64,000 bases of DNA from a virus (taxonomy: Duplodnaviria; Heunggongvirae; Uroviricota; Caudoviricetes). The notes beneath the pieces are model-generated. The model saw only the letters and a program-made list of their open reading frames with translations, searched no databases and was not told where the DNA came from. Both the position numbers and the translations under genes were made by a program. The stretch lies in IMG/VR virus record IMGVR_UViG_3300033463_000024. One strand, given 5' to 3'. Positions 1 through 64,000 of the stretch are shown one piece after another (the stretch's first letter is position 1; the number at the start of each line of letters is the position of its first letter).

Positions 1-2
1 CC

Positions 3-194
3 GGCTATCGCGAGAACCGCGTGCTCATGTACAAGCTGGATGCTTCCGCAGACTGGATAACCGTGACTGGGGATGCCCTTGACAGAGCCTTCACGTCCAT
101 ACCGCGATACTTGGAGGGGACTAGTGATGGCGTACTGTACATCACGCTCCCCAATTACGGGAACGTGGAAATCTACAAGATTGAGGAAGTCTGA
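3..194 (+). CDS. hypothetical protein, 3' part (open at window start)
   Basis: Frame 3 open from the edge to TGA 192-194, just before repeat copy 1. Confidence 0.6.
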   Translation, partial: GYRENRVLMYKLDASADWITVTGDALDRAFTSIPRYLEGTSDGVLYITLPNYGNVEIYKIEEV

Positions 195-204
195 CCATGT
201 GGCA

Positions 205-252
205 ACCGTGTCCCCGGTGTCCCCGGTAATTGGGGACTTGGGGGAATATCGT
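205..252 (+). repeat. 48-bp ACCGT-N38-ATCGT hairpin element, copy 1
   Basis: ACCGT...GGGGACTTGGGGGAAT-ATCGT, then AAGGAGAC RBS. Confidence 0.95.
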
Positions 253-280
253 GTGAATGTAAGCAAAAAGGAGACATGCA

Positions 281-613
281 ATGAGAAAACCAACTGCAAG
301 CGGCATCAAGGCGCGTCTTTTCGAGAGTGCCTACTCGCGTGACCTCGCAAAGTTCAAGGACAAGCTGAACGCCCTGATGAAGGAAATTTCGGATGACGGG
401 TACTGGCTAGGCTACCACGTGACGGATGGGGACGGGATTGAGCTCGTCATGCTCCCGAAAAGCATCACTACCGAAAGGGACGATGCCAACGGGCCGGAGT
501 TCTGTTTTGAGAACGTTCTCAACGAGTTCGAGCCCCTGATGAAGGATGGCGAGTTCGCGGTCACTCTTTACCCTGCAAAGGACTGCATTGACGAAACCTG
601 CTGGGTAAAGTAG
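281..613 (+). CDS. hypothetical protein
   Basis: ORF with AAGGAGAC RBS after repeat. Confidence 0.8.
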   Translation: MRKPTASGIKARLFESAYSRDLAKFKDKLNALMKEISDDGYWLGYHVTDGDGIELVMLPKSITTERDDANGPEFCFENVLNEFEPLMKDGEFAVTLYPAKDCIDETCWVK

Positions 614-627
614 GTTCAGCCCATGCA

Positions 628-675
628 ACCGTGTCCCCGGTGTCCCCGGCAACCGGGGACTTGGGGGACTATCGT
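628..675 (+). repeat. 48-bp element, copy 2
   Basis: Same boxes, 38-bp spacer. Confidence 0.95.
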
Positions 676-703
676 ATGAATGTAAACAAAAAGGAGACAG
701 CTT

Positions 704-1273
704 ATGGCAAATATCATCAACATGGAACATGAAGCCAGTATTGCTGACGGTCGTTCCACCGACAGTTGTGTGACCTTTGGTCGCGACTCGGAGCTTCTTG
801 TGATGGCGGTCGGAATGGGAGTCCCTACGGGGGACTGGGCATCGAGTGACGAGTACAGCCCGGAGCACATGTTCATCACGAGCGGCATGGAGCAGATTGT
901 CGCGCTCGCGTTCGGGGACGATGCATGGATACGCGACCAGATGGCGTGCGAGAGCGACTACGGCATTTGGTTCTGCACTTTCCGTCACAAGAAGTTTTCG
1001 CCAGGAAAGACCGGGAAGGAAGGCGACCCGTTATTCCGCATTGTCGCCAGTCATTTCGATGGCAAGGTGCCGACCATGTATTTGCAATGCATCTTCGAGG
1101 AACAGGGCGTATATACAAGCTGTTCCAACGACCACCGATTCAATACCCCTGCGGAACTTGCCGGAGTCATTGACGATGCCGAACGCGAAATGTGGGAAGC
1201 CCACGATGCGGGCGAACTTTTCCCGCCTCGTCCGCGCAAAGCTGAACCACTCGCGGAAGAGAGTGTGGAATAG
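704..1273 (+). CDS. hypothetical protein
   Basis: ORF with RBS after repeat. Confidence 0.8.
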   Translation: MANIINMEHEASIADGRSTDSCVTFGRDSELLVMAVGMGVPTGDWASSDEYSPEHMFITSGMEQIVALAFGDDAWIRDQMACESDYGIWFCTFRHKKFSPGKTGKEGDPLFRIVASHFDGKVPTMYLQCIFEEQGVYTSCSNDHRFNTPAELAGVIDDAEREMWEAHDAGELFPPRPRKAEPLAEESVE

Positions 1274-1312
1274 GGAAGTAAAAAATTTTAACATTTAGCC
1301 CAGGAGACAACC

Positions 1313-2380
1313 ATGAATATCAGCAAGCAAGAACTTCTAAAAATCTTGGAAAATCACGCCCATTGGCTTGCAAAGGACTGCGATGGATGGAGGGACATGA
1401 GGGCCGACCTGTCCGAAAAAGACTTTAGCGGTGCCGAACTCTGTGGAGTGAATCTTTCCAAGGCCATACTTTGGAAGACCAACTTTCGCGGGGCGAAGCT
1501 TATCGGGTCGAAGCTTTCAAGCGCTAACATGAAGGCCGCCGATTTTACCGATGCAGACCTTTCCTATGCCGACCTCCGTTGGATAAAGGCCGACTATGCG
1601 AAATTCACTAGGGCAAATCTCGCCCGCACGGACTTGCTGAAAGCGCACTCGACAGATGGCGACTTTGCCAATGCGAACCTTTCCGGCACAAAGTTGCGCA
1701 AGGTGAATTTCAGTTCGTCAAATTTTACCAAGGCGGCATTCATTGATACTGACCTTACGGATGCGTATATGTCCGGTGCGAACTTTACCGATGTAAAGTT
1801 CGAGAGGGTACTCTTTGCCCGCACCTATCTTGCAACGGCAAAGATGGTAAGGGCGAACCTCGACAATGTGGACATGTCGAGAACGAGTGTACACGACATA
1901 TACATGGATATCTCCGATGTGGACTTTACGGATGCAAGTCTCCGTGGTGCGAAGCTCATGCACGGGAACATCTACAGGTCGAAGTTCAATAACGCGGACT
2001 TGACGGATGCTGACCTTTCCGAAGCGTTCCTTGTTGAAGCGAATTTCAACTCAGCAAACCTGACCAACGCGAATCTGACCGGAGCAAATCTCGAAGATGC
2101 TATCTTCACGAAGGCTACGACTGACGGTGCCGATTTCGCCAACGCCAAAATGAAGGACACGAAAATCAGCGACAGGCAGATTTCCAAGGCAAAGGCGGTC
2201 AAGGTGTTGAAGCGTGTCCCGCAGAAATTTGTAGTGACAGTTACCTACACGACCACGGTCGAGGCGGTCGAGGTCACCGAGGAAGAACGCAGGAAGGAAG
2301 CTGAACGGATTGCCGAAGGGAAGCTCATTTCCACCCTCGATGCCGATGTCGTGAGCGTGAAGGCCGAGCCCGTGAAGTAG
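1313..2380 (+). CDS. pentapeptide repeat protein
   Basis: About 250 aa of A(D/N)(L/F)xx repeats (ADLSEKDFSGAELCGVNLS...ANLTNANLTGANLEDA). Confidence 0.95.
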   Translation: MNISKQELLKILENHAHWLAKDCDGWRDMRADLSEKDFSGAELCGVNLSKAILWKTNFRGAKLIGSKLSSANMKAADFTDADLSYADLRWIKADYAKFTRANLARTDLLKAHSTDGDFANANLSGTKLRKVNFSSSNFTKAAFIDTDLTDAYMSGANFTDVKFERVLFARTYLATAKMVRANLDNVDMSRTSVHDIYMDISDVDFTDASLRGAKLMHGNIYRSKFNNADLTDADLSEAFLVEANFNSANLTNANLTGANLEDAIFTKATTDGADFANAKMKDTKISDRQISKAKAVKVLKRVPQKFVVTVTYTTTVEAVEVTEEERRKEAERIAEGKLISTLDADVVSVKAEPVK

Positions 2381-2386
2381 CCAGCA

Positions 2387-2434
2387 ACCGTGTCCCCCAG
2401 GTCCCCGTTCTTCGGGGACCTGGGGGACTATCGT
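2387..2434 (+). repeat. 48-bp element, copy 3 (perfect 16-bp stem)
   Basis: GTCCCCCAGGTCCCCG-TTCTT-CGGGGACCTGGGGGAC. Confidence 0.97.
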
Positions 2435-2463
2435 GTGGATGTAAGCAAAAAGGAGACAACATC

Positions 2464-3111
2464 ATGGACATTAAAGACAGCAAGTTTTTTGTCGCGGCAG
2501 ACCTCAAAATCCTCCGCGCACTCGGTTTCAGCAACCTTGAAGTCAATGTGGACACGGAAGGCGAATCGGAAGAAATCGCCCTCGGTGACGGTCAGTACCT
2601 TGTGGGCGAGAGGGGCGACCTCGGCACATCCTACTATGTGATTGACCGCGACTGCCACGAAGCGTTTACCCACGGCGAAACATCCATCATGGCCCTTGCG
2701 CACTACCAGGCGAGTTCATTGACCCACTACAACTACGATGAAATCCCGGACTATTTCTGGTGGTGGGAACTCCGCGAAATCTTCTTCCGCAAGAACAACA
2801 AGAAGGGCGTGAGCGCAAAGCGTTTCCAGAGGTACCGCGATGACATTGGCATGGCCGTGGTGTTCAGCGCGGACTGCAAGAAAGTGAAGCTCGCGAAGAA
2901 CAAGTTTTCCAAGTACGACAAGGACGGGTGCTATTCTCCCCTCCCGGACGAACTCCCGGCCTTTGACGAGTGGGAAACCATCAAGGACAATACAGGCAAG
3001 CCGCTTGTGGCCAACTGCGCCAAGGTGTTCGAGTCTAGCGTATTTGCCGAACGGTCACGTGCGCTCAACATCCTTCTCAAGAAGTTCTACAAGCGCATCA
3101 ACGGAAAATAA
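2464..3111 (+). CDS. hypothetical protein, paralogue of 3751-4410
   Basis: MDIKDSKFF...PLPDELPAFDEWE shared with downstream copy. Confidence 0.85.
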   Translation: MDIKDSKFFVAADLKILRALGFSNLEVNVDTEGESEEIALGDGQYLVGERGDLGTSYYVIDRDCHEAFTHGETSIMALAHYQASSLTHYNYDEIPDYFWWWELREIFFRKNNKKGVSAKRFQRYRDDIGMAVVFSADCKKVKLAKNKFSKYDKDGCYSPLPDELPAFDEWETIKDNTGKPLVANCAKVFESSVFAERSRALNILLKKFYKRINGK

Positions 3112-3133
3112 ATTTTCAAAAGGAGACAACATC

Positions 3134-3667
3134 ATGAAAGAAAAAGTTTACATTCAAGAATATGGCATCCGTGGTGGCATGGATGAACGTGCGGGTGAAA
3201 CAACCAAAATTGGTAGGCATCATGTAGATGACTGCCCGGAAAAAACCCTGTGGGACATGGTGCTCAACGAAATATCCGGTGGATATGAGCAACGCCTGTT
3301 CGTGAACGATGACGAATATGACATTGTTGGTTCGGATGAAGACATCAATGACCTTATTGAAGAAGGCATGGAATCGTTCAAGGAAGAGCACCACATTGGC
3401 ACGATTACCTCTATGGGCTACTATGACGATGTGTGGAGTGGAATCATGTCAGACCGCACCGAATACCGCATTGAAAAGGAAGTCATCAAGCCCACATTGG
3501 AACAGGTCAAGGAAGCTCTTTTCAAGTACCTTGAAACCCGTTTCGATGAAACGAAGGTTGTTGATGACTGGCACGATGTTTTGGTAGAAGGGTTGCAAGC
3601 AAGGTATATTACCAAGCAGGGACTCAAAGAAGACATCGAGCGCATATTCAACGGGGATGAGGTGTGA
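3134..3667 (+). CDS. hypothetical acidic protein
   Basis: Start moved to ATG after AAGGAGACAACATC. Confidence 0.8.
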   Translation: MKEKVYIQEYGIRGGMDERAGETTKIGRHHVDDCPEKTLWDMVLNEISGGYEQRLFVNDDEYDIVGSDEDINDLIEEGMESFKEEHHIGTITSMGYYDDVWSGIMSDRTEYRIEKEVIKPTLEQVKEALFKYLETRFDETKVVDDWHDVLVEGLQARYITKQGLKEDIERIFNGDEV

Positions 3668-3672
3668 CAGCA

Positions 3673-3720
3673 ACCGTGTCCCATGTGTCCCCGTTCTTCG
3701 GGGACCTGGGGGACTATCGT
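3673..3720 (+). repeat. 48-bp element, copy 4
   Basis: Same boxes, 38-bp spacer. Confidence 0.95.
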
Positions 3721-3750
3721 AATGGCGTAATCAAAAAAGGAGACAACATC

Positions 3751-4410
3751 ATGGACATCAAGGAAAGCAAGTATTTCACGGAAACAGACCTAAAGGTTCT
3801 TCGCGCCCTCGGTTTCAGGAAGCCGGAAGTTGAAGAAGGCGCCGACTATGGCGAGGAAATCTACCTCGGCAATGACACTTACCTGTACGGGCAACCGAAG
3901 GACATCGCATACGCCAGTACCGGCTATTACGACTACTTCGTATATGACCGCGATTCAGAAGAAAGCTATCGCCATACCGACCATGCTCTCATGGCAATCG
4001 CCGAGTTCATGGCGGGTCATCTTGCCTGCGATTTCTATGACGATATCCCAGACTTCTTTTGGCCGAATGAACTCCATACCATTACCACGCGCCTGAACCT
4101 GGTTCATAAGGTAGTGACCGTCAAGCGTTGCCAGACATGCCGCAGTGAACTTGGCTACGCCTTTGTCATCAACGGGGACGGTTCGCAGATAAAGATAGCA
4201 AAGAACAAGTTTACGAACGAAGACAATTACGGGAACTATGTTCCTCTGCCGGATGAACTTCCTGCATTTGACGAATGGGAAGCCATCATAGGCAAGGACG
4301 GTAAGCCGCTTGTGGCTGACTGTTCCCATGTGTTCAAGACGAGTTCCTACCGCGAGCAGTGCTGTTTGCTCAATCGTGTCGTGAAGGAACTTCATGACCG
4401 CATGGACTAA
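3751..4410 (+). CDS. hypothetical protein, paralogue of 2464-3111
   Basis: MDIKESKYF...PLPDELPAFDEWE; ATG after RBS. Confidence 0.85.
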   Translation: MDIKESKYFTETDLKVLRALGFRKPEVEEGADYGEEIYLGNDTYLYGQPKDIAYASTGYYDYFVYDRDSEESYRHTDHALMAIAEFMAGHLACDFYDDIPDFFWPNELHTITTRLNLVHKVVTVKRCQTCRSELGYAFVINGDGSQIKIAKNKFTNEDNYGNYVPLPDELPAFDEWEAIIGKDGKPLVADCSHVFKTSSYREQCCLLNRVVKELHDRMD

Positions 4411-4446
4411 AAATAAATTTTCATTTTTCAAAAAGGAGGTAATGCG

Positions 4447-4809
4447 ATGATAGTACATTCCGTTACTACGCTCAACAAGAACTGGGCATCTGCCAAGACC
4501 TTCCTAGTTGATGACATTCCCAAGCGTGTACACACGCTGAAAGATTGGGCTGAATACTTCATTGCCGATGGCGAGGAAGACAACGTCAGGGAAGTAGTTG
4601 TTTACGGTTCCGCGCCAGAGGTTACTGTGGTTCCCTATGACGGGAAGAATCCGACCTGCGATGCGGTTTCAAGTCTAATTGACGCCGATACGCAAAAGGT
4701 TGTAATCAAATGTATTGACGGGAACGTGCTTACCGCGACCGCATCCGTGTTTGAACACAACAGCGAGAGCGGTATATGGGTAGAATGCTCCCTGGTCGAA
4801 AATAAGTAA
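4447..4809 (+). CDS. hypothetical protein
   Basis: AAGGAGG RBS. Confidence 0.75.
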   Translation: MIVHSVTTLNKNWASAKTFLVDDIPKRVHTLKDWAEYFIADGEEDNVREVVVYGSAPEVTVVPYDGKNPTCDAVSSLIDADTQKVVIKCIDGNVLTATASVFEHNSESGIWVECSLVENK

Positions 4810-4820
4810 CCTATGAACCA

Positions 4821-4868
4821 ACCGTCCCCCGATCGATCCCGGCATGCCGGGACCTGGGGGATTATCGT
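4821..4868 (+). repeat. 48-bp element, copy 5
   Basis: Inner stem CCCGG-CATG-CCGGG. Confidence 0.95.
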
Positions 4869-4895
4869 GTTGGTACAAAACACAAGGAGACAAAC

Positions 4896-5150
4896 ATGAT
4901 TCAACATATTGCTTATTACAACGACCCTATCGACATCTTCGAGCTGATGAACAAGGATGCCAAGAGCATCGTCAATTATTACAAGAAGGGCAAGGGTGCG
5001 TATTTGCGCCCTAACGACCCTGATTACGCCCCTATACAGGGATGCCATCCGGTTATGGTGGGCAAGGAAAAGTGGTACGTCAAGAAGTCCATCGACCGTA
5101 CGAAACTTGATTCCGATGGCAACTACATCGACTTGTACAAAGCAATTTAG
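4896..5150 (+). CDS. hypothetical protein
   Basis: RBS after repeat. Confidence 0.75.
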   Translation: MIQHIAYYNDPIDIFELMNKDAKSIVNYYKKGKGAYLRPNDPDYAPIQGCHPVMVGKEKWYVKKSIDRTKLDSDGNYIDLYKAI

Positions 5151-5175
5151 CAAACATATCCAAAGGAGACAAACA

Positions 5176-5664
5176 ATGAAAGGCAATTTCGCAAAGTTGG
5201 CCATTTTGGTCAAGAATACTGTCCGCATGGACGAAGCATCAAAGATTATCGGAAGCCGTGATGAATCCGGCACAATCCTCTCCGAGCTTACCTCGCTTTT
5301 CTCGGTGACCATTGACGAGGAATTGGCTCACGCCATGAGGGCAAGCCTTTCCGGTCTTTCGCCCGATGACAAAATCTCTGTTGAGGAAAGCAAGTTTGAG
5401 ACTTCAACATCGAAGGATTCATCGGCAAAGCAGATTGACTACATCTTTATGCTCACGGGCAATTTCACGGGCGTTATCAAGTTGCGCCTTACATTCAATG
5501 TAGAAATGGGCAAAGTTGATTTCTACATGCAGACGCTGGCGCAGGATGATAGCGGCAAGGTAGTTGGTGAGAACAGTATCGGGGAAGACGAACTCTGCGG
5601 CATCCCGACCGCCCTCCCGATAGCTGTAACGTTCATGCTCAGGGACTGCAAAAAGAATGGATAA
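5176..5664 (+). CDS. hypothetical protein
   Basis: ATG after AAGGAGAC. Confidence 0.75.
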   Translation: MKGNFAKLAILVKNTVRMDEASKIIGSRDESGTILSELTSLFSVTIDEELAHAMRASLSGLSPDDKISVEESKFETSTSKDSSAKQIDYIFMLTGNFTGVIKLRLTFNVEMGKVDFYMQTLAQDDSGKVVGENSIGEDELCGIPTALPIAVTFMLRDCKKNG

Positions 5665-5667
5665 CCA

Positions 5668-5715
5668 ACCGTCTGCCGATCGATCCCGGTCCTTCGGGAC
5701 CTGGGGGAGCATCGT
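5668..5715 (+). repeat. 48-bp element, copy 6
   Basis: Same boxes, 38-bp spacer. Confidence 0.95.
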
Positions 5716-5742
5716 ATCAGCGCACACAAAAGGAGACAAACC

Positions 5743-6279
5743 ATGACAATCCACAATCTCATAAACGGCACCGCAACCCTCGACATTACTGTTGATGCCA
5801 AGAATCACGTTACCGCCGTGTTCAGCGACCCGAATACCTACGATGAACGCGAATTTACCGTGACCTGCAACACGGACAACGCGTTCATGGTGCTTCAAGA
5901 CATCATTGACCAGTTCGGTTTCGCAGATAACCCGTTCTTCAAGGCGTTTGGATGGGAACTGGAAGGCACAAAGGAAGCTACCGTAGCCAAGGAAGCCCCC
6001 CTCAATACCCCGACAAGAAAGCTTGAATACGGCGTGATTACGGCTTATCCGCACTCCGTCAAGTTCACGGCAATCCTCTCGGACATGAAGGGCGTGGCGG
6101 TCGCAGAAAGCCCGGAAATCATCTTCCTTAAGCCATCCCATCCGGCTTACATCCCGTGCAATGCATCGAGCGACAAGTTCGCCAAGCTAACCTCGTGGCT
6201 TGCAGAAAGGAACATCGCATACGAGACATCGGGCATTGCGGACTACGCCGAAACAATCTCGTTCCTGGTCGAAAAGTAG
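5743..6279 (+). CDS. hypothetical protein
   Basis: RBS after repeat. Confidence 0.8.
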   Translation: MTIHNLINGTATLDITVDAKNHVTAVFSDPNTYDEREFTVTCNTDNAFMVLQDIIDQFGFADNPFFKAFGWELEGTKEATVAKEAPLNTPTRKLEYGVITAYPHSVKFTAILSDMKGVAVAESPEIIFLKPSHPAYIPCNASSDKFAKLTSWLAERNIAYETSGIADYAETISFLVEK

Positions 6280-6283
6280 ACCG

Positions 6284-6331
6284 ACCGTATAGCCCAGGTG
6301 CCGGATGCCACGGCACCTGGGGGAACATCGT
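6284..6331 (+). repeat. 48-bp element, copy 7
   Basis: Compensated stem CCCAGGTGCCG/CGGCACCTGGG. Confidence 0.95.
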
Positions 6332-6368
6332 AACGGCATAACAAAACCAATCAAAAAGGAGACAACCC

Positions 6369-7049
6369 ATGAGTAAGAGTAAGATTAAAAAGTTCCCGCA
6401 TGAAATCGACTGTTGCCTGAAGAACGTGCATATCAAGGTCATCAAGACCCGTTCTCGCGGCAAGGACAAATACGTTTACGAAATCAGCGCAGACGGTACA
6501 GAACCGTTCATCCTCGACCCATGTTTGAGCTATGATGCAGGCGAATGCCCGGAATTTGAAGATACATGGTGCGGTGGCAAATGGGACAACGGCAAGTTCA
6601 AGGGTTGCGAATATGACATCAACATCATGGACAAGAGCGATTTCGGTGGCGAAACTGACGATGACAACGTTGGTCTCCGCGCCGCCATGTATGGTTGCGA
6701 AATTGTCGATGGTGAGACACAGACCAATACCAATGACGAAATCCCGTTCATCCCGGTAACATGCTGGTTCGAGAACAGCAAGGGCAAGCGCACCGAGTTC
6801 AAGTGCGATGACTCGGAAAACTTCGTTGAACTATTTGGCGAATGGGATGGTAAGAGACTCCCGACCGCCAAGGAACGCGAATTTACCGTCACGGGTACCC
6901 TCATGTTCGAGGTCACGTATGTCACGAAGGCGACCAACAGCGAAGATGCCAAGAAGGAAGCCTTCAAGCGACTAACCGAAATTTACCACAAGAAGGGTAT
7001 CGAAAATCTCGGAGTTCTCGGTAGCTTAACCATAAAAGAAAAACCATAA
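6369..7049 (+). CDS. hypothetical protein
   Basis: RBS after repeat. Confidence 0.8.
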   Translation: MSKSKIKKFPHEIDCCLKNVHIKVIKTRSRGKDKYVYEISADGTEPFILDPCLSYDAGECPEFEDTWCGGKWDNGKFKGCEYDINIMDKSDFGGETDDDNVGLRAAMYGCEIVDGETQTNTNDEIPFIPVTCWFENSKGKRTEFKCDDSENFVELFGEWDGKRLPTAKEREFTVTGTLMFEVTYVTKATNSEDAKKEAFKRLTEIYHKKGIENLGVLGSLTIKEKP

Positions 7050-7076
7050 AATATTTTTTGAAATTTGAGGTACAAC

Positions 7077-7469
7077 ATGGCCGAAACCAAACTCGAAACC
7101 ATCATCCGCGTAACCAAGGAACTTAATGCAATCAAGGCTAAACACCCGCGCATCATAGACATCGGAGTCATGAGCGTGGAAGAGTTCATGGATACGGTTG
7201 GCAAAGACCTTCCTGCATGCGTTGTGAAACCGCTGAAGCCGCATAATGGCGGGTATGCGGGCTACATCCGCATCAGGTGCTCCGATGAACTGAAACGCAA
7301 GTTGAACTGCCCGTCCATTTGGGAATATTTGTTCCATGACAAGGCAGAAGATGCCATCATCGGCGCGGTGCAGGTGCTCCATGCCGCCTGCCTCAACAGG
7401 AACAACCATGACGAGGCGAAGTTCCTCGGCGAGCTTTCCAGGGAACTCCACATCGACCGTGTAGCGTAG
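7077..7469 (+). CDS. hypothetical protein
   Basis: GAGG RBS; 3' end runs into repeat copy 8. Confidence 0.75.
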   Translation: MAETKLETIIRVTKELNAIKAKHPRIIDIGVMSVEEFMDTVGKDLPACVVKPLKPHNGGYAGYIRIRCSDELKRKLNCPSIWEYLFHDKAEDAIIGAVQVLHAACLNRNNHDEAKFLGELSRELHIDRVA

Positions 7470-7503
7470 CTACCCGGTCCCGTGGGACCTGGGGGATCAT
7501 CGT
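7456..7503 (+). repeat. 48-bp element, copy 8
   Basis: Same boxes, 38-bp spacer. Confidence 0.93.
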
Positions 7504-7530
7504 AAGGACGTAGCAAACAAGGAGACAAGC

Positions 7531-7767
7531 ATGGCCAAAATTAAAAAAGAAAAGACCCCGAAGCCAAAGAAGAAAAAAGTTCGCAAGGCTTACAATATCA
7601 AGTGGGACACCGATGGCGCAACGCTGAAGGAATGTGGACTCCCGCGTTCCGTGGTCATCCCTGATGGCGTTGCGGACGAAGATGTCGGGGACTGGCTCTC
7701 GGATGAATATGGCTACTGCCATGACGGGTACACGACTAACTTTGAAATGGAAGAAGATGAAGCCTAA
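7531..7767 (+). CDS. hypothetical phage protein
   Basis: RBS; basic N-terminus, acidic C-terminus. Confidence 0.75.
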   Translation: MAKIKKEKTPKPKKKKVRKAYNIKWDTDGATLKECGLPRSVVIPDGVADEDVGDWLSDEYGYCHDGYTTNFEMEEDEA

Positions 7768-7999
7768 TATTGAAATTGTAAGCATTGACCAATATCGCGG
7801 CTCGTTCCTCTTGCGAGTGAACGACCTCGATATTATCCCGAAAGTTCTCGCCCATATTGAACATGACAGCCCGATTGAAGGCGATGAACATAATGTCATT
7901 GTGATTGGTTCCAATATCGCAGTTGAAACAGACTGTGTTGGGCGAGCATCTTCATTGGCTAATGAACTGAAAGAAAAATTCAACCAAACGGAGGCTTAA
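7757..7999 (+). CDS. hypothetical protein
   Basis: Overlapping start in operon. Confidence 0.65.
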   Translation: MKPNIEIVSIDQYRGSFLLRVNDLDIIPKVLAHIEHDSPIEGDEHNVIVIGSNIAVETDCVGRASSLANELKEKFNQTEA

Positions 8000-8000
8000 C

Positions 8001-8354
8001 ATGTCTGATGGAAAAATCAAATGGGTTCCGGTACGTTTTCGCCACGCAATTTCATTTAACCCGATGGATGCCGAATTTGTGAAGGCGGGAAAGGAATCCG
8101 GCAGAGTCATGGAGGCGAGTCGAAAGAAGTTTGAGGACTACGGTGCCTGCCTCGCCGAATGCGAACGCCTCACAGATGCAGGCAACTGCGCCCGTTGGGA
8201 ATTTGCCTACCTCGCGAAGGAATTTGCCAAGAAGCTCAACGAGCTTGCAGATGACAAGCGTTTCTTCATGAAGGGCGTTGCTGACGAAACGCAGGACACA
8301 ATCTATGCGACCGCAAGAATGATTGAAACAATGGCACGCGAAATGGTGCAATAA
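8001..8354 (+). CDS. hypothetical protein
   Basis: GGAGG RBS. Confidence 0.75.
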   Translation: MSDGKIKWVPVRFRHAISFNPMDAEFVKAGKESGRVMEASRKKFEDYGACLAECERLTDAGNCARWEFAYLAKEFAKKLNELADDKRFFMKGVADETQDTIYATARMIETMAREMVQ

Positions 8355-8367
8355 TAGGAGACAACCA

Positions 8368-8793
8368 GTGACAAAGATTAAACTGACTGAACGCAAGTTC
8401 ACTCCGAACGAGCTGAAACAACTGAACTCCAAGACATACCTTTCCTGGAAGTGTACCCGCCAGACAATCATTATTGGGAATGACACCGATTTCGCCTTAT
8501 TTACAGTGAGCGAATGTCTCGGTTGTCCGCACCACTCAATCGGCATCACACCTATTGTGAAGCGTGGAGATAACGCATTGAAGGTGGTTGTATCCTTCAT
8601 GGACAAGGGGGAAGCCAAGCGGTTTTCCGCAATCGGTGCGACTACGGTAATGTTCACGACCGATGGTACTATTGCTGATGCGGTCGGCCTGGGTTCCGGT
8701 CTCGCCAAGGCACAGTACAAATTGTTGTACCAACTCCCGTGCGGAGCAGTCCGTGTGGGACGCGTACCGAAGAAACAAAAAGCTACCGTGTAG
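8368..8793 (+). CDS. hypothetical protein
   Basis: GTG after GGAGAC; ends inside repeat copy 9. Confidence 0.7.
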   Translation: MTKIKLTERKFTPNELKQLNSKTYLSWKCTRQTIIIGNDTDFALFTVSECLGCPHHSIGITPIVKRGDNALKVVVSFMDKGEAKRFSAIGATTVMFTTDGTIADAVGLGSGLAKAQYKLLYQLPCGAVRVGRVPKKQKATV

Positions 8794-8832
8794 CACGCCT
8801 CCCCGGTCCTTCGGGACCTGGGGGATCATCGT
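8785..8832 (+). repeat. 48-bp element, copy 9
   Basis: Same boxes, 38-bp spacer. Confidence 0.93.
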
Positions 8833-8872
8833 AATGGCATCGAAACGACTCATTCAACAAAAGGAGACAAAT

Positions 8873-9265
8873 ATGAGTATGTATGCAGTAATCGGATATG
8901 GATTCTCGGAAGTCCCGCGCAGGGAACTTGACGGAACCGCACACAAGGCATTCCCGGTCATCAACAGCGTTTCGCATTTTGACACCCGTGGCGGTGCCGT
9001 AGATGACGTTATCAAGCGCCTTGAAGACATCGTCAAGAATGCCGATGATGATGTTGTACTTTCTTCGTACGGCGTTACCGATGTGTCCTATGACGCCAAT
9101 GATAACCACCTTACGTATTCAAGGACTGTCTTCGATGAAGACCACCCGGAATCAAACCTCTTCGGGCTTCGTAAATGCATGGAGCTTTATGGCCACACCC
9201 ATGTCGAAGTGAAAGTCGGTGGCACCAAGGCAACCTACGCAATCGTCCGCGTCAAGGAGGACTAA
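8873..9265 (+). CDS. hypothetical protein
   Basis: ATG after RBS. Confidence 0.75.
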   Translation: MSMYAVIGYGFSEVPRRELDGTAHKAFPVINSVSHFDTRGGAVDDVIKRLEDIVKNADDDVVLSSYGVTDVSYDANDNHLTYSRTVFDEDHPESNLFGLRKCMELYGHTHVEVKVGGTKATYAIVRVKED

Positions 9266-9654
9266 TGATTACAAGACTCAACCTAAGCTGTATCGCCCGT
9301 GTCTATCCCTATGAATACATGGCATTTAGCGACACCTACGACAAGTTTTGTTCCAAGTACTCCGATGACGGGCAACTCGCAGAGCAATCCCGTTTCATGG
9401 TCAATGCGGCAACCAACCCTGATTACCGCGTTGATGATGAAGACGATGCCAAGTTTGTGAAGGCAATCAAGGCAGTCATCAATCGTTTTGCTACCGATGG
9501 CATCCGCGTGTTTCCGGCTGTCCTTGATACCGAAACGCAGTTTGAACTGTTCTTCGGAGTGGAAAATCCCTCGGATGAACTTCTCGCCCTCATGGGCGAC
9601 AATGTTCTTACCGAAGAATACGATGACTCCGATGAAGTCTTTGTTGCATGGTAA
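9265..9654 (+). CDS. hypothetical protein
   Basis: TAATG coupling, AGGAGG RBS. Confidence 0.75.
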   Translation: MITRLNLSCIARVYPYEYMAFSDTYDKFCSKYSDDGQLAEQSRFMVNAATNPDYRVDDEDDAKFVKAIKAVINRFATDGIRVFPAVLDTETQFELFFGVENPSDELLALMGDNVLTEEYDDSDEVFVAW

Positions 9655-9666
9655 GGAGGGACTGTA

Positions 9667-9885
9667 ATGATATGGAATCCACATGCGTACATCGTTTCAG
9701 TCAAGGGTACTACCGGGAATGGAGCGGTGTTTAATGCAAGCTTTACCCATTGTTCATCCAAGGAAGGCATTGACTTGGCGGACGAGCTGACAGATGCCGC
9801 CAATCATCACGACTACAACGTTGATGACAGCGGGATAAAGAATATTGTCATCATGGGCGTGTTCGACTGCGGAAAGAACAGCTAA
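9667..9885 (+). CDS. hypothetical protein
   Basis: AGGAGG RBS. Confidence 0.7.
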   Translation: MIWNPHAYIVSVKGTTGNGAVFNASFTHCSSKEGIDLADELTDAANHHDYNVDDSGIKNIVIMGVFDCGKNS

Positions 9886-9894
9886 CCGGTGGCA

Positions 9895-9942
9895 ACCGTG
9901 TTCCAGGTGTCCCCGATCTTCGGGGACCTGGGGGAACATCGT
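9895..9942 (+). repeat. 48-bp element, copy 10
   Basis: Same boxes, 38-bp spacer. Confidence 0.95.
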
Positions 9943-9983
9943 AAGGGCACGAAACCAAAACAACTTAACAAAGGAGACAACCT

Positions 9984-10610
9984 ATGAACGAAAGACAGAA
10001 AGCCGCATTTGAACGTACTGAAAAGCGCTTAAAAGAGCGCTTGACCAGATATGAAAACGATGAACTTGCATTGAGCCTCATTGAATACAACCCGAAGAAG
10101 GATGGCACCGCACGCCAAAATTTCGCGGACAACTTTGCCATCCGTGGTCTTGGGACTGCATTGAAGTACCCTAGCGGCTACTCATGTCGCCGTGTGGAAG
10201 TGAAGCCAGTAACATACAACGGCTACAAGGGTTCTACTGTTAGAAGTCTTGACATCAGCGTTCTCGAAATTGAGAAGCCGGAGGACATGCAGAAGGCGGG
10301 AATTGACCGCCCGGTTAAGCATGTAAATGACGAACGTTTCGCATTCAGCATTTTCAGCGACTTCGAGGATATGCCGACAGATACTACTGCGGAACAGTAT
10401 GTGAAGGTCATCCATGAAAAGATCATTCCGGGAATCAGGGCAAAGCAGGAACAGATTAAGCAGGAACTTGCAATGCTCCCCGAAATGTTCAACCAGTTTA
10501 TCATCATGGGCAACATGTACAATAAACTGGAAAAGGAGACCGAGGGCTCGTACCTTTTGAAGTACGCCCTTAGCGACCTTGTTAAGTCAATCCCCGATTT
10601 GCACGACTAG
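9984..10610 (+). CDS. hypothetical protein
   Basis: RBS after repeat. Confidence 0.8.
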   Translation: MNERQKAAFERTEKRLKERLTRYENDELALSLIEYNPKKDGTARQNFADNFAIRGLGTALKYPSGYSCRRVEVKPVTYNGYKGSTVRSLDISVLEIEKPEDMQKAGIDRPVKHVNDERFAFSIFSDFEDMPTDTTAEQYVKVIHEKIIPGIRAKQEQIKQELAMLPEMFNQFIIMGNMYNKLEKETEGSYLLKYALSDLVKSIPDLHD

Positions 10611-10624
10611 ATTTGTTGTCTCCA

Positions 10625-10762
10625 GCCGGGCGTATGCAAGTGGGCACAAGCGCCCCGCGATTACCCAGATGAAATGACCCAAGACAGAGAGAACTGTTAG
10701 GGTGGGGAAAGTGGGGAGACGAGCTAAACATCGCCACGGAGGTTCGAATCCTTCCCCCGGCA
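10625..10762 (+). ncRNA. tRNA-like RNA with 52-nt insert replacing the anticodon loop
   Basis: Acceptor GCCGGG(C)G/CCCCGGC, D arm, stem CCCCGC/GTGGGG, long variable region, T arm GGAGG-TTCGAAT-CCTTC. Confidence 0.6.
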
Positions 10763-10840
10763 ATTTTTATTTTTATTTTTCTTCAAATCAGGTAACAACA
10801 ACAGAAACTTAGAAGCATTCAAATCCATATTGGAGAAGCT

Positions 10841-11005
10841 ATGCCAGGAAAGAAATATTTAATATCATATAATTGGAAACGCAACCTTAACGGTCAGTAT
10901 TGTTACTACGACCATTACGAAACCGATTCACTCGTTATAGCTATCGTAAAGTTTTTGCTATTAAAAAGAAAATATGAAGTAATGACAATCGAATATCGTG
11001 GCTAA
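10841..11005 (+). CDS. small hypothetical protein (54 aa), AT-rich island
   Basis: GGAG RBS, ATG...TAA read by hand. Confidence 0.55.
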   Translation: MPGKKYLISYNWKRNLNGQYCYYDHYETDSLVIAIVKFLLLKRKYEVMTIEYRG

Positions 11006-11033
11006 TGATATTTCCAAAAAGAGGAATTAAATA

Positions 11034-11303
11034 TTGAAAAATTCGCAAAAGGATAGATACTACAACAGACTGCAAAAATGTCTGAAGGAAATTGGTAAAC
11101 TCACTCCGTTGAGATATGTGGAATGGCATGAGCATCGTGATAAAGTCTTGAAAGAGTATGGATTTACGATGGATGATTATTACAAGATGTGCAGCCTGAC
11201 TGAATCCAACACTAAGGTCAGATGCGACGAAAGCGTTAGGACATTCAAGGAAAAACAAAAGATTATGCTTGACAAGAAGCTTGATGAATGTGAAATTCAA
11301 TGA
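11034..11303 (+). CDS. hypothetical protein, AT-rich island
   Basis: TTG start after AGAGGA. Confidence 0.65.
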   Translation: MKNSQKDRYYNRLQKCLKEIGKLTPLRYVEWHEHRDKVLKEYGFTMDDYYKMCSLTESNTKVRCDESVRTFKEKQKIMLDKKLDECEIQ

Positions 11304-11387
11304 GATTGATATGTTGAACCAAGTAGATTGTTGATTTAATGATACTTCCAAAAGAGGACTTAAATTAATAAAAGGAAAATAAAATTC

Positions 11388-11588
11388 ATGGAAAAAATCT
11401 TATTACTTATGGCATTTTCCCTATTAACAATCGGTTGCGGCGATACTTCAAATAATGCTATACAGCCGAAAGAAATTTGCCATTACGAGACTGCTTGCGC
11501 TGATGTACAAAGTGGTGGTTTTCGCGACAGACATTCTGGTTGTAAAAAACCATACCAGAAACAAGTTTGTGAAGAAATCCATTATTAA
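11388..11588 (+). CDS. putative small lipoprotein
   Basis: MEKILLLMAFSLLTIG-C signal peptide/lipobox-like. Confidence 0.65.
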   Translation: MEKILLLMAFSLLTIGCGDTSNNAIQPKEICHYETACADVQSGGFRDRHSGCKKPYQKQVCEEIHY

Positions 11589-11645
11589 GGTTTAATGGTA
11601 CTTTCAAAAAAGAGGACATAAATTAATAAAAGGAAAATAAAATTT

Positions 11646-11846
11646 ATGAAACAAATGCTTATCGGGTTCATTCTCGGCGTGGTCATGTGCCTATCCATGG
11701 GAGCTGAACTCTATCATCCGGTGCGTAGCATCATTACCCGTACCGAATCAAACTTCCGTCCTGACATTGCATCCGATTTCAAGGCGGTGCTGATGAACCA
11801 GGAAACAATCTACAACCTTATCAAGGACAGATGCCATTCCAACTAG
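11646..11846 (+). CDS. small secreted/membrane protein
   Basis: Hydrophobic N-terminus MKQMLIGFILGVVMCLSMGA. Confidence 0.65.
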   Translation: MKQMLIGFILGVVMCLSMGAELYHPVRSIITRTESNFRPDIASDFKAVLMNQETIYNLIKDRCHSN

Positions 11847-11852
11847 TCATGG

Positions 11853-11881
11853 TTGCCAAAGTTGTCATGGCATGCTACATT
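11853..11881 (+). promoter_or_regulatory. sigma70-like promoter (class II), leaderless
   Basis: TTGCCA-N17-TACATT, ATG 6 nt downstream. Confidence 0.75.
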
Positions 11882-11887
11882 TGAAGT

Positions 11888-12595
11888 ATGAAGAAGCTAA
11901 TCTTAAATATCCCGCACTCAACTCCATGCCTGGACTTTTCCAAATGGAAAGACCCCGAAGCCGCAAAGGCTGAACATGACAAGTGGACGGACTGGCATAC
12001 CGATGCCATGTTCAGTATCCTTGGCTCGTTCAACGAAGGCAAGGTCGAAAAGGTCGTGTTTGGTCGTTCCCGATATGAAGTGGACGTAGAACGCCTGCTC
12101 CATGACCCTATGGAGGGTATCGGGCAAGGCATCATCTATGACAGCTTGAAGAACGGGCAGGTGGAAGTCCGCGATGTATCCGTTGATGACTCCGTTGAGC
12201 TTACCCGCGCATACGTGAACCATTGGAACAAGGTGGCTTCGCTCTGTACGGGCGATGGATTGCTGATTGACTGTCATTCATTCCCTAGCGACTACAAGGA
12301 AGCGATGAACGCCAACGGGGAAATGGTAGATGTCTGCATCGGGTTCAACAATGACAACACGCATCCCGGCGAGGAAGTAATCAGGACAATCAAGCGAGAG
12401 TTTGAACTGCATGGGTACAAGGTGGGCATCAACTCCCCGTTCAGCAACGCGTTCGCCCCTGTTCCCAATTTCCCGTCCGTGATGATTGAACTCCGCAAGG
12501 GCATATATATGGATGAAGGCACCCTAAAACTTCTGTCGGGTGCCTACAAAGTGAATCAGGTCTTGAACGAGATATACAGAATCCTGACGGCCTAG
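11888..12595 (+). CDS. N-formylglutamate amidohydrolase family protein
   Basis: IPHS, SRYEVDVER, IDCHSF, VMIELRKGIYMDE motifs. Confidence 0.85.
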   Translation: MKKLILNIPHSTPCLDFSKWKDPEAAKAEHDKWTDWHTDAMFSILGSFNEGKVEKVVFGRSRYEVDVERLLHDPMEGIGQGIIYDSLKNGQVEVRDVSVDDSVELTRAYVNHWNKVASLCTGDGLLIDCHSFPSDYKEAMNANGEMVDVCIGFNNDNTHPGEEVIRTIKREFELHGYKVGINSPFSNAFAPVPNFPSVMIELRKGIYMDEGTLKLLSGAYKVNQVLNEIYRILTA

Positions 12596-13263
12596 TGATT
12601 GACTTGGCTATTCCATTTTTCCAAGTAAGACGGTAGACCCCTCATAATCACATCGGGTCTACCGTCTTTTTCGTAGTCCCAGTTGCTAGGGGCAAACCTA
12701 TCGTCCCAATGATACAAGCCCTTGTGCTCGTCATCAAGGTCGGGTAGCTGTTCAAATCCTGCATCGGAATAGACCTTCGTGAGTCTGCCGATGTCGTAGT
12801 GGTCAAGGTGGTCGCCACCGAGTTCCTTCGCCTTCTCAATCATGGAGGGAGCAACGCCCCTGATGTTCGTATTGTTATGGACCGAAACGATGTCGCCATC
12901 GCCCTTGATGGCAAATCCTGCATCAAAGCCCGCGACCTTGTACAGACGGGTACCGGTTCCGGCATATTCTTCCTTGGTGTACCATGTCAATGCCGCGGGA
13001 TGTCTGGACTTGCGAAGCGACTCCATGAAAATCGGGTAGTCATGGTCAAGGTCGCCATTGGTGTCCCAAATCCCGTTACGGATATTGCTGAAGATTTCGG
13101 ATTCGGGCATGTCCTCCCCGGCTTCGTCAAGGATGTTGCTGAAAGCGGACTTGCGGTGTTCCGTAGTGGAGTCGCCAAACAAAGCGTTGTTGGCTTCCAA
13201 GCAAGCCTGTCTGAACTGCCCGTTTGCCGATTCCATGATTGCCTGATGCAATTTCGCCCACAT
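12592..13263 (-). CDS. hypothetical phage protein (possible GNAT-like fold)
   Basis: Long ORF opposite to neighbours; GFAIKGDGDIVSVHN...GGDHLDHYD...GRPDVIMR. Confidence 0.7.
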   Translation of the reverse strand: MWAKLHQAIMESANGQFRQACLEANNALFGDSTTEHRKSAFSNILDEAGEDMPESEIFSNIRNGIWDTNGDLDHDYPIFMESLRKSRHPAALTWYTKEEYAGTGTRLYKVAGFDAGFAIKGDGDIVSVHNNTNIRGVAPSMIEKAKELGGDHLDHYDIGRLTKVYSDAGFEQLPDLDDEHKGLYHWDDRFAPSNWDYEKDGRPDVIMRGLPSYLEKWNSQVNH

Positions 13264-13310
13264 AATAATACCTTACTGAATTTTACAGCAGTTTATAAGA
13301 TCCCGTCCCA

Positions 13311-13358
13311 ACCGTGTCCCATGTGTCCCCGATCTTCGGGGACCTGGGGGACCATCGT
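13311..13358 (+). repeat. 48-bp element, copy 11
   Basis: Same boxes, 38-bp spacer. Confidence 0.95.
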
Positions 13359-13384
13359 AACGGCATCAAACAAAGGAGACAAAC

Positions 13385-13699
13385 ATGCAAGTACCGTTTA
13401 AGGACAAGAAGAACTACCTCAAAGACGAATCCAGAAAACTAGAAGGCTTCGAAATGGGGTGGATCATGAAGGAGTACGATGATGCGGAACACGGAAACTC
13501 CGTATCTCTCTATGGCCTGAACAAGGGCCAGGCGTTTGATATCAGCAACAAAGGTGCCCGCGCCACCGTGGCATTAAAGTCCTGCTATGTCGTTGAATAC
13601 ATGTTCAACGAGACGAGCAATACCGTTGTGTTCACCGATGATGACCTGGAAGGTGCCATCGACTACACCCTCAAACTTATCGCCCTCGCGAAGGCATAA
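13385..13699 (+). CDS. hypothetical protein
   Basis: RBS after repeat. Confidence 0.75.
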   Translation: MQVPFKDKKNYLKDESRKLEGFEMGWIMKEYDDAEHGNSVSLYGLNKGQAFDISNKGARATVALKSCYVVEYMFNETSNTVVFTDDDLEGAIDYTLKLIALAKA

Positions 13700-13743
13700 G
13701 AGAACCGCAAGAAACGAAAGCATCAAACAAAGGAGACTACATC

Positions 13744-14172
13744 ATGCCCGAAATTAACGATGAAAACAAGCCGGAAGGCTACTTCATGCCTGAACATATC
13801 CCGCAGACCATCGAGGACATCCGCGTGGGCGATGTGTTCCATAGCCATTGTGTCGCAACGATGGCATGCAACTACTATTACAAGGTCATCAAGCGTACTG
13901 CAAAGTTCGTAACCCTGCGCGAATTGCGCTCGATTGAACGCGGTACCGGATTCTTCCAAGGCGTCCAGTATCCGATTGACGAGTTCATGGACCAGTCGTC
14001 CTGCTATAACAGACGCCGAAAGGAATACCCGGATGGAAAGGTCTATGCCGAGGTTACCCGCAGGCTCCCGACAGAACTCGACAGGGAAGGACGTATTTGG
14101 GTCAAACTTGAAGACTATGAATACGCAACCCCGTGGGATGGCAAACTCAACTATTTTGACCACGCAGACTAG
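13744..14172 (+). CDS. hypothetical phage protein
   Basis: AAGGAGAC RBS. Confidence 0.8.
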   Translation: MPEINDENKPEGYFMPEHIPQTIEDIRVGDVFHSHCVATMACNYYYKVIKRTAKFVTLRELRSIERGTGFFQGVQYPIDEFMDQSSCYNRRRKEYPDGKVYAEVTRRLPTELDREGRIWVKLEDYEYATPWDGKLNYFDHAD

Positions 14173-14181
14173 GAGTTCACT

Positions 14182-14229
14182 ACCGTGTCGAAATACCCCC
14201 GGTTCCATGGGGACCTGGGGGACTATCGT
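14182..14229 (+). repeat. 48-bp element, copy 12
   Basis: Same boxes, 38-bp spacer. Confidence 0.93.
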
Positions 14230-14259
14230 ATGGACATCACTCAAACAAAGGAGACAACC

Positions 14260-14646
14260 ATGTCAATCAAGAACAACAGAGTTTACATCGCCGTAGGCAT
14301 GTTCTGCGGTACTGACGATTCCGACCTTTTGGCCCCGGAAGTATACGAAAGCCGCGAGGATGCTCGCAAGGCTATCATCGAGGCAATTCTCGGCGCGGCA
14401 GCGAGTGCGGAACTCATGGACGAGGAAAGACACCTCGTCAAGGACGAGTTCGGCAACGATGACCGTGTGGTTGTCACGGTTCAAGGAATGGTCGATGGCA
14501 AGAATGTCATTGACGATTCCCTCACCGTGCTCACCGATGAAGAAATTGACAGGGTTGTCCCTGCCGATGTAAGGCGCATCACCATCAAGGACAATTCCTA
14601 TGATGAATACTGGACATGGGAAATCCATGAAAAGGCCATCGGCTAA
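14260..14646 (+). CDS. hypothetical protein
   Basis: ATG after RBS. Confidence 0.8.
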   Translation: MSIKNNRVYIAVGMFCGTDDSDLLAPEVYESREDARKAIIEAILGAAASAELMDEERHLVKDEFGNDDRVVVTVQGMVDGKNVIDDSLTVLTDEEIDRVVPADVRRITIKDNSYDEYWTWEIHEKAIG

Positions 14647-14657
14647 GGAGGCACAAT

Positions 14658-15173
14658 ATGGGAACACGCTCTACAATCGGATTCCGTTCCGGCAATGAAG
14701 TCCGCTACATCTATGTGGCAACCGATGGCTTCAACCACGGCGCAACACTTGAAAAGATTGGACATGACGCATGTCTAAAACTTTGGGAGCAAATCGGCGA
14801 AGCCGAGAAAAACGGGCAGAAGGTATGGCTGGACCACCTCTATACCGATGATGTGCTTCCTATTGACTGGGCGGTCGTTCAGCCAAATGCGCGTACCCCG
14901 ATTGTCGCGTCCGAAAAGAACTGGAGCAAGGCATATCTTGAAACCCAGTCCTTCCAGTTGAGCGGCATCGTCAAGGTGGAAACGAACTGGAAGAATAAAG
15001 TCAGCCCGTTCGACCTGATGCACCTTATCAACATGGAAGGAACCGTGTGGCTCTATGACCTGGACAGCGACAAGGTGTTCTTCATGGGCGACCCCGGCGT
15101 TGTCGAAGACCTGGTGTACAACCACAAACCCGCAAGTTCCACCGGAATTGTAAAAAAGCAGATCGAGTTCTAG
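14658..15173 (+). CDS. hypothetical phage protein
   Basis: AGGAGG RBS; MGTRSTIG N-terminus. Confidence 0.8.
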   Translation: MGTRSTIGFRSGNEVRYIYVATDGFNHGATLEKIGHDACLKLWEQIGEAEKNGQKVWLDHLYTDDVLPIDWAVVQPNARTPIVASEKNWSKAYLETQSFQLSGIVKVETNWKNKVSPFDLMHLINMEGTVWLYDLDSDKVFFMGDPGVVEDLVYNHKPASSTGIVKKQIEF

Positions 15174-15176
15174 ACA

Positions 15177-15224
15177 ACCGTGCCGGGAATCCCCCGGATC
15201 CACGGGGGCCTGGGGGCTCATCGT
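15177..15224 (+). repeat. 48-bp element, copy 13
   Basis: Stem CCCCCG/CGGGGG. Confidence 0.93.
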
Positions 15225-15251
15225 AATGGCGTACCAAACAAGGAGAACAAC

Positions 15252-15740
15252 ATGCAGAAACTGATTTTCTTCCATACCTACATGGGAGCCCGGTGTGACA
15301 GTCCGTTCAAGGGTAAAAAGCCTGTGGATGTGCTCGGCTACGGGAAGATGGTAAAGCCGCGCACAGTCGATCCCAAGACCGTACTGGGCAAGCTTTTCGG
15401 CATTGGCAACAGCATGATGGAGCCGATGTCTAATGAATGGATTGCCGATGAACTCAACATGTCTAGCATTAGACAGCCCGAAGTCACCCGCCTTATCCAT
15501 GAAAATGTGGACGAAAGCCGGATGATTGACTGGGTTTCCGAAGAAGACGATGGAAGCTGCGAAGACGGTTTCCCGATGCGTAAGTTCGTGGACGCATACT
15601 TTTTCTCGAAGGACGATTGCGACCGCGTTGTGGGCATCCTCAACCAAAAGTTTACCGCCATGGCAAAACGCCAGGCCAAGCGCGAGAACAAGACACTTGA
15701 ACAGGTCGCCAAGGAACTCGGCGCCGAACTCGAAGCATAG
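15252..15740 (+). CDS. hypothetical protein
   Basis: ATG after AAGGAG. Confidence 0.8.
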   Translation: MQKLIFFHTYMGARCDSPFKGKKPVDVLGYGKMVKPRTVDPKTVLGKLFGIGNSMMEPMSNEWIADELNMSSIRQPEVTRLIHENVDESRMIDWVSEEDDGSCEDGFPMRKFVDAYFFSKDDCDRVVGILNQKFTAMAKRQAKRENKTLEQVAKELGAELEA

Positions 15741-15744
15741 ACCT

Positions 15745-15792
15745 ACCGTCCGACTATGCGCCCGGATCCACGGGGACCTGGGGGCACATCGT
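15745..15792 (+). repeat. 48-bp element, copy 14
   Basis: Same boxes, 38-bp spacer. Confidence 0.93.
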
Positions 15793-15820
15793 ATGAGCAT
15801 AACAAACAAGGAGACATATC

Positions 15821-15982
15821 ATGATTTACGATTTTGCACAACAATCTCCGCGAATCCTTATCGACGAAGGCGATGGGCACCTTGTGGACCGTAGAACCGC
15901 AGACAATCTTAAAAACGGGAATCCCATATTTTATAGCACGGACGAAAACGGGCACGCCGTTCCGGCATTCAACAAGGAGTAA
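15821..15982 (+). CDS. small hypothetical protein (53 aa)
   Basis: AAGGAGAC RBS, MIYDFAQQ...FNKE*. Confidence 0.65.
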   Translation: MIYDFAQQSPRILIDEGDGHLVDRRTADNLKNGNPIFYSTDENGHAVPAFNKE

Positions 15983-15985
15983 ACA

Positions 15986-16816
15986 ATGAAACATTCCAAG
16001 ACCGTAATTACATTTCCGTACGACATGGCATGCGACATCAAGTACCTTCCCACTAGCCGCCACAAGAAGCCGCATACTATCCGTGGTAGCCACCGCGTAT
16101 GCGGAAGCATCCCAGTCCTTGAAGAAAAGGACTTCCCGCTTGCATTCACTGTGACTACTTACCGCACCGTCTGCCCGAAAGCAAAGACACAGAAAGACCT
16201 CTCCGAACACCTCCCGACCAAGGCCGGGTACTTCCCCATCCATGTCCGCGCATACAATGGCAAGTTCTACAGACAGTACCAGTACGGATTCGGCACAGTC
16301 GAAACCACGTGCGGGGCCAAGTGCGGAGTCAAGAACGTGGAAGGGTTCAGATATGAAGTGGAACGCTATTTCGCATCGCGAAACTACGGAATCAAGATGA
16401 CCCCGCCGGAAACTGGCAAGTTCCTTGACAAATCCATTCAGCTTGAAGAACACATATACGAGTTGTCCAAAATGCAGTCGGACGATAGAAAATGCTTCAT
16501 CGAGTTCTGCAATCAATATGTAAGTTTCAAGGGAAAGCTTTGGGTTGAATGTGGCGAGCCGTTCTACCACTACATGACATTCGGCATGGGTCATGGCAAC
16601 GGCGGTACAGCGTTCTTCGTGGGATTCGCGAAGCAATGGCTTACATGGCACGAGGGAAGTAACGTGTACAACGCCTTCCATCGCGAAAAATGTCTCAAGA
16701 AAGCCCGCGAAATCGCAACCCGGCGGGGCGACAGCATGAACCTGCTGAACAACCCGAAGGAGAATATTCAAGTTTTCCTCCCGAAACTTGTAAAAATCAA
16801 GGAAAATATTTTCTAA
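15986..16816 (+). CDS. hypothetical phage protein
   Basis: AAGGAG RBS, 276 aa. Confidence 0.8.
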   Translation: MKHSKTVITFPYDMACDIKYLPTSRHKKPHTIRGSHRVCGSIPVLEEKDFPLAFTVTTYRTVCPKAKTQKDLSEHLPTKAGYFPIHVRAYNGKFYRQYQYGFGTVETTCGAKCGVKNVEGFRYEVERYFASRNYGIKMTPPETGKFLDKSIQLEEHIYELSKMQSDDRKCFIEFCNQYVSFKGKLWVECGEPFYHYMTFGMGHGNGGTAFFVGFAKQWLTWHEGSNVYNAFHREKCLKKAREIATRRGDSMNLLNNPKENIQVFLPKLVKIKENIF

Positions 16817-16828
16817 ATTACGATTTAC

Positions 16829-16875
16829 TAAATCGTGATTTGGTAGATTTGTTGTCTCCGCGTCCCCCTGTCCCA
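16829..16875 (+). repeat. 47-bp direct repeat, left copy (flanks endonuclease)
   Basis: TAAATCGTGATTTGGTAGATTTGTTGTCTCCGCGTCCCCCTGTCCCA; 1 mismatch to 18207-18253. Confidence 0.95.
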
Positions 16876-16961
16876 CCGTTACGATATGGTTCTCACCCGG
16901 TTCTCATTGAGGAACCATACGGTGCTACGAGGGGGATATAATATATGTAAAAGGAGTATCT

Positions 16962-18209
16962 ATGGGATATACTTGTGGTCGTCATTTAACTAAAACTCTA
17001 TGTAGGCGTATAGCGAAAACATGTAGCACAATTACTGAATTTGCGAAAAAAGATATCCCCGCATATAACAAAGCATTAGCCAATGGATGGCTTGATGAAT
17101 GGTTTATCCGACTATCCCACAAACCTTTTACTAAAGAAGATTGCTTACTTATAGCAAAACAATGTTCATCTCGTGCTGAGTTTAAGCGTAAATCTCACGC
17201 GGCTTATAACAATGCATTACAGAATGGGTGGATAGATGAATATGCATGGTTCAAAACAACAGCCGAACTTAGACGGGAAAGACGCACCTTTACCGATGAT
17301 GATGTAATTAACGCATCTAAGAAATATACTAAACTAAGTGATTTTTCCAAAGCTGAACCGGCCCGTTGTGCTATGGCATATAAAAGAGGTTTAATTAATA
17401 AAATGCCGTGGCTAACTCGTAATGCTGAAGTAATGAACCGAAAATGCCTTGATTGTGTTTATGTTTATGAATTTTCGCTACATAAAGTTGCTTATATCGG
17501 ACGTTCGGTAGAACCACATTGCCGAGACATTAAGCATCATAAGTCTACCGATGTCGTTGCTCGCTATGCAATAGCTCACCATTTGCAAATTCCAACGATG
17601 AAAATTCTTAAAGATGGCATCACTTATAAACAAGGGGCAATGCTAGAAGCTAAAATGATGCAGACTTATATCAACCGCGGCTGGCATCTTTTAAATAAAG
17701 CACCGGCGGGAAGTATTGGTGGACTAGGTGCCGGAAAACTTACTAAAACCTATTGTATCAATGTCGCTCGTAAATACGCCACGGTTGCCGAGCTAGTAGC
17801 TAATGATGGTTCAGTATATAACAAATTATGCAAATGTAAATGGCTTTCGGAATGCGATTGGCTTCATAAGAAACATGTCCCTAAAGGAACTTGGAGCAAT
17901 ATGTCAAAGGAAGAACTTTTATTGGAAGCCCGTAAATATTCCTCTCGAAATGAATTAATGGATAAATTGAAAAGCGTGTATGAGATTATTCGCGCAAATG
18001 GATGGATGCCCGAAGTATTCCCGAATAGCCTCAGTGCGCCTAAAAAGGTTGCCCAATGCACAACAGATGGGAGACTCATTTGTATTCATAATTCAATTAG
18101 TGATGCCGCTAAAGCGTTAAACACTAAGAATCCGTGTATTTCGGCAATTTGCCGTGGAGTACCCGGTAAGCACACTTGCAAAGGGTTTACATTTAAGTTC
18201 GTGGAGTAA
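16962..18209 (+). CDS. GIY-YIG-type homing endonuclease with helical repeats and C-terminal NUMOD1-like HTH
   Basis: CVYVY...AYIGRS motif; five ~38-aa repeats; VAQCTTDG...SISDAAKAL...ISAICRG...KGFTFKF; visibly AT-richer DNA. Confidence 0.8.
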   Translation: MGYTCGRHLTKTLCRRIAKTCSTITEFAKKDIPAYNKALANGWLDEWFIRLSHKPFTKEDCLLIAKQCSSRAEFKRKSHAAYNNALQNGWIDEYAWFKTTAELRRERRTFTDDDVINASKKYTKLSDFSKAEPARCAMAYKRGLINKMPWLTRNAEVMNRKCLDCVYVYEFSLHKVAYIGRSVEPHCRDIKHHKSTDVVARYAIAHHLQIPTMKILKDGITYKQGAMLEAKMMQTYINRGWHLLNKAPAGSIGGLGAGKLTKTYCINVARKYATVAELVANDGSVYNKLCKCKWLSECDWLHKKHVPKGTWSNMSKEELLLEARKYSSRNELMDKLKSVYEIIRANGWMPEVFPNSLSAPKKVAQCTTDGRLICIHNSISDAAKALNTKNPCISAICRGVPGKHTCKGFTFKFVE

Positions 18210-18253
18210 ATCGTGATTTGGTAGATTTGTTGTCTCCACGTCCCCCTGTCCCC
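18207..18253 (+). repeat. 47-bp direct repeat, right copy
   Basis: Starts with the endonuclease stop codon; overlaps repeat copy 15. Confidence 0.95.
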
Positions 18254-18282
18254 ATTGTCTCCGGGGACACGGGGGATTATCG
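18235..18282 (+). repeat. 48-bp element, copy 15 (degenerate)
   Basis: CCCCCTGTCCC...GGGACACGGGGG-ATT-ATCGT; ACCGT box missing. Confidence 0.75.
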
Positions 18283-18323
18283 TAAAGGCACAAACAATAA
18301 CCACTTAGCAAAAGGAAACAGTC

Positions 18324-18617
18324 ATGCAGGAAAACAAGAAAACCAACCCCATGCTTCTCATCTATCTCGTTATATTCTTCATTGCCTTGTGTACATACGG
18401 TTTCGGCTACTATGCCGGTTCGAACTCCGATCCGTTCAAAGTTTCCCAAGCAATGGAAGCCAGCGATGAGGCGAACAGGAGTCTCCATGCCGAGTTGTCC
18501 AAGTGCAGAGAAGAACTGTCCGCATTCCAGATGCGTCTAAGAATCAACAGCGTAGCACAGATGGATTCGATACTCGCCGACATTAAGGCAAAGTATGCCG
18601 AGTCCAACAAGAAGTAG
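18324..18617 (+). CDS. membrane-anchored coiled-coil protein
   Basis: N-terminal TM MLLIYLVIFFIALCTYGFGY. Confidence 0.75.
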   Translation: MQENKKTNPMLLIYLVIFFIALCTYGFGYYAGSNSDPFKVSQAMEASDEANRSLHAELSKCREELSAFQMRLRINSVAQMDSILADIKAKYAESNKK

Positions 18618-18625
18618 GAGGAATT

Positions 18626-19009
18626 ATGGCATATCAATCTTTTGAAGAAGAGGTGAAGGACTACGACAAGCGTAGGGACATGCATTACTATGTGTATTTC
18701 AGCGCCGCTACTTACACATACAAGGTGGATGTCATCCAGTTCAAGAAGAAGTCCGACATCAAGAACGAACGATTCAAGCACGAAAAATACTACTCCACCT
18801 ACAAGGCTGCTCGACGAGTCGCTGACCGTCTCACCGAGGATGACAAGAATGTCGCCCATCTGTTCGGTAGGGCCGCTCGCGATTACACGGATAAATTGCA
18901 TGAGGCCCTGAAGACAGAAGGCATCACGGCGACCCAAACGTGTACAATCGAGGCCGCTATCGCAAACACCAATGCACTTACAAAGCTACTCAACGGCAAG
19001 TTTTACTAG
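18626..19009 (+). CDS. hypothetical protein
   Basis: AGGAGG RBS. Confidence 0.75.
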   Translation: MAYQSFEEEVKDYDKRRDMHYYVYFSAATYTYKVDVIQFKKKSDIKNERFKHEKYYSTYKAARRVADRLTEDDKNVAHLFGRAARDYTDKLHEALKTEGITATQTCTIEAAIANTNALTKLLNGKFY

Positions 19010-19038
19010 TTGCCAAAGCTGGCAATAAGTGCTATATT
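19010..19038 (+). promoter_or_regulatory. sigma70-like promoter (class II) for tRNA
   Basis: TTGCCA-N17-TATATT. Confidence 0.75.
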
Positions 19039-19053
19039 TGCTCTCGAAATCAC

Positions 19054-19125
19054 GCGCTCGTGGTGTAATGGACAGCACATCAGCTTCCGAAGCTGATAAT
19101 TCCAGTTCGAAGCTGGACGAGCGTA
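19054..19125 (+). tRNA. tRNA-Arg(CCG)
   Basis: GCGCTCG/CGAGCGT acceptor, TCAGC-TTCCGAA-GCTGA anticodon arm, TCCAG-TTCGAAG-CTGGA T arm; no encoded CCA. Confidence 0.9.
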
Positions 19126-19275
19126 CTAATGGAACTGGACCCCTGAATGGTGCAAATTTGATATACCATGCCCGTGAAAGCGAGCGATGGAACTCAAACA
19201 CCCAAACAACCAAACACCATCTATCAAACCTTGCGCCTGGGCCCGGTACCATCAATTCTACATCATGAAACCCAG

Positions 19276-19304
19276 AGACACGGGAATGGTCCCGTGTCTT
19301 TTTT
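19276..19304 (+). terminator. intrinsic terminator
   Basis: AGACACGGGA-ATGG-TCCCGTGTCT followed by T-run. Confidence 0.8.
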
Positions 19305-19312
19305 CGTATGCT

Positions 19313-19360
19313 ACCGTGTACCGATGGTTCCAGGTCTCCCAGGACCTGGGGGAACATCGT
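19313..19360 (+). repeat. 48-bp element, copy 16
   Basis: Stem CCAGGTC/GACCTGG. Confidence 0.93.
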
Positions 19361-19400
19361 AGCGGCGACTAAAACAGAAACCCTTTCAAGGAGACACATC

Positions 19401-20033
19401 ATGAAAAGACTCAACAGGCTTCTCGCCGCAATCAAGAAATTCTCTTCTGTGGACAATGTTGCCCGCTACATTCACGGTATCAAGTTTGACCTCAACCGAC
19501 AGACAATCGAGGCAACCGATGGCAATGCCGGAATAATTGTCAAGGGTAGCAAGGGACTTGTTGCCGCGATGGCAAATGAATATGCCGAACATCTTGGGCT
19601 TGAACCGGTCGGGGGCGACTTTGGTGTAGTCAAGCTCGCCCCGGCAAACGGCAAGATGTGGCCTAATGCCGAACGCCTCGATAAGGAAAATACGCTTAAG
19701 GCAGACTTGCGCAAGTGCCTCAGTTTCGAACACGACCCGAAAACGAACAATTACGCACATATTCACAATGGCCAGTTCCAGCGTCTCAATCAGTTCTGCA
19801 AGGTGGTCAAGGTGCCGTTGAAGCTCATTCCGGGCATGACATATCTCGCCCCTGTCATGCAATATGGAAAGAGCAAGTTCAATGGTGAAGAAATCTACTT
19901 CTGCATCGCACAGATGCCGAAATTCCGCGCTCTATATGACGCACAGGACAATCTCATTACCACCTGTGTCCAGTATGAAAGCATGGATGAAATCGACAAT
20001 GAAGCCATGCAGGTGTTCAAGCAGATGGCATAA
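19401..20033 (+). CDS. hypothetical protein
   Basis: ATG after AAGGAGAC. Confidence 0.8.
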   Translation: MKRLNRLLAAIKKFSSVDNVARYIHGIKFDLNRQTIEATDGNAGIIVKGSKGLVAAMANEYAEHLGLEPVGGDFGVVKLAPANGKMWPNAERLDKENTLKADLRKCLSFEHDPKTNNYAHIHNGQFQRLNQFCKVVKVPLKLIPGMTYLAPVMQYGKSKFNGEEIYFCIAQMPKFRALYDAQDNLITTCVQYESMDEIDNEAMQVFKQMA

Positions 20034-20039
20034 GGGGAA

Positions 20040-20312
20040 TTGATGGATAACAAGACAGAAAGCTTCTATTTCAACTTCGCATATTCTCTTTTCGGAAAGA
20101 GAAATCCATACGCAAGATACCGCGATATATTCGGTCGAGTGACCGTCCCTGCCGGACCGGATGCCAAGCAAGCCGCGATGGACAAGATTGCCACCAAGTT
20201 CAACAGGCACGAATGGGGCTTCCTGTACACGCAGGAGCAATTTGACACCTTCCCGTCCAAGCCGTGGTGGAAGGGTACAGAAAGGGTCATGGACTTCGAC
20301 GATCTGAAATGA
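20040..20312 (+). CDS. hypothetical protein
   Basis: Operon position. Confidence 0.7.
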   Translation: MMDNKTESFYFNFAYSLFGKRNPYARYRDIFGRVTVPAGPDAKQAAMDKIATKFNRHEWGFLYTQEQFDTFPSKPWWKGTERVMDFDDLK

Positions 20313-20327
20313 TCAATGATTTGGCCC

Positions 20328-20375
20328 GCCGTGTAGACAACCCTCCCGGTCTTCGGGGGCCTGGGGGATTATCGT
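20328..20375 (+). repeat. 48-bp element, copy 17
   Basis: GCCGT-N38-ATCGT. Confidence 0.9.
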
Positions 20376-20414
20376 AAGGGCACAGAAACAAAACCAATTA
20401 ACAAGGAGACAATT

Positions 20415-21179
20415 ATGCCGCAAGCCGCACACAACTTCTATGAAAACGAATTGAAGCCAACCCTTCTCGAAGTATTCGAGGAAATCTACATTGATGTCAC
20501 TAAAGGTGACGAATGGTACCAAATCGGATGCGAAGAGTCCGGCGTACCGGAAGATTGTGAATGGGAAGACCGCGATGGCTTCTGGAGCCACAACAACGGC
20601 GGTGTCGAAATGTCCTTCATCCCGAGCACTTCCATCTTCTCCAACGGTTGCAGACATGCTCCATGTATTCAAGCGTGGGTGGATGGGCAGTACAAGGAAT
20701 GCAAGGAAAATGCATTGGACGATGAAAACTACCTTGAATGGAAGGCTGAACAGGAAGCCGAAGGCAAGGAGTCTGATGTCGAATACTGGCTCTCCGATAC
20801 CGATGATGGCAACGAGTTCGAGAATGACCATGAAGATTCCTACATGGAATCCACTCCGTTCTGCAATGTGAAAGCATGGTTGCAGGGAGTCGATGGCTAC
20901 CAGTTCAGGGGCGAAGTTGAACCTGATACCGTCTTGAAGCTCCACTTCGAGTTCTGCTTCAATGATGACCTTGGATACGGTCGTCCGTACATTTCCTGGT
21001 GCCCCGGTGTCGGCGACCACCCGAAGTGCGCTGCCAACATCTACTTCGAGGCCAAGAATGTCGAATTTGCCCGTCAGCTTCTCAAGACCAAGATTCTTGA
21101 AATGGCCAAGCTCCCGGACGATGAACAGCGCGAAACGGTCGATTTCTATGCAGACGGTCTCGATGATAGACAGTTCTAG
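20415..21179 (+). CDS. hypothetical acidic protein
   Basis: RBS after repeat. Confidence 0.8.
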   Translation: MPQAAHNFYENELKPTLLEVFEEIYIDVTKGDEWYQIGCEESGVPEDCEWEDRDGFWSHNNGGVEMSFIPSTSIFSNGCRHAPCIQAWVDGQYKECKENALDDENYLEWKAEQEAEGKESDVEYWLSDTDDGNEFENDHEDSYMESTPFCNVKAWLQGVDGYQFRGEVEPDTVLKLHFEFCFNDDLGYGRPYISWCPGVGDHPKCAANIYFEAKNVEFARQLLKTKILEMAKLPDDEQRETVDFYADGLDDRQF

Positions 21180-21193
21180 GGAGGTGACCAGGT

Positions 21194-21436
21194 ATGAAAG
21201 CCATTCTTTATGACTTGTTGCTTCTCCTGATTGCATCCGTACTCGTTTCTTGGTTCCCGGCGCTCGCATATTGGTTCGAGCACCCGTGTACCAAGAACGA
21301 TGCGGTCCAATTAATTGCAATCACCAGCGACATCATCGGATTTCTTGTATGGCTCAAGGCCATGCGGAAATTTATTCCTGATTGCAAGAATTTTATTTCC
21401 GAGTTCAACCGCCTATTGAATGAAGGCAATAAATAA
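21194..21436 (+). CDS. small membrane protein
   Basis: Two hydrophobic segments; GGAGG RBS. Confidence 0.7.
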   Translation: MKAILYDLLLLLIASVLVSWFPALAYWFEHPCTKNDAVQLIAITSDIIGFLVWLKAMRKFIPDCKNFISEFNRLLNEGNK

Positions 21437-21461
21437 TTTTTAATTTTAAGAGGATATCAAT

Positions 21462-21848
21462 ATGGTGAGATACGTACTTTCCAAGTTTTTCCGACCGGAA
21501 AATGTCGTTGAATACGCCGTATCCCGTATCAAGGAATGCGGTGGGACTCTCGACAGGGTTATTTACCCGAAAGAGGGAGAAGAAGGCATCTGGGTTACCT
21601 TCGTCAAGGACGGTATGCCGGATGTCTACCGCATCAGCAAGAGTCCGATGGGTCCCTATAAGATTTACGAGCTTCCGACACTCACGTTCTTCCATGACGA
21701 TGAAGTCGCGAAGTTCATGATGGACACGCTCCGCTCCATGCCGGACAAGAGCGTGCTTGAAGCGACCGACAGCCCGCACTTCAAGTCAATCTGCCACTGG
21801 CTCAACAAGGAACCCAAGGCTCTCTTGGAAGAAATCAAGGAGGGATGA
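21462..21848 (+). CDS. hypothetical protein
   Basis: AGAGG RBS. Confidence 0.75.
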   Translation: MVRYVLSKFFRPENVVEYAVSRIKECGGTLDRVIYPKEGEEGIWVTFVKDGMPDVYRISKSPMGPYKIYELPTLTFFHDDEVAKFMMDTLRSMPDKSVLEATDSPHFKSICHWLNKEPKALLEEIKEG

Positions 21849-22474
21849 TGAAGAAATTTTTGATTTTTGCAATCCTGCTGTTCACTGCGACCACGCTGTT
21901 CGCAAACAAGCCATCCGGCGTCTGGAGACTCGCACGCACAAACGCGATGCACTCGACCGCATGGAACCATCCGGGGACAATGGTCAACATCGGCGGTAAG
22001 GTTGTCTGCCATTACGCAGGACAGATCAGCTTCCCGCTGAACGACTACGGTCGATGTGACGATATCCTTATCCTGCATCTTGCAAAGGCGCAGGCGATGG
22101 AGGAAGACGGGAAGATTATTGGGCTGTACTGCGCCTATGACTGGTCATACCCGGACATGGGCGGCAACTACCTGTCCAATGACGTATATCGCGACAACTG
22201 TCCCGACATACTCGCGGCTGTAAACGGTGGCTTCGAGATAATCGGGGAATACTGGTTCAAGCCCGTGGAAAACCAGGCCATATATTACAAGGACGGGGAA
22301 CCAATCAAGCAGATTATGTCCAATACGAGGGAAACGCTTGACAGGTTCGACAAGAGGTACGAGAACCAAATACGCTATCGCGATACATACGACTGGGTAT
22401 TGCGGCGACCCGGATACGGATGGGACCAATGGGAACGCCCCGGAAGCGTGTACGGGAAACGAATGGGAAAATAG
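21845..22474 (+). CDS. secreted hypothetical protein
   Basis: Signal peptide MKKFLIFAILLFTATTLFA. Confidence 0.8.
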   Translation: MMKKFLIFAILLFTATTLFANKPSGVWRLARTNAMHSTAWNHPGTMVNIGGKVVCHYAGQISFPLNDYGRCDDILILHLAKAQAMEEDGKIIGLYCAYDWSYPDMGGNYLSNDVYRDNCPDILAAVNGGFEIIGEYWFKPVENQAIYYKDGEPIKQIMSNTRETLDRFDKRYENQIRYRDTYDWVLRRPGYGWDQWERPGSVYGKRMGK

Positions 22475-22554
22475 CCAATACAATACATATTGACGGCGTT
22501 GGTTGCCATGCGCACCGCCGTTTGCTACATTATGAAAAACAAGTGAGGTGTATT

Positions 22555-22797
22555 ATGGAAAAGGAACAATTAGAAAGACTTTTGAAAGTGGTTAAGGACG
22601 CTTCTGAACAGTTCGGGGGTATCTACTCCCGTATTTGGGATGGCCTTCGCGCCGAACCAAGTTCCGTGTCAAGCATGGCGTTCCTTTCCGTATATAAGGA
22701 TTGCAAGGATGCAATGGATTTCGTGCTTGCTTACGAAATGCCTGAAACGTCCATCTACACGAAGTACAGGATACCTACCGATGCAAGAAACCATTAA
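22555..22797 (+). CDS. hypothetical protein
   Basis: GAGGTG RBS. Confidence 0.65.
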   Translation: MEKEQLERLLKVVKDASEQFGGIYSRIWDGLRAEPSSVSSMAFLSVYKDCKDAMDFVLAYEMPETSIYTKYRIPTDARNH

Positions 22798-23233
22798 GGA
22801 CTTCTGGAAACTGGGCAAGGACCAGTTTGGGGATACGCTGTGGATGCAGAAACCCCGTAAGGCTCCCAACGGATACTGGGAAACCTGCATGGTGTTCCAC
22901 TACCCGAGGGGTACCCGTCCCGGCAGGGGCGAACACCGCATTTGCGCCTGCATGACTGACTATGTGATGAATGCTACCGCGTTCGATGGGATAATACCGG
23001 AGGACATCCGCTACAAGTTCCTTGAACTCATGAGGGCAATCGTCATCGCAAGCCGTTATGCGTGGATGCTCCGGCGCGGAAATACCGGGTTCGCCGAGGT
23101 CGATGGAGAGCGCAACGCGTTGTCCGTACATACTGCGGTACATGGCTGTAATGAAATACTACGAATCAATGTGGGTGTTATTCCCGAACTCGTGAAACTC
23201 GTGGACAATCTGTTCAATGGAGGTAAACAATGA
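22781..23233 (+). CDS. hypothetical protein
   Basis: Overlapping operon ORF. Confidence 0.7.
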   Translation: MQETIKDFWKLGKDQFGDTLWMQKPRKAPNGYWETCMVFHYPRGTRPGRGEHRICACMTDYVMNATAFDGIIPEDIRYKFLELMRAIVIASRYAWMLRRGNTGFAEVDGERNALSVHTAVHGCNEILRINVGVIPELVKLVDNLFNGGKQ

Positions 23234-23385
23234 GAAAGCATTTCAAGTGCAAGTTCAACCCCTTGCAGATAATGGTCGAGACGATATCGTACAAGAATGG
23301 GCATCGCGCTACGTCCGGCATCAATGCCAATCGCTTCAAAGCTGAACTTGCGAAAACAGCACAGGAATGCCATGAGAAGAATTGA
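23230..23385 (+). CDS. small hypothetical protein (51 aa)
   Basis: GGAGG RBS, ATGA coupling. Confidence 0.6.
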   Translation: MRKHFKCKFNPLQIMVETISYKNGHRATSGINANRFKAELAKTAQECHEKN

Positions 23386-24175
23386 AATCGACCGCCGCAT
23401 GACAACCAGCACACCGGTTACCGATGACATCAGCGGCATGCTCGCCAAGATGGGCGCATGGAAGCCAAAGTCACTTGAACATGTCATAATGGCATGCGAA
23501 CGCATCATCCATGCGGCGAACGATGACATCTACTATGGCAAATCTAAACACGGGGATGAAGAAAAGCTCGCGTACCTCAATGCAATGAAAGGCAAGCTGA
23601 TTAAATATCCCAATGGCATCGCGAACTCAACCGAATACATCTACGTGACCGATGTGTCCGTTGATGACCGGGAATGGGAAACCGAGGTAAGCCTGAATGG
23701 TGTCCGGCTGTCAAAGTACAACCGCATCGGCAACGATGAAATTCAGATATATTCCCTGAAAATCATGTTCAGCACCATAATCGGCTTGGAACCCGATGGC
23801 GTGACGGTACAGAATCACGGGCATAACGTCAAGTACGAAATCGTGTCCAGTTTTGAGGAATACAAGGGCGCAGTATCAAGGATGAAGGCAATTATCCCGA
23901 TGATACAAGGCATCCCCGATTACCTGACCCGCGACAGCGTAAAGATTCCCTTACACAAATCAACCAAGAAGGACAGACAATGCCAGACTCCACCTACATC
24001 TACAACGACAGGCAAGGTAACATTGAAGTCATGCGGGGCGCTTTCGGATACAACATCATCCTCACAAGGAACGATGGGGAATGGGAAGGCAAAAAGCACA
24101 CGACAACCGCCTGTGTCGGGGACTTCTCGAAAGAAAGGCTCCAGGAAATCGCAACAAAACTCCAAGAGTTCGTAG
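23372..24175 (+). CDS. hypothetical protein (possible lost stop at 23978)
   Basis: ORF overlaps next gene by 196 nt. Confidence 0.65.
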   Translation: MRRIEIDRRMTTSTPVTDDISGMLAKMGAWKPKSLEHVIMACERIIHAANDDIYYGKSKHGDEEKLAYLNAMKGKLIKYPNGIANSTEYIYVTDVSVDDREWETEVSLNGVRLSKYNRIGNDEIQIYSLKIMFSTIIGLEPDGVTVQNHGHNVKYEIVSSFEEYKGAVSRMKAIIPMIQGIPDYLTRDSVKIPLHKSTKKDRQCQTPPTSTTTGKVTLKSCGALSDTTSSSQGTMGNGKAKSTRQPPVSGTSRKKGSRKSQQNSKSS

Positions 24176-24186
24176 ACTCCATTTGA
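23980..24186 (+). CDS. hypothetical protein
   Basis: AAGAAGGA RBS-like; ends just before repeat copy 18. Confidence 0.65.
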   Translation: MPDSTYIYNDRQGNIEVMRGAFGYNIILTRNDGEWEGKKHTTTACVGDFSKERLQEIATKLQEFVDSI

Positions 24187-24209
24187 TCCGTGCCGTGAAA
24201 CATGAAACA

Positions 24210-24257
24210 ACCGTATAACCCAGTGCCCCGTTTTCATGGGACCTGGGGTATCATCGT
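24210..24257 (+). repeat. 48-bp element, copy 18
   Basis: Same boxes, 38-bp spacer. Confidence 0.9.
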
Positions 24258-24283
24258 ATGTACCGAAACGAAACGAGGCAACT

Positions 24284-24538
24284 ATGACTATCACGCTTAA
24301 CGACCCTATACAGAAAAAGTCCATGAGCAAGGAAGCCAACGCGAACGTGCTCGCGTGCAAGACGAACATGTTTGGCATCCTGAACTCCCTGGGCAACCGG
24401 GTGGACATATATTCCGGTACAAACTTCTTCGACCACAACAAGAAACTTCTGCAACGAATCTTCCTTAAATCAACGTTCATCCGATGTGTCCTGTGGTTCG
24501 ACAAGAACCATGCGACCTGCCTGGGGGTAAAGCTATGA
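24284..24538 (+). CDS. hypothetical protein
   Basis: GAGG RBS after repeat. Confidence 0.7.
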   Translation: MTITLNDPIQKKSMSKEANANVLACKTNMFGILNSLGNRVDIYSGTNFFDHNKKLLQRIFLKSTFIRCVLWFDKNHATCLGVKL

Positions 24539-24843
24539 TAATGCAATGGAAACAGCGCAATGGCGCAATCATGACCGTGGACATTGACGCGATAATGCGC
24601 CTGGAATATATCCCAAACGAGAAATACGGTCGCCCCATGCTTACCGTGATGACATGCGATGTGGTCGATACAATCAGCGGTCGCCCGGCCCTTCCCGGGG
24701 ACCCGGCCTACATACCCGACTGCGACACCGCGGAAGTCTTGATTAACCAGCCACAGAAGGGGCCGACCTCATGGAAGCTGTTTAGGATTCCGACCGAGAT
24801 TATGGAGCTTCACAACTACCTTGTGAAGTGCAAGTCAAACTGA
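24535..24843 (+). CDS. hypothetical protein
   Basis: ATGA coupling. Confidence 0.7.
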   Translation: MIMQWKQRNGAIMTVDIDAIMRLEYIPNEKYGRPMLTVMTCDVVDTISGRPALPGDPAYIPDCDTAEVLINQPQKGPTSWKLFRIPTEIMELHNYLVKCKSN

Positions 24844-24847
24844 TTCA

Positions 24848-24895
24848 ACCGTGTACACCATGTTCCCGTTCTTTGGGGACCTGGGGGATCATCGT
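24848..24895 (+). repeat. 48-bp element, copy 19
   Basis: Same boxes, 38-bp spacer. Confidence 0.95.
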
Positions 24896-24917
24896 AAGGC
24901 AACCGAAAGGAGATTAA

Positions 24918-26129
24918 ATGCGAAACGAATATAAATGCGTTAGCGGATGGCGCAACATTGCCGCACCTATCTTGTGGAATGCACTCACGAAGCCATCCTC
25001 CACTGATAGCACGCGCACCGACCGTACGGAAGCCATGAATGACGCCCTAGCAAGCCTCCACCTGAATGCAGAGGTAGTCGGCATCAAGCAGGGTCCCGTC
25101 ATTACCCGCTATATGGTAAAGGTGGGCGATGGCATCCGCGTGCGAAATGTGCGAAATAATCTCGAAGACCTCGCAATGCGCCTTGGCGTGCCATGCAAGT
25201 CCATCCGCATCGAGTGTAACGATGGCCTTATCGGCATCGAAGTCCCGAACGAGACACGCTCAGTAGTCCCGTGCCGTACCATCGTGACCCCAGATAACAG
25301 CGGCCTGATACAGTTCGGCTCGCTCAATATTGGCATGGGTGTCGATATTGTTGGAAATCCGGTACACTTCAACCTCGCAAAGGCACCGCACATGCTTGTC
25401 GCGGGACAGACAGGTTCAGGCAAGAGCGTGTTCCTCAACTCGCTCATCTGCAACCTCCTGATGAACAACCATCCCAATGAATTATCCCTCGTCCTGATCG
25501 ATCCGAAGGGAACTGAAATGCAGTCTTATGCGGCGATACCGACAGTCCAGGTCATCAACAACGTGCGTGATGCCGTAAAGAAGCTCGCCTCGCTTGTCGA
25601 TGTGATGGAAGCCCGTTACAGAATGTTTACGGAAGCAACGGTTTCGTGCGGAAAGCCTGTACGTACGCTTGATGACTACATGGAAACTGTCACCGATTAC
25701 ACACGCGACATAAGCAACCGTTGCCGCATCGTCGTGGTAATTGATGAAGTTGCCGACCTGATGGCATGCGATAAACAGGGCATGGAAACAAGCATCGCCC
25801 GTCTCGCCGCGAAAGCCCGTGCCGCAGGCATCCACCTAGTCCTCGCAACGCAGAGACCTTCCCGCGATGTAATCACAGGCACAATCAAGGCAAACCTCCC
25901 GACCCGCATCGCGTTCCGGCTCCCGTCACAGGTAGACTCCAAGACTATCCTTGATGAAATCGGTGCCGAGTCGCTTCTGGGACGTGGGGACATGCTGTTC
26001 AAGACTACCGATGGAGTTACCCGTCTGCATGGATGCTGGATGTCCGATAAAGACATCATGAACTTCATCAACATGTACAAACAGATTTACAGTATAATCA
26101 ACAGGAGAACCAATGAAAAACCCGTTTAA
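24918..26129 (+). CDS. FtsK/SpoIIIE-family DNA translocase motor domain (no TM, no gamma domain)
   Basis: GPVITRY alpha domain, PHMLVAGQTGSGKS, LIDPK, VVVIDEVADLM, ARAAGIHLVLATQRPS, GAESLLGRGDML. Confidence 0.93.
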   Translation: MRNEYKCVSGWRNIAAPILWNALTKPSSTDSTRTDRTEAMNDALASLHLNAEVVGIKQGPVITRYMVKVGDGIRVRNVRNNLEDLAMRLGVPCKSIRIECNDGLIGIEVPNETRSVVPCRTIVTPDNSGLIQFGSLNIGMGVDIVGNPVHFNLAKAPHMLVAGQTGSGKSVFLNSLICNLLMNNHPNELSLVLIDPKGTEMQSYAAIPTVQVINNVRDAVKKLASLVDVMEARYRMFTEATVSCGKPVRTLDDYMETVTDYTRDISNRCRIVVVIDEVADLMACDKQGMETSIARLAAKARAAGIHLVLATQRPSRDVITGTIKANLPTRIAFRLPSQVDSKTILDEIGAESLLGRGDMLFKTTDGVTRLHGCWMSDKDIMNFINMYKQIYSIINRRTNEKPV

Positions 26130-26562
26130 GTGGATGCATGACAAGGCATACAATGACCGCAAGAACCACCCGGTTCGGGTCAGCCTGGACTTCATGTTCA
26201 TCGAGGCGATAGTTGCCGCATGGCAGGCGTTGTGGATTGTATGCAATGATGTAACCCAATGCCCAGGCACGATGTTGCTCGCCTTCCTGAATCTCCTTGG
26301 TTTCGGCGGTTTATTGTGTCATGAACTCGATAAAATCATCGGGGTTTGCACACATGACTGGCGACACGCAGATATTAGAAACCCGGACATCATCAGTCTT
26401 ATTCTAGGTCTTGAAAAGGCCGAAAAGGACATCAACGAAGGAAAGCTCGCCTGGAAGGCTGCGTTCTACGACCCATCTAAGGAGCGAATCGAATATACCC
26501 ACATTCCTCTGGATCCGAAGCCGGAAGAAGAACCGACCGTATCCGAGGGCATCCAGGGCTAA
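26113..26562 (+). CDS. hypothetical membrane protein
   Basis: AGGAG RBS; hydrophobic segments; ends inside repeat copy 20. Confidence 0.7.
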   Translation: MKNPFKWMHDKAYNDRKNHPVRVSLDFMFIEAIVAAWQALWIVCNDVTQCPGTMLLAFLNLLGFGGLLCHELDKIIGVCTHDWRHADIRNPDIISLILGLEKAEKDINEGKLAWKAAFYDPSKERIEYTHIPLDPKPEEEPTVSEGIQG

Positions 26563-26583
26563 GGGGACCTGGGGGCGAATCGT
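26536..26583 (+). repeat. 48-bp element, copy 20 (last)
   Basis: ACCGT-N38-ATCGT; only CCAGG/CCTGG pairing left. Confidence 0.9.
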
Positions 26584-26628
26584 ATCAGCAACGAAACAAA
26601 CAATCAACATAAGAAGGGAAACAACAAA

Positions 26629-27408
26629 ATGCTCAACTGCTCATCCTACCTCCGTTCTCAACTCTCCAAGGCTTACGAGGCCGCAAAGAAGGTCATCACT
26701 TCTACGGAGATTGAGAAACAATACATCATCAATGCCAAGGCGGGTTCGCAGTCCGCACGTGACACCCTGTTCAACCTTTACATCCCGATGGTCATTACTT
26801 TCGCCCGTTCCCGCAACTACGAAATGTACACGGGCGAAATGAGCGACCTTATCGGCGCAGCCGCTCTCGGGTTCAATCGCGCCATTGAACTGTTTGATAG
26901 CAGTCTTGGTTATGAATTTGGTTGCTACTACAAGTGGCATATCAAGAATGCCATGAACAAGGAACTCTATGGCGATTCCGTTGTCGCCGTGCCGGAAAAC
27001 TTGCAGAAGCCCGCCAAGGGTACCGATGGCAAGCCTCTTCTCGATGAAGACGGACAGCCCATCAAGCGCAATCCGGTCAAGGTCGTGTCCGGCGATGCAA
27101 TGGTCGGCGATGACGATTCCAAGACCACCCTTCTTGAAACGTTGAGCGCAGAAGGCGAAAACGGGGCAGAAGAAGCCGAAGAACGCGACCGTTCCGCACT
27201 GGTCAATGAACTTCTCTCTTCCCTTCCCGAAATCGAATGCGATGCCATCAAGAAGATGGTCATGGGCGATGACCACGTGTCCACCCGAGAATGGGGCGAA
27301 TCGCATGGCTGTTCCCACGAATGGGCACGCAAGGTCAAGAACCGAGCACTGAAACGCCTCCGCGAAAAGATGTCCGAAATCTACGTGGAAGACCGCATGG
27401 CGGTATAA
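26629..27408 (+). CDS. RNA polymerase sigma factor (sigma70 family)
   Basis: Region 2 (ARDTLFNLYIPMVITFAR...DLIGAAALGFNRAIELFD...FGCYYKWHIKNAM) and region 4 HTH (LSSLPEIE...STREWGESHGCSHEWARKVKNRALKRLR). Confidence 0.9.
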   Translation: MLNCSSYLRSQLSKAYEAAKKVITSTEIEKQYIINAKAGSQSARDTLFNLYIPMVITFARSRNYEMYTGEMSDLIGAAALGFNRAIELFDSSLGYEFGCYYKWHIKNAMNKELYGDSVVAVPENLQKPAKGTDGKPLLDEDGQPIKRNPVKVVSGDAMVGDDDSKTTLLETLSAEGENGAEEAEERDRSALVNELLSSLPEIECDAIKKMVMGDDHVSTREWGESHGCSHEWARKVKNRALKRLREKMSEIYVEDRMAV

Positions 27409-27444
27409 ATGTCATAATAAATGGCGGTATAAATGGCGGTATAA
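27397..27444 (+). repeat. four tandem 12-mers
   Basis: ATGGCGGTATAA ATGTCATAATAA ATGGCGGTATAA ATGGCGGTATAA. Confidence 0.9.
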
Positions 27445-27447
27445 ATT

Positions 27448-27765
27448 ATGATTGTTTGTGACCATTGCCAACGATATGCCACTTCGGCTTGTCAGAACTG
27501 CGGGCATTTCAGCGCCCTCTATGGAAGCATCACCGGGGAGTATTCCGGTGGATGGGTAACCCCGGAAGAAGCTGACCATAAACTCCGCGAAATGTACCCG
27601 GAAGACTTCCATGGAAAGTTCGCCACGAAGATGATACTTGCCTACAGATTTGTCTCTCGCATTCTGCTCCCGTTCCTCCTGTACGAGAAGTGGAACCGCC
27701 CGAGACAATACATCAAGGGCGCGTATTATCCGTGGGAACACCCGGCAACAAGTTTACCATTTTAA
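27448..27765 (+). CDS. hypothetical protein with N-terminal CxxC..CxxC
   Basis: CDHC...CQNC. Confidence 0.7.
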   Translation: MIVCDHCQRYATSACQNCGHFSALYGSITGEYSGGWVTPEEADHKLREMYPEDFHGKFATKMILAYRFVSRILLPFLLYEKWNRPRQYIKGAYYPWEHPATSLPF

Positions 27766-27795
27766 TTTTTAATTTTTAATTTTTGGAGACACACC

Positions 27796-28272
27796 ATGCC
27801 TATCGAAGTCAAAGTAGAAGAAGTCATAAAGAAGAATAACGGCGTTATCCCAATGGAACACGTAGAGGCATCATGGTGGTCCGACGACCACCAGGAACGC
27901 ATTCGCACCGAAGACGGTACCTACATTGACCTTGGACAGCTTCGCTTGCTCTTTTGGGAATTTGCTAAGGATGACATGCCCAAGGAATCCATTGACAGGT
28001 ATCTTAAAGAGAACAAGGCTCTCGACCTGGCCGTGTACGGCAACATAGCGCGAGTGTTCTGGTACCGAGACCATGCCCGTGATTTCCAGTCAATCACCGA
28101 TGGCCGAAAGTTCTGTAAGACATTCGCCATGCAGATTCTTTACCACCCGGAAGTCAAGGATTGGATGGCCGCGGAAATGCACGACATCGCCATGGATGTC
28201 TACCGTAGACTGGGCCAACGGCTTACCGATTTTGCGACGGACAGTTTTGCCCTCACGACCCCGGAAACTTAG
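27796..28272 (+). CDS. hypothetical protein
   Basis: GGAGAC RBS. Confidence 0.8.
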   Translation: MPIEVKVEEVIKKNNGVIPMEHVEASWWSDDHQERIRTEDGTYIDLGQLRLLFWEFAKDDMPKESIDRYLKENKALDLAVYGNIARVFWYRDHARDFQSITDGRKFCKTFAMQILYHPEVKDWMAAEMHDIAMDVYRRLGQRLTDFATDSFALTTPET

Positions 28273-28280
28273 GAGACTAT

Positions 28281-28544
28281 ATGGAAATTGAAAGATCCGA
28301 AACACTTGAAAACGAAGGCCTTGTTAAGTACTATGACAAGCAGGGCAGGATTGTTGAAATCGCCTTCCTTAAATCGGGCTCCGGGTGCACAATCGAATAC
28401 CTCACCCCTCCCCCGAAACCGGATGCAATCACCGATGAACGCATTGTCCGTTGGAGCACCGGGCAAAAATACTACACCTACAAGGAGGAAGGCAAAACTA
28501 AATTTATGGAGTTGAAGAATGACGAAACAGACTGGCACTATTGA
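28281..28544 (+). CDS. hypothetical protein
   Basis: AGGAGAC RBS. Confidence 0.75.
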   Translation: MEIERSETLENEGLVKYYDKQGRIVEIAFLKSGSGCTIEYLTPPPKPDAITDERIVRWSTGQKYYTYKEEGKTKFMELKNDETDWHY

Positions 28545-28734
28545 TGGAAATGCCCACCCGAGCATAAGCCCCTGGTTGGCATACAACATGCAAGATGTCA
28601 AGCTTTGCCAACGGATGGACGAAATCGACCAAATGCATTGGATAATGGAACTTAAGGAACGCTGGGGAATCTTCTGGCGCATACCGTACTGGTGGCACCA
28701 TGGCCACCGTCCTGTTTCACACTTAACCAAATAA
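28519..28734 (+). CDS. hypothetical protein
   Basis: GGAG RBS; start uncertain. Confidence 0.5.
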   Translation: MTKQTGTIDGNAHPSISPWLAYNMQDVKLCQRMDEIDQMHWIMELKERWGIFWRIPYWWHHGHRPVSHLTK

Positions 28735-28746
28735 GGAGAATTGACC

Positions 28747-29193
28747 ATGAACTACTCGATGATTGTTGTAATGTACGGCTTCATGATTTTTTCAATATTC
28801 ATGGGCTCGATTTGCCTGTTCATTAAAAAGCAATATGAATGCGGCTTCATGATGCTAACCTGCGGTGCCGCATGTTGCCTGTTGAACATAATGGTGGACA
28901 TGTCGGATGAAGTAAATTCATCTACCTTTACTTTCGTACTGGATGTCATCTTCTGTGCATTGGTTTCATTTGGTGCAATGTGGGCTGAATGGAAAAACAT
29001 CAAGCATAAAAAGGCACGAAATGCCTGGCTTACCGAGACCGGGACAACGACCGTCATTGAACTGAAAGAGCATCTGGACGAGCTTATCCAATATGGGCAT
29101 GGCGGGTGCAAGGTCGTCATGTTTGATGGGCTTACATATCATCATGTTGGCCGCAACATCGGTGTTGGCAAGGACACCATCTATCTTGGATAG
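28747..29193 (+). CDS. membrane protein (3 TM)
   Basis: Three hydrophobic segments; AAGGAG RBS. Confidence 0.75.
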   Translation: MNYSMIVVMYGFMIFSIFMGSICLFIKKQYECGFMMLTCGAACCLLNIMVDMSDEVNSSTFTFVLDVIFCALVSFGAMWAEWKNIKHKKARNAWLTETGTTTVIELKEHLDELIQYGHGGCKVVMFDGLTYHHVGRNIGVGKDTIYLG

Positions 29194-29246
29194 GAGTATA
29201 AGTCCCTAAAATTTTATTTTTTGGCAATCGGGACACATAGTCCCGG

Positions 29247-29275
29247 TTGCCATTTTCTTTCAATTTTGCTAAATT
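29247..29275 (+). promoter_or_regulatory. sigma70-like promoter (class II), leaderless
   Basis: TTGCCA-N17-TAAATT, ATG 6 nt downstream. Confidence 0.7.
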
Positions 29276-29281
29276 TTGACC

Positions 29282-29695
29282 ATGAAAGAATATAGCTGGA
29301 CCAAATATTTTATCCCTCCTTTCCATAACGACAGAATTTGTGCCGATACAATCTGGGATTCCGCAGGCAACCGGACCACGACTTCCTCTTCGGAAGCCGC
29401 ATTTAAGGGCACCGCAGATGCCCATTTCAAGGCCATGGCAGCAGCCATGAACGCCACTGTGAACGGGACCGAACTCCCCGCGAAGATGTCCTTTGGTCAC
29501 CCGGACTACGAGGGCACCATGACCGATTCCATAGTAAGGTTCAAGGCGGATGGCGAGGAAATTGAACTGCATGTTCGCGGTTGGGGATTCCTGACAGACA
29601 GAAAGCGTCTCCACCCGAAGGTTGCCGCTGCCATCCAGGACGAATACGGGCAGTTCATCGTGGACTGCATGAACTCTATCAACACAGACGCATAA
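29282..29695 (+). CDS. hypothetical protein
   Basis: ATG at predicted TSS. Confidence 0.75.
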   Translation: MKEYSWTKYFIPPFHNDRICADTIWDSAGNRTTTSSSEAAFKGTADAHFKAMAAAMNATVNGTELPAKMSFGHPDYEGTMTDSIVRFKADGEEIELHVRGWGFLTDRKRLHPKVAAAIQDEYGQFIVDCMNSINTDA

Positions 29696-29727
29696 GGAAA
29701 TATAATGGGATTCTGGGGTATTTTGAC

Positions 29728-31179
29728 AAATGGGCGGTCGCAAGCTCACGCCCTTTAGGGCGTGGGTAAGACCCGCCGATAGCAGATGTAAGAAATAAAT
29801 AACATTTTATGTACACTAAAATAGCTATATTTATTGAGTAAAACTACTAAACTATAAGTATAGTCAAGAACTTATTATGGAACTGATAAGAAGCGAAGAT
29901 ACGAAGGCGAAAATTAAGGCGAGCATGGCTGAGACTCATGCCCGTCGTAAGTCGCAGATATGTCGTGTCTTTGAGCTCAAAGTGTCCATACGGCACAACC
30001 CGAAAGAGACCTTCCAGAAACTGGCCCAGTGCTTCAAGGAAGCGAAATGGGTAATCAACGACATGCTGTCGTTGTCCAAGGACAATCCCGACAACAGTAT
30101 GTTCGACTACAAGTACACCGAGCACAAGGATGTAGTCCACTACGACAAGGACAAGAATCCGGTCACTTCAACCATTACACTACCGTCTGTTCTCCACAGG
30201 GCTACTGTGGCCCAGAAGAAGACAGACATCATCAACCTTGCAAAAGCCAAGAAGAAAGGAATCAAGGTTGGTGCATTGAAGTTCAAGTCGGAAGTGAACT
30301 GCATCCCCATCATTACGGGTTTCACGAAGATTCTGGACGCAAGCCATATCACCATTCCTGGGTTCAGGAAGCTGAAGGTGAATGGATTGCATCAGATAGA
30401 ATTTGAGGAATACGAGATAGCCGACGCCAAGCTTATTCGCAAGGCGTCCGGCTACTATGTAAAACTCACCATTATGTTGCCGAAGGAACCGAGAAACCGC
30501 ACTCGCCGGAGTGTCGGCCTGGACTTCGGCATCAAGAACACGATAACGACATCGGACAACAAGACCTACGATTGCAAAGTGCAAGAAACCGAGTACCTGA
30601 AGTACCTATCAAAGATGTTGAATAGGCACAAGAAAGAGAAGGACTCCAAGCGGCGGTGGAACTGTAGGAAGCAGCTTGCCCGTGAGCATGAACATGTTGC
30701 AAATATCCGTAAGGACATCTGCAACAAAATCTATCACGACCTTGTGTCCAATTACGATGTCATCTACATACAGGACGAGCAAATCAAGAACTGGCACCAG
30801 ACGTGGTTCGGCAAGCAAGTCCAGCATTCTTGCATGGGTGCCCTTAAACAGCGCATTAAGATGCTGGTTAAGGCAGACCGTGCATTCGTGCTGTCCAAGT
30901 GGCTGCCGACAACCAAGATGTGTCCGGTCTGCGGTGCAGTCAATCAGATTGGATTGGATGAACGCACATATCATTGTGATTGCGGATACACCAAGCCCAG
31001 AGACTGGCATTCCGCCTGTAATGTACTCTTGTTTGGCACGACTAAACGTGCTGAGTGCGTGGAACACGCCTCCGCTGAGGTAGCCGCCTCTATGCAGTCC
31101 AGTTCTACTGGGTTAGCACAAGCGGCTCCGTTGAAGCGAAAACTCGAAGCTCACAGCCTTTAGGCTGTGGGTAGTTCAC
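29728..31179 (+). mobile_element. IS200/IS605-family TnpB-only element (IS1341-like)
   Basis: TTGAC 5' of left end; subterminal hairpins CTCACGCCCTTTAGGGCGTGGG and CTCACAGCCTTTAGGCTGTGGG; right end ...TCAC; no target duplication; no tnpA. Confidence 0.9.
29877..31163 (+). CDS. tnpB: RNA-guided endonuclease TnpB
   Basis: RuvC-I VGLDFG, RuvC-II region YIQDE, Zn finger CPVC...CDC, RuvC-III PRDWHSACN. Confidence 0.92.
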   Translation: MELIRSEDTKAKIKASMAETHARRKSQICRVFELKVSIRHNPKETFQKLAQCFKEAKWVINDMLSLSKDNPDNSMFDYKYTEHKDVVHYDKDKNPVTSTITLPSVLHRATVAQKKTDIINLAKAKKKGIKVGALKFKSEVNCIPIITGFTKILDASHITIPGFRKLKVNGLHQIEFEEYEIADAKLIRKASGYYVKLTIMLPKEPRNRTRRSVGLDFGIKNTITTSDNKTYDCKVQETEYLKYLSKMLNRHKKEKDSKRRWNCRKQLAREHEHVANIRKDICNKIYHDLVSNYDVIYIQDEQIKNWHQTWFGKQVQHSCMGALKQRIKMLVKADRAFVLSKWLPTTKMCPVCGAVNQIGLDERTYHCDCGYTKPRDWHSACNVLLFGTTKRAECVEHASAEVAASMQSSSTGLAQAAPLKRKLEAHSL

Positions 31180-31406
31180 GGGTTTAGCGGCAGCCAAGTA
31201 CATCGTAAGTGACAACGGTAATGGCGGTGGTAGCGTACAATATGTCTACACGCCAGCTCAAATTGCTGAAATGGAAGAAAGGGCTGCAATACGACAAGCC
31301 AAGTGGGAAACCGAACCGCGCTTACCGAATACTTCAGTAACGAGGAGCTGTCCGCAGTTATCCGTTTCCTCGAAAAGCTTCAACTCATTTATCCAATAGG
31401 AACCGT

Positions 31407-32342
31407 ATGAACATAATCGACACACTTGGTCTAAGCGCGTCCCATAAGGGACAGAGCAACAAGACCGTCCTGAACCTGACCCATACCGACCTCGATGGCG
31501 CAGTTGCCGGTATCGTGGTAAGAAATGTATTCCCGAACGCAATCACCGTCAAGGTGAATTACCGCGGTTCCGCCGAATACGAATCTGCCTGCGAGGCAAT
31601 TACCGGACTGAACTACGATGCAATCGTCATCACGGACTTCTCCCCGGACAACAACATGGTACAGTTGATACACTCGGTAAATAAGCCGTACGTTGTCATC
31701 GACCATCACCAGACAGCCAACATTCGTCTTGACGATGAACTGGGACTGTACCTCGTCAATACGAAAGTCTGCGGTGCTGTTCTTACCCTTAAGAATCTGG
31801 CGCACTTTGCAAACTTGGAACACCTGGATACATTGTGCAAGGCCACCAACGACCATGACCTTTGGATTAGACAGATGATTCCGCTCTCGGACAACCTGAA
31901 CACTTTGCTCTATGAGCTCGGCTATGACGAGTTCATTGAAAAGTTCATGGGCGGGATGGAAGGATATAATCTTCCTTCGGACACACTCCCGATTCTCGAC
32001 AATCACGACAAGGCAGTAGACGAACACATGCTCAGGTGCGAACAGCATAAATTACCATACAACGGTTACTATATTGAAACCGACCGCTTCAACAGCGACA
32101 TCGTTATCCGACTTTTGGAACACTACGACTGGCTCGTACTCACGGATCCAGAAGAATGCTCGCCGGGTATGACAAAATTATCCTTCCGTACAAGCCGGAA
32201 GGATGTGAATATCGGGCAGTTCTTGAAGGAATTGGGACGAGGTGGCGGTGGTCATCCTGGTGCCGCGGGACAGCTTATACCGACAGCGGAAAAGGATGAG
32301 TTCATCAACATGGTAGCCGAGAACCTGTTCGGAACCAACTAA
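31407..32342 (+). CDS. DHH/DHHA1-family phosphoesterase
   Basis: THTDLDG, ITDFS, IDHHQ, GGGGHPGAAG. Confidence 0.92.
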   Translation: MNIIDTLGLSASHKGQSNKTVLNLTHTDLDGAVAGIVVRNVFPNAITVKVNYRGSAEYESACEAITGLNYDAIVITDFSPDNNMVQLIHSVNKPYVVIDHHQTANIRLDDELGLYLVNTKVCGAVLTLKNLAHFANLEHLDTLCKATNDHDLWIRQMIPLSDNLNTLLYELGYDEFIEKFMGGMEGYNLPSDTLPILDNHDKAVDEHMLRCEQHKLPYNGYYIETDRFNSDIVIRLLEHYDWLVLTDPEECSPGMTKLSFRTSRKDVNIGQFLKELGRGGGGHPGAAGQLIPTAEKDEFINMVAENLFGTN

Positions 32343-32938
32343 GCCGAATGATTGACCGGGTCTTGCCAATGGTAAGACTCGGTTTTCATTTTATCGGTAT
32401 CTACAACAAGCAAGTCAAGGTTAGAGAACCTGAAGCCGGTGGAGTTGATGATGTCATAGGCTGAAATGTCCGGATTTCCATTAATGTAGTGATAGAGATA
32501 ACGGATCACCATCCCATGGGACACGGCGACAAAGGAATCAACGCCATTTTCATGCTTGACATTGTTGGCAAGCTCGCTCAATATAGCCTTGATTCTCAGT
32601 TTCATTGTCGATGGGCGCAGGGGGACCAGTTCCTCAAACTCTTCCCTGGTTATTTCCCAGAACTTACGTGCACCCAGTCCCTTGCAGTCGAACTCACCAA
32701 GTTCTTTGCTCACTTCATCGGGATAGCGCTCAAACAGCATGTTGGCGGTGCTCATGCAGCGCCTTGTAGGGGAGCTGATAATGGTGCGTCTAGCCTCTTC
32801 CGGTATATGACAGCCCACACGCTCCTCCCAGTCATCCGGCTTGTCCAGAAGCGTTATATCGGCATCGTCATAAACGGCAGCCATCGTTCCCGTCAGGTTT
32901 GCCGATGTAGGTGCATGTCTGATGAAATAAATTTTCAT
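32339..32938 (-). CDS. histidine phosphatase (phosphoglycerate mutase-like) family
   Basis: FIRHAPT, ISSPTRRC, VSHGMVI. Confidence 0.88.
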   Translation of the reverse strand: MKIYFIRHAPTSANLTGTMAAVYDDADITLLDKPDDWEERVGCHIPEEARRTIISSPTRRCMSTANMLFERYPDEVSKELGEFDCKGLGARKFWEITREEFEELVPLRPSTMKLRIKAILSELANNVKHENGVDSFVAVSHGMVIRYLYHYINGNPDISAYDIINSTGFRFSNLDLLVVDTDKMKTESYHWQDPVNHSA

Positions 32939-32941
32939 TTT

Positions 32942-33373
32942 TTACTCCAAGCCCTTTCTGGACTCCTTGTCCAGCTTGCGGCCAACTAGCCACAGATAGA
33001 TCCTCCACATCCACTTGGATTCCGGATTGAAACATACTGAACGGTCGTCAAGGTAAAAGTCGCATCGAATCTTTCGGCCAAAGTTCTTCGGTTCCCAGCC
33101 AGATTCAAAATAGTCGCCGATTACGTTGGAATTGTAGTTGGCAAAATATAATCCATGCCTATTGCAGAAATTTATTGCGTCATTAAGATATTCGCCATCG
33201 GGGAAGTCCTTGCCGCCATAGTTTTCACGGCACGTCCATAGAATAATCTTGTCGCCCTTCTTTTGCCGTTTAATCAGCCAATTAATTAACGGTTCGTTTG
33301 GCCGACCATAGGAAATATTAGGCCACCCTTTGTAGCAAATTGTTCCGTCGAAATCCACTGCGATAGTGCTCAT
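32942..33373 (-). CDS. HAD-like hydrolase
   Basis: TIAVDFDGTI, IILWTCR, CDFYLDDR. Confidence 0.88.
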   Translation of the reverse strand: MSTIAVDFDGTICYKGWPNISYGRPNEPLINWLIKRQKKGDKIILWTCRENYGGKDFPDGEYLNDAINFCNRHGLYFANYNSNVIGDYFESGWEPKNFGRKIRCDFYLDDRSVCFNPESKWMWRIYLWLVGRKLDKESRKGLE

Positions 33374-33915
33374 TTGTTCACCTTTTCCTGTGTTGGGTTT
33401 GGTTTCTTGTCTTCCTCGGTGCGTTTCTTCAAGATATCGAAGATTTCCTTGAATGTAAGCACCTTCATCTTTTTCTTGTTTTTCGCTGCCAGCTTGGCCG
33501 CTTCCTCCGACTTGATCCTGGCTGCAATCACGAAATCCAGCTCGGCAACAAACTCAGCCTTCTTGCTAGTCTTCGTCTTCTTGTAGATGAACATCTTGGC
33601 GTCTTCGTCATAGGCCATGCCATAATCCTTGGCATCGGAAAACAGCATGGCCATTTTCGTCTCGTTCCGCATGAAGGCGTCGATTGCAGCCTCTTCCTTT
33701 GCAGCAGCGGTCATGTTGTTGAGAACATGGCGAACCTGTGCCAGGTCGTATTCCCGGTCGTCATCACCGTCAAGCCACTTGACCGGGAACTCCAGTGAGA
33801 ACCCGGCCTTGTTCTTGTATCTGAATGCCAGGCCCGAATCGTTTTTCACCAATGTAAAGCCATTGGTGGAGAATAGGTTCTTGATTGCTTCTTTCTTGAT
33901 GTATGTAGACATCAT
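33370..33915 (-). CDS. hypothetical protein
   Basis: Coupled operon ORF. Confidence 0.75.
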   Translation of the reverse strand: MMSTYIKKEAIKNLFSTNGFTLVKNDSGLAFRYKNKAGFSLEFPVKWLDGDDDREYDLAQVRHVLNNMTAAAKEEAAIDAFMRNETKMAMLFSDAKDYGMAYDEDAKMFIYKKTKTSKKAEFVAELDFVIAARIKSEEAAKLAAKNKKKMKVLTFKEIFDILKKRTEEDKKPNPTQEKVNK

Positions 33916-34292
33916 TCCTCTGCTGGTGTAATTATGGAGGTTTCCTTACTATACAAGGTTTCCTGTTCCATCGCCTGGAATAATTCAGCCGCGCTGGAAA
34001 AAACTTTGCCATTGAACATGATACGTCCGTCTTTATTCTCCGGCGTATATCCGGCTACGGCTAGATCAGTAGCCCGGTAGACCGGTCGCCGAGCATAACC
34101 ATAACCTACCGGCCTGATATCCTGATAGGAATCCGCTGGACTCAGATCAAGGGAAAGCGCCGGAGGGGGAGGAACCGGTCTTTCCTCTCTGAGATTAATC
34201 TTGCTTTCCTCATGGGTGCGGTTCCATATCTTGCGAACCATCCCGCCAACGATACAGCCGTAAAGTATATATTTGATGCAATTTATGCTCAT
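33912..34292 (-). CDS. hypothetical protein
   Basis: First ORF of minus operon. Confidence 0.65.
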   Translation of the reverse strand: MSINCIKYILYGCIVGGMVRKIWNRTHEESKINLREERPVPPPPALSLDLSPADSYQDIRPVGYGYARRPVYRATDLAVAGYTPENKDGRIMFNGKVFSSAAELFQAMEQETLYSKETSIITPAEE

Positions 34293-34416
34293 TTCAGCCT
34301 AAAATTAGAATTTTTCTTACTTTTTTCTTGTAAATATATTTTAACATTTTACCCTCGACCGGAAACGGCAGTCCGGTCCGGGCCGCGATGAATAAACTCC
34401 TATCAGGAGGTTCCAT

Positions 34417-34962
34417 ATGGACGAAGAACAGCTAGAAGTCGATAACGAAGAACGAATCATTAGGCTGACCGGGGAGATTTCAGAGGAGTCTGCTGACAAG
34501 TGCGTCCGGGCCATCCACGAGCTTTGCCGCGAGCCGGGGGAGATTACATTAATCATTTGTAGCGATGGCGGCTCCCTTGATGACGGGTTCCGAATCATCG
34601 ACGCGATGACCATCGCACGGACAAAGGGATGCACAGTAAACACGATTGCATCCGGGAAGGCAAGTTCGATGGGCGCCATGATATTCTGTGCTGGTGTTCG
34701 CAGGACAATCTACCGCCATGCAAGGATAATGATACACCCGGCTTTCTACAATGAAGAGTCCGGTGGCGTCACTACCCGTAACGACGCAATGAACATGGCG
34801 CTTGAACTGGATTACTACAACGGCCTGTTCAGGAACCTTCTGTCCACCATGTCCATCCCCCAGGACCTCCTTGACCGGATGCTCCGGGAGGATGTATTCC
34901 TCGGGGCGGACGATGCAATCAAGTACGGCATCGCCCACGAATACGAGTCCGAATACATCTAA
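34417..34962 (+). CDS. clpP: ClpP-family protease subunit
   Basis: ICSDGGS, SGKASSMGAMI (catalytic Ser), RIMIHP (His), DVFLGADDAIKYGIA; AGGAGG RBS. Confidence 0.88.
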   Translation: MDEEQLEVDNEERIIRLTGEISEESADKCVRAIHELCREPGEITLIICSDGGSLDDGFRIIDAMTIARTKGCTVNTIASGKASSMGAMIFCAGVRRTIYRHARIMIHPAFYNEESGGVTTRNDAMNMALELDYYNGLFRNLLSTMSIPQDLLDRMLREDVFLGADDAIKYGIAHEYESEYI

Positions 34963-35267
34963 ATCATTGAGCGCATCTTGCTCATTGATTCGGCTGCCGC
35001 TTCCGGGGAAGTCCCTTCGATTTCCCCGCGTTCAATGACATTCTTGCATGCCGCCTTGATGCTGTATTCCACATTGGTTGGTACGTGTTCCTGAACGCAC
35101 CCGCTGTTCATAATCACCAAAGCAACCATCAGCTTGCTTGCATCGTCGGCAAATTCCGGATCCAGTCCGAGATTGCGATATACGCTATCTACATCCACGC
35201 CTTCAGCGGCATGTTCAATGACTTTTCTGTATGCTTCTTCAAACGGTAAAACAGATGACATAATCAC
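34959..35267 (-). CDS. hypothetical protein
   Basis: GAGGTG RBS. Confidence 0.7.
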   Translation of the reverse strand: MIMSSVLPFEEAYRKVIEHAAEGVDVDSVYRNLGLDPEFADDASKLMVALVIMNSGCVQEHVPTNVEYSIKAACKNVIERGEIEGTSPEAAAESMSKMRSMI

Positions 35268-35569
35268 CTCACTTCAAAAGGTTCTGGACGGAGTGGTTTC
35301 ACCCATTTGCAATCAACCACCTTGTTCGGTGATTCCATGCCAGGGAATTTCTCCTTCCAGTTAAATGTAACTTTATATTGTAATCTTGTCTCGTGGCTTC
35401 CATTGGTAATCAGTACGGTAGACGTACCCTTTTGGCGATTGTGGACTACCCTGCCACTTTTATACCCCTTGGCCTCCAGCTGTTTAAGCAGTTCCGGGAA
35501 ATCCTGCCCCACCATGCCCTTGGCAGCGCATTCGCACCCGATATCAATCGCCTCTTCTGTTTCGCTCAT
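35264..35569 (-). CDS. hypothetical protein
   Basis: GGAGG RBS. Confidence 0.7.
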   Translation of the reverse strand: MSETEEAIDIGCECAAKGMVGQDFPELLKQLEAKGYKSGRVVHNRQKGTSTVLITNGSHETRLQYKVTFNWKEKFPGMESPNKVVDCKWVKPLRPEPFEVR

Positions 35570-35802
35570 TTTGTTTCCTCCAATACACGTTTTAAAAGTT
35601 CAAGGTTCTTGATGCTTTCCCTATAGTTTGCATTAAGTATGGCGGTCGCATCCATTTCCGCCTGGGTAACATAGTCCGGGTATCCGTCATTAGATTTCAG
35701 CCTCTTGTCCCGTAGGCGCAACGGGACGGAGTTCGCCCGCAGCTTCTTGCGGAACTCCTTGATTGCGCCGTCGATATCATCAAATTCATCTTTTCCTTTC
35801 AT
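35566..35802 (-). CDS. hypothetical protein
   Basis: Operon ORF. Confidence 0.65.
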   Translation of the reverse strand: MKGKDEFDDIDGAIKEFRKKLRANSVPLRLRDKRLKSNDGYPDYVTQAEMDATAILNANYRESIKNLELLKRVLEETK

Positions 35803-36256
35803 CAGGCGCCGTACCCTCGTCGCAAATTTGATCTAATATTTTCTTCTGCATTCCAAATTTTTCCGCAACATACCACCAACACCCGCGACTAGTCGTAGTC
35901 AAGAATGTTATTGGGCCATATTCATTTCCAAGTGTGTCACGATATGTATATAATCCACCGCGGCGTGCAATAATCATGCGGCCTTCCGGCTGAATCGGCT
36001 TAAATCCTTTGGCAAGCAGCTCGGCAAGGTGCGATTCAAGAGTATCAATATCATCTGCATATCCAAATACCATTGCATAATGAGCCGACTTCTCGCCAAG
36101 AGCCGACTTCTCACCACTAGTGCGATTAAAAACCTGCATGAGAAGATATTTGCCACCTACCCCACTCGCCCGGTCCGGATGAAGCATACGGTCAGCAATC
36201 TGCAACAGGAACCGGCCAATGATTGAACCGTATACAATGTTAGCCATATACTTCAT
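35786..36256 (-). CDS. hypothetical protein (resembles 59689-60096 N-terminus)
   Basis: NIVYGSIIGRFLLQIADR vs HVIYGVLVGRFLMKFAER. Confidence 0.7.
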   Translation of the reverse strand: MKYMANIVYGSIIGRFLLQIADRMLHPDRASGVGGKYLLMQVFNRTSGEKSALGEKSAHYAMVFGYADDIDTLESHLAELLAKGFKPIQPEGRMIIARRGGLYTYRDTLGNEYGPITFLTTTSRGCWWYVAEKFGMQKKILDQICDEGTAPDERKR

Positions 36257-36777
36257 CGTTTCAGCATGCTCCCGAGTTCACTGATAAGATCCATGTCATC
36301 CATCAGTTCCAGGTCGCGGGCCCTGTCCTTCAGCCATTTGGCATGGGTTATCAAAGTTTCCGGGTTTTTGGACGTTTTCCACCCTTCATTCAACCTACCC
36401 TTAAATTCAGCCTCGCCATTGTAGAACGTTATTTGCCCGTACATCTGCTTATTGCGGTATAGGTAGATGTTCAGGTCACTTGTTTCAACATCTTCATATA
36501 GCTGACAGATGTATTCAAGTTTTTCCACATTTTTCAACAGTGTGTTGAATTCCTTTTCAGCAGCAGGAAATGCCTGAATCTTGATAACGTCCGGGTCGCC
36601 CATAAACTTGTACAGCTTGGTGAACACAACGCCGGTAGGCCCACAGAACAGCTCCCCAAGCGGAACATTTTTCCACCTAAGCTCAACGATGTTACCATCC
36701 GCTTCATTGATGGTGTTGCTTGTATATGCCGAACGCCACTTGTCGCAGTATATCTTCTTATAATCCATCTGGTTCAA
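36253..36777 (-). CDS. hypothetical protein
   Basis: 174-aa ORF in operon. Confidence 0.75.
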   Translation of the reverse strand: MNQMDYKKIYCDKWRSAYTSNTINEADGNIVELRWKNVPLGELFCGPTGVVFTKLYKFMGDPDVIKIQAFPAAEKEFNTLLKNVEKLEYICQLYEDVETSDLNIYLYRNKQMYGQITFYNGEAEFKGRLNEGWKTSKNPETLITHAKWLKDRARDLELMDDMDLISELGSMLKR

Positions 36778-37039
36778 ATCCCTGTGGTGCAGATTCCACT
36801 ATTTGCTGAATGTTCGGATGTGCAGCAAGCGAGAGTAGCTGCCCGCCTAGATCCTGAAGGACATTTATCGATTCCTTTGCAAAATATTTTTCAATTTTAT
36901 CGTCGCAGTTGTTATAAACCAATTCGCATCTTGCCAGTGATGAAATCACCTCCTCGACAGCCAGCGGGCATTTTGCCTGTATCTTTTCCTTAATCTTCAT
37001 AAGTTGCTGGCTTGGGGACATTGGCTTTTCATTGCTCAT
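36758..37039 (-). CDS. hypothetical protein
   Basis: Start MSNEKP after AGGT. Confidence 0.65.
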   Translation of the reverse strand: MSNEKPMSPSQQLMKIKEKIQAKCPLAVEEVISSLARCELVYNNCDDKIEKYFAKESINVLQDLGGQLLSLAAHPNIQQIVESAPQGFEPDGL

Positions 37040-37043
37040 ATAC

Positions 37044-37328
37044 TTACCTGTCGTTATCGTACCATGCGTAGTATTTATTGGTACCCGGTTCCATTGCAAA
37101 AGAGTTATACTTGCCGTACAGGGATTCCATGATTTCCCAATCGTCACCTGCTATCGGATCGATTGCGTCAATAAAGGAATCCCTGGGTATCGGCAACAGC
37201 TGAACAGTCAAGTCCAATGACTTGTTTTTTGGCGATATGTAATGCACCGTATCGTCCACCATGAGGAAATCGGACACATGGTGGATACCGTCGTTCATCT
37301 GGGCTAACATGTTGGCTATCGTAAACAT
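37044..37328 (-). CDS. hypothetical protein
   Basis: Operon ORF. Confidence 0.7.
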   Translation of the reverse strand: MFTIANMLAQMNDGIHHVSDFLMVDDTVHYISPKNKSLDLTVQLLPIPRDSFIDAIDPIAGDDWEIMESLYGKYNSFAMEPGTNKYYAWYDNDR

Positions 37329-37330
37329 AC

Positions 37331-37672
37331 TTAAATCGGGTTAATCTTTTCCACTTTGCAGTTAAAGAAGATGTTTTCACCGGTGCATGTTACCGATGTC
37401 GCGGATGACCAGTTAACTTTTATTTCAGTGTCATTCGGGAGTTCGTCAATCGCCGACTTCATGAACATGATGGCATCCTTCTTGCGGCAATAGAACTGCT
37501 GAGTGTGCGATGTGCGGTAAACGCCGTCCTTGATGAAGGACGTTTCGCTTGAAACCATGTAGAATGACTTGCCGTGCTTTACTTCCAGGAGCGCCCTGGA
37601 AAGCTTATCTACTTCATGTTGCAGCCTGGTGTTGTCGGCAACCAAGCTTTTATTGGAATTCTCTCTTGTCAT
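37331..37672 (-). CDS. hypothetical protein (leaderless)
   Basis: ATG 6 nt from -10 box. Confidence 0.75.
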   Translation of the reverse strand: MTRENSNKSLVADNTRLQHEVDKLSRALLEVKHGKSFYMVSSETSFIKDGVYRTSHTQQFYCRKKDAIMFMKSAIDELPNDTEIKVNWSSATSVTCTGENIFFNCKVEKINPI

Positions 37673-37678
37673 ATGCTG

Positions 37679-37707
37679 AATATAGCAAAAACGGACTGTA
37701 ATGGCAA
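37679..37707 (-). promoter_or_regulatory. sigma70-like promoter (class II), leaderless
   Basis: TTGCCA-N17-TATATT. Confidence 0.75.
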
Positions 37708-37752
37708 TAACGAAAACTTATAAGCTATAGATATTCGCGAATAAACATTAAA

Positions 37753-38691
37753 ATGGAGTTCTCCATGACCAACGAAAAATGCAAACGTTTTCTTGATTTC
37801 ACAGCCCGTCTTGAAAGTGTTGCCACTACTGAACGGGAAAAACAGTTCATCCAGGAAGCCCGCCAGGTGTTTGCGGGAAGTGCCCAGCTTGAAGGCATCT
37901 TTGACCGTAACATGGCCGAGATTTCCAGGACCAAGGACCCTTCCATGCGTACGCATAATGGCCCGGCAAGCAAGCAGATGAGCCAGGATGAGAAGAATGC
38001 CTACAACTCCGATGTCGAAGCCCGCAACAAGCAGTGGGGCAAGCAGCTCAACGGCATGAAGCGCAGGGTCAAGACAGCCGAACACACCCTGGAAGAATAT
38101 GCCGAAATCGCCCCGGGCGAACTCGACGCATGGGTTGAAAACACTCTCCGTCCGACTATCGAGGAATACCTTGACAGTGAAGAAGGCGGCCTCGTATGGG
38201 CTGACGAATCCAAGAAGAAGGTCAAGCGTGAGCGCGGTGCCGGTGGTTTCATCACGCCTGAAATGAAGCGTGCAAAGTACGACGCTGACAAGAAGAAGTG
38301 GATTGACGACCGGAACAACGAAAAGAAGGCAGCCGAGGAAAAGAAGAAGGCTGAAGCCAAACAGACGGAAGAAGCCAATCAGAAGCCCGATGCCAAGGCC
38401 GAAGCCAAGCCTGAACAGAATGGCAATGCACCAAAGAAGGAAGAAAAGAAGCCAGGGTTCTGGAGCAAGTTCAAGGATGCAATGAAGTACGACCCGACCC
38501 GTCCAGGCCGCATCGCAAAGAAGGCATGGAACTTTGCAAAGAAGGCTCTCTCGGACAATGTTGCCGAGGAATCCATCGCAACTTCCGACCTCCGCGCATG
38601 CTTCGAAAGCGTGTTCGGCAACTCCGACCACCTCTCCGACGATGCAATCCGCGCCATCTGTTACAACGCAGTTGAACGCAAGTGCCGCTAG
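37753..38691 (+). CDS. hypothetical protein with K/E/A-rich segment
   Basis: 312-aa ORF with terminator downstream. Confidence 0.8.
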   Translation: MEFSMTNEKCKRFLDFTARLESVATTEREKQFIQEARQVFAGSAQLEGIFDRNMAEISRTKDPSMRTHNGPASKQMSQDEKNAYNSDVEARNKQWGKQLNGMKRRVKTAEHTLEEYAEIAPGELDAWVENTLRPTIEEYLDSEEGGLVWADESKKKVKRERGAGGFITPEMKRAKYDADKKKWIDDRNNEKKAAEEKKKAEAKQTEEANQKPDAKAEAKPEQNGNAPKKEEKKPGFWSKFKDAMKYDPTRPGRIAKKAWNFAKKALSDNVAEESIATSDLRACFESVFGNSDHLSDDAIRAICYNAVERKCR

Positions 38692-38712
38692 TCGATACTA
38701 CACATTAAACGG

Positions 38713-38741
38713 AAAAGCACCGGTTCTCACCGGTGCTTTTT
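38713..38741. terminator. bidirectional intrinsic terminator
   Basis: AAAAGCACCGGT-TCTC-ACCGGTGCTTTT between convergent genes. Confidence 0.85.
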
Positions 38742-38762
38742 GTATGTTAACGGGAATTATTG

Positions 38763-40019
38763 TCAAACCTCGTCCGGCTTCTTCATGCCAGGTATGTGCT
38801 TGTAGGCATACATAACGACATAGTACAATATAACATTTCGCACATCCAGCTTATGGACCGTCTGCGACGGATGCTGCATTTCACATGTGTCCGGGTCAAA
38901 CGCCATGTCCTTGTCATACGGATCGCGCCAGGTGACCGCCATCAAGTCCGCATCGAACTTGATATCCTTGACAGTCTTGGGGGCACATTCCTGCAATTTC
39001 TCGTTGATGCGGTTGATGTAAAAATCAAGGTGAGACTTGGAATTATGATACATGTCCGTGCAACCCTTATAGTGGGCCTGTGTAAACCGTCCGTAATTAC
39101 TCATTACCTCATTGACAGTAAAAAGGCACGGATTCAGCACAATGAAGTTGCTTGCCCAGTCAATGTCGGATACTGTGCTTTCGGCAACACTGGGGTCACA
39201 CTCTGCTAACATGGCAACCATGCCAGAAAAACGACTCCCGTCAACCTTGAACAATTCAGTGCCAATATCCCTTATTGAATACTTGTCAGTATTTTTACAC
39301 CAATCGAAAGCACGGGAATATTTTGACCGGTTAAAATCAACTTCATCTGACGGGGCTTCACCAATCACTATGTCAGGATCAAGTGGCAGGGCAAGGCACC
39401 TGCTTTCCCAGAATTCATGAATATAACCCATTGGAGTACCGGAATAATGTGCTTCGCTTCCATAGAATTGCAACAGGTGTCTATACTTGTATTCTCGACA
39501 TATGCTGGATATGAAACTGTCACTCTGGTCCAGTTGTTCCACTGTCCGCATGATGACATTTTTACCTACGCTGACTTTACTGCCATCCTCGCTGATAACG
39601 ACATCCTTGTTCCCTGTCCATTCGCGGACAATGTTGCCCACTCGGCGGGCGATGGGGAATGCCGTAAGAATTAGTTGCAGTTCGCGGATTGCGGTCAGGA
39701 TTTCAAGACGCTTGACATAGGTGTCCTTTTCGTCATAGCTTGCCAGGATGCTGCGCAGCTTCTTCACACGGTCTGGATCGTAGGTTTCAGGCGCCCGCAT
39801 GTTCATAAGGACATTGTCGATATAATCCTGCACGACCTTCTTTCGGGCATTGTATTGCGCCATCTTAGCCTTATGAAGCGATTTCTTGGCTTGTTCATAT
39901 TCCTTCTGGACAAGGTCAAGGTTGGCTTTCTTCCCTTTCAGGTTAAACTCTGCAGCCTCGATATCAGGCACTTTGTCGTCGGTGGCCTTGATGATGTTGC
40001 ATGCGATTTCGGTAAACAT
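38763..40019 (-). CDS. hypothetical protein, N-terminus related to 61722-63131
   Basis: Coiled-coil N-terminus; shared spaced motifs. Confidence 0.8.
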   Translation of the reverse strand: MFTEIACNIIKATDDKVPDIEAAEFNLKGKKANLDLVQKEYEQAKKSLHKAKMAQYNARKKVVQDYIDNVLMNMRAPETYDPDRVKKLRSILASYDEKDTYVKRLEILTAIRELQLILTAFPIARRVGNIVREWTGNKDVVISEDGSKVSVGKNVIMRTVEQLDQSDSFISSICREYKYRHLLQFYGSEAHYSGTPMGYIHEFWESRCLALPLDPDIVIGEAPSDEVDFNRSKYSRAFDWCKNTDKYSIRDIGTELFKVDGSRFSGMVAMLAECDPSVAESTVSDIDWASNFIVLNPCLFTVNEVMSNYGRFTQAHYKGCTDMYHNSKSHLDFYINRINEKLQECAPKTVKDIKFDADLMAVTWRDPYDKDMAFDPDTCEMQHPSQTVHKLDVRNVILYYVVMYAYKHIPGMKKPDEV

Positions 40020-40562
40020 TTACACCTTCCTGTAATCATGTAATATCGTGGGATGTTTCTCTAGCCATTCCTTGGTCTGGGGATCGTTAGGCCATACCAT
40101 GCACTGAGTAATTTTCATTGCCTTGAGGTATTCCCGCTGCACTTGCTTAATCTTGCGCTGCAAGGCGACTATTTCTTCAATGAACGGGCGTTCGGCATGG
40201 CGAATTTCCGAATCCGGGAGTTCATCATAGACCGTTATTTCATATCTCATGGCACATTCAATGCAATACTTCTTCCACTCGTTCACTCGGGGAAGATCAC
40301 CTGGGTCGATAACTGACTGTTCATATGACAGCATCCCCTTAGAGGTGATTATCATTTCAGCATAACGGGTATTCGAGTTATAATTGATAACGTGCTTGCC
40401 CGGACGAATGTAGAATACTGGATCATCGCCAATCGTACCGAGCTCCACTATCTTGATTATGCAATCCTTATGTTCATTGAGAACCTTGGATAGCGTCCTC
40501 AGTTTTTCGATACGTTCCAGCGTATCATATTCCATTTTCATTCGAGCAAGCAATTTGGCCAT
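40020..40562 (-). CDS. hypothetical protein
   Basis: AGAGGT RBS. Confidence 0.75.
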   Translation of the reverse strand: MAKLLARMKMEYDTLERIEKLRTLSKVLNEHKDCIIKIVELGTIGDDPVFYIRPGKHVINYNSNTRYAEMIITSKGMLSYEQSVIDPGDLPRVNEWKKYCIECAMRYEITVYDELPDSEIRHAERPFIEEIVALQRKIKQVQREYLKAMKITQCMVWPNDPQTKEWLEKHPTILHDYRKV

Positions 40563-40570
40563 TTTTACCT

Positions 40571-41521
40571 CTAACCGTTTACAACCGGCTGCCAATAGAA
40601 TATTTCGTCACCAGGCTTCACGGCACGGTGGTCCTCGCATGCAACAAGGAAGCCGTCGCATGGAGCCTTAAACTCGGCATCGTCCGGGTTGTCGCTGTCC
40701 GTAATCATGGTAGCAAATACTTCGCCCTTCTTCAGCGGTGCGCATCGGTGGAAATTCACCTTATCAATAAGCCCGTATGCATGTGCATAAATAGGCATGC
40801 ATAATTGTGCAGGAAGCAACAGTGCCCCCTTTTCAAACTTAGGCATAAACTGGTCAATCCAAGAAATAAACGTCTTAAGGAAGGCAAACTGGTCAAGGAC
40901 GATGGTTCCATCCTGCAATCCAGCAAGCGTCATGCCGCCAAGTTCCACAGTAAAGCCAACCTTGCCCTGTTCAATGGCATACTTCTTGATGGTACTGGTC
41001 TGGGATTCGCAAACCATGTAGTCGGTATCCATGTGGCATTCGTTCATGAACTTAATTGTCGATGCCGCATATTCATCATTGTTAAGCAGCACCATGTTGG
41101 TGCATGCCGGCGAATTGTGCACGTCAATCACAATGTCAGCGCCTTCGACAGCCTCCTGGATAAAATCGCGCACCGCAGCGGCATCCTCGTTCAGTTCGGT
41201 AATATGGTTCTTGGTGAATACACGGTTGAAATCAATCGGCTTGTCCTTTTGGATTGGGTCCGGATACACGTCTGTACGCTGGCCAAACTCGCGCTTGTTG
41301 GTCAGGAGTCCCCACTTGTTCACACCAATGATAAACCTGATGTCATTTTCATTCTTATAAGCATCCTCGGTCGCCTGTGCGAACGACTCATACAGGCGGT
41401 ATGCAGCAAGCACGGCATTCTGTTCATTGCCATGAACGCCAGCAATCACAAGAATCTTGCGACGGTTTTCTTTTTTACCTTCCAAGGTAACGTCTTTGAA
41501 AAATGGGGTACTTTTAGACAT
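40571..41521 (-). CDS. succinylglutamate desuccinylase/aspartoacylase-family (M14-like) hydrolase
   Basis: LVIAGVHGNE, DFNRVF, VIDVHNS, FTVELGG; C-terminal lipoyl-like hairpin FKAPCDG. Confidence 0.88.
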   Translation of the reverse strand: MSKSTPFFKDVTLEGKKENRRKILVIAGVHGNEQNAVLAAYRLYESFAQATEDAYKNENDIRFIIGVNKWGLLTNKREFGQRTDVYPDPIQKDKPIDFNRVFTKNHITELNEDAAAVRDFIQEAVEGADIVIDVHNSPACTNMVLLNNDEYAASTIKFMNECHMDTDYMVCESQTSTIKKYAIEQGKVGFTVELGGMTLAGLQDGTIVLDQFAFLKTFISWIDQFMPKFEKGALLLPAQLCMPIYAHAYGLIDKVNFHRCAPLKKGEVFATMITDSDNPDDAEFKAPCDGFLVACEDHRAVKPGDEIFYWQPVVNG

Positions 41522-42131
41522 GTTCTTCCTTTAATTCGGGGTTATACGTGTTTTCGACCATCATGGCGAGTTCCAGTTCGTCATTGAACTGTTCAAGCTG
41601 GCTCAATGAGGCATGGTCAAGATCAAAGCTGATGAATACCGGGATGCTCTCCTCGCTGAGGTTGGCAAGCAGGTTCAGGATGCGCTTGCGGCGCCAGCGC
41701 GGCATGTCGGTAATGGGATATTCCTTGATGACATCCAGGAAGGAACCCGGACAGTAATCAATAGCCTTCGACAGCTTGTCCTTCAGTTCCTTGCGTATCT
41801 TGTCAACCTTTCCCGCATCGCCGATAATGGGCGCACGGTGGGTAGCCGGCTCGATGCCCTTCATGGCAAATTCGCTCACCACATGGTCAACCGCGTCATG
41901 CATAAGCTCGCCCCTGAACAGGTAGAGCCACTGGGTTGCCGTGCTGCCCTTGGCATCGGTGAAAGTGACGACACCCTGCTTCACGAACCGTTCGTTTCCA
42001 ACTACGTCCGCAAGCGGGACCAGTTTCCCGCCAATTTCAAACTCCACCTTGAAATACTTGGCGGGAAGCTTCTTGCTGATGTATTCGCGGATGTAATCAG
42101 GCATCCACTGTTTCTTGAAAAGGTTAAGCAT
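41514..42131 (-). CDS. hypothetical protein
   Basis: GGAGG RBS behind class II promoter. Confidence 0.75.
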   Translation of the reverse strand: MLNLFKKQWMPDYIREYISKKLPAKYFKVEFEIGGKLVPLADVVGNERFVKQGVVTFTDAKGSTATQWLYLFRGELMHDAVDHVVSEFAMKGIEPATHRAPIIGDAGKVDKIRKELKDKLSKAIDYCPGSFLDVIKEYPITDMPRWRRKRILNLLANLSEESIPVFISFDLDHASLSQLEQFNDELELAMMVENTYNPELKEEHV

Positions 42132-42156
42132 GGTATCCTCCTTTGCTTGTGTTCCA

Positions 42157-42185
42157 TATGTAGCAAACTGGCAAACTAATGGCAA
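42157..42185 (-). promoter_or_regulatory. sigma70-like promoter (class II)
   Basis: TTGCCA-N17-TACATA. Confidence 0.7.
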
Positions 42186-42193
42186 CTACAGAC

Positions 42194-42218
42194 AAAAATG
42201 GCCCTTTCGGGCCATTTT
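42194..42218 (-). terminator. intrinsic terminator
   Basis: AAAATGGCCC-TTTC-GGGCCATTTT after 42290-42553. Confidence 0.7.
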
Positions 42219-42289
42219 CGCATTATGGAAACAATACGCTGGTTGGGCCAGCGACTCCTATAGTTTTTTCCGAATCAGTTACAACTCAC

Positions 42290-42553
42290 CTATCGGGAAG
42301 CTTTGGATGCATATGAGGCTTCACAAGCATCGCTCGTCTCTTCAGCAGGGCAATCACCTCTCAAATTGAGAGATCTTGCGGAACTGTCGTTGGTTTCTGC
42401 TGCATCGAAGAGAGCCTTGGCAGCATCCTTGCCGGTCAAGCCAAACTTCTTGCGGAGAGCGCCCACGCCCTTGGAGATGGCAATGAATGCGATTGCAGAG
42501 CCAATGACGATTGCTGCGGATTTTACGGTTTCATTAGAGAATGGATTTTTCAT
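42290..42553 (-). CDS. small membrane-anchored protein
   Basis: TM SAAIVIGSAIAFIAI; AAGGAA RBS. Confidence 0.7.
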   Translation of the reverse strand: MKNPFSNETVKSAAIVIGSAIAFIAISKGVGALRKKFGLTGKDAAKALFDAAETNDSSARSLNLRGDCPAEETSDACEASYASKASR

Positions 42554-42593
42554 TGTTATTTCCTTGTTAAATGATTAGGTTTTGTGTAACCCT

Positions 42594-42622
42594 AATGTAG
42601 CAAATGATTTAATACTTGGCAA
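42594..42622 (-). promoter_or_regulatory. sigma70-like promoter (class II)
   Basis: TTGCCA-N17-TACATT. Confidence 0.75.
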
Positions 42623-43826
42623 CCGGCTGTCCAGAATTTTTTCGGACTTCCTGCAAAAGCTTTACAGTTTCCGGACAGCCCGCACACATCGCATCCGCCC
42701 ATGTAATGCCCTCATCGCCCGCTTTCAGCTTAGCCGGCTTGATATGGTTGAAGTACATCTGGGATACGAGTTCGGGGGTGCACGAACGCAGGAACTTAAA
42801 GAAGTTCACTGCATAAGTAATGCCCTTGATGGTCACCTTGTTTGTGGTCGAGTTGTACAGCAACCCGGCATTGCTTGACAGGTATTTGGCCACTGAGCCA
42901 ACAAGTTTCGCAGCTTCAATGGTATTCTCCTTGCACAGCCGGGACACCCTTTCCGGGAGCTCGCTCTTCCATCTTTCGGTACTGCCCTCAATGATATCAG
43001 TTGCCGTCAGCATTTCATCCAGTGATGCCCCGTTGGTATTGTAGAACATGCTGTAATAGAGTTCGCAAAAGCTTTCGGAATATTCCGGCCCAACATACCC
43101 GTTGACCAGGAGTTCCAGGAGCTGCTTGCCATCCTTTCGCTTGAACGGGTCAAACTTGTTCTGGCTTTCCCCGTTGAACAAGGCTTCCGACAGGGTGGAC
43201 CATCCGCTTCTGGTCGCATCCATGTTGGTATAATACCGTCTTCCCTTGCGGATGGACGAATCCTCGCTAGGATCTAATGCCTCACGGTGCGCATTGATGT
43301 ATTTGACGATTGCCGGATGGCAACCTTCTTCCTTGCTGAATTCCAGCCATTCATCGACAGTAGGGGCCAATTCGACAACGCAAAACCTTCTCATGTGGGA
43401 AAGTTCCAGTTCCTTGACCATGAACTCGTTTGCCGATGACGGGTTCATTGCCGCAAACACTCGGGAGCCTGGTGCAAGCTGCGCACTGCCGATGTGCTGG
43501 TCGACGGCAAGTTCCATGAGGGCATTGATGATATACTCGTTACGGTTGATTTCATCAAGCAACAGGTCGGTCACCGTATCCGGCTTGAACCATTCCATCG
43601 GCTTGTAGACCGTATGATCGCCGGAAACATCAGGAATACCGGTCAGGTTAATAGTTTCAGCAGTGGACATGCAGGGACAGTACGCGAAATACCTGTTCTT
43701 CTGCAGGGATTGCTTCTTAACAATGGTTGTCTTGCCGATACCGGTGTCGCCAATGAGCAATATCGGCTTCCAGGTCGGTATGATGTCAATCAGTTCATAG
43801 AACTGCGCAATGCTACAACGACGCAT
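42609..43826 (-). CDS. MoxR/dynein-like AAA+ ATPase
   Basis: ILLIGDTGIGKT, LLLDEINR, FAAMNP, RRFC. Confidence 0.9.
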   Translation of the reverse strand: MRRCSIAQFYELIDIIPTWKPILLIGDTGIGKTTIVKKQSLQKNRYFAYCPCMSTAETINLTGIPDVSGDHTVYKPMEWFKPDTVTDLLLDEINRNEYIINALMELAVDQHIGSAQLAPGSRVFAAMNPSSANEFMVKELELSHMRRFCVVELAPTVDEWLEFSKEEGCHPAIVKYINAHREALDPSEDSSIRKGRRYYTNMDATRSGWSTLSEALFNGESQNKFDPFKRKDGKQLLELLVNGYVGPEYSESFCELYYSMFYNTNGASLDEMLTATDIIEGSTERWKSELPERVSRLCKENTIEAAKLVGSVAKYLSSNAGLLYNSTTNKVTIKGITYAVNFFKFLRSCTPELVSQMYFNHIKPAKLKAGDEGITWADAMCAGCPETVKLLQEVRKNSGQPVAKY

Positions 43827-44107
43827 TATTTGTTAACCCTTTCCTTTAAATCATCACAGAACTTCACAGTAGGAACCATGCGGTCGCCCAGTTGCAACAC
43901 CGCCCCGGTTTTGGGATTGCGCACTGGCCTCGATTTGCGGCCTTTGACCGAAAACCGTCCAAACCCACGGAGTTCGACAGTATTGCCCTTTTCAAGATGC
44001 AGCTCAATTAAATCCAGGAAAGCTTCAACGACTTGCTTGGTATCTTTCTGTGTAATGCCTGTCGCCACCGCGATATCGGTAACCAGGTGTTGCTTAGTAA
44101 TATTCAT
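43826..44107 (-). CDS. HU/IHF-family DNA-binding protein
   Basis: TKQHLV...VELRGFGRFSVKGRKSRPVRNPKTG...VKF. Confidence 0.93.
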   Translation of the reverse strand: MNITKQHLVTDIAVATGITQKDTKQVVEAFLDLIELHLEKGNTVELRGFGRFSVKGRKSRPVRNPKTGAVLQLGDRMVPTVKFCDDLKERVNK

Positions 44108-44123
44108 GCTACAAATATAGCAA

Positions 44124-44441
44124 TTAATTATCGATTTTGTCATTCACCTTGTATTTTCTGTACAGTTTCAGCAACCAGATGCAGCAGAACAGGGCAAACC
44201 CGTAATTTCCGTACAGGGGATACTGCCACACACCGCTAATGATGTTGCTGTCCAGTACAAACAGGCCACAGCAGATGTTGGCTGCAGTCGAGAGACCTAT
44301 CCACCCGAGGGACACGCCCTCGACCGATTCGGTCCTCTTGATTTTAACGATTGCCGGCACATTGCAAATAGCAAACATGAATGAGCCGGCATATCCGAGA
44401 ATGACACAAAATATGTGGAAAATATAGTATGCAGTAGACAT
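44124..44441 (-). CDS. PQ-loop/SemiSWEET-like small membrane protein
   Basis: 3 TM; AICNVPAIVKIKRTESVEGVS pattern. Confidence 0.7.
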   Translation of the reverse strand: MSTAYYIFHIFCVILGYAGSFMFAICNVPAIVKIKRTESVEGVSLGWIGLSTAANICCGLFVLDSNIISGVWQYPLYGNYGFALFCCIWLLKLYRKYKVNDKIDN

Positions 44442-44493
44442 TTCACCACCAGCTTATATGCGGATCATTCCATTGCTCATTTGGCGGTCGGAA

Positions 44494-44982
44494 TCATTTT
44501 GCTATGCTTTTTCCCTTGCTGATATGTGCGCAATAGAAATAGATGCACCTGGCGAGTGATTCGGCACGCTGCTGATGGTCGTTTAAGATATGGTTGACTA
44601 AATATACATATGCTTGCATAAAGCAACTTAACGGATTCTCGAAATATGCCGGGAATTTTCCCTCATTAAATGCTTCGCTATCTTCCTTGGATGGGCCAAG
44701 TTCCGAGAGGAACGGATATTCAAGCGCGAAGTTTTTAGCATTCATCCGAAAAACTACGTGTGGAACACCGTTCGTGTCTTTATACGAATATTCAAACACA
44801 TTGTCGGCCTGCTTTTCATCGCATCCTATTTTTTGAAGCACATCGAGGATGGGCTTAACGCTTTCATTGAATGCCTCGCCGTATCGGTCATTCCAGTCAT
44901 CAAACCAGCCCTTATGTTCAGATTTCCGTTTATCTTTAACGGTTTTCACGGTGTCATAGATCTTGTATGGTTTGGTTGTCAT
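44494..44982 (-). CDS. hypothetical protein
   Basis: AGAGGA RBS. Confidence 0.75.
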   Translation of the reverse strand: MTTKPYKIYDTVKTVKDKRKSEHKGWFDDWNDRYGEAFNESVKPILDVLQKIGCDEKQADNVFEYSYKDTNGVPHVVFRMNAKNFALEYPFLSELGPSKEDSEAFNEGKFPAYFENPLSCFMQAYVYLVNHILNDHQQRAESLARCIYFYCAHISKGKSIAK

Positions 44983-45002
44983 GTTGGGTTCCTCTTTAAA
45001 AG

Positions 45003-46499
45003 TTAAGTTGCATTTTTCAACAGGTCGTCGATTCCCATTGTCCACCTGCACCAGGCAGGTACAATTCCGGCACCGGTTCCAGCTTTCACCACGCAGATAC
45101 GGTTGACCTCGCGTGGGCGTTCCCAGTCAAACTCGCAGTCGGTAAGAAACACTATGCCATCATAAGTCCTGTGTTCCATTTCAAGCCGTTTAAGCACGCA
45201 CTGCGGATTTGTCATGCCACCCCCGAACACGTCCGTATTGAATACGTCCTTAGGGTCATGCAGGATTTCAGAACATACGTCATCCCAATAGCACAGGTCA
45301 AGCGCGGCATCGCCGATGAAGTTGTTCACTGCGGCAAAGCACCGGTTTACCAGGTTCATGCTAAGCATGGAGCCTGATACGTCAACTGCAAACAATAGTT
45401 TCGGCTTGTCCTTCTTGCGGACATGGCCAGGGGCTATCGAGCCGAACCGGCGCAGGGCCAGGTTGGGCATGGACCACGTCTGCCTGGTCGATGCACCGAA
45501 ATTGCTAGTCATGAACATGTTGAACAGACGAGCGGCATCTACATGCACGCGGTTGGCTTCCTTGATAACCAGGGCCAACTGGCCACTGGCACCACCTTGC
45601 CCATTGGCAAACTGAATCGAGGCGGCATCGCGGATATTGTCGGAAGCGTCAGAATCCTGTCCCCAGTCCTTCATGTCCTGGGCCGAATTTTCCGGGTCAA
45701 ACATCTGCTGGATAGCCTGATAGGATTCGCTCTTCCCATCATCACTATCCCCTGCATTGTCGCCACCGCTTCCCGATTCGCCTTCGTTTTCGGAGTCGGC
45801 ATCGTCATCATCAAAGTCATCGGATTCCCCGGAACCTCCACCGCCTTCCTGGGATTTATCATCCTCGCCTTCTTCCCCGCCAGATTCGCCATCGTGGTTC
45901 GGTTCGCCACCTTCCTCGTCACCGTTGTCGCTTTGTTCACCGTTGCCTTCGCTCCCGCTATCTTCCTGGTTGCCGTCCGGATTCTTTTCGTCGGTTTCAT
46001 TTTCGGAATCCTCCTTGCTCTGCATAAGGAGGTCGAACACCTTTTCAAGGGTCAAGTCCTTGACAGGGTCAAACCCGGCTGCAGCAAACTTGTCGGAATA
46101 AGCCCAGATGCTCGGGAACAACTGTCCAACAATCGCCGAATTGTCATCGACGGTAGTATCGACGACATGCCGGGCGTATTCATATACCACCAGGTCACTT
46201 GCAAGCCTGAACATGGCTTCAGGCATCTTTACACGGGTATCGCAATGGTGCAACGCTATCCTGAGGCAGTTGGCATACAGCACCGCCCCGAGCAAGGACG
46301 GTTCCATCATGTTCACGAACCAGTCACTGTACTCGATAAACGGCTTTCCGGCATCGCATCCAGCTCGCATGGTTATCGACTTGTCACTAGTCATGCGCTT
46401 GTTGAGCATGACATAGAAACCAAGGAGAATGGGCGCCCGGTTTGACATCAAGTTAGCCGCATAGGACAGCTTGGACTGTATTTCATTTTCGTCAAGCAT
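45003..46499 (-). CDS. DUF2201-like protein: peptidase-like N-domain, acidic linker, C-terminal vWA
   Basis: MIDAS-like AVDVSGSM, GGGMT, VFLTD; long D/E/G/S linker. Confidence 0.85.
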   Translation of the reverse strand: MLDENEIQSKLSYAANLMSNRAPILLGFYVMLNKRMTSDKSITMRAGCDAGKPFIEYSDWFVNMMEPSLLGAVLYANCLRIALHHCDTRVKMPEAMFRLASDLVVYEYARHVVDTTVDDNSAIVGQLFPSIWAYSDKFAAAGFDPVKDLTLEKVFDLLMQSKEDSENETDEKNPDGNQEDSGSEGNGEQSDNGDEEGGEPNHDGESGGEEGEDDKSQEGGGGSGESDDFDDDDADSENEGESGSGGDNAGDSDDGKSESYQAIQQMFDPENSAQDMKDWGQDSDASDNIRDAASIQFANGQGGASGQLALVIKEANRVHVDAARLFNMFMTSNFGASTRQTWSMPNLALRRFGSIAPGHVRKKDKPKLLFAVDVSGSMLSMNLVNRCFAAVNNFIGDAALDLCYWDDVCSEILHDPKDVFNTDVFGGGMTNPQCVLKRLEMEHRTYDGIVFLTDCEFDWERPREVNRICVVKAGTGAGIVPAWCRWTMGIDDLLKNAT

Positions 46500-46708
46500 C
46501 AGTATCTCTTAGAAACCCACTCGTATGGATTGAAATCTCGAAAATTTAAAGAGAATTTTTCCTTGACAGCTTCCTTAAGCGTCACATCTTCGGTGGCATA
46601 TTGCAATACTGCGCCGAACACGGATGCGATAAACGCAAGCGGCCAAATAGTGCACAGCAATGTGCAGCTAATGACTATAAAAAGCAATCCCCGTAATATC
46701 TTTTTCAT
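46499..46708 (-). CDS. small membrane protein
   Basis: Hydrophobic N-half; GGAGG RBS. Confidence 0.65.
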   Translation of the reverse strand: MKKILRGLLFIVISCTLLCTIWPLAFIASVFGAVLQYATEDVTLKEAVKEKFSLNFRDFNPYEWVSKRY

Positions 46709-46911
46709 GGATTATATCCTCCGATGTTTTAATTACTGATATTGTGTACATGGAGCACTATCATCTTCCTCATACCTCCAGCAGACAGACTTCGGGTTAT
46801 CTATTTCGCTGTTGGTTGGGTCATTGAAGCGACTGCCAAAGGAGCAAAGGTTGTAGAATGCATTGGCACAGTCGCCACGGTGCTTGCAGAGCTTATACTG
46901 TCTGTCCATCA

Positions 46912-47193
46912 TCAGTCATCCACTTCCGTCGCAGTCTTCATCGCCTTTTTGGCGACTTCAAGACTGCATTGCGGGTCAAGGTTCATCGGGCCGAGAAGGG
47001 TCACCAGTCCCATGACCTTGCCCATATGAGTCTGGCCAGGCAGCATGAATTCGCCATTTCTCTTTCCTAGAATGGCATCATACCGTTCCAGTGCACCTTC
47101 CCTGTCCTTTGCCCGTATAATGAAAAACGGTTCGCCAAAAGACGTGGCCTCCGGGTGCCTGGGATCATAGCATCCTACAAGATATTTTAACAT
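46912..47193 (-). CDS. hypothetical protein
   Basis: GAGGT RBS. Confidence 0.65.
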   Translation of the reverse strand: MLKYLVGCYDPRHPEATSFGEPFFIIRAKDREGALERYDAILGKRNGEFMLPGQTHMGKVMGLVTLLGPMNLDPQCSLEVAKKAMKTATEVDD

Positions 47194-47897
47194 GACGATA
47201 CCTCGATTGCATTGGTACATTTCTTCATAGCGTCATCAGAATCCTTCGCCATGACCGTAACGATTTCCTTGGTGAGATACCTGCCTACCTTGATAAGGTT
47301 CTTCCTTTCGCTGCGCTTCCTGGACTTCAGTTCATCGGCATCAAGGTAACGGGTTACCTTGAATTCACGGTCATCGCGGTCATCCTGGAACAGTCTAGCC
47401 ATCTGGTTAAACTCTTCCTCGGTAATTTCTTTGAACTGCATATTTGCCAGCATATGCAGGTCGAGCACGTAGTTAACCTTGTCACCAAACAGGTCATAGC
47501 AAGACATTTCAATATATCCGGAACTGACACTAGTATTGACAGCACTGATATAAGATACGCACAGGAACTTCTTGACCGTTCGGGTAATACGCTCGCCCCT
47601 ATAATGGTAGGAATGTTCACTATACTTGCGTGAATAGATGGATACAGGGTCAACACTGCTGAAAAATGCAGTATCATTGACTTCATCGTGATATCCAATG
47701 ACTTCCTTGTCAATCAGGATAAAGAACTTGCCCCGATACTTTTTGAAGAACCGTCCAACGAATCGTTCGCGGTCGGATGACCAGTAGTTATTCTTGGATT
47801 TAAACGCCTCGTACTTTTTGTTGATGAACAGGCTATGTGCTTCAAACGTATCAAGCACTCTCTTTACGGATTCTCTGTCAAACATGTCATATTTCAT
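47187..47897 (-). CDS. hypothetical protein (leaderless)
   Basis: ATG 6 nt from -10 box. Confidence 0.8.
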   Translation of the reverse strand: MKYDMFDRESVKRVLDTFEAHSLFINKKYEAFKSKNNYWSSDRERFVGRFFKKYRGKFFILIDKEVIGYHDEVNDTAFFSSVDPVSIYSRKYSEHSYHYRGERITRTVKKFLCVSYISAVNTSVSSGYIEMSCYDLFGDKVNYVLDLHMLANMQFKEITEEEFNQMARLFQDDRDDREFKVTRYLDADELKSRKRSERKNLIKVGRYLTKEIVTVMAKDSDDAMKKCTNAIEVSSC

Positions 47898-47903
47898 GTT
47901 GGG

Positions 47904-47932
47904 AATATAGCAAAAAAGGCGCCCCGTGGCAA
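47904..47932 (-). promoter_or_regulatory. sigma70-like promoter (class II); -35 lies in a terminator loop
   Basis: TTGCCA-N17-TATATT; GGCGTCCCG-TTGCCA-CGGGGCGCC-TTTTTT on minus. Confidence 0.75.
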
Positions 47933-47987
47933 CGGGACGCCTTGCTGGACATTGAACGCAAAGCTCTTGTCGGAAGCGTCAAGCTTA

Positions 47988-48176
47988 TTAGTACCAATTA
48001 TCCTTATTCTTGGCCCATTCGTTATTGCGGCGTTCGCGAGCTACCTTCTTCAAGTCAATGCCGCTAGACACCGCGAAACTCTTTGCCGCCTTGGCCTGTT
48101 TCTTCCAGCGAGCATCCTTCTGCTCCTGGGTCTCCTCAACAAATTCTTTCTTCTTCTCTTTCATGTTGTTCTCCAT
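47988..48176 (-). CDS. small basic hypothetical protein
   Basis: 62-aa K/E-rich ORF. Confidence 0.65.
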   Translation of the reverse strand: MENNMKEKKKEFVEETQEQKDARWKKQAKAAKSFAVSSGIDLKKVARERRNNEWAKNKDNWY

Positions 48177-48186
48177 TCGATATTAG

Positions 48187-48262
48187 TATCCGTGACAGGG
48201 CTCGAACCTGTGTAAAACACCTCTTTAGGAGAGAGGGGCCATTCCAACTTGACGACACGGAC
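48187..48262 (-). tRNA. tRNA-Arg(CCT)
   Basis: GTCCGTG/CACGGAT; CCTCT-CTCCTAA-AGAGG; ACAGG-TTCGAGC-CCTGT. Confidence 0.85.
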
Positions 48263-48387
48263 TCGTTAAAAACATGCGCACCAGGCATCCACCTTCATTG
48301 CCTGACTTTGGCCGACCCGGAATCGACAGGGCAGGAGACTCCCGTGATCAACGGAAGCTACACTATGCGCATTTGTTAGTCATTCAT

Positions 48388-48633
48388 TCATTCAGTTTCC
48401 TTCAAATCGCTAAGGGACGACAGCACGGCACCCGCAACACTCTTGGTCTCTAACAGGTTGTGCATGAACAAAAGGTTCTCGTACTTGTCCATCTGATAGT
48501 TAATGCTGGCAAGGACATCCTTCAGCGTGGCTGTCGGTCCGTACACCCTTATAAGGTCAAGGACCATTCCCTTGTGTTCCTTAGCGGAGCAATAGACTTC
48601 CAAGTCATTGTGGAATTCGTTTTTGTCAGCCAT
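48388..48633 (-). CDS. hypothetical protein
   Basis: GGAGGA RBS, MADKNEF. Confidence 0.7.
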   Translation of the reverse strand: MADKNEFHNDLEVYCSAKEHKGMVLDLIRVYGPTATLKDVLASINYQMDKYENLLFMHNLLETKSVAGAVLSSLSDLKETE

Positions 48634-48800
48634 TTTTCCTCCATTAAAAGTGATCGGCGCACGGTTTCCGGATTCCAACACCGGGTTTCCCCCGAATACA
48701 GGGAGGCGTCCTATGGAAATTAGACGATACCTATGCGCCGTCTGCTTACCGGATGCGCCAGATGTTATCCATGGTTCAGCGGGCGCCCGTTGGGCAAAAG

Positions 48801-48874
48801 TGGACCGGCCTGGACTTGAACCAGGGACCAACGGGTTATGAGTCCGCCGCTCTGACCAACTGAGCTACCGGTCC
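48801..48874 (-). tRNA. tRNA-CAT (Ile2 or Met)
   Basis: GGACCGG/CCGGTCC; loop CTCATAA; canonical D/T arms. TAGCTCAG D arm resembles Ile2. Confidence 0.88.
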
Positions 48875-48967
48875 GTTTAAATTTCCCTACCTGGCCAGAG
48901 GGCTGCATGTGTGGCTCTTTGTTGCCACCCGCACGGAATACTCCTTCAACCGGTAACCCGGCCAATG

Positions 48968-49048
48968 TGCTACAGCAGGTTTCGAACCTAGCGTCTCTCG
49001 CGTCAGTTGCCCGAGGCGGGTATGTTCTTCCAACTACACCACGCAGCC
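48968..49048 (-). ncRNA. tRNA-like RNA, anticodon loop replaced by GCAA-tetraloop hairpin
   Basis: GCTGCG/TGTAGC; GTGT-AGTTGGAAGA-ACAT; CCCGC-[C TCGG GCAA CTGA C]-GCGAG; TTCGAAA T loop. Confidence 0.65.
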
Positions 49049-49161
49049 TGTTTTTCTTCCATGCGTCCAGTATGTCGCCGTGCACTGCGACAATTTCAAA
49101 TTCAAGACAGTCCTTTCTCACTGTGACCTAGCCTACTCGTTCGACAGCTTGCGCCGCTATT

Positions 49162-49242
49162 CGGATCAACTGGGACTTTAACCCAGAGCCTCCAACGAGG
49201 GTTGCCCCGGTCGGTGTTCTAGTCATTTGGAACTAAAGACCC
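49162..49242 (-). ncRNA. tRNA-like RNA, anticodon loop replaced by GCAA-tetraloop hairpin
   Basis: GGGTC/GATCC; GTTC/GAAC; CCGAC-[C GGG GCAA CCC TC]-GTTGG; CTGGG-TTAAAGT-CCCAG. Confidence 0.65.
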
Positions 49243-49384
49243 GCGACTTTCGGCTTAGACCTTATTCTATCTCAAAAAAGTTTCGATGGTGCCCGGTTTA
49301 GAACGGTGTCATTAAGTTACACATCGAACTTAAATCGACCGAATATACACATTGTTTTTGCTTTTAACACGTACAAATTCTTAG

Positions 49385-49460
49385 TAGCGGGTCTGGGAGT
49401 CTGACCCAGTATCTCGGAGCTTATGAGGCTCGAATGGTATATACGTTCCACTCACCCGCA
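49385..49460 (-). tRNA. tRNA-Met(CAT), atypical
   Basis: GCGGGT/ACCCGC with 1:72 mismatch; GAGC-CTCATAA-GCTC; T loop TCAGACT. Confidence 0.7.
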
Positions 49461-49490
49461 ACTAAAAACTCAACAGCGTTTATATTCTAG

Positions 49491-49563
49491 CTCCGGAGGA
49501 GAGGCTCGAACTCCCGACCTGATGCTTACAAGGCAACTGCTCTACCAACTGAGCTACTCCGGA
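49491..49563 (-). tRNA. tRNA-Thr(TGT)
   Basis: TCCGGAG/CTCCGGA; loop CTTGTAA. Confidence 0.9.
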
Positions 49564-49732
49564 AAAAGACGTACCCTTATCTGCGGTCACCTAGATGATC
49601 CGAGTCGAGCGGATATAGCCGGTGAAGCGGAACCCTTACCATCAAGGGCGTTACTCTGCATACCGGTGCATTCAAATGGCCCTACATGCTTCCTACTCCG
49701 AGTAGGCAGACATCGGGTACGTGATGGTTTAG

Positions 49733-49805
49733 CTGATACACCTGGACTCGAACCAGGGACAACGCGATTAACAGTCGCGGGCTCTACCAACTGAGCTATG
49801 TATCA
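49733..49805 (-). tRNA. tRNA-Asn(GTT)
   Basis: TGATACA/TGTATCA; CGCGA-CTGTTAA-TCGCG. Confidence 0.93.
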
Positions 49806-49811
49806 ATAAAA

Positions 49812-50860
49812 GCGCCGGGGTGGTTCATGATCTAAACCAGGGAAGAACCACCCCTTGCCGCTTGCCGTTCTCGCATTTTTCGCTTCCAGAGGCGCCTTGT
49901 GCCACGGTACGCATGTACATGGTGGGTCCAAGGTACAATAGTAAGCAAGCGACTATTTTCCGCTACCTTAGCCGGTAGGCCACACATATCCAGTTTCTCG
50001 AGACCCGGAGTCTGCGTTTGGTTCTGCGGATATTAAATTCGATGTCACCGGTGCGGTTAGGCGTGGGTCTCCACAGGCTTTCACCCTCAACCAGACGATG
50101 TGCCCTAACAATCTTCACCGATGACGTTTTATAGAACATCCCGGAATCTTAAAATTTCCTACTTTGGCTGTCCCATTCTCCGCGATTTCTCGGGGAGGAG
50201 GACCGCCCGGCCTTACACCGTACTTAATAATAAGGCGTTCCATAAGCGTTGCGGATAGGGACGGAACCTATATCACCCGCGCTGTTTGCCACATCCGTTA
50301 TTTGATACATTCGTGGCCACGATGGCGCCGGGGTCCTAAGCACAGACGCTATTAACGCCTGCTCGTTTAGACGACCGCGTTTTTCAAACACACTGCCGGT
50401 TATAGCGCCGGCCTACCGCTTTACGCTGCTGTGACTGGTACGCAGTCCACAGTGCAACCCGTATCCACGAAGGGACCAGGAGAATGAAACTCTCGGCACA
50501 CCCTGAGCCACAATTAAGTAATCCGGGTGCTCTCGATTTTACGAGCTCGTCTACCTTAGCCGATGCTAGACGAGAACCCCTTGTCAGGGGAAGCCTCTGA
50601 CCCTGTGAATCTGTTACGAAGCATCTTGCCACGCCCATCCACCAAGATGGGTCCTCAGGTCATACTTTGGTCCACTGCCTTCATGCAACATCGGCAACAC
50701 TCGTAACCGTATATGCAATCTACCCCGTGCTGAAGGGCGGTCCTACCGGCAGGAGGACATAAATTCAACAATATGTGCCCGTTTCCCCGGCCCCTAGTCA
50801 GATCAATTCCAACGGACCTTCCCGGGTGTCCGTCAGCCTATTGGGCCTACGAGCACATAT
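49812..50860 (-). ncRNA. candidate large structured ncRNA(s)
   Basis: About 1 kb with no credible ORF and many inverted repeats, between tRNA-Asn and tmRNA; strand inferred from neighbours. Confidence 0.4.
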
Positions 50861-50867
50861 CTATTCG

Positions 50868-51227
50868 TGGAGGTGAGGGGGTTCGAACCCCTGTCCTAAA
50901 CTTCCTTCCAATTCAACCATATCGCCATCAATCGTTTCGGGCCCTGACCTGTTGCCCAAGGTGATCTAACCAGTGAGGGTTCTGGATTAAAGTAAGGTAG
51001 GCCATGCAAATCCATAACTCCGGCCTAGATTCGAGAGATATGCACTTGGTCCCGGGATTTATTCCTCTCGCTTGTCCCAGGCAGCAGCATAACTACCGAT
51101 TAGGCAGCCATGCGGCAGGCGTATGCATTGTTAGCATTTATTCTTTCAGTCCGTTTTTACGAAGCCACAGACTAACTTCGGGCGAGGCCTCCATGGTCAG
51201 ATGCCCAGTCGAAACCAAAGCACCCCC
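50868..51227 (-). ncRNA. ssrA: tmRNA
   Basis: 5' GGGGGTG...TTTCGAC, 3' GGGG-TTCGAAC-CCCC-TCACCTCCA with G3:U70; tag ORF ANNAYACRMAA* (51135-51100) after ATAAAT. Confidence 0.93.
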
Positions 51228-51545
51228 AGAGAGCATGGGACTAGTTGCTTATCGTCCCAAGAAACCAATCGAATGAGTATCCAAGCAACGCAATCATCCA
51301 ATTGGCGACATTCAACGGAACAAGGGGAATCCCGATTCGCTACCCCTCACATGCCACCCTCCCTAACGGGAGTGCCTTCATTACTGAAGACCTCAAACAA
51401 AGGCATGTGGACCACTTAATTGTTCATCCAGACTGTTCCAAATTGTTCGACACATTTAACCTTTTTATCCGGCATGCGCTGCAGCCACACGATACCGGGC
51501 GAGCACCAAAGGTCGATTTCAAACCGCTCTTCTTGTTTAATTTCG

Positions 51546-51619
51546 TCGGAGTAACTGGATTCGAACCAGCGACCCTCTGCTCCCAAAGCAGATGCTCTAC
51601 CAGACTGAGCTAAACTCCG
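51546..51619 (-). tRNA. tRNA-Pro(TGG)
   Basis: CGGAGT/ACTCCG; TCTGC-TTTGGGA-GCAGA. Confidence 0.93.
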
Positions 51620-52035
51620 ATGTGCCCCTTTGCCTCACGGCGCCTTTGACGGCAAGATCTCCCAGAGGGGGGCTGACTCTTCCTACTGCTACGATCGCTC
51701 CCTTCCCAACGTACTACGGTCAGTCCAGGAACAACGCCCCCAGCCGAGGGGCTTAGGTCGTTACGTCGGCGCACAGTTTGCACGCCCAGTACATGGGGAG
51801 AGTTCGACGGCCACAAGTGACCCTTAAACTCTTTACTATTGAGACCATGCCATGTTTTTGGTACGACGAGGAACTACGATGCCGCTGCAGGCGGCCACCT
51901 TTAAACTTTTCGGTAGCACGGGAAACAAACGGTGAATAAAGAACCCGTGCTACCGCTGCACTATTTAAACGCTTCCGACATGTCAATCTTCTGATATGGC
52001 TCTCGGCCAAATCGCCGCTCTTCCCGGCTGTTCCA

Positions 52036-52064
52036 AATGTAGCAAATGTTTTTGCTTTTGGCAA
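52036..52064 (-). promoter_or_regulatory. sigma70-like promoter (class II) heading the RNA cluster
   Basis: TTGCCA-N17-TACATT. Confidence 0.75.
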
Positions 52065-52100
52065 CCAGAAAAGTGAAATTTATTGCAGCTTATATGATAT

Positions 52101-52328
52101 TCAAAAATTTTTATCGGATTTATATGGGTAAGCTGCCTCGAAATCATACCGGACATTGTATCCCGGATTCTCTGCCTGGCACTTTTCCTTCATCTTGCAT
52201 AGTCCAAACTTCGAAAAGAACCACACAAAGGGCCAGAAAATGCCGGTTTCTATCTCGATGGTTATCTTGGGTCTTGGGACGGCCTTAAGTAACTCATCCA
52301 ATTTCTTTTCTTCGTCGGGCATATTCAT
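52101..52328 (-). CDS. hypothetical protein
   Basis: AAGGA RBS. Confidence 0.65.
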   Translation of the reverse strand: MNMPDEEKKLDELLKAVPRPKITIEIETGIFWPFVWFFSKFGLCKMKEKCQAENPGYNVRYDFEAAYPYKSDKNF

Positions 52329-52330
52329 AA

Positions 52331-52708
52331 TCAGTCCTTTCCAGCTTCCAATATATCAATTTCCAGATCATCCTGTTTGGTATAAAGGTAACTGGTCAGA
52401 TATTTAACAAGTGGATTGGACACCTTAATGCGCACCTTTATCTCACCATCCGACCGGTATCGACATGAGGTCATATTAATCATTTCATCCAATGTCACAT
52501 TCATGTCTATAGCGAATTTCGCTAATGTCATGGTAAGGCGTTCTTTAAGACCCGCAGCAAGCTTCTTTCCATCGCCATCTTTTCTTGGAGAACATAACAT
52601 GGAATAAGATACATTGGTGATTTTTGTCGGTTTGTCATTTTCTTTCAGTGACTTTACCAATCTGCGACGGCAGTATGGGCAATCTACCTTAGTCGTATTT
52701 TTAGCCAT
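52331..52708 (-). CDS. hypothetical protein with CxxC
   Basis: AAGGA RBS; CPYC. Confidence 0.7.
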   Translation of the reverse strand: MAKNTTKVDCPYCRRRLVKSLKENDKPTKITNVSYSMLCSPRKDGDGKKLAAGLKERLTMTLAKFAIDMNVTLDEMINMTSCRYRSDGEIKVRIKVSNPLVKYLTSYLYTKQDDLEIDILEAGKD

Positions 52709-52709
52709 G

Positions 52710-53042
52710 CTAGTCCTTCTTTCCGTTCAAACTGATCGGTTCAATATGACGTTTCAGTCCGAGATCAGTCTGCATCCAGTCCGGTTGGTTAATCCAACGT
52801 AAAGTAGTGGTTTCACCCGCATTCATTTGGAACGGTTTCGCGTCCTTAAGCATTTCAGCCTGAATTTCCTCGGACCAGAGGGTGAAGAACCAGTTACCAA
52901 ACTGCTTCAGCTTGTGCTGAATGAAGCAATACAGCTTTTGGCGTCTCGGGTGTCCGGCATCCTTTGCTTCACGTTCATAACGTTTGAACTGTTTGCGAAG
53001 GGCAACTGTCTTGGAACTGATTGTAACTGCTAAGTGTGTCAT
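52710..53042 (-). CDS. hypothetical protein
   Basis: AGAGGA RBS behind class II promoter. Confidence 0.7.
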   Translation of the reverse strand: MTHLAVTISSKTVALRKQFKRYEREAKDAGHPRRQKLYCFIQHKLKQFGNWFFTLWSEEIQAEMLKDAKPFQMNAGETTTLRWINQPDWMQTDLGLKRHIEPISLNGKKD

Positions 53043-53066
53043 TTTGTATCCTCTCTTGATACCTCA

Positions 53067-53095
53067 AATGTAGCATCAACTGCGAAGAATGGCAA
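53067..53095 (-). promoter_or_regulatory. sigma70-like promoter (class II)
   Basis: TTGCCA-N17-TACATT. Confidence 0.75.
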
Positions 53096-53563
53096 CTAGG
53101 CAAGTCTAAGGTTACATTTTGGTTGAATTTTCCGCTTTAGCTGAATTGCCCAAGAAGGTATTGAATGCTGTTCGACTTCATTCCTGTACATTGAGTTTGC
53201 AAGGTTTGCGATCTCATCAATGTTACTCTTTGTAAACCCAAGACCCCGTGTGAGATTCATCCATAGCATATATGCATACTCTTTCGTGCCTTGATCATCC
53301 GGATCGACCGGGGTACCCTCGAAATCAGCCAGGAACTGCAGGTACCCCTGGAATTCCCGTCCATATTCAAGATACTTCGCGAATGTCATCTTCGATACAT
53401 CAAGACTGATACCGAGATACATGCACTGCTCGCTAATTACAGTCTGGGTATATGTATCCATTACCCGGTACCCATTCCGTTCAATCCACCTATACTCATC
53501 GGGGGTGTCCGCCTCAAAGGTGAAGTTCGGATCTGATGGGGAGTTGATTTTTATTCTAAACAA
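53096..53563 (-). CDS. hypothetical protein
   Basis: 155-aa ORF, TTG start. Confidence 0.7.
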   Translation of the reverse strand: MFRIKINSPSDPNFTFEADTPDEYRWIERNGYRVMDTYTQTVISEQCMYLGISLDVSKMTFAKYLEYGREFQGYLQFLADFEGTPVDPDDQGTKEYAYMLWMNLTRGLGFTKSNIDEIANLANSMYRNEVEQHSIPSWAIQLKRKIQPKCNLRLA

Positions 53564-53848
53564 TGCGGTACCTATTCCAACGAAAGGGTCAGGGAACTAT
53601 ATTTTTATATCGTTTGAACATCTTGCGCAGCATTCTCAGCTGCCGTCTTGCTTCTTTCGTCGGATAGATCAGAGCAAACTGTTTTTGGGATGGACGATAC
53701 CACAGGTCGGCTTTACAGTTCTCCCCAATGCGATAATATCCAACGTCGCCATCATTCCAGTCAGCCCGGATATAATACAGTTTTTCGATGTATTAACCAA
53801 AGACACCGATATCCGTAACTCATAGCCGAATAACTTTATGGTCATAAA

Positions 53849-54058
53849 TCACCCTGTGTAGCATTTCCGCTTGCATTCGGGACAATTATACACGAATTCC
53901 CCGGTCATCGAAGTTTCGCAGAACTTCTGAGACACCATGAACTCGCACCCGCAGTGGACGCACTTGAAGGTCAGCTTGTTGCCTGATTTCAGTATAACGA
54001 CATCAGGCTGATTACATTTTCGATGAGGATTCATCTTTCCATAGCCCGCAAAAATCAT
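53849..54058 (-). CDS. small zinc-ribbon protein
   Basis: CVHCG...CPEC; ATGA coupling. Confidence 0.7.
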   Translation of the reverse strand: MIFAGYGKMNPHRKCNQPDVVILKSGNKLTFKCVHCGCEFMVSQKFCETSMTGEFVYNCPECKRKCYTG

Positions 54059-54294
54059 AGAGTTAATACCTCGTATTTTACTACCTTCTGGCGTATTTCC
54101 CCACACTTCTTGCATTTCAAGACATACAGGAACGCACAGGGTCTTATATCACTTTCGCCATACACCGGCAATTCTTCAATGGTTTCCCACTCATGCGCAC
54201 ATAAATGTTTCAATACCAGGTGGACAATTAATACCACAGCAGCGGATACAATCAGCAGAGCGATCAGGACACACAGTTCAAACGACATAGGCAC
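54055..54294 (-). CDS. membrane-anchored zinc-ribbon protein
   Basis: TM then CAHEW...CKKCG. Confidence 0.7.
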   Translation of the reverse strand: MPMSFELCVLIALLIVSAAVVLIVHLVLKHLCAHEWETIEELPVYGESDIRPCAFLYVLKCKKCGEIRQKVVKYEVLTL

Positions 54295-54297
54295 TCC

Positions 54298-54498
54298 TCA
54301 CCATTCACGAATATGCCCGTCCTCATAACGGGTCTTATAGATTTCAACATCCCAATTACCACTGGAAGTCTTCCAGTAGCGGGCCCAGTTTTCGGTATAT
54401 TCCCCGATGTGAAGACCGGGAAATACCTTGGATACAAAGTGAACCGGATGACCAAATTCATCCAGTTCAGGTTTCATGTTCGGATCAATCTTGTCCAT
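54298..54498 (-). CDS. hypothetical protein
   Basis: GAGGAG RBS. Confidence 0.65.
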   Translation of the reverse strand: MDKIDPNMKPELDEFGHPVHFVSKVFPGLHIGEYTENWARYWKTSSGNWDVEIYKTRYEDGHIREW

Positions 54499-54500
54499 TC

Positions 54501-54815
54501 TTATCTCCTCGGACTGTCAAGCACATAGCTGTAATCGTGTATAATTTCATCTATCAACACACTCCACTTATGGGATTCCATGAACGGAATCGCATCCATG
54601 CGGAAGGCACCAAGGTCCGGGTCGTAATTGTAATCCTTCTCTAAGCACAGGTGGCAGGACATGTTCGGAAATGTATGGAATATGCTCTCAAACTGCAACA
54701 TCTTGGCAAAGATGTTACCGAGGGTATTCAAATCGGTCGAAGCAAACACCGTATATCGGGTATTCCGTTCGTCCTCATACAGGATGGCATAATGTTCTAC
54801 TTGTTCTTCACTCAT
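54501..54815 (-). CDS. hypothetical protein
   Basis: Operon ORF. Confidence 0.7.
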   Translation of the reverse strand: MSEEQVEHYAILYEDERNTRYTVFASTDLNTLGNIFAKMLQFESIFHTFPNMSCHLCLEKDYNYDPDLGAFRMDAIPFMESHKWSVLIDEIIHDYSYVLDSPRR

Positions 54816-55153
54816 ATGGCGAACGCCTTCTCGTTAAACTTTGTACGGGCATGCTTGACGGCTTCCTCGTCTGACGCATCCACGATGAGACCGCGGTAGA
54901 ACTCTGCCGGGAAGATGCCCTGTTTGGCCTTCCAGACGAAAAGCAGGGTCTTGCCCTGGTAGCCGTCCACCTGACATTCAACGCCATCACGGCCTTCTTT
55001 GGAGGCAGTCTGCAATTCTTCAAGGTCGTCCTTGGCCACGGCCACGATGTCATAGCCGAAGAAATCCTCTACCTTTCCATGAAGATAGAGACCACCGATG
55101 CCATGCCACTTCTGGTCACCGTCTTCAATCTTTTCAACACTAGCGAACAGCAT
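54812..55153 (-). CDS. hypothetical protein
   Basis: TAATG coupling to coaD. Confidence 0.7.
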   Translation of the reverse strand: MLFASVEKIEDGDQKWHGIGGLYLHGKVEDFFGYDIVAVAKDDLEELQTASKEGRDGVECQVDGYQGKTLLFVWKAKQGIFPAEFYRGLIVDASDEEAVKHARTKFNEKAFAI

Positions 55154-55689
55154 TATTTACCTCTCTTGCTATCAATGATTAAGTTTGCCACCGGTTCCGG
55201 GACCGGGATTTCATCCAGCGGGAGATACTTGACCATCTCCCGCACCAACGAACTTGATACGCTCCGGTATTTCGGTTTCGCAATCAGCGGGATGAACTCG
55301 AAACGGATCATGTGGCTGAACCACTTGTACTGGTCGGCCAGGTTCAGTTCATCGGTAGCATCGGTTGCATTACGGATGCCGCGGATGATGTTCATGCAGT
55401 TTTCGAGATATTCGCGGTGGTTGCTCATGTAGTCGAGAACGGTATGTTCCGGCTTCAAGATGTCCACCATGAACTCCGTCTTTGGACAACGGCCCTTGGT
55501 GCCCGCTGTTATAAGTGCGGAATAGATGGCATTCTTCATTTCCTCAGCGGGAAGGAAGCGTTCCCCCTTGCCCGGGTTCTGGGAAATCAGGATGACCACC
55601 CTGTCAAACAGGTCGCCCGCACGGAGTGCGATATCGAGGTGACCGTTGGTAAAGGGATCGAATGAACCGGGATATACACAGGTTTTCAT
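55153..55689 (-). CDS. coaD: phosphopantetheine adenylyltransferase
   Basis: YPGSFDPFTNGHLDI, IIRGIR, VSSSLVRE. Confidence 0.92.
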   Translation of the reverse strand: MKTCVYPGSFDPFTNGHLDIALRAGDLFDRVVILISQNPGKGERFLPAEEMKNAIYSALITAGTKGRCPKTEFMVDILKPEHTVLDYMSNHREYLENCMNIIRGIRNATDATDELNLADQYKWFSHMIRFEFIPLIAKPKYRSVSSSLVREMVKYLPLDEIPVPEPVANLIIDSKRGK

Positions 55690-55697
55690 TGTTGCTC

Positions 55698-56165
55698 CTA
55701 GTAGCAGACGCCTGGGAATCCGCAAGTTTCCGCCACGTTGTTCAAGATTGTTTCGCGTTCGGACTGGGAAAGTGCCGGGATGTGCCTGTACCGGGTCTCA
55801 ATATCGTACTTCGCCTTGGCCAGCCAATAAAAATCCTTCATGCGCCAGTCTATATCGGTAAGCCGGTCATATGCCTCCCCGCGTTCCCATGCGGTGAGCA
55901 TTTCGGAATTGAGTCGCTTGCGTCTACGGCATTCCGGCTTCACCTGGCCACAGTCGAGCGCATGTTTCATCGCGTCTTCACGGTCAAGGTACACAATTTT
56001 GTCATCCACGGAAGCGGCAAACCCGTCACCATGGCTTTGACAGACATCATAAAACTGCAAAAGCTGGGTAAACGCTTCGCCATGGTCATGGCCCTTGCCG
56101 AACGGGGCATTTATTGGCTGTCCGGACGGCACAAACTTGCCAAGGCAAACTGCTGCGATAATCAT
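55698..56165 (-). CDS. hypothetical phage protein
   Basis: AGGAGAC RBS. Confidence 0.75.
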   Translation of the reverse strand: MIIAAVCLGKFVPSGQPINAPFGKGHDHGEAFTQLLQFYDVCQSHGDGFAASVDDKIVYLDREDAMKHALDCGQVKPECRRRKRLNSEMLTAWERGEAYDRLTDIDWRMKDFYWLAKAKYDIETRYRHIPALSQSERETILNNVAETCGFPGVCY

Positions 56166-56173
56166 TCTGTCTC

Positions 56174-56395
56174 CTAGTAAAATGTGCGGGTCAATTCGTC
56201 GGCCAGACGGTACAGGTTGTTCAGTTCCTGTTCCGTCATGGCGCCGAGTTCGTCCTCGGTAAAGATTTGCTGCAAGCAGAAGAACGGATCGTACCAGGAT
56301 TCGCTACATCCCATGCTGTTGCGGCCCGGAATGGGCTTCGCATTCTTGCACTGTTCAAGGAGCTGTTCCTTGGTGAAATGTTCACTTTTCGCCAT
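56174..56395 (-). CDS. hypothetical protein
   Basis: Operon ORF. Confidence 0.7.
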   Translation of the reverse strand: MAKSEHFTKEQLLEQCKNAKPIPGRNSMGCSESWYDPFFCLQQIFTEDELGAMTEQELNNLYRLADELTRTFY

Positions 56396-56397
56396 GA

Positions 56398-57282
56398 TTA
56401 CCAACCTACCTGTTCAGAGATTTTACTTTCCAAGTTCATTTGGTCAAGATTATTTCTGATTATGCCACGCCACAATACCTCTCCGCCATGTTCATTGCTT
56501 TTGGAGAATACCGCCTTATAAAATCCATCTTCTTGTTTTTCAAAATAGACAGTATAGGCTACTAACGACCTACTGAACCGAATATAGTCGATGTGTTCAT
56601 TAGCGTTATGAATACCCCTAATTCCACCTTCATGAATACACTTGATTCCCAAGTTTGCCAGTAGATTTCCAACCTTCTCAATCGGGTTACCCAATTCCGG
56701 TGCATTATTCTTTTCGATATCAGCACACGAGCGGGGGCAGGCCGCATTAGAATCGCAGTCCTGGCATTGTTCCGGGGTAGCCTTTATGCAAGATTCCATC
56801 GTTTCACCTACGGGGGAATCATCCTTCTTGGGTTCAGCGGGTTCGCTTTCCGTAGTATGCTGTTCGGCAAACTTTTTAGCTTTCTCAGGTGTCAGGTCAA
56901 GTGGTACCGTAGCTATATAGTTCCTGACAGCTTCCATCTGCTTCGCCGTTTTACTCCCGGTAGTCACCTGTTTTGCAGTAATGACCGGAATGCCATTCTT
57001 CATGGCCATTTCCGTTACGGAATGGGTATCTTCCTCAGTACCGCTGTCAATGCGGACGCCCTCAACAAGGCCCAGGAATTCCTCGTTGATACAGTTAAGG
57101 AGGTGACGATAATAAGCGGCGCCTGCCTTGAATCCTTCAGAATAGGCACGTTCGGCTTCCCTGAGTTTTTGAACTTCTGAGCATACTCCCTGTGGGAAGT
57201 TCGGCTTATACATCGTGGCCAGTTGGTCACCAGCCACGCGAATGGCAATATCTTCAATCTTGATTAAGTCTTGCTTTTCCAT
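56398..57282 (-). CDS. hypothetical protein
   Basis: AAGGA RBS, MEKQDL. Confidence 0.75.
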   Translation of the reverse strand: MEKQDLIKIEDIAIRVAGDQLATMYKPNFPQGVCSEVQKLREAERAYSEGFKAGAAYYRHLLNCINEEFLGLVEGVRIDSGTEEDTHSVTEMAMKNGIPVITAKQVTTGSKTAKQMEAVRNYIATVPLDLTPEKAKKFAEQHTTESEPAEPKKDDSPVGETMESCIKATPEQCQDCDSNAACPRSCADIEKNNAPELGNPIEKVGNLLANLGIKCIHEGGIRGIHNANEHIDYIRFSRSLVAYTVYFEKQEDGFYKAVFSKSNEHGGEVLWRGIIRNNLDQMNLESKISEQVGW

Positions 57283-57283
57283 G

Positions 57284-57499
57284 TTATACATCCTTGTCGG
57301 TGCAGCTTTCTGCCAAGTGGTTGTCGATGATGGCGATTGCGTACTTGATGCCTTCGCGGAAACCCGCCTGTGCGCCCGCCTTGAATTCAAATTCTTCGGA
57401 GATATCATCGAACATCTTGCCATCCGCAAGAAACTCGGCGGTACCCCTGGCATCCCGGTCAATTTGGTTTTTATTCTTGAAAAGGTTCTCGATATTCAT
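57284..57499 (-). CDS. hypothetical protein
   Basis: Downstream of class II promoter. Confidence 0.7.
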   Translation of the reverse strand: MNIENLFKNKNQIDRDARGTAEFLADGKMFDDISEEFEFKAGAQAGFREGIKYAIAIIDNHLAESCTDKDV

Positions 57500-57513
57500 A
57501 ATATTACTATCCA

Positions 57514-57542
57514 AATGTAGCAAATTGTGCAGTGAGCGGCAA
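57514..57542 (-). promoter_or_regulatory. sigma70-like promoter (class II)
   Basis: TTGCCG-N17-TACATT. Confidence 0.7.
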
Positions 57543-57546
57543 CTGG

Positions 57547-58056
57547 CTAACCTCTCGGCTTAGAAGCGCCATTAAGCCGCATTCCCTTGTACTTGCTTGG
57601 GTGTCCTGCTTTGACATTCGGGACACCTAGACGGTGGGCCTTCTGTGATACCGCTGATATGCTGATATTGAACAGCTTGCTTATCTGGGTATAGGTCATG
57701 CCGTCAGCAATGTATTTCAGTAGTCTTTTTTCCTTTATGGTACTCCAGGTATCCTGCCTTGATGTATCGAATCCGGCCTTGTGCAAGGCCCTCTGTAACG
57801 TTTTAGGCGCAACATGGTACTCATTTGCAAGGCCACGCAGCGTACCCTCGCCGTTGCGATATTTATCCACCATTTCGGCAAGAACTTCGGGCGTGCCGTT
57901 GACCTTGGTAGGTTCACCGGCGGTGTATCCCAAAATCTTACGAATTGACCAGATTGCCATGCGGTTGATTTCGGGATATGCAGCCAAAGCATCCTTTGCC
58001 TGCCTAGGTGTTCCACGGAACAGCGGGAGAATAGATATAAATTGTTCTTCAGTCAC
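57547..58056 (-). CDS. HTH DNA-binding protein (two HTH-like units)
   Basis: TLRGLANEYHVAPKTLQRAL and MTYTQISKLFNISISAVSQKAHRLG; GTG 6 nt from -10. Confidence 0.75.
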   Translation of the reverse strand: MTEEQFISILPLFRGTPRQAKDALAAYPEINRMAIWSIRKILGYTAGEPTKVNGTPEVLAEMVDKYRNGEGTLRGLANEYHVAPKTLQRALHKAGFDTSRQDTWSTIKEKRLLKYIADGMTYTQISKLFNISISAVSQKAHRLGVPNVKAGHPSKYKGMRLNGASKPRG

Positions 58057-58062
58057 GTTCAA

Positions 58063-58091
58063 AATGTAGCAAACAGCTCAACTGATGGCAA
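58063..58091 (-). promoter_or_regulatory. sigma70-like promoter (class II), leaderless
   Basis: TTGCCA-N17-TACATT. Confidence 0.75.
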
Positions 58092-58107
58092 CCACCGGTT
58101 GGCGGAT

Positions 58108-59034
58108 TTAATGACATAGCATCCAGAGTTCGCCAAGCAGAAATCCAATCGCCAGTCCAGCAGGTATCATAACCATTCGTTTCCAGTTGAATTTCTTTTT
58201 ACGCGGGATGTACCCGGGCGCAGGCGGCAGCGACTTGATGAAGTTGTTATATTCTTCATTCGCTTTCCGTTTCTTTTCGTCTGCTTCTCGTTTTTCCGCG
58301 ACATGCTTCGATACTGTATAACTCCACTTTGCCACCCAGCTATTCTCGCCTGCCTTTACATCGGCATTTGATTGAGCCATGAGGTACGCAACTGCATGCT
58401 TAATATCATGGAATATGATGATGACTGCCTTGTCAGCACTCGACAAGTCTTCAACAATATCGAGTTCCTTCAAATGGTCATCAAACGCCATCTTGTCCTT
58501 AATCGGAAGTTTAAGGTTAAGACACCCACCATCTGGAGTAATCCCAGAAGTATTCACAACCGACAGCGGAATCGGCAATTTTACTCCTTTTCGCGTAACC
58601 CGAACTCTACGAATGTACTTACGGGTTCCGGTCAGATAGATTGCATAAAGATCAGGTTCTTCCTTATCAAGATCGTTGCCAGACATCCCATAAATCAATT
58701 CAAGGTCTTCAGGATCTGTCAAATCACGCTCTGTCATATTAGTCGTGAAATTTTCATTACCCGGCTTCGGAATTGATGAAATGAATGAAATTATCTTAGT
58801 ATTAGAATCATCAAGGCATTTTTCCGGGTGTGCCAATACAGCCTCTGCGATGCACCAGGTATCATATTCATTATTTGCGGCCATTGGTGCTCTATCGTAG
58901 ATAAACGCAACCCGTTCCACAGAGTTATAATCATCATCACCTGCATAGCGGCGGGAATTATCAGAACTTCTTTTTTTGGTGATTATAGGCATTTGGGCGC
59001 AGCGGAAATAAACCTTTGATTTATTCTCTTCCAT
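58108..59034 (-). CDS. hypothetical protein with C-terminal TM
   Basis: AAAGGA RBS; C-terminal hydrophobic helix. Confidence 0.8.
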   Translation of the reverse strand: MEENKSKVYFRCAQMPIITKKRSSDNSRRYAGDDDYNSVERVAFIYDRAPMAANNEYDTWCIAEAVLAHPEKCLDDSNTKIISFISSIPKPGNENFTTNMTERDLTDPEDLELIYGMSGNDLDKEEPDLYAIYLTGTRKYIRRVRVTRKGVKLPIPLSVVNTSGITPDGGCLNLKLPIKDKMAFDDHLKELDIVEDLSSADKAVIIIFHDIKHAVAYLMAQSNADVKAGENSWVAKWSYTVSKHVAEKREADEKKRKANEEYNNFIKSLPPAPGYIPRKKKFNWKRMVMIPAGLAIGFLLGELWMLCH

Positions 59035-59051
59035 TTTTATTTTCCTTTAGA

Positions 59052-59088
59052 TTGACATACTCCCACGGCTAAAGCCGTGGGCTTTCCG
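59052..59088 (-). mobile_element. orphan IS200/IS605-type right-end palindrome
   Basis: GGAAAGCCCACGGCTTTAGCCGTGGGAGTATGTCAA on minus; same layout as right end at 31146-31179. Confidence 0.7.
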
Positions 59089-59115
59089 TTCAGCGTAATG
59101 TCCAACGATATCCGA

Positions 59116-59144
59116 AATGTAGCAAACCACCAAGCAAATGGCAA
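59116..59144 (-). promoter_or_regulatory. sigma70-like promoter (class II)
   Basis: TTGCCA-N17-TACATT. Confidence 0.75.
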
Positions 59145-59171
59145 TATAAACTGTCTTGAAAGAGGTTTCTG

Positions 59172-59705
59172 ATGAACAGCCCGCTCGTAGTACATACCAA
59201 TCTTTCCCCGAACAAGACCACCAAGCGCACCCACGCGATTGACACAATCACCATCCACTGCACAGCAAGACAGGTGACCGCCGAGGAGCTTGGGGAAATC
59301 TTCGCAAAGAAGGAAAGACAGGCATCATCCAACTACGGCGTAGACAAGGATGGGCGCATCGGCCTCTATGTAAACGAGGAATCCAGGAGCTGGTGCAGCA
59401 GCAACGCAGGCAACGACCACCGCGCAGTGACAATCGAGGTATCAAGTGACGCCAAGGCGCCCTATGCCGTCTCCGATGCGGCCTATGCGTCACTCATATA
59501 CCTGGTGGCCGACATCTGCCGCAGGAACGGTATCAGGAAGCTGCTCTGGAAACACGACAAGACCCTCGTGGGCAAGACCGATGCCGACGGTAACCTGTTG
59601 CAGAACATGACACTGCACAAATGGTTCGCCAACAAGGCATGCCCTGGGGCCTATCTTGAAGAACGCATGTTCGACATTGCCGCGAAGGTCAATGCGTTGC
59701 TTTAA
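59172..59705 (+). CDS. N-acetylmuramoyl-L-alanine amidase (Amidase_2; endolysin-like)
   Basis: ITIHCTA, SSNYGVD, SWCS, AVTIEV, LHKWFANKACPG. Confidence 0.9.
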   Translation: MNSPLVVHTNLSPNKTTKRTHAIDTITIHCTARQVTAEELGEIFAKKERQASSNYGVDKDGRIGLYVNEESRSWCSSNAGNDHRAVTIEVSSDAKAPYAVSDAAYASLIYLVADICRRNGIRKLLWKHDKTLVGKTDADGNLLQNMTLHKWFANKACPGAYLEERMFDIAAKVNALL

Positions 59706-60096
59706 TTGAATGTAATGAAAACATTGCGGTCTGCAATGGATAATACGCTATTCTCGGTACACGGGGTGCAAATATCCTTATATTGTGTATGTCGCCCGAT
59801 TGAAACTGCTTTACATAGCTTTTGTATATTTCCGAACGGGAATTATCAAATATTGTATCATCTACATAGAAATTCGGCGCAATATTGGGATTGTTACGGC
59901 ACAAATACCCTATAACCCGTTCGGCAACATACCGGTTGCGTACAACCGCACACCATATCGTCTCATTTCCGTAGTTCATTATGAGCGCTTTCGGCTTAAT
60001 TTCATTATGGACGCCATTGAATGACATGGTGAAACGTTCTGCAAACTTCATGAGAAACCTGCCAACCAGGACACCGTATATGACATGTCTTATCAT
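59689..60096 (-). CDS. hypothetical protein
   Basis: GGAAG RBS-like; related to 35786-36256. Confidence 0.65.
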   Translation of the reverse strand: MIRHVIYGVLVGRFLMKFAERFTMSFNGVHNEIKPKALIMNYGNETIWCAVVRNRYVAERVIGYLCRNNPNIAPNFYVDDTIFDNSRSEIYKSYVKQFQSGDIHNIRIFAPRVPRIAYYPLQTAMFSLHSIKATH

Positions 60097-60098
60097 GT

Positions 60099-60299
60099 TT
60101 ACTTCGGAAACGGCATTATCCGCACTGACGACGCATTGCACTGTTCAGGGTGTTCTTCCATCCACTTGCTGCACGAATCCTTATCGAAACCGCCATCAAA
60201 CAGGATGCGAACTCTCCCTGTGGGAATAAGGAGACCGTCAGCATCGCATTCATCGCTAAGGATGTCTTCCACCACGCAATATGAGTATTGTTCAGCCAT
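60099..60299 (-). CDS. small hypothetical protein
   Basis: AGGGGG RBS. Confidence 0.6.
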   Translation of the reverse strand: MAEQYSYCVVEDILSDECDADGLLIPTGRVRILFDGGFDKDSCSKWMEEHPEQCNASSVRIMPFPK

Positions 60300-60307
60300 A
60301 GTTCCCC

Positions 60308-61045
60308 CTAGCAGTAGGTTCCGTAGAAGTACCGGTCCTTGTGGGCTTCCACCCACTTGAACATTTCCAGCAGCTCTTTGTCATGCTGGATGGAAATGTT
60401 CCCGTTCACATCTTCGCCTACCTGCTTCAATAATTCGGTAATGTCCTCGATACGGCGGTTGACCCTTGCGAGTTCTTCCTCATGACGCTTCGGATGCCGC
60501 ACGATGTTGAGCGCGTCATTCTCATAGCCAATCGCCCAGTTCACCTTCTCGATTTCGTCGATATTGTTCCACCTGAACAGGAACTGACAAGTACATGCCA
60601 CCGGGGCGACGATCCGGTCGGGCCCACAACTCGCCGATACGCTGAGCCGCTTTCCACAGGAATTGAACTCGAAATGACAGTCAATCCAGCTGTCGAAATT
60701 ACTCCCGATATCGTCATCAATCGCCTTGATTGCGGCAATGAACTTTTCGGTATCGTAGAGTATCTTGTGCTGGATGCGGTAATTGGCACACAGAACGGCC
60801 CCGAGTTCCTTGTCGAAGGACATGAAATAGTTGCTGCCCTCGACACCCTTGGGAAGGTCGTAGTACGGAGCATCGACCGCCTGGTACGAATGAGTGAACG
60901 CGGTCATAAGGTCGGCGAAGATGGGGACCTGTGTTTCCGGGTTACAGTAGATTACCCCGTCATAGTCCTCGTCCTCGTCTTCCAGGGACCGGATGCTCAG
61001 CTTGTACAGGAGCTGTACGGTTTCGCTCTGTTCATGTGTACTCAT
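60308..61045 (-). CDS. hypothetical protein, tandem paralogue of 61049-61720
   Basis: Shared ILYDTEKF / IIYDTDDF and W..IDEIE..W...Y.NDA motifs. Confidence 0.8.
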   Translation of the reverse strand: MSTHEQSETVQLLYKLSIRSLEDEDEDYDGVIYCNPETQVPIFADLMTAFTHSYQAVDAPYYDLPKGVEGSNYFMSFDKELGAVLCANYRIQHKILYDTEKFIAAIKAIDDDIGSNFDSWIDCHFEFNSCGKRLSVSASCGPDRIVAPVACTCQFLFRWNNIDEIEKVNWAIGYENDALNIVRHPKRHEEELARVNRRIEDITELLKQVGEDVNGNISIQHDKELLEMFKWVEAHKDRYFYGTYC

Positions 61046-61048
61046 TGA

Positions 61049-61720
61049 CTACCTCGAGATGAAGAAATGCTTCTTGTTCTTTTCGATGAACTCGAAGACT
61101 TCTTTCTTATCCATGGCGAAAAACTTGCATTCCTGGAGCTTCTTCTCGTGCGCCGCCTTGTTGAAGCAGATGTTGAAGGCATCGTTGTCGTAGGCAAGCA
61201 TCCAGTCAGTATGCTCGATTTCATCAACCGATTTCCATTTCGCCATGAAGTTTTCATGAAGAGGAACCTGGGTCACGATGGCAATGACATCGGACTGGGC
61301 CTGGGGAGAATATAGAGTACGTCCGACCTTGAAATCTCGCTGTTCAAGACTTTCGCCCCAACCGTCGGAGAACTGGCCTTCCGCATCATCGATAATCTTG
61401 GCCAAGGTTTCCTTGAAATCGTCGGTATCATAAATGATGTTTTGGTCAATGTAGTACCCGACACAAAGGCAGATACCCTTCTTCTTGTCCCATGTGAGGA
61501 AATGTTGGGCGGGTTCGACACGCTTCGGCAAGTCCTCCTCGTTGTGCGGGAAGTTGCGTGAGAACCATGAGGGTCCGAACCAGGTGAGCAGTTCCGGGAA
61601 GATTTTCCGTTCCTCGTCGAGGTCAATGTCACCATAGTTCTCTCCTGTACGGGTATTCACTTTGCGGACATTCACCTTGTAGTAAATCTGGACGATATCT
61701 GCACTGTATGTTTCTTTCAT
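61049..61720 (-). CDS. hypothetical protein, tandem paralogue of 60308-61045
   Basis: As above. Confidence 0.8.
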   Translation of the reverse strand: MKETYSADIVQIYYKVNVRKVNTRTGENYGDIDLDEERKIFPELLTWFGPSWFSRNFPHNEEDLPKRVEPAQHFLTWDKKKGICLCVGYYIDQNIIYDTDDFKETLAKIIDDAEGQFSDGWGESLEQRDFKVGRTLYSPQAQSDVIAIVTQVPLHENFMAKWKSVDEIEHTDWMLAYDNDAFNICFNKAAHEKKLQECKFFAMDKKEVFEFIEKNKKHFFISR

Positions 61721-61721
61721 G

Positions 61722-63131
61722 TTACTTTTCCTTTCCAGTTAGGTAATACTTGACTTGGCTATCACTCAATTGCCGATAATCCTTATCGAAATCGCGTTTC
61801 CATTCCACATATCCTGTATCACGCTGGCACAACATGATGTGCTTGCCACCACAATAGACATTGAAATAGGAATATCCATCACGGCCATCCAATACCTTCT
61901 CGACCTTGGTTGCCCACGGGTACTTGATACCGATTGCCTCTTCACAGTTCTTTGGAAGATTTGCGATGCGCTTCTCTTCTTCCTCCTTGGCCTTGCGCCT
62001 GGCTTCCGCTTCGGCTACAGTTTCCAAGTGCTGGATAATAGCATCGGCAATCTCGTTTTCATCCATTGGCCGCCTTGTTCGCGGATCCGGTTCATAGCCA
62101 TCAGTGTTATCGTCATAGAGCCAGCAGTTGCACCCGCCCTTGTAGTGTCCACTGAACAAACCGGTCTCACAAATGGATGATAGGATGTTGCACATGTTCC
62201 TGTAATCACCGGGCGTGTAATATTCCTTGTTCGCATCACGAAAAGTTCTCGGCTTCAACTTGTTTGCCTCACCAATGAGGAATTCCGGCGTAATGTCCAT
62301 GGCGGCAGCTCGTATCTCGTTCACGCTGTGTACGTTCCGATAATCATCCCTGCCGTCTCGGGCACATATATCGAAGTTCGAGAACGACATCGGCCTAACA
62401 CCGGCACCCTGAATCCAATACTGGGGTGTGACATCGTTAAGAAGTGTAGGATGGTAAAACAGGAACCAGTGCATTGTGTAGTCAAGACTACAATCGGTTC
62501 CTCGCCAGTTGTGCGTGACACGCGGTTCGCATGTCACCCCACAAAGGAACACATCGTCCAAATATAACGCCCCGAACTGATAGTCCCCGAACTTGCCTCG
62601 CCATTCTTCATCCAGGCCTGGATAATCCATTGTGTTCTTTTCGATACGCCAGTTATGGTTACACAGCCAATGGTTTTTACCATTGCTCTCATTCGGGCGA
62701 AACTCGATTTTCCATTCAGGCTTCTTCTTTTCCAACGCGGTCTTGATGCGCATAAGTAACGGAAACTTTACAAAGTACGACCTTAACCGCCAGAAACGCT
62801 TCGCAATCTCGATCCTGTCCTCGATGGTGGCATGTTCCGAACGGATCTGTCTGAGCTCAATCATAAGCTTGGTAACATCCTCCCGGTCATACTTGGAGAG
62901 TTTCAGGTCCAACTTGATTTCATTGTCGATGAACTCCTTGGCAATCTTGAGACGGTCAGAAATCCTGGTTTCCTTTGCATTCTTCAATGCAGCCAAGGCA
63001 CTGCTATACGCCGCATTTGCCTTCTCCATGGCCTTCTTGGTTTCCAGTTCCTTATTGGTGCAGTCTTTCACCTGCTGTTCATGGTCCGCATTGCACTTGT
63101 CAAGCCGTTTCTTCAAATCCTTCACTGGCAT
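61722..63131 (-). CDS. hypothetical protein, coiled-coil N-terminus related to 38763-40019
   Basis: AAGGAA RBS before MPVKDL. Confidence 0.8.
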   Translation of the reverse strand: MPVKDLKKRLDKCNADHEQQVKDCTNKELETKKAMEKANAAYSSALAALKNAKETRISDRLKIAKEFIDNEIKLDLKLSKYDREDVTKLMIELRQIRSEHATIEDRIEIAKRFWRLRSYFVKFPLLMRIKTALEKKKPEWKIEFRPNESNGKNHWLCNHNWRIEKNTMDYPGLDEEWRGKFGDYQFGALYLDDVFLCGVTCEPRVTHNWRGTDCSLDYTMHWFLFYHPTLLNDVTPQYWIQGAGVRPMSFSNFDICARDGRDDYRNVHSVNEIRAAAMDITPEFLIGEANKLKPRTFRDANKEYYTPGDYRNMCNILSSICETGLFSGHYKGGCNCWLYDDNTDGYEPDPRTRRPMDENEIADAIIQHLETVAEAEARRKAKEEEEKRIANLPKNCEEAIGIKYPWATKVEKVLDGRDGYSYFNVYCGGKHIMLCQRDTGYVEWKRDFDKDYRQLSDSQVKYYLTGKEK

Positions 63132-63141
63132 GAGTATTTCC

Positions 63142-63621
63142 TTACACGAAATTTGTCGGGTTGGTTTCTTTGCTCTTCTGGAACAGCGGTGCCAGGAACA
63201 CCTTGCACGGCTTGCCCAGCTTCTTGCATCTTTCAATGTTACACTTGACGCCATAGGATGTTCCGTTCCAGAACGCCAGGGCAACGTCGCAATCTTCCGT
63301 CATTGCCTCATCCTTTACCTGGTAAAATTCTTCACCGGTCTTACCCTTCGCCTTGTCCCACAGGGATTTCACGCGGTCATAACAGATGCGCCTGGCATGC
63401 GGTTTCTCCTGTGAACAATAGACGATTACATCTTCGTAACCGTTTGCCTTCAGATACCGCTGCGCCAGTTCATCGGCGCCATAGCAATCGCCAATAAGAA
63501 ATTGCACTTTCTTTGCCATCATGTCATCCAATGCAGCCTGCATTTCCGTGGTAAGCTCGGTTAGCGCCGAACTACCAGATACGAAAACTCGCATTGGATG
63601 CTCTGCATCAAACATTTTCAC
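63142..63621 (-). CDS. SLOG-superfamily (YspA/DprA-like) protein
   Basis: VFVSGS, LIGDCYGADELAQRY, KDEAMTEDCDVALAFWNGTSYGVKCNI. Confidence 0.75.
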   Translation of the reverse strand: MKMFDAEHPMRVFVSGSSALTELTTEMQAALDDMMAKKVQFLIGDCYGADELAQRYLKANGYEDVIVYCSQEKPHARRICYDRVKSLWDKAKGKTGEEFYQVKDEAMTEDCDVALAFWNGTSYGVKCNIERCKKLGKPCKVFLAPLFQKSKETNPTNFV

Positions 63622-64000
63622 TGGCAGTCTCCTGCTTCAACGCCTCGATCTGCTCGTCAATCTTGCCGATTTTGTCGTTAATCGGCTTGCTCACCTCGAC
63701 AATGCTGTCTTCAAGAGCCTTGCGCTGTTCTTTCAGGGCCTTTATGACAGCATCGCGGTTCTCTTTGATGATTTCCATATCGGTCATGCCAAGGAACCTG
63801 ACGGGCAACTTCACGGTGCACTTCTTGTTAAAACTGCCACGGAAATCGTACATGTGCTGACAGTAGATTGTCTCGTGACCGGCATTGTACTGCCACTGGT
63901 GGCTGGAGACCTTCGTGGTCTCACGGGCGACCCACTTGGCGGCATCCTTCGGCTCCACATCAAGTGAATTGCATTGTGCCAGGATGTCAAGGACGGCCTT
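63608..64000 (-). CDS. hypothetical protein, open at window end
   Basis: Frame continues without stop from 63958 to the edge. Confidence 0.65.
   Translation of the reverse strand, partial: KAVLDILAQCNSLDVEPKDAAKWVARETTKVSSHQWQYNAGHETIYCQHMYDFRGSFNKKCTVKLPVRFLGMTDMEIIKENRDAVIKALKEQRKALEDSIVEVSKPINDKIGKIDEQIEALKQETASENV

Follow-up and report, generated by a model that had tools for sequence, protein, structure and literature searches.

The window analyzed here is a stretch of 64,000 nucleotides; it represents the minus strand of an IMG/VR virus record of 203,111 bp, whose completeness is rated at 52%. Between positions 205 and 26583 it is punctuated by copies of a repeated unit (Table 1). All 20 copies that an earlier note on this DNA had listed in the window were recovered where that note had placed them, with the core of copy 15 at 18236-18283. 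A search with the pattern CTGGGGGNNNATCGT, allowing at most one mismatch, returned 19 plus-strand matches, where 0.30 would be expected, and no minus-strand match, in agreement with the claim that all copies share one strand; the twentieth, missed by the pattern, is the copy at 18236-18283, which carries ACGGGGG and a degenerate 5' box. By weight-matrix scan, the array runs past the window to reach 35 copies on one strand within the first 42.5 kb of the reoriented record, and the rest of the 203-kb contig holds no further copies. In related contigs from rumen metagenomes, the copies number at least 55 and at least 28.

The elements of the unit, which precedes about 35 small genes, run in the order ACCGTGT, covarying hairpin, CCTGGGGGAnnATCGT, A/C-rich leader, AAGGAGAC ribosome-binding site, and ATG. 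The whole spans about 60 bases, and the core (ACCGT to ATCGT) spans 48 nt. As had been described, each copy lies at or within the end of the previous gene, starting from 27 nt inside to 64 nt past the ORF stop (usually 3 to 15 nt past), and 22 to 45 nt of leader, with a AAGGAGAC-type ribosome-binding site inside, separate the end of ATCGT from the start codon. All copies lie on the coding strand and keep a set distance to the start codon. No family was found for most cassette genes, matching their earlier description as mostly unannotatable. The ORF following copy 3 (2464-3111) is a paralogue of the next cassette's gene, the inserted gene at 16962-18209 is flanked by the 46-nt direct repeat of family D17, and copy 20 is joined by a 45-nt leader to a sigma-factor gene at 26629-27408.

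Table 1. Unit copies and associated features, in coordinates of the window.
Feature	Position	Strand	Observation
Unit copy 1	205..252	+	28-nt leader to ORF 281-613 (110 aa)
Unit copy 2	628..675	+	28-nt leader to ORF 704-1273 (189 aa, no Pfam match)
Unit copy 3	2387..2434	+	strongest fold, -39 kcal/mol; 29-nt leader to ORF 2464-3111
Unit copy 4	3673..3720	+	30-nt leader to ORF 3751-4410; cassette tandem-duplicated (repeat families D7, D10)
Unit copy 5	4821..4868	+	inner stem TCCCGG/CCGGGA; 27-nt leader to ATG at 4896
Unit copy 6	5668..5715	+	3 nt past stop of ORF 4957-5664; followed by ORF 5743-6279
Unit copy 7	6284..6331	+	inner stem GGTGCCG/CGGCACC (compensated); 37-nt leader to ORF 6369-7049
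Unit copy 8	7456..7503	+	covers final 14 nt of ORF 7065-7469; followed by ORF 7531-7767
Unit copy 9	8785..8832	+	40-nt leader to ATG at 8873
Unit copy 10	9895..9942	+	opens 3.4-kb multi-gene stretch that includes AT-rich island; ORF 9984-10610
Unit copy 11	13311..13358	+	homology with relative JAEEGJ ends exactly here
Unit copy 12	14182..14229	+	JAEEGJ orthologue has identical flanks, different interior
Unit copy 13	15177..15224	+	unit and gene at other array position in JAEEGJ
Unit copy 14	15745..15792	+	downstream cassette chimeric between two JAEEGJ cassettes
Unit copy 15, degenerate 5' box	18236..18283	+	left arm within 46-nt direct repeat (family D17)
Host-type promoter within array, AT-rich island	11853..11881	+	precedes ORF 11888-12595 (FGase family)
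Host-type promoter within array, before tRNA-Arg	19010..19038	+	TTGCCA, 17 nt, TATATT with TG; genome-wide consensus class
Canonical intrinsic terminator before copy 16	19274..19301	+	12-bp stem, then T-run; downstream of tRNA-Arg 19054-19126
Unit copy 16	19313..19360	+	12 nt past canonical terminator; followed by ORF 19401-20033
Unit copy 17, 5' box GCCGT	20328..20375	+	opens 3.9-kb multi-gene stretch from ORF 20415-21179
Unit copy 18, GGGGT variant	24210..24257	+	weakest ribosome-binding site; ATG at 24284
Unit copy 19	24848..24895	+	22-nt leader to FtsK/SpoIIIE-like ATPase gene 24918-26129
Unit copy 20, last of array	26536..26583	+	covers final 27 nt of ORF 26113-26562
Phage sigma-70-family factor gene (259 aa)	26629..27408	+	Sigma70_r2 at 26.4 bits and weak r4; phrog_351 E=4e-28

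Two boxes, ACCGTGTYCC and GGRACATCGT, are conserved across copies and are held 43 nt apart in 112 and 44 nt apart in 20 of 134 copies. Aligning 137 distinct copies with the T of ATCGT set as -7 placed the distal box ACCGTGTYCC at -54 to -45 and an invariant G-run, CCTGGGGGA, at -22 to -14. A-11, C-9, G-8, and T-7 were found in all 137, as was a purine at -6; T-10 was present in 134, a pyrimidine at -12 in 136, a pyrimidine at -1 in 134, and a purine at +1 in 135, with GGGA the commonest discriminator. These copies thus show the sequence pattern of a sigma-70-family -10 region, with invariant A-11 and T-7 and a pyrimidine-purine step about 7 nt downstream. They have no conserved -35 hexamer: positions -35 to -30 carry 0.2 to 1.1 bits and fall within the variable hairpin. 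On this alignment, YATCGT may be the -10 hexamer of a sigma-70-family promoter and the G-run its upstream extension; transcription would be predicted to start at the conserved purine 7 nt downstream of the hexamer, so that the leader would be short, A/C-rich, and free of structure and would contain a strong ribosome-binding site. Counting against a promoter are the lack of a conserved -35 hexamer and the poor match of CATCGT to TATAAT.

Two conserved boxes at fixed spacing, in one orientation and between genes, are also what would be expected of an operator at which a phage DNA-binding protein, contacting two similar boxes, switches the array off or on. The stoperators of cluster A mycobacteriophages likewise occur in one orientation. 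However, the unit is four times longer than a stoperator, no candidate repressor was identified, and such an operator would leave both the start-site geometry and the compensatory stem changes described below unexplained; we consider it very improbable.

A canonical terminator (GC hairpin followed by a T-run) lies directly before 36 of 136 distinct copies, its T-run beginning 28 to 33 nt before ACCGT; in the window, this arrangement is seen at copy 16. No host-type promoter was detected between terminator and unit, so the downstream gene needs a promoter at that position. Host-type promoters do form a separate class in this genome, a sigma-70-like consensus (TTGCCA, 14 nt, TTTGCTACATT) with about 35 occurrences in other parts of the genome and five plus-strand occurrences within the array region, each of these five replacing a unit. 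Terminator hairpins often overlap these host-type promoters as well.

The earlier note had stated that the window encodes no integrase or RNA polymerase subunit. Neither a recombinase nor an RNA polymerase was matched in the contig, although at 52% completeness a phage RNA polymerase could be encoded in the other half of the genome. The statement is nevertheless wrong in one respect, as a sigma-factor gene adjoins the last copy. It is one of two phage sigma genes, each with regions 2 and 4; the gene under the last unit encodes a product 28% identical to the second sigma, encoded elsewhere in the contig behind its own promoter (TTGACA, 17 nt, TGTTATATT). Among 81 Fibrobacteraceae genomes, one complete unit copy was detected, in a Fibrobacter succinogenes genome, which argues that the unit is not a host motif; this lone copy adds to the case for the assigned host. 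T4-type terminase domains are present, with T4-like cyanophages the best isolates at 35% identity, and no gp23-type capsid gene was found in the 203-kb contig (52% complete).

The arrangement of the unit recalls the promoter-early stem-loops (PeSLs) of the T4-type phages RB49/phi1, T4/PST, and KVP40/nt-1 (PMC2839356, PMC4122927). Taking the observed anatomy, copy number, strand bias, terminator adjacency, and sigma genes together with the covariation and breakpoint enrichment observed in the same copies, we favor, at a probability of roughly one-half and from sequence comparison, the reading that each copy acts as a small PeSL-type regulatory cassette with a promoter of a phage-specific class. 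This agrees in part with the proposal in the earlier note, an unusual phage early promoter class, which is indirectly supported by the -10 and start-site geometry, the copies behind terminators, the two phage sigma genes, and the separate host-type class. The label "early" is doubtful and a phage factor is probably needed, since the units are unlike the phage's own host-type promoters. Because of that dissimilarity, and because the unit is not a class of Fibrobacter genomes, its probable reader would be host core RNA polymerase with one of the two phage sigma factors. Host-type promoters, including the one before the second sigma gene, would then act first, followed by the array that the units drive, with the sigma gene at 26629-27408 among its genes. 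As the least secure step, the hairpin may fold mainly in read-through RNA from the upstream gene, as a PeSL-like 3' stem-loop or attenuator.

The hairpin occupies approximately -42 to -23 between the two boxes, with its center near -31 and loops of 3 to 10 nt, and 77 distinct apical stems occur among the copies, compensatory changes preserving the fold. In the proposed structure 76.6% of cells pair, versus 38 to 54% when the partner is slid, figures uncorrected for kinship among copies. The two boxes themselves show a long-range association of T:A and C:G (62, 10 plus 14 in a bulged class, 8, and 1; Fisher p=2e-7); neither the covariation nor the breakpoint statistics were corrected for relatedness of copies. 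The two strands fold at -25.1 and -23.2 kcal/mol, and the sense strand, with 242 G-U pairs against 83, is the better fold in 97 of 134 copies. The hairpin lacks a U-tract and is thus not a canonical terminator. Its stability is the same with or without a canonical terminator upstream (p=0.53), which argues against a role purely in upstream termination. Overlap of the 3' strand of the outer helix with the proposed -10 counts against the promoter reading, as it is an odd design for two independent functions.

These folding data also bear on a possibility that we regard as unlikely, namely that a few host-type promoters produce long polycistronic RNAs in which the 48-nt hairpin is an intercistronic RNA signal without promoter activity: an endonuclease processing site, a 3' stabilizer, or the binding site of a translation regulator. 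Processing sites of this kind are the RNase III sites in the T7 early transcript; the unit, with its lower stem, internal loop, and upper stem, presumably resembles them. Covarying stems, boxes able to pair, the better fold and threefold excess of G-U pairs on the sense strand, and the confinement of all copies to the coding strand, with the start codon always a set distance away, would each suit an RNA signal, and plus-strand host-type promoters in and before the array could supply the transcript. However, a quarter of the copies sit just past a canonical terminator with no promoter between, their hairpins equally well kept, and both the near-invariant 43-nt box spacing and the -10 and start-site geometry would be superfluous for an RNA site. 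Rfam 15, ribozymes included, gave no match over ten copies (gathering threshold or E≤5) or at the array start in relatives, and no RNase III gene was found in the contig.

The same hairpin could instead be required in DNA, formed by supercoil extrusion or in a single strand, as in phage N4, and recognized by an enzyme or factor encoded in the genome half beyond the contig. The hairpin lies within a promoter-like unit and is kept even behind canonical terminators, both strands fold well, the box spacing is fixed despite a variable interior, and extruding the inner hairpin (about 20 nt) would place the distal ACCGTGT box at -35; the contig is just 52% complete. Nevertheless, no single- or multi-subunit RNA polymerase gene was found in its 203 kb, where the largest ORF is 907 aa, and neither PF00940 nor PF00562 matched, the PF00940 control likewise matching nothing anywhere. 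The geometry is unlike that of N4, and the G-U excess favors the sense rather than the template strand. We consider this structure-dependent promoter improbable. That the hairpin is obligatory for promoter recognition, whether as extruded DNA or as a fold bringing ACCGTGT to -35, seems to us quite unlikely. Were it so, a Fibrobacter phage of about 400 kb would use the class 35 to more than 55 times per genome, and the units would constitute the first large hairpin-promoter family outside N4-like phages, doubling as a cassette-exchange linker.

Comparison with relatives bears on the second proposal of the earlier note, that the units bound exchangeable gene cassettes. As that proposal anticipated, gene-content breakpoints cluster at the units: uncorrected for kinship, 30% fall within 10 nt of a unit edge (11% for random positions) and 52% within 40 nt (18% random), and about half of the breakpoints fall away from units. 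In JAEEGJ, the first gene downstream of the unit at copy 11 is replaced, and the identical flanks and different interior at copy 12 suggest conversion between copies. The cassette comprising copy 13 and its gene has moved relative to JAEEGJ, its two ends lying 1 and 5 nt away from the edges of units, and one indel takes out a unit and its gene, leaving no copy behind. Judged on sequence, the breakpoint enrichment fits homologous exchange between repeats as well as site-specific recombination. Besides its proposed promoter role, the unit is most likely a seam at which related phages swap genes; about 60 nt repeated dozens of times in a single orientation could provide crossover points for cassette duplication, loss, movement, and replacement.

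An integron-like array, in which a dedicated recombinase captures and excises cassettes at folded, attC-like units, fared less well. Small and mostly unknown genes, all in one orientation and divided by structured repeats whose centers vary, have that appearance, as do the enrichment at unit edges and the moved cassette. However, no tyrosine recombinase (PF00589, 0 matches), serine recombinase, or Y1 transposase was found in the 203-kb contig, 52% complete. In the relative JAEEGL, the gene before the first unit encodes a GIY-YIG endonuclease, and the nine largest ORFs in the 8.8 kb upstream of the array lack an integrase-family domain. The boxes ACCGTGTYCC and GGRACATCGT differ from the attC cores RYYYAAC and GTTRRRY, about half of the breakpoints lie elsewhere, and the indel that left no copy runs counter to such a mechanism, which we judge highly unlikely. 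Terminators before 36 of 136 units show independent transcription units within arrays, and these internal canonical terminators also rule against integron cassettes that lack their own promoters and share a common one. REP elements or IS200-IS605 ends were likewise rejected, as PF01797 (Y1, HUH transposase) had no matches in the contig. The contig carries three solo TnpB genes.

If the unit is a promoter, it would define which sequence a phage sigma factor recognizes in a lineage of uncultivated huge phages from the rumen, and it would provide a simple sequence handle on a temporal class of more than 35 genes. The genes of the array probably serve host takeover and anti-defence; they include those for a pentapeptide-repeat protein and the FtsK-like ATPase. 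A promoter role would also widen the PeSL idea, of regulatory cassettes serving as recombination linkers, from the coliphages and vibriophages to a T4-type lineage very distant from them and to a promoter class other than the host's.

Several known systems share parts of this design. In the host-takeover module of Bacillus phage SPO1, with which the earlier note had compared the layout, numerous small genes share one orientation, each operon has a repeated strong promoter and a strong ribosome-binding site, and the phage encodes a sigma cascade. These features are common to both phages, but the early promoters of SPO1 follow the host sigma-A consensus and lack the conserved embedded hairpin and distal box found here. 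Coliphage N4 likewise has a promoter-like site with an inverted repeat conserved as structure. Its giant virion RNA polymerase uses three such sites, each with a 5- to 7-bp stem and 3-nt loop close to the start, whereas here the hairpin center is about 31 nt upstream and the 203-kb contig has no gene for such a polymerase. Cluster K mycobacteriophages carry start-associated sequences, plain and extended, ahead of numerous start codons, and an inverted repeat lies farther upstream. The placement of a repeated motif just before start codons and the more distant inverted repeat are shared; the sequences differ, and the cluster K motifs are much shorter, fewer, and without -10-like geometry. Integron attC arrays share the small one-orientation genes and folded repeats with pairing ends and a variable center, and differ in that here no integrase was found, terminators are internal, the geometry is promoter-like, and each repeat goes with the start codon that follows it.

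The closest parallel is with PeSLs, whose promoter is a sigma-70-like early promoter with -35 and -10 consensus and whose stem-loop terminates transcription; mini-circles form, and homologous exchange between the repeats has been shown (PMC2839356, PMC4122927). The PeSL layout of a terminator hairpin overlapping a promoter matches the host-type promoters of this phage (PMC2839356, PMC4122927). Shared with the unit are an intergenic composite running from a stem-loop rich in G/C runs through a promoter and ribosome-binding site to ATG, placement before small, unknown genes within a hyperplastic region, in a phage that has a T4-type terminase, location at points of insertion, deletion, and replacement between close relatives, and an AT-rich tract upstream of some copies. 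Unlike a PeSL, the promoter proposed here is not of sigma-70 consensus (no -35, with YATCGT after a G-run as the -10), the hairpin lies inside the unit between boxes of fixed spacing, overlapping the -10 region and without a U-tract, and the copies are packed more closely and resemble one another more (35 in 42 kb; a relative has at least 55). The PeSL model does not account for an embedded, compensated hairpin at fixed box spacing, a feature that could represent a new mode of promoter recognition or regulation.

Each repeat unit of this rumen phage, about 60 bases long, followed one order: ACCGTGTYCC, a few bases, a hairpin, CCTGGGGGA, two bases, the ATCGT box, a leader, and a start codon. 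The leader after ATCGT was A/C-rich and 22 to 45 nt long, with an AAGGAGAC ribosome-binding site. Units typically began 3 to 15 nt past the preceding stop codon (three copies overlapped the preceding gene), and in some cases one unit headed several genes, in stretches of 3.4 and 3.9 kb. The 20 copies that the earlier note had placed between 205 and 26583 were borne out, with 19 grouped in one family by a repeat search. The core pattern matched 19 times on the plus strand (0.30 expected) and never on the minus strand; the remaining copy, copy 15, has an altered 5′ box. The window corresponds to the minus strand of an IMG/VR virus record of 203,111 bp (CheckV completeness, 52%). When both strands of the reoriented record were scanned with a weight matrix derived from the copies, 35 copies were detected in the first 42.5 kb, all on one strand, and none on either strand of the remaining 160 kb. 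The array is thus longer than first described, the earlier finding being the right-hand 26 kb of an array that reaches the contig end. An alternative genetic code was considered and rejected: since recoding any single stop codon lengthened ORFs about equally, the standard code was kept.

In IMG/VR, a search with a short pattern returned chance matches only, and the two-box pattern was essentially unique. The latter also picked out several rumen-type metagenome contigs rich in copies (see the table); further unit-bearing relatives are several smaller contigs. Strand was uniform across phage and relatives (~180 of ~180 copies). The right half of the array was 88 to 96% identical to parts of JAEEGJ, and the left half had little DNA in common with it. 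In JAEEGJ and two other related contigs, JAEEGL and Ga0265301, the first array unit is followed by ∼280 nt of GC-rich sequence in which no ribosome-binding site, obvious ORF, or Rfam match was found; the next few units are spaced 330 to 460 nt apart, each followed by very small ORFs.

Coordinates of features in the array, its surroundings, and related sequences
Feature	Sequence	Position	Strand	Details
Pentapeptide-repeat protein gene	window	1313-2380		predicted to be unit-driven
AT-rich island	window	10600-13250		41% GC, without units
N-formylglutamate amidohydrolase-family gene	window	11888-12595		in AT-rich island; host-type promoter
Pair of 46-nt direct repeats	window	16829-18252		98% identical
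415-aa AT-rich gene	window	16962-18209		between the 46-nt repeats
Unit copy 15	window	18236-18283		5′ box altered
tRNA-Arg(CCG) with its promoter and terminator	window	19010-19301		within array; own host-type promoter and canonical terminator
FtsK/SpoIIIE-like ATPase gene	window	24918-26129		predicted to be unit-driven
Fused host-type promoter/terminator	window	29230-29275
Fused host-type promoter/terminator	window	47900-47940
TnpB-like gene	window	29877-31163	+	428 aa; OrfB_IS605 and Cas12f1-like TNB domain; just beyond array
tmRNA and five tRNAs	window	48.2-51.6 kb		minus arm
Units	JAEEGJ010001900.1 (398,643 bp)			55 or more copies within the 43 kb examined, distributed over the 75 kb from 258 to 333 kb
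Units	JAEEGL013721786.1 (299,887 bp)			28 or more copies
Units	Ga0310690_10004218			28 copies in 19.5 kb
GC-rich sequence behind first unit	JAEEGL, L227	8838-9115
Complete unit copy	Fibrobacter succinogenes MAG RUG14562, L403	3357-3404	-

Comparison with the relatives showed that homology breakpoints were enriched at unit edges: 30% lay within 10 nt (11% at random) and 52% within 40 nt (18% at random), with homology commonly beginning at the 5′ edge of a unit and ending just beyond its 3′ edge. Relative to JAEEGJ, copy 11 marks the exact start of a gene replacement, the cassette headed by copy 13 occupies a different array position, and the cassette behind copy 14 combines two JAEEGJ cassettes as a chimera. 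In the orthologue of copy 12 the flanks are identical and the interior is swapped, and cassettes 3 and 4 form a tandem duplicate pair that has diverged. The gene preceding the first unit in JAEEGL encodes a GIY-YIG endonuclease. The suggestion of a gene-cassette array stands as far as the breakpoint enrichment goes, but not in its integron-like form: about half of the breakpoints fall away from units, one indel deletes a unit together with its gene and leaves no copy, and neither a tyrosine nor a serine recombinase, nor a Y1 transposase, was found in the 203-kb contig. We regard an integron-like site as highly improbable; the cassette behavior is better matched by homologous exchange between repeats, which has been demonstrated experimentally for promoter-early stem-loops (PeSLs) of T4-type phages (PMC2839356).

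Apart from the pentapeptide-repeat and FtsK/SpoIIIE-like genes, no recognizable family was found in the cassette genes tested. The 415-aa gene had no Pfam match, and its sole PHROG match was a family of unknown function; the right repeat flanking it contributes the left arm of degenerate unit copy 15. The AT-rich island carries two 49-nt repeats (92% identical) preceding 66-aa ORFs. Two further TnpB-like copies lie elsewhere in the contig.

An information profile was compiled from 137 distinct copies in the phage and its relatives. In ATCGT, the A, C, G, and final T were invariant and the first T was present in 134 of 137 copies; each of the five bases of the G-run carried 1.7 to 2.0 bits. Of 134 copies, 112 had the two boxes 43 nt apart and 20 had them 44 nt apart. 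With the final T at −7, A-11 and T-7 are both invariant. These are the two bases flipped out by sigma-70-family factors. Position −6 was a purine in all copies; of the 137, 134 had a pyrimidine at −1 and 135 had a purine at +1, with GGGA the commonest discriminator. Directly upstream of 36 of 136 distinct copies lay a canonical terminator, made up of a GC stem (commonly with a GAAA loop) and a T-run beginning 28 to 33 nt before the unit, and nothing resembling a host promoter was found between these 36 terminators and their units. Copy 16, which begins 12 nt past the terminator of the tRNA-Arg, is the example in the window. A promoter upstream of the unit was rejected because −101 to −58 carried almost no information, except for a T-rich tract in copies following terminators. 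Sequence inspection also led us to reject an ECF-type reading (GGAAC, 16 to 17 nt, CGT), for which the spacing is 12 nt, and a sigma-54 reading, for which the register of GG and GC is wrong.

A separate promoter class of the phage, the host type, is clearly sigma-70-like (TTGCCA, 14 nt, TTTGCTACATT). About 35 such promoters were identified, mostly on the other arm and often leaderless; in the array region, five occur on the plus strand, each in place of a unit. Terminator hairpins frequently overlap them, so that TTGCCA falls within the stem or loop and the spacer holds the T-run, and such fused promoters on the other arm are true PeSL-like composites. This overlap makes a composite reading of the unit natural. 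No third (late) promoter motif was found in the 203-kb contig, which is 52% complete. The contig encodes two sigma-70-family factors, each with regions 2 and 4; one gene, at 26629-27408, lies directly under the last unit and the other, at L009 1348-2160, behind a near-consensus host-type promoter, which suggests that they may form a regulatory cascade. Of the two roles first proposed, that of promoter is indirectly supported by the −10 and start-site geometry, terminator adjacency, the sigma genes, and the separate host-type class, but no conserved −35 hexamer was found, that position falling within the variable hairpin. Other features also sit poorly with a simple promoter: the proposed −10 is overlapped by the outer helix of the hairpin, there is no U-tract 3′ of the hairpin, and the hairpin is equally stable after terminators. 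We infer every functional step proposed for the units, and give a probability of about one half to the unit being a phage-specific promoter plus an RNA hairpin.

The hairpin itself was maintained despite variation, with 77 distinct apical stems among 134 copies and an interior that varied yet kept its pairing. Per-sequence folds averaged −21.9 kcal/mol, ∼3 standard deviations below shuffles. Many copies fold as a two-part hairpin (outer helix, internal loop, variable inner stem), the outer helix pairing the 5′ box with GGRACA(T)CG of the 3′ box. A stated structure was 76.6% paired, versus 38 to 54% with the partner slid. The bracketed bases of GTGT(Y)CC and GG(R)AC, 35 nt apart, covary (T/A 62, C/G 10 plus 14 in a bulged class, C/A 8, T/G 1; Fisher P = 2 × 10−7, uncorrected for relatedness). 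RNAalifold predicted no consensus structure on a MAFFT alignment because the register of the stems shifts between copies; per-sequence folds and the stated structure were therefore used instead. No Rfam family matched the units. A role as substitute terminator was rejected, fold energy being equal with or without a canonical terminator upstream (P = 0.53). The sense strand folded better than the antisense in 97 of 134 copies, with 242 versus 83 G-U pairs, a bias that leans toward RNA or the non-template strand. The same bias favors an RNA-only signal, which we nevertheless consider unlikely. The hairpin could act, in the manner of PeSLs, as an RNA 3′ structure or a read-through attenuator, or could be, in the manner of N4, a DNA structure required for recognition; a promoter dependent on DNA structure seems a distinctly less probable account. 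That the units are operators is very doubtful, and something else takes up the remaining odds.

A motif of the host was also considered and rejected, since only one complete copy was found across 81 Fibrobacteraceae genomes. This copy, which offers a hint as to the host, is carried by a Fibrobacter succinogenes MAG. The copy lies ∼190 nt upstream of a ∼48-aa ORF with a repeat-bearing leader, in chromosome-like surroundings (glyoxalase, macro domain, PNPOx, RelB-like antitoxin, ORF6N). Other matches in bacterial genomes were single and about as numerous as estimated for chance.

Among known systems, the PeSL cassettes of T4-type phages (PMC2839356, PMC4122927) come closest. Layout, genomic setting, and a link to gene shuffling are common to both, and this phage has a T4-type terminase. 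A sigma-70-consensus promoter, which is one of the PeSL criteria, is lacking in the units; beyond what PeSLs have, they possess a distal box that is conserved, a fixed spacing, and a compensated hairpin embedded in the unit.

Follow-up and report, generated by a model that had tools for sequence, protein, structure and literature searches.

The element described here, which recurs ahead of the genes in one block of a jumbo phage genome, is probably a repeated phage-specific promoter cassette with an embedded conserved DNA/RNA hairpin, a prediction that draws on its geometry and context. In the window, the 64,000-nucleotide stretch that was analysed, the pattern RCCGT-N38-ATCGT occurs 19 times compared with 0.22 expected from shuffles, and none of 100 shuffles reached 19. 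All 19 matches lie on the + strand and span 205 to 26583. The upstream box (box 1) reads ACCGT in 18 of them and GCCGT in one (the copy at 20328), and the exact 38-bp spacing between the boxes put forward in the original prediction was recovered in the window. A 20th copy, at 18236-18283, is degenerate and lacks box 1, and GGACCTGGGGG was found in all window copies with at most one mismatch. The whole 203-kb contig holds 31 strict and 5 degenerate copies, all on a single strand. The copies and related features of the window are as follows.

205..252, + strand: element copy (box 1 to box 2); predicted start site 259; gene 281-613
628..675, + strand: element copy; gene 704-1273
2387..2434, + strand: element copy with a perfect 16-bp palindrome (hence a - strand match too); gene 2464-3111
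3673..3720, + strand: element copy; gene 3751-4410
4821..4868, + strand: element copy; gene 4896-5150
5668..5715, + strand: element copy; gene 5743-6279
6284..6331, + strand: element copy, inner stem GGTGCCG/CGGCACC; gene 6369-7049
7456..7503, + strand: element copy, end of the upstream ORF inside the left arm; gene 7531-7767
8785..8832, + strand: element copy, stop codon of the upstream ORF within ACCGTGTAG; gene 8873-9265
9895..9942, + strand: element copy; gene 9984-10610
13311..13358, + strand: element copy; gene 13385-13699
14182..14229, + strand: element copy; gene 14260-14646
15177..15224, + strand: element copy; gene 15252-15740
15745..15792, + strand: element copy; gene 15821-15982
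18236..18283, + strand: degenerate copy, hairpin and ATCGT retained, box 1 replaced; identical sequence in relative locus L162
19010..19038, + strand: example of the second promoter class, TTGCCA-N-TGCTATATT; drives tRNA-Arg 19054-19126
19274..19308, + strand: intrinsic terminator, 12-bp stem and T run; ends 5 nt before the next copy
19313..19360, + strand: element copy right behind the terminator, stem CCAGGTC/GACCTGG; gene 19401-20033
20328..20375, + strand: element copy, box 1 GCCGT; gene 20415-21179
24210..24257, + strand: element copy, GGGGT variant; gene 24284-24538
24848..24895, + strand: element copy; FtsK/SpoIIIE-like gene 24918-26129
26536..26583, + strand: last element copy, overlapping the end of ORF 26113-26562
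26629..27408, + strand: sigma-70-family factor, regions 2 and 4, under the last copy

Every copy is placed after the stop codon of the preceding gene and before the ribosome site of the following one. A Shine-Dalgarno sequence, a start codon and an open reading frame follow 146 of 155 distinct copies (94%), mostly 25-29 nt past ATCGT, and no 10-mer is more frequent in the contig than AAAGGAGACA. The elements precede one to three genes each, in a block of uniform orientation that covers at least 47 kb here and ~75 kb in a 399-kb relative; relatives have some cassettes in common and not others, and eight proteins of the block gave no PHROG match. For most window copies the upstream gene ends 4-12 nt before the hairpin, with no terminator between them. 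A canonical terminator (GC stem, GNRA-type loop and T run) is present within ~45 nt upstream of 35 of 157 distinct copies (22%), and the genes behind these consequently need a new start. The element's own hairpin has no T run, being followed by T-R-G-G-r-r-Y-R and an A-rich leader, and is not an intrinsic terminator. A hairpin repeat of the REP or IS200-IS605 type was rejected, since every copy points the same way as the genes and keeps a fixed distance to the ribosome site, and no HUH (TnpA) transposase was matched among the ORFs scanned, which covered part of the window; the sole transposon-family match among them was a TnpB at 29877-31163.

The bases that follow ATCGT are highly regular: a purine occupies +1 in 100% of copies and +7 in 99%, and +6 is a pyrimidine in 98%. 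The phage also has a second promoter class, comprising 36 sigma70-type promoters of the form TTGCCA-N14-TGCTAYATT, many of them leaderless, in which T-G-G-r-r-Y-A follows the -10 element and, in 16 of the 36, the A of the leaderless ATG stands at +7. At the level of sequence, ATCGT with its six following bases and the invariant Y-R step mirrors the -10/discriminator/start layout of these promoters. However, no -35-like hexamer 16-18 bp upstream of ATCGT was conserved across the aligned copies; indeed, at positions 19-24, which lie 17 bp ahead of cATCGT, every base except G20 carries less than 1 bit. This agrees with the original view that the element is not an ordinary -35/-10 promoter, the best-conserved block falling in the would-be spacer, and to our knowledge known sigma-70-family holoenzymes do not read DNA with its best-conserved block at that place. 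The element thus resembles canonical sigma70 promoters, the phage's own included, in its -10-like hexamer (A-11 and T-7), its G-rich discriminator and a -1/+1 pyrimidine-purine step seven bases past the hexamer, where the start is predicted. It differs from them in having neither a -35 hexamer nor a TG extension, and in having conserved bases at -27 to -13 and at -54 to -48, plus the hairpin.

These features suggest a model whereby a composite cassette of ~58 nt would serve one to three genes at a time. Its 3' part would be a phage-specific promoter for a bacterial-type RNA polymerase with a sigma-family factor, in which cATCGT would act as the -10 element (A at -11, T at -7) and the next six bases (GGrrY) as the discriminator. 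Transcription would then start at the invariant purine 7 nt past ATCGT, giving a leader of ~20-35 nt that would carry the conserved ribosome site AAGGAGACA. The reader could be the RpoD-like phage sigma or a host holoenzyme. The 203 kb encode two sigma-70-family factors; the gene for the RpoD-like one sits behind a consensus host-type promoter, and in four lineages the last copy is followed by a sigma gene, an arrangement kept where the sigma is 50-71% identical.

The spacer between the boxes forms a two-tier hairpin, and the boxes themselves can pair (C2-G46, G3-C45 and T4-A43). Box 1 (CCGT) and box 2 (A-T-CG) would accordingly provide the two strands of the hairpin foot, with a 5-bp outer stem above it and then a 5-8-bp inner stem. 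The mean fold energy of the copies is -21.5 kcal/mol, compared with -13.9 for shuffles. Hairpins have 10-19 pairs over a span of ~45 nt with loops of 3-10 nt, most copies showing 14-17 pairs and an internal loop. A search of the window with Rfam 15 at the gathering score matched only tRNAs and the tmRNA, and nothing on the element. Covariation is seen in the five pairs next to the boxes as well as in the inner stem: 87.8% of the cells of the outer helix are paired, pair 7:40 is found as U-A 56 times, C-G 11, A-U 8 and G-C 4, and 15:31 and 16:30 covary too. In distant lineages the outer stem is wholly replaced in a compensatory manner (GTTCC/GGAAC, GTGAC/GTCAC, GTAC/GTAC and GTGC/GCAC). The left arm of copy 14182 has 12 differences from the copy at the orthologous site in a relative, where the flanking gene is 97% identical. 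That the spacer diverges freely, as first supposed, holds for variability in its left half, where positions 10-16 carry less than 0.9 bit compared with 1.5-2 bits at 28-47, but not for the right half, which is nearly fixed inside a lineage, nor for independence of the two, as the left half changes in step and the hairpin is retained. In contrast to the stems, the three foot pairs never vary, even in lineages with a sigma 50% identical, so that covariation cannot prove their pairing; the natural box variants so far (A0 to G, T or C; C1 to T; T44 to A) touch only unpaired positions.

Contrary to what had been claimed from the window, the spacing is not strictly invariant. On the 203-kb contig, 31 spacers are 38 nt long, two are 39 nt (grc 8503 and grc 13047) and one is 40 nt (grc 12235). 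For this phage and its close metagenomic relatives, 198 measurable copies gave 166 spacers of 38 nt, 29 of 39 and 3 of 40, and three more distant lineages gave 8 of 38 and 4 of 39. Together these related metagenomic phages give 210 measurable copies, split 174, 33 and 3 between the three lengths, with none below 38, so that +1 and +2 variants make up ~17% of homologous copies. Spacer indels in homologues are thus frequent to a degree that partly undoes the claim, and a strong constraint nevertheless stays. The single insertions all fall at positions 9-31, which are the internal and apical loops, and in the 40-nt copy (grc 12235) both arms of the outer stem have gained a base, which amounts to a whole extra base pair. 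Length change confined to loops, or once paired, is the signature of a stem-loop rather than of two protein contacts on one helix face. The 38-nt spacing is strongly constrained and mostly reflects the hairpin; 38 nt would be the length of the stem-loop, whose stems cannot change singly and whose loops would accept only one or two extra bases.

It is against this background that contact by a protein with two sites in duplex DNA has to be weighed. Here the ATCGT region and, near -54, ACCGT would be bound on the same helix face by an activator, sigma domain or dimer; phasing would require the fixed 43 bp from start to start, and the palindrome would be incidental. The distance does correspond to ~4.1 helical turns, and both boxes contain a CGTG/CGTR word in direct orientation, with a third YRT word 8 nt on. 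The foot pairs do not covary even where the sigma is 50% identical, and C-2, A0, C1 and T47 are nearly invariant though unpaired in the fold, which pairing does not account for. However, phasing should be indifferent to where an extra base sits, yet insertions keep to the loops or, once, to both arms; 39- and 40-nt spacers are found at the pooled frequency given above and in 4 of 7 copies of lineage L371; and an incidental palindrome would not undergo full compensatory replacement of its arms. We therefore consider this explanation unlikely, and the proposal of helical phasing in duplex DNA was not supported. The other suggestion made at the outset, that the hairpin brings the boxes together, fits better, because the boxes are complementary and form the hairpin foot, and the adjoining pairs covary. 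Protein may still contact box 1, since the unpaired C-2, A0 and C1 are also nearly invariant.

Within the promoter-cassette reading, the hairpin might act in either of two ways. We favour a structure in read-through transcripts that would mark or insulate cistron boundaries, as in the T4-type PeSL cassettes discussed below; alternatively, it could be a DNA structure that takes part in promoter recognition. Hairpin stability is -20.2 kcal/mol after terminators and -21.9 elsewhere, and this equal stability counts against a role solely in read-through RNA. Strand bias is neutral in this respect: isolated mismatches number 8 for G.T and 8 for A.C, and the excess of G.U pairs on the + strand (166 to 69) is also predicted from the G-rich right arm. 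In its boldest form, which we hold to be an outside chance, the DNA alternative would define a new structure-dependent promoter class for a sigma-dependent bacterial-type polymerase, with the ~45-nt DNA hairpin as part of recognition and expression of the block dependent on supercoiling. Extrusion of the inner hairpin (13-33, 21 nt in the modelled register) would bring box 1 to a distance of exactly 17 bp from the -10-like box, as expected of a -35 element, and would amount to N4-like logic operating on host polymerase and phage sigma in a takeover block of 75 kb.

Could the element instead act in RNA only, with no promoter at all? It would then be an endonuclease processing or stabilising site in long polycistronic transcripts that arise from a few sigma70-type promoters. 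The early region of T7 offers an analogue, with RNase III sites between its cistrons. On the T7 map of Dunn and Studier these sites are reportedly imperfect, mutually similar intercistronic hairpins, several of them adjacent to phage promoters, a likeness that the present hairpins share; they are, however, said to lie downstream of their promoters and to be transcribed from them, and to lack invariant single-stranded flanking boxes. The 14-17-pair hairpin with its internal loop lies between cistrons, the close, terminator-free junction upstream of most window copies would suit such a role, and a few sigma70-type promoters do occur inside and upstream of the block (window coordinates -14879, 11873, 19030 and 22523). 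Against this, the genes behind the strong terminators need a new start, hairpins are kept equally where upstream transcription has terminated, the Y-R step at +6/+7 with GGrrY matches the phage's promoters, a likeness that cleavage in the stem would leave unexplained, and no Rfam family was matched. An RNA-only element is for these reasons distinctly unlikely.

The least probable reading, and a very unlikely one, is a structural promoter of the N4 type, in which a supercoil-extruded hairpin would be recognised as single-stranded DNA by a phage polymerase or factor, with initiation at a fixed distance beyond the stem foot. N4 virion-RNA-polymerase early promoters have a 5-7 bp stem, a 3-nt loop and conservation from -17 to +1, and their three copies at one genome end are read on the template-strand DNA by an injected 3500-aa polymerase (PMC4496689). 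The logic is shared: both hairpins mix conserved bases with variable stem bases that need only pair (PMC4496689), with a start few bases past the stem, predicted here 8 nt past the last paired base. Hairpins are retained irrespective of upstream terminators, and a pentapeptide-repeat protein is encoded within the block. The pentapeptide-repeat family includes gyrase-binding DNA mimics. However, the element is a two-tier hairpin of ~45 nt with sigma-like downstream geometry and at least 36 copies over tens of kb; the palindrome is imperfect in many copies, with a loop of 5-10 nt, and such palindromes are poor extruders; under DNA parameters the mean fold energy is only about -10 kcal/mol per strand. 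No T7/N4-like or beta-prime-like polymerase was found in the 203 kb, where the largest ORF is 907 aa; the contig is 52% complete and its missing half may hold one. PF00940 likewise had no match in these 203 kb, about half of the genome, but the control genomes gave none either.

Among known systems, the T4-type PeSL cassette comes closest, with N4 hairpin promoters as an analogue in mechanism. In PeSLs (promoter-early stem-loops) of T4-type phages, a near-consensus sigma70 -35/-10 promoter is preceded by a stem-loop (PMC2839356; PMC4122927). Both are short composite intergenic repeats made up of a stem-loop, a promoter (here a predicted one), a Shine-Dalgarno sequence and a start codon, and both are found repeatedly in a plastic part of the genome, ahead of many small genes without known function. 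Copies are seemingly exchanged in both, copy 14182 being swapped here in its 97%-identical context. In contrast to PeSLs, the hairpin here engulfs the promoter, its 3' arm running into the -10-like box and pairing up to G46; the element has no sigma70 promoter with -35 and -10 hexamers 17 bp apart, and two invariant pentamers form the stem foot in the absence of a -35 hexamer. The carrier, a jumbo phage, is uncultivated and has genes for two sigma factors. A more distant parallel is provided by the start-associated sequences (SAS) of Cluster K mycobacteriophages, a ribosome-site motif before a subset of non-structural genes, about half of which are preceded by extended SAS, imperfect inverted repeats with a variable spacer and unknown function (PMC3203893). 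A conserved ribosome-site motif, upstream inverted repeats and a single orientation are common to both, but the arms of the extended SAS are conserved 17-mers that do not covary, the overall length is not fixed, pentamer boxes do not flank them, and their sequences and hosts are unrelated to those of the element.

As a promoter cassette, the element would be the regulatory unit of a block of unknown genes that measures no less than 47 kb here and ~75 kb in a relative. These phages belong to an uncultivated clade of rumen jumbo phages with genomes of up to ~400 kb. Two promoter classes and two sigma genes on one contig allow a testable transcription cascade to be proposed, in which a host-type promoter would express the RpoD-like phage sigma, the hairpin promoters would follow, and the last of these would drive the second sigma. 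What is unusual is that bases are conserved where sigma-type promoters are normally unconstrained, and that lineages with a sigma of only 50% identity still retain a covarying hairpin. A hairpin with a part in recognition would represent a new way to read a promoter; one that acts in RNA would make the element an extreme, fused form of the PeSL cassettes, proposed drivers of gene shuffling in large phages. In both cases the consensus permits direct annotation of this gene class from metagenomic sequence.

The pattern RCCGT-N38-ATCGT, whose first motif is termed box 1 and the second box 2, occurs 19 times in the window, where 0.22 matches would be expected. All 19 lie on the + strand, from 205 to 26583, and the GGACCTGGGGG block was found in all copies. 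The whole contig carries 31 strict copies on a single strand, and a profile made from these recovered five more that are degenerate. When copies are aligned on box 1, such that position 0 is the A of ACCGT, the conserved left part comprises C at -2, ACCGTGT, CC at 17-18 and G20, and the right part GG at 28-29, CCTGGGGGA at 32-40, ATCGT at 43-47, R48 and, at 53/54, a Y-R step; positions 10-16 vary. The copy at 18236-18283 is the only one without box 1, and a 95%-identical relative, L162, shares it in this degenerate form. In the window, an ORF of 415 aa without a Pfam match lies just upstream of this copy (16962-18283 region).

The window corresponds to positions 123224-187223, read on the reverse strand, of a 203,111-bp IMG/VR viral contig, estimated by CheckV to be 52% complete. 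Large terminase, an NrdD-type reductase and an NAD-dependent ligase are among the encoded proteins, and no near match to the window sequence was found in deposited phage genomes. The window also encodes six tRNAs and one tmRNA, most of them in a single cluster:

48186-51619, - strand: cluster of five tRNAs and the tmRNA, tag peptide ANNAYACRMAA

Within IMG/VR no other carrier of the element was found: four DNA patterns (a 14-base core, the complete two-box motif and the variants found in lineages L369 and L371) gave single chance matches or none, and a 416-kb contig with one pattern match contained only that one copy. The sigma protein, used as an IMG/VR query, returned a single distant relative. 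When prokaryotes were scanned with one genome for each species, only single matches appeared, mostly in GC-rich actinomycetes, so in that collection the element is not a host or prophage repeat. Many carriers were present in JGI/ENA metagenomes, including JAEEGJ010001900.1 (398,643 bp) and JAEEGL013721786.1 (299,887 bp). The former is 92-96% identical to the window over their overlap, with element copies occupying about 258-334 kb of the record. A further locus, L227, overlaps the contig end at 99.9% identity and adds about 7 kb to the element block. The element is a genuine regulatory cassette, lineage-specific and under strong selection.

The original prediction held that the 38-bp distance between the boxes is invariant. 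This is correct for the window; among relatives, however, longer spacers occur. Of 211 profile matches, 198 have both boxes, and their spacers measure 38 (n=166), 39 (n=29) or 40 nt (n=3) and are never shorter; the spacing is thus tightly bounded rather than invariant. The remaining 13 include copies cut by locus ends, an opposite-strand palindrome and copies in which one box is changed (box 1 to TCCGT or ATCGT; box 2 to AACGT). All single-base insertions of the 39- and 40-nt copies fall within positions 9-31, that is, in loops, and one 40-nt copy (grc 12235 on the contig) has one added base in each outer-stem arm, gaining a whole base pair. This pattern is as expected for a stem-loop and not for two phased protein contacts on duplex DNA, and the suggestion that a protein complex contacts both boxes on the same DNA face is therefore not supported.

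The alternative offered with it, that a hairpin links the boxes, fared better. In minimum-energy folds of single copies box 1 pairs with box 2 as the hairpin foot (C2-G46, G3-C45 and T4-A43, with T44 bulged), followed by an outer stem from G5-C42 to C9-G38 and then by an inner stem at about positions 13-20 and 26-33. The mean fold energy is -21.5 kcal/mol, compared with -13.9 when interiors are shuffled. When 125 distinct 38-nt copies are aligned without gaps, 77.5% of the cells of this structure are paired, and sliding it by one to three columns gives 54% at best. Changes on both sides of a pair were seen in 79 cells, against 37 in shuffles, and none of 500 shuffles reached 79. Pair 7:40 appears as U-A, C-G, A-U and G-C, and the inner stem shows compensatory swaps (GGCGCC/GGCGCC, GGTGCC/GGCACC, GCTCC/GGAGC, GTGTCC/GGACAC and GACCC/GGGTC). 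Since the inner-stem register varies, fixed-column statistics are lowered. Register shifts also confound fixed-register counts. Isolated mismatches, used as a test of DNA versus RNA or of strand, numbered eight G.T and eight A.C. The + strand has more G.U pairs (166 vs 69) and an advantage of 1.7 kcal/mol, both roughly as expected from the G-rich right arm.

Homologues of the sigma factor encoded behind the last copy reach down to 46% identity, and a covariance model made from the 125-copy alignment was used to search four contigs that encode them. Twelve diverged elements were found, spread over three of the four, with spacers of 38 (n=8) or 39 nt (n=4). In L369, GACCCTGCGTCAC stands in place of the G-run block and the outer stem is GTGAC/GTCAC; L371 has CCCGT as box 1 and AACGT as box 2, with an outer stem of either GTGC/GCAC or GTAC/GTAC. 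Every lineage shares C2 G3 T4 G5, C17 C18, G28 G29, C32 C33 Y34 G35, C42 A43 n C45 G46 T47 R48, and Y53 R54. The box positions that differ between lineages (0 and 44) are unpaired in the fold. The G-run, previously singled out as the key conserved block, is thus lineage-specific, and what is conserved is the architecture. A sub-lineage, L214 (Ga0310690_10012422), has 13 copies with CCCGGTGGT or CCTGATGGT instead of CCTGGGGGA and a left outer arm altered to match (GTAC.../...GTAC); these would make a useful natural mutant series.

Every copy lies between an upstream stop codon and the next gene's ribosome site, and some run into the end of the preceding ORF. A Shine-Dalgarno sequence, start codon and ORF follow 146 of the 155 distinct copies, most often 25-29 nt past ATCGT. 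Of 157 distinct copies, 35 have a canonical intrinsic terminator within about 45 nt on their upstream side; one in the window, with a 12-bp stem and a T run, ends 5 nt ahead of copy 19313. Genes behind such terminators need a new start, and among conserved sequences only the element could supply it. In the left part of the block many elements are preceded by a conserved terminator module, GTGCTC-GCAA-GAGCAC or GGGCC-GAAA-GGCCC followed by TTTTTATTTTTCAATTTT (for example L190:7646-7690, and window coordinates -10749 and -13174, on the same contig outside the window), so that there terminator and promoter make up one larger cassette.

A second, sigma70-type promoter class, TTGCCA-N14-TGCTAYATT, has 36 strict copies on the contig. 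It is very uniform (GTTGCCA-N14-TGCTAYATT), with about 40 sites on the contig, mostly ahead of - strand genes, besides these four in the window:

11873, + strand: second-class promoter
19030, + strand: second-class promoter
22523, + strand: second-class promoter
29267, + strand: second-class promoter

In 16 of the 36 strict copies the A of the ATG is exactly 7 nt past the -10 hexamer, indicating leaderless mRNAs and defining the start-site geometry of the polymerase active on this phage. One leaderless gene behind such a sigma70-type promoter, N-formylglutamate-amidohydrolase-like (11888-12595), lies within an element-free stretch of lower GC (about 41%) at window 10610-13311, which breaks up the element block and looks like an inserted module. 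The six bases from hexamer to start are T-G-G-r-r-Y in the second class; in the element, R-G-G-r-r-Y follows ATCGT, and the next base is a purine in 99% of cases. Given this shared geometry, cATCGT would serve as the -10 element (A at -11, T at -7), and transcription would start at position 54, giving leaders of 16-39 nt in the window. The element has no -35 hexamer and its conserved block falls at -27 to -14, in agreement with the earlier view that this is not an ordinary promoter. No third promoter motif was found upstream of the remaining genes. We conclude that the spacing is best explained as a consequence of a hairpin footed by both boxes, inside a putative non-canonical sigma-type promoter.

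Being upstream of the putative start, the hairpin would be transcribed only by read-through from upstream. Its energy is -20.2 kcal/mol behind terminators and -21.9 elsewhere, and this equal stability fits either a role as DNA or homogenisation of copies by recombination. Recombination is indeed visible: copy 14182-14229 differs from its counterpart at the orthologous site of a close relative (L134:717-764) at 12 of 48 positions, beside a gene that is 97% identical, which points to copy-to-copy exchange by concerted evolution or cassette shuffling. The block also encodes a pentapeptide-repeat protein of 355 aa (window 1313-2380, +; Pfam E = 4e-49). Some members of this family are DNA mimics that bind gyrase, which may matter if hairpin promoters depend on supercoiling.

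Other readings of the element fit less well. The hairpin lacks the T tract of a classical terminator. By eye, the GG/GC spacing misfits sigma54, the GGAC-to-CGT distance is 11-12 rather than the 16-17 nt of an ECF-type promoter, an extended -10 would have T-G where G-A is found, and the arms covary rather than staying conserved as in a dimeric operator. Among known systems the nearest kind is the PeSL cassette of T4-type phages, which combines a stem-loop, a promoter and a Shine-Dalgarno sequence ahead of small genes in plastic regions, although the element has neither a separate stem-loop nor a sigma70 -35/-10 pair. Early promoters of N4 similarly combine a hairpin, conserved bases and bases that merely pair, but differ in size, number and polymerase. 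The SAS/ESAS repeats of Cluster K mycobacteriophages, of unknown function, are a further analogue. No Rfam family matches the element, and literature searches found no description of it.

The 203 kb of this 52%-complete contig encode two sigma-70-family factors that have both region 2 and region 4, and no T7-like or beta-prime domain was found there. One, RpoD-like (L009), lies behind a near-consensus TTGACA...TGTTATATT promoter; the other (window 26629-27408) follows the last element copy. The order FtsK/SpoIIIE-like ATPase, last element, sigma is kept (window 24918-27408, L369:6420-8944 and L371:6601-8709) in lineages with 50-71% sigma identity, and in L372 the sigma likewise follows an element. 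Beyond the sigma none of the lineages has a further element; in L370 this covers 10 kb. Just past the block is a TnpB (OrfB_IS605/Cas12f-like) gene (window 29877-31163, +), with no transposase match among the ORFs scanned nearby. Region 2.4 residues of both sigmas are unlike those of group 1 sigmas. Host holoenzyme may conceivably read the element directly. In the simplest cascade we can infer, host holoenzyme would make the RpoD-like sigma, the hairpin promoters would fire next, and the second sigma would then start a later class.

Follow-up and report, generated by a model that had tools for sequence, protein, structure and literature searches.

Repeated hairpins in an ORFan block

Hairpins with changing, still complementary arms recur along a 64,000-nt stretch of phage DNA (the window), and raise the question whether the structure itself is the signal or one part of a larger unit. 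They belong to an element of ~48 nt, in which a hairpin overlaps a conserved promoter-like box, located 5' of ~35 small ORFan genes. The source is an uncultivated rumen jumbo phage, and its contig is estimated to be ~52% complete. Element spans are counted from the ACCGT of box 1 to the ATCGT of box 2 (48 nt); the conserved unit measures ~70 nt. The window hosts 20 copies, all in the same strand, between 205 and 26583 (Table 1), and 15 further copies lie upstream of it in the genome. A sequence-only reading had placed the repeat at 2387–20375; it is found there, but the element extends more widely.

Over the 203-kb contig 35 copies were found, all on the gene strand and all in one ORFan block within the first 42.5 kb; the remaining ~160 kb yielded none in a search with a covariance model. 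Genes of the block are ORFans, lacking any Pfam or PHROG family. Related rumen phage contigs (300–400 kb) carry at least 40 copies each. Matches to the motif in the window (20) exceed the expected number (4.3), a count reached in 0 of 100 shuffles. In an Rfam search of the window only tRNAs and one tmRNA scored at or above the gathering threshold; the element matches no family, and the best scores below threshold, on copy 3, reflect chance similarity between hairpins.

Table 1. Element copies and neighbouring features, in window coordinates
Feature	Coordinates	Strand	Remarks
Copy 1	205..252	+	70.3 bits; fold z -2.22
Copy 2	628..675	+	fold z -3.68
Copy 3	2387..2434	+	sole perfect 16-bp stem (2392-2428), 5-nt loop; -39.3 kcal/mol, z -6.67
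Copy 4	3673..3720	+	head of a cassette; this cassette and the preceding one are tandem paralogues
Copy 5	4821..4868	+	inner stem CCCGG/CCGGG, shifted register
Copy 6	5668..5715	+	weak fold, z -0.41
Copy 7	6284..6331	+	inner stem CCCAGGTGCCG/CGGCACCTGGG, compensated changes; z -3.26
Copy 8	7456..7503	+	fold at shuffle level, z +0.10
Copy 9	8785..8832	+	
Copy 10	9895..9942	+	full two-helix fold; 76 bits
Copy 11	13311..13358	+	
Copy 12	14182..14229	+	
Copy 13	15177..15224	+	CCCCCG/CGGGGG; a relative has an extra ~1-kb cassette here, between two copies
Copy 14	15745..15792	+	
Copy 15	18236..18283	+	stem CCCCCTGTCCCC/GGGGACACGGGGG; degenerate box 1; 24 bits; z -3.60
Copy 16	19313..19360	+	directly 3' of a strong intrinsic terminator
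Copy 17	20328..20375	+	z +0.67
Copy 18	24210..24257	+	
Copy 19	24848..24895	+	5' of an FtsK/SpoIIIE-like gene
Copy 20	26536..26583	+	last copy, 5' of a sigma-factor gene; boxes kept, hairpin weak, z -0.10
Phage sigma-70-family factor, 259 aa	26629..27408	+	gene behind copy 20
Canonical intrinsic terminator	19274..19301	+	12-bp stem and T-run, after tRNA 19054-19125; the genome's normal terminator type
Promoter of another class, TTGCCA-N14-TGCTAYATT	19010..19038	+	further + strand examples start at 11853 and 22503

Base pairing in the hairpin

The stems singled out by the sequence-only reading in copies 3, 5, 7 (GGTGCCG/CGGCACC), 13 and 15 are all present. The long stem of copy 3 is, however, unique to that copy and not conserved; the fold shared by the family is made by an inner helix of 5–9 bp and an outer helix of 6 bp, shifted in register by one base, and is supported across 150 distinct copies. 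Helices of ~10 and 6–9 bp flank an asymmetric internal loop, conserved at its 3' side. The outer helix takes in the first bases of a -10-like hexamer. Terminal loops vary from 4 to 10 nt, and loop columns are the least conserved (0.1–0.4 bits).

Compensatory changes, noticed earlier in single copies, are real at the family level. Double-sided changes number 146, against 65±8 in shuffles, and are specific to the proposed register. Paired cells amount to 80.3%, versus 76.2% in shuffles (reached in 0/500) and 37–54% in slid controls. Cognate arms pair at -11.1 kcal/mol, chimeric arms at -8.7 (p = 5e-13). At least 6–8 distinct inner stems differ in both arms, yet each stays self-complementary. Pairs 12-45, 17-39, 20-36, 21-35 and 22-34 covary in the alignment (A1), and outer-helix pair 12-45 occurs as UA (57), CG (21), AU (7) and GC (4). 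In copy 15 the 3' box is altered to CACGGGGG and the 5' arm is altered to match; a homing-endonuclease gene is inserted in the 5' arm of the same copy. These data support the conclusion that base pairing, beyond sequence alone, is maintained in the family.

The hairpin is uneven. About a third of the copies in the window (6/20) fold at shuffle level, the mean z of the 20 being -1.76, and RNAalifold predicted no consensus structure. Structure might have escaped selection, only the boxes being functional, and the symmetry be a relic of a palindromic ancestor propagated by gene conversion and quasi-palindrome template-switch mutation. Many copies do have decayed stems; in one orthologue pair the 5' arm has been replaced en bloc, as by segment exchange between copies, and sequence constraint holds the 3' arm in place, leaving only the 5' arm open to drift. 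This account is nonetheless improbable, as it is at odds with the inner stems changed on both sides and still paired, with the register-specific excess of double-sided changes, twice the shuffled expectation, and with the covariation of pair 12-45.

The structure had been proposed to act either as a cruciform or single-stranded DNA signal, or as an RNA stem. Extrusion of the whole element as a cruciform would cost +25 to +64 kcal/mol, and is costly for most copies because their stems are interrupted. Folding at the RNA level is mildly favoured by an excess of G-U over A-C pairs and by the better fold of the + compared with the - strand.

Sequence boxes and placement before genes

The near-invariant parts of the element are the sequence boxes ACCGTGT, GGGACCTGGGGG and CATCGT. 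Among 189 copies identified without conditioning on ATCGT, 183 have this pentamer in place. Spacing from box to box is invariant, a second conserved box at the 5' end being set at a fixed 38 bp. Among 168 copies, alignment position 58, just after a conserved 20-nt block, is a purine in 167, and positions 63/64 are pyrimidine/purine in 97–98%; this pyrimidine-purine step lies 6 nt past CATCGT. An A-rich single-stranded stretch follows the hairpin on its 3' side. Every copy is followed by a Shine-Dalgarno sequence and a start codon, located 23–48 nt past ATCGT (median 29.5). The gap from the upstream stop codon is looser, ranging from -14 to 76 nt, and the hairpin usually starts 3–15 nt past that codon.

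Although box 1 hardly varies, it faces box 2 with an invariant C-C mismatch and a G-T wobble, and pairing alone is therefore no explanation for its conservation. Constraint is strongest on the boxes located in the 3' arm and in the flanks, in a promoter-like layout at a fixed distance before each ribosome binding site. The view that the structure itself is selected thus holds for the maintenance of pairing, but the hairpin, rather than being the whole signal, looks like a component of a composite regulatory cassette.

Transcription signals in the block

The elements are not intrinsic terminators, as had been argued, since the hairpin lacks a U-tract: T makes up ~20% of the next 12 nt in 168 copies, with no T-run. 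Efficient termination of bacterial polymerase is not expected at such hairpins. A terminator scan found 19 candidates versus 23.3 expected, and a scan for sigma-70-type promoters 21 versus 23.9, with no enrichment in either case. No -35-like sequence is found at the proper distance in the element; the only resemblance is a -10-like A2/T6 pattern in the conserved box. To our knowledge the motif matches no promoter class. The TTGCCA-N14-TGCTAYATT promoters form a class separate from the element, used elsewhere in the genome. At the canonical leaderless promoters of this genome, the ATG begins 7 nt past the -10.

The block contains four same-strand canonical promoters, at window positions -14899, 11853, 19010 and 22503. 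They speak against a promoter in the element, as in principle long polycistronic RNAs could arise from them, in which case an internal promoter would be unnecessary. The element could then be a signal acting on RNA only, an intercistronic processing or stability site cut at or beside the two-helix hairpin by a host or phage endonuclease (sequence-specific or RNase III/E-like); the hairpin would then shield the upstream message at its 3' end, in the manner of T7 early RNase III sites and REP stabilisers. T7 RNase III sites have a layout similar to the two-helix, internal-loop hairpin of the element. The start of most hairpins shortly past a stop codon, the conserved 3' side of the internal loop, the surplus of G-U pairs, the better folding of the + strand and the A-rich 3' stretch all fit such a site. 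We regard it as possible, but doubtful. Copy 16 lies 12 nt past the end of a terminator, where little read-through RNA would be made, and for the six genes from this copy to the canonical promoter at 22503 the elements are the only candidate promoters. Moreover, the element is positioned more tightly relative to the downstream start codon than to the upstream stop, conservation peaks in the boxes, with the -10-like A/T pattern and a suitably spaced pyrimidine-purine step, folds are weak in a third of the copies, and the contig carries no RNase III gene.

Cassettes and recombination

Of 116 homology breakpoints between the phage and its relatives, 37 fall inside elements, where 8.4% would be expected. 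Junctions are spread across the element, at positions 2–10 and 64–87, as expected for homologous, not site-specific, exchange.

Integron attC sites had been cited as a precedent, and a site-specific recombination site acting as folded single-stranded DNA, in an integron-like or REP/RAYT-like cassette system, would account for several features. Like attC sites, elements mark cassette boundaries in one orientation, and feature conserved ends imperfectly paired, with invariant mismatches, around a variable centre in which changes are compensated; indels of cassettes are bounded by elements, and IS200/IS605-type genes are present in the genome. The precedent fails in other respects. No IntI gene was found, and a search of the contig for tyrosine recombinases (PF00589) gave no match, controls being matched. 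RYYYAAC/GTTRRRY cores are absent, the ends being CCACCGTGT and ACATCGTGG. The strict placement of the element before the next ribosome binding site and the homologous pattern of the junctions also differ from attC, and such a site is very improbable.

Comparison with hairpin promoters and promoter cassettes

Hairpin promoters of the N4 type, the other precedent invoked, have stems of 4–7 bp and a conserved 3-nt loop centred 11–15 nt from the start; they number 3–9, at one genome end, and are read by a 3,500-aa virion polymerase (PMC4496689, PMC9163698). On the same principle as in N4 and LUZ7, the element could provide dozens of promoters, in which a DNA hairpin, extruded under supercoiling or formed in single-stranded DNA, would be recognised by a phage-encoded or virion-carried polymerase, or by a phage sigma holoenzyme. 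As in N4 and LUZ7, a GC-rich hairpin lies beside conserved sequence 5' of early genes (PMC4496689, PMC9163698). The stem mixes conserved and freely covarying positions, as in N4 (PMC4496689); stems of LUZ7 middle promoters are similarly GC-rich, and an invariant purine follows the conserved 20-nt block (PMC9163698). Box spacing is invariant, and the outer helix covers the first bases of the -10-like hexamer. Unlike the 3-nt loops of N4 and LUZ7, the loop of the element is unconserved, and the hairpin centre lies 25–31 nt from any plausible start, and at least 25 nt from where the conserved block ends. Copies are 35–50. No T7-like, multisubunit or giant RNA polymerase gene was found on the ~52% complete contig, the PF00940 control matching in no genome; the largest ORF encodes NrdD (907 aa), and two sigma genes are present. 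As the contig is incomplete, a phage polymerase may exist off-contig. Taking into account also the cost of the cruciform and the six copies that fold like shuffles, a promoter of this kind is unlikely, and the N4 precedent is not supported in the form proposed.

Irregular intercistronic hairpins of ~20 bp, with an internal loop, many copies and no U-tract, are shared with T7 early RNase III sites and REP/BIME repeats. The element is set apart from these by its strict boxes, its uniform orientation, its constant spacing to the downstream start codon and the location of one copy directly behind a terminator.

Closest are PeSLs, the promoter-early stem-loop cassettes of the T4-type phages RB49/phi1, T4/PST and KVP40/nt-1, in which G/C-tract stem-loops mostly lie between or over promoter boxes, and serve as terminators and recombination points (PMC2839356; PMC4122927). 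As with PeSLs, intergenic units of ~70–100 nt are repeated in ORFan-rich hyperplastic regions (here 35 copies in a 42-kb block), and end in the Shine-Dalgarno sequence and start codon of the next gene. A G/C-tract stem-loop is over or between the promoter boxes, though here z is near 0 in 6 of 20 copies. Related phages differ by cassette indels or replacements with junctions in the elements, and tandem duplications occur in both. Differences concern the promoter part, which lacks a sigma-70 consensus and an AT-rich UP region, the larger hairpin, with two helices over 48 nt and a conserved box as 3' arm, and the second conserved box at the 5' end, at its fixed 38-bp spacing. Moreover, the element resides in an uncultivated rumen jumbo phage, and its promoter is predicted from sequence.

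A candidate composite linker

We tentatively favour, short of an even chance, a PeSL-like composite linker, combining a phage-specific promoter with a non-sigma-70 consensus, an overlapping stem-loop and a recombination joint. Promoter activity, start site, reading factor and RNA-level role of the hairpin are what we infer from layout and likeness. The linker would separate cassettes in an ORFan-rich block, presumably involved in early functions or host takeover. Its 3' half (GGGACCTGGGGG-RA-CATCGT, followed by 6 nt and a pyrimidine-purine step) would be the promoter, with CATCGT as -10-like hexamer, in which A2 and T6, the two bases flipped out by factors of the sigma-70 family, are invariant. 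The G-rich box may stand in for a -35 element. Transcription would start ~7 nt past the hexamer, giving leaders of 16–41 nt with a strong ribosome binding site, and recognition of the promoter would fall to host core polymerase together with a phage factor. In read-through transcripts the same 48 nt may fold into the two-helix hairpin, box 1 pairing with the promoter core; the hairpin would insulate each cassette, either by attenuating read-through or by protecting the upstream message at its 3' end. The conserved ~70-nt unit would further serve as a joint for homologous recombination, by which cassettes may be gained, lost, duplicated or swapped.

The hairpin may itself be part of promoter recognition, a DNA stem-loop whose base would expose the invariant A of CATCGT where duplex gives way to single strand. 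The structure would be extruded from freshly injected supercoiled DNA or form in single-stranded DNA, and its reader would be either the host core enzyme carrying a phage sigma or an undiscovered phage polymerase. This variant is quite unlikely. If true, ~35–50 early promoters of a giant phage would work by an N4-like structural principle and shut down once the DNA relaxes. On the comparisons made here, the element looks like a new version of the T4-type "promoter plus stem-loop" cassettes, and not like a hairpin signal of the N4 or integron type.

Distribution and anatomy of the element

Searching the first 24 kb for repeats returned a ~70-nt family of 17 copies, on the + strand. The window contains the core of the element, GGGGGNNNATCGT, 20 times (4.3 expected), on the + strand only, from 240 to 26583. 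The parent of the window is a 203,111-bp IMG/VR virus contig (CheckV completeness ~52%) encoding a large terminase, NrdD (907 aa, the largest ORF), an NAD-ligase and a Dda-like helicase. In window orientation it carries 35 copies on one strand, all in the first 42.5 kb, an ORFan-rich block. A covariance model built on the family returned exactly these 35 from the whole contig; in the remaining ~160 kb it found no element, except reverse-strand echoes of the most palindromic copies.

Elements carry two boxes, ACCGTGT (box 1) and CATCGT (box 2). Spacing between the boxes is constant in 31/35 own copies and 168/211 copies overall; of the other four own copies, three deviate by 1-2 bases, and in copy 15 box 1 is degenerate. 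The 3' arm of the hairpin is nearly invariant, and almost all variation falls in the 5' arm and loop, between orthologues too. Among 189 copies gathered without requiring box 2, 183 have ATCGT at its usual place; the search therefore did not create this invariance. A third box, degenerate and ANCGT-like (RNYRT), is found 8 nt 3' of box 2, in a region that reads GGGAACGTTCAA in the commonest subfamily and contains there the palindrome GAACGTTC. This box may belong to the start site or form a binding site of its own.

Parts of the element, its helices and features of the surrounding DNA. Extract, 85-nt extract in which position 45 is the first G of GGGGG; A1, gapless alignment of 150 distinct copies.
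Feature	Frame	Position	Strand	Details
C before box 1	extract	8
Box 1	extract	10-16		ACCGTGT
5' arm	extract	17-30		C-rich, variable
Loop	extract	about 31-35
3' arm	extract	38-49		GGGACCTGGGGG, R-A next
Box 2	extract	52-57		CATCGT
Purine	extract	58		invariant
Purine-rich run	extract	59-62
Pyrimidine-purine-T step	extract	63-65
A-rich stretch	extract	3' of 65		then AAGGAGA and start codon
Third box	element	61-65		e.g. window 3724-3728
P0	A1	5-52, 6-51, 8-49
P1	A1	9-14 with 43-48
P2	A1	17-25 with 31-39
Covarying pair	A1	12-45		UA 57, CG 21, AU 7, GC 4
Covarying pair	A1	17-39		AU 47, GU 47, GC 12
Covarying pair	A1	20-36		UA 65, CG 34
Covarying pair	A1	21-35		CG 59, UG 41, GC 29
Covarying pair	A1	22-34		CG 132, UA 8
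Tandem paralogous cassettes (D6/D10 repeats)	window	2387-3672, 3673-4820
AT-rich island	window	10000-13300		3.4 kb, 41% GC
Stretch shorter in relatives	window	10781-11624		~840 nt
Repeated upstream region	window	11350-11398, 11608-11656		92% identical
TTGCCA-N14-TGCTAYATT promoters	window	11853, 19010, 22503, 29247	+	examples
Leaderless promoter	window	11853-11881
N-formylglutamate-amidohydrolase-family gene	window	11888-12595
Single copy, two in relatives	window	~15175-15241
Insertion in copy 15	window	16829-18252		415-aa gene at 16962-18209
tRNA gene	window	19054-19125
Intrinsic terminator	window	19274-19301	+	strong
Divergent sigma-70-family gene	window	26629-27408	+
Transposase-like gene	window	29877-31163	+	428 aa
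ORF-free stretch	window	48187-51619	-	tmRNA gene at 50865-51227
RpoD-like sigma gene	contig	L010:1348-2160	+

Conservation of the stem-loop

The sequence-only reading described a compensated hairpin lacking a U-tract. Every stem that it cited is present, including the perfect 16-bp stem of copy 3. The outer half of this stem is not kept in the family, where the conserved outer helix lies in a register off by one base. RNAalifold returned an empty consensus structure for the family, because stem registers shift between subfamilies, and a named structure (P0 + P1 + P2) was therefore tested on A1. Paired cells amount to 80.3%, against 76.2 ± 0.4% in shuffled alignments (0/500 reach this value) and 37-54% in slid controls. 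Cells changed on both sides number 146, against 64.9 ± 8.2 after shuffling (0/500) and 19-80 in slid controls. Owing to the same register shifts, cognate and chimeric arms were also compared: mean folding energies are -11.1 and -8.7 kcal/mol, respectively (p = 5e-13), and -6.8 with a shuffled 5' arm. Distinct self-complementary inner stems occur (GTCCCC/GGGGAC, GGCGCC/GGCGCC, GCTCC/GGAGC, GTGTCC/GGACAC, GGTGCC/GGCACC, GCCCCC/GGGGGC), and together with the arm tests they establish that compensation is real. Complementarity maintained neutrally is very unlikely. Fold z-scores of the 20 window copies range from -6.67 to +0.67 (mean -1.76), with six near zero. Mutual information at fixed register was noisy with 31 own copies. 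Gapless orthologue pairs (10 recovered) are too few for a substitution test; in one orthologue pair the 5' arm is replaced as a block. The claim that structure is selected stands as to compensation; the hairpin would be one component of a composite linker.

On the + strand G-T pairs (208, plus an invariant one) exceed A-C oppositions (125). Under RNA parameters, the fold of the + strand is more stable than that of the - strand by 1.5 kcal/mol (102/150 copies, p = 6e-9); under DNA parameters the two fold equally. Cruciform extrusion of the whole 48 nt would cost +25 to +64 kcal/mol (mean +49, a rough, upper-bound estimate), which speaks for RNA, or for a single strand, rather than a whole-element cruciform; extrusion of a short inner stem may still be compatible. 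A site acting in RNA alone, for processing or stability, would agree with the strand bias but is unlikely; against it stand the strongly conserved sequence boxes. RNase III, like T7-like and multisubunit polymerases and integrases, was searched for on the ~52% complete contig and none was found, the PF00940 control of the polymerase search matching in no genome.

As the sequence-only reading had it, no U-tract follows: T makes up ~20% of the 12 nt 3' of the hairpin, with no run. A terminator scan showed no enrichment, no Rfam family matches the copies, and the element is neither an intrinsic terminator nor a known RNA. The genuine terminator of the table ends 12 nt before copy 16, behind a tRNA gene located inside the element block. 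This gene has its own canonical promoter, TTGCCA-N14-TGCTATATT, at 19010.

Genes and promoters

Every element is followed by a Shine-Dalgarno sequence and start codon 23-48 nt 3' of ATCGT; the upstream stop codon lies -14 to 76 nt from the element, often 3-15 nt. Genes behind elements match no Pfam or PHROG family, bar a pentapeptide-repeat-like protein, an FtsK/SpoIIIE-like ATPase and the divergent sigma-70-family factor, which follows the last copy. A second sigma gene, RpoD-like (~100 bits to the RpoD C-terminal model), is found elsewhere on the contig, preceded by a TTGACA...TATATT promoter. Another, very uniform promoter class, TTGCCA-N14-TGCTAYATT, numbers about 40 in the whole contig, mostly on the - strand outside the block (28, against 4 on the + strand inside), and is often leaderless, ATG beginning 7 nt after the -10.

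One such leaderless promoter drives the N-formylglutamate-amidohydrolase-family gene in the element-free AT-rich island, which also contains a repeated AT-rich upstream region and ~840 nt replaced by a shorter stretch in relatives. Just past the block lies a gene matching transposase PHROGs (phrog_506, E 2.6e-45; TnpB/OrfB-like). Farther on, a 5-kb ORF-free stretch contains a tmRNA gene (106 bits) and five tRNA genes.

Relatives and cassette dynamics

A 24 kb megablast against phage and plasmid collections gave no match. In IMG/VR the 14-base core pattern yielded single chance matches only, the long pattern one, inside a high-GC coding region, and no related copy was found by these pattern searches. 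The sigma protein found one distant match only; with the terminase, IMG/VR yielded a single 38-kb fragment at 70% identity, all other relatives being at ~35%. Scanning metagenomes with ACCGT-N26-28-CCTGGGGGNNNATCGT identified multi-copy loci on rumen-type contigs: JAEEGJ010001900.1 (398,643 bp) and JAEEGL013721786.1 (299,887 bp), with at least 40 exact matches each, and Ga0310690, Ga0265300, Ga0265301, Ga0310786, RHMF01 and JAEIGA01 contigs. Relative contigs are syntenic with the block at 83-96% identity (99.9% in one), and provided 168 distinct fixed-register copies.

Homology with relatives begins at element positions 2-10 and stops at 64-87, and 37 of 116 HSP ends fall inside elements (8.4% expected). 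Where one copy resides at ~15175-15241, relatives have two, flanking an extra ~1-kb cassette. The tandem paralogous cassettes share repeats of 236 and 97 nt (71-78% identity, spacing ~1,290 nt), which fits a duplication arising from exchange between the elements that flank them. These exchanges might suit a site-specific recombination site; such a function is extremely improbable, and integron attC, a precedent named by the sequence-only reading, does not fit the element. The 415-aa gene (PHROG of unknown function) is inserted in the 5' arm of copy 15 between two 46-nt direct repeats; it is missing from both large relatives, where copy 15 is single and intact, yet also without canonical box 1.

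A proposed promoter-like composite linker

Sigma-70-family factors recognise A and T at hexamer positions 2 and 6, respectively. CATCGT retains both; six bases and then a YR step come next, as in the geometry of the genome's own leaderless promoters. Elements stand at a constant short distance before each RBS, and from copy 16, close behind the strong terminator, to the next canonical promoter there are six genes without another candidate promoter. A block ending at a sigma gene is the usual layout where one gene class hands over to the next. Altogether, A/T pattern, spacing, RBS distance, copy 16 and the sigma gene at the block end point to the 3' half as a candidate promoter. As the hairpin overlaps it, the hairpin would be found only in RNA read through from the upstream cassette, where it may attenuate read-through or protect the 3' end.

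The N4 virion-RNAP promoter, the other precedent invoked, is no better match: an N4/LUZ7-like structure-dependent promoter would account for a hairpin over promoter-like sequence, but the element fails on geometry and loop (PMC4496689, PMC9163698), and this explanation is improbable. Spacings of sigma-54 and ECF promoters, compared with the boxes by eye, do not fit. Looping out a 19-nt hairpin, which would set ACCGTG and CATCGT 17 bp apart, was discarded, since the extruded length would vary from copy to copy.

PeSLs, described by Arbiol, Comeau and Krisch in ORFan-rich regions of T4-type phages, are promoters with a G/C-tract stem-loop that usually lies between the promoter boxes or over them, and work as terminators and recombination joints (PMC2839356, PMC4122927). 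The element has the same combination, a promoter-like part and an overlapping hairpin in an ORFan block. In contrast, the sigma-70 consensus promoter of PeSLs is missing, and the element would therefore be a functional analogue, a new variant rather than a member. Selection of the structure as one component of a PeSL-like composite promoter-like cassette linker is partly supported, and is the reading tentatively preferred; its mechanism is a conjecture from sequence. This reading leaves unexplained the third ANCGT-like box and the near-invariance of box 1 despite a constant C-C mismatch and G-T wobble opposite box 2.

If this composite linker is real, a ~400-kb rumen phage clade arranges accessory genes as plug-in cassettes, and a common compact linker would start the transcript of a cassette, insulate it from its neighbour and give a recombination joint. 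The design of T4-type PeSLs would have been re-invented with a different, so far unknown promoter specificity. The elements would define a transcription class, an early or host-takeover ORFan regulon ending at the sigma gene, and yield a new candidate motif for promoters read by a phage sigma factor or co-factor. The element is also a sequence tag for finding related giant phages and accessory-gene pools in metagenomes.
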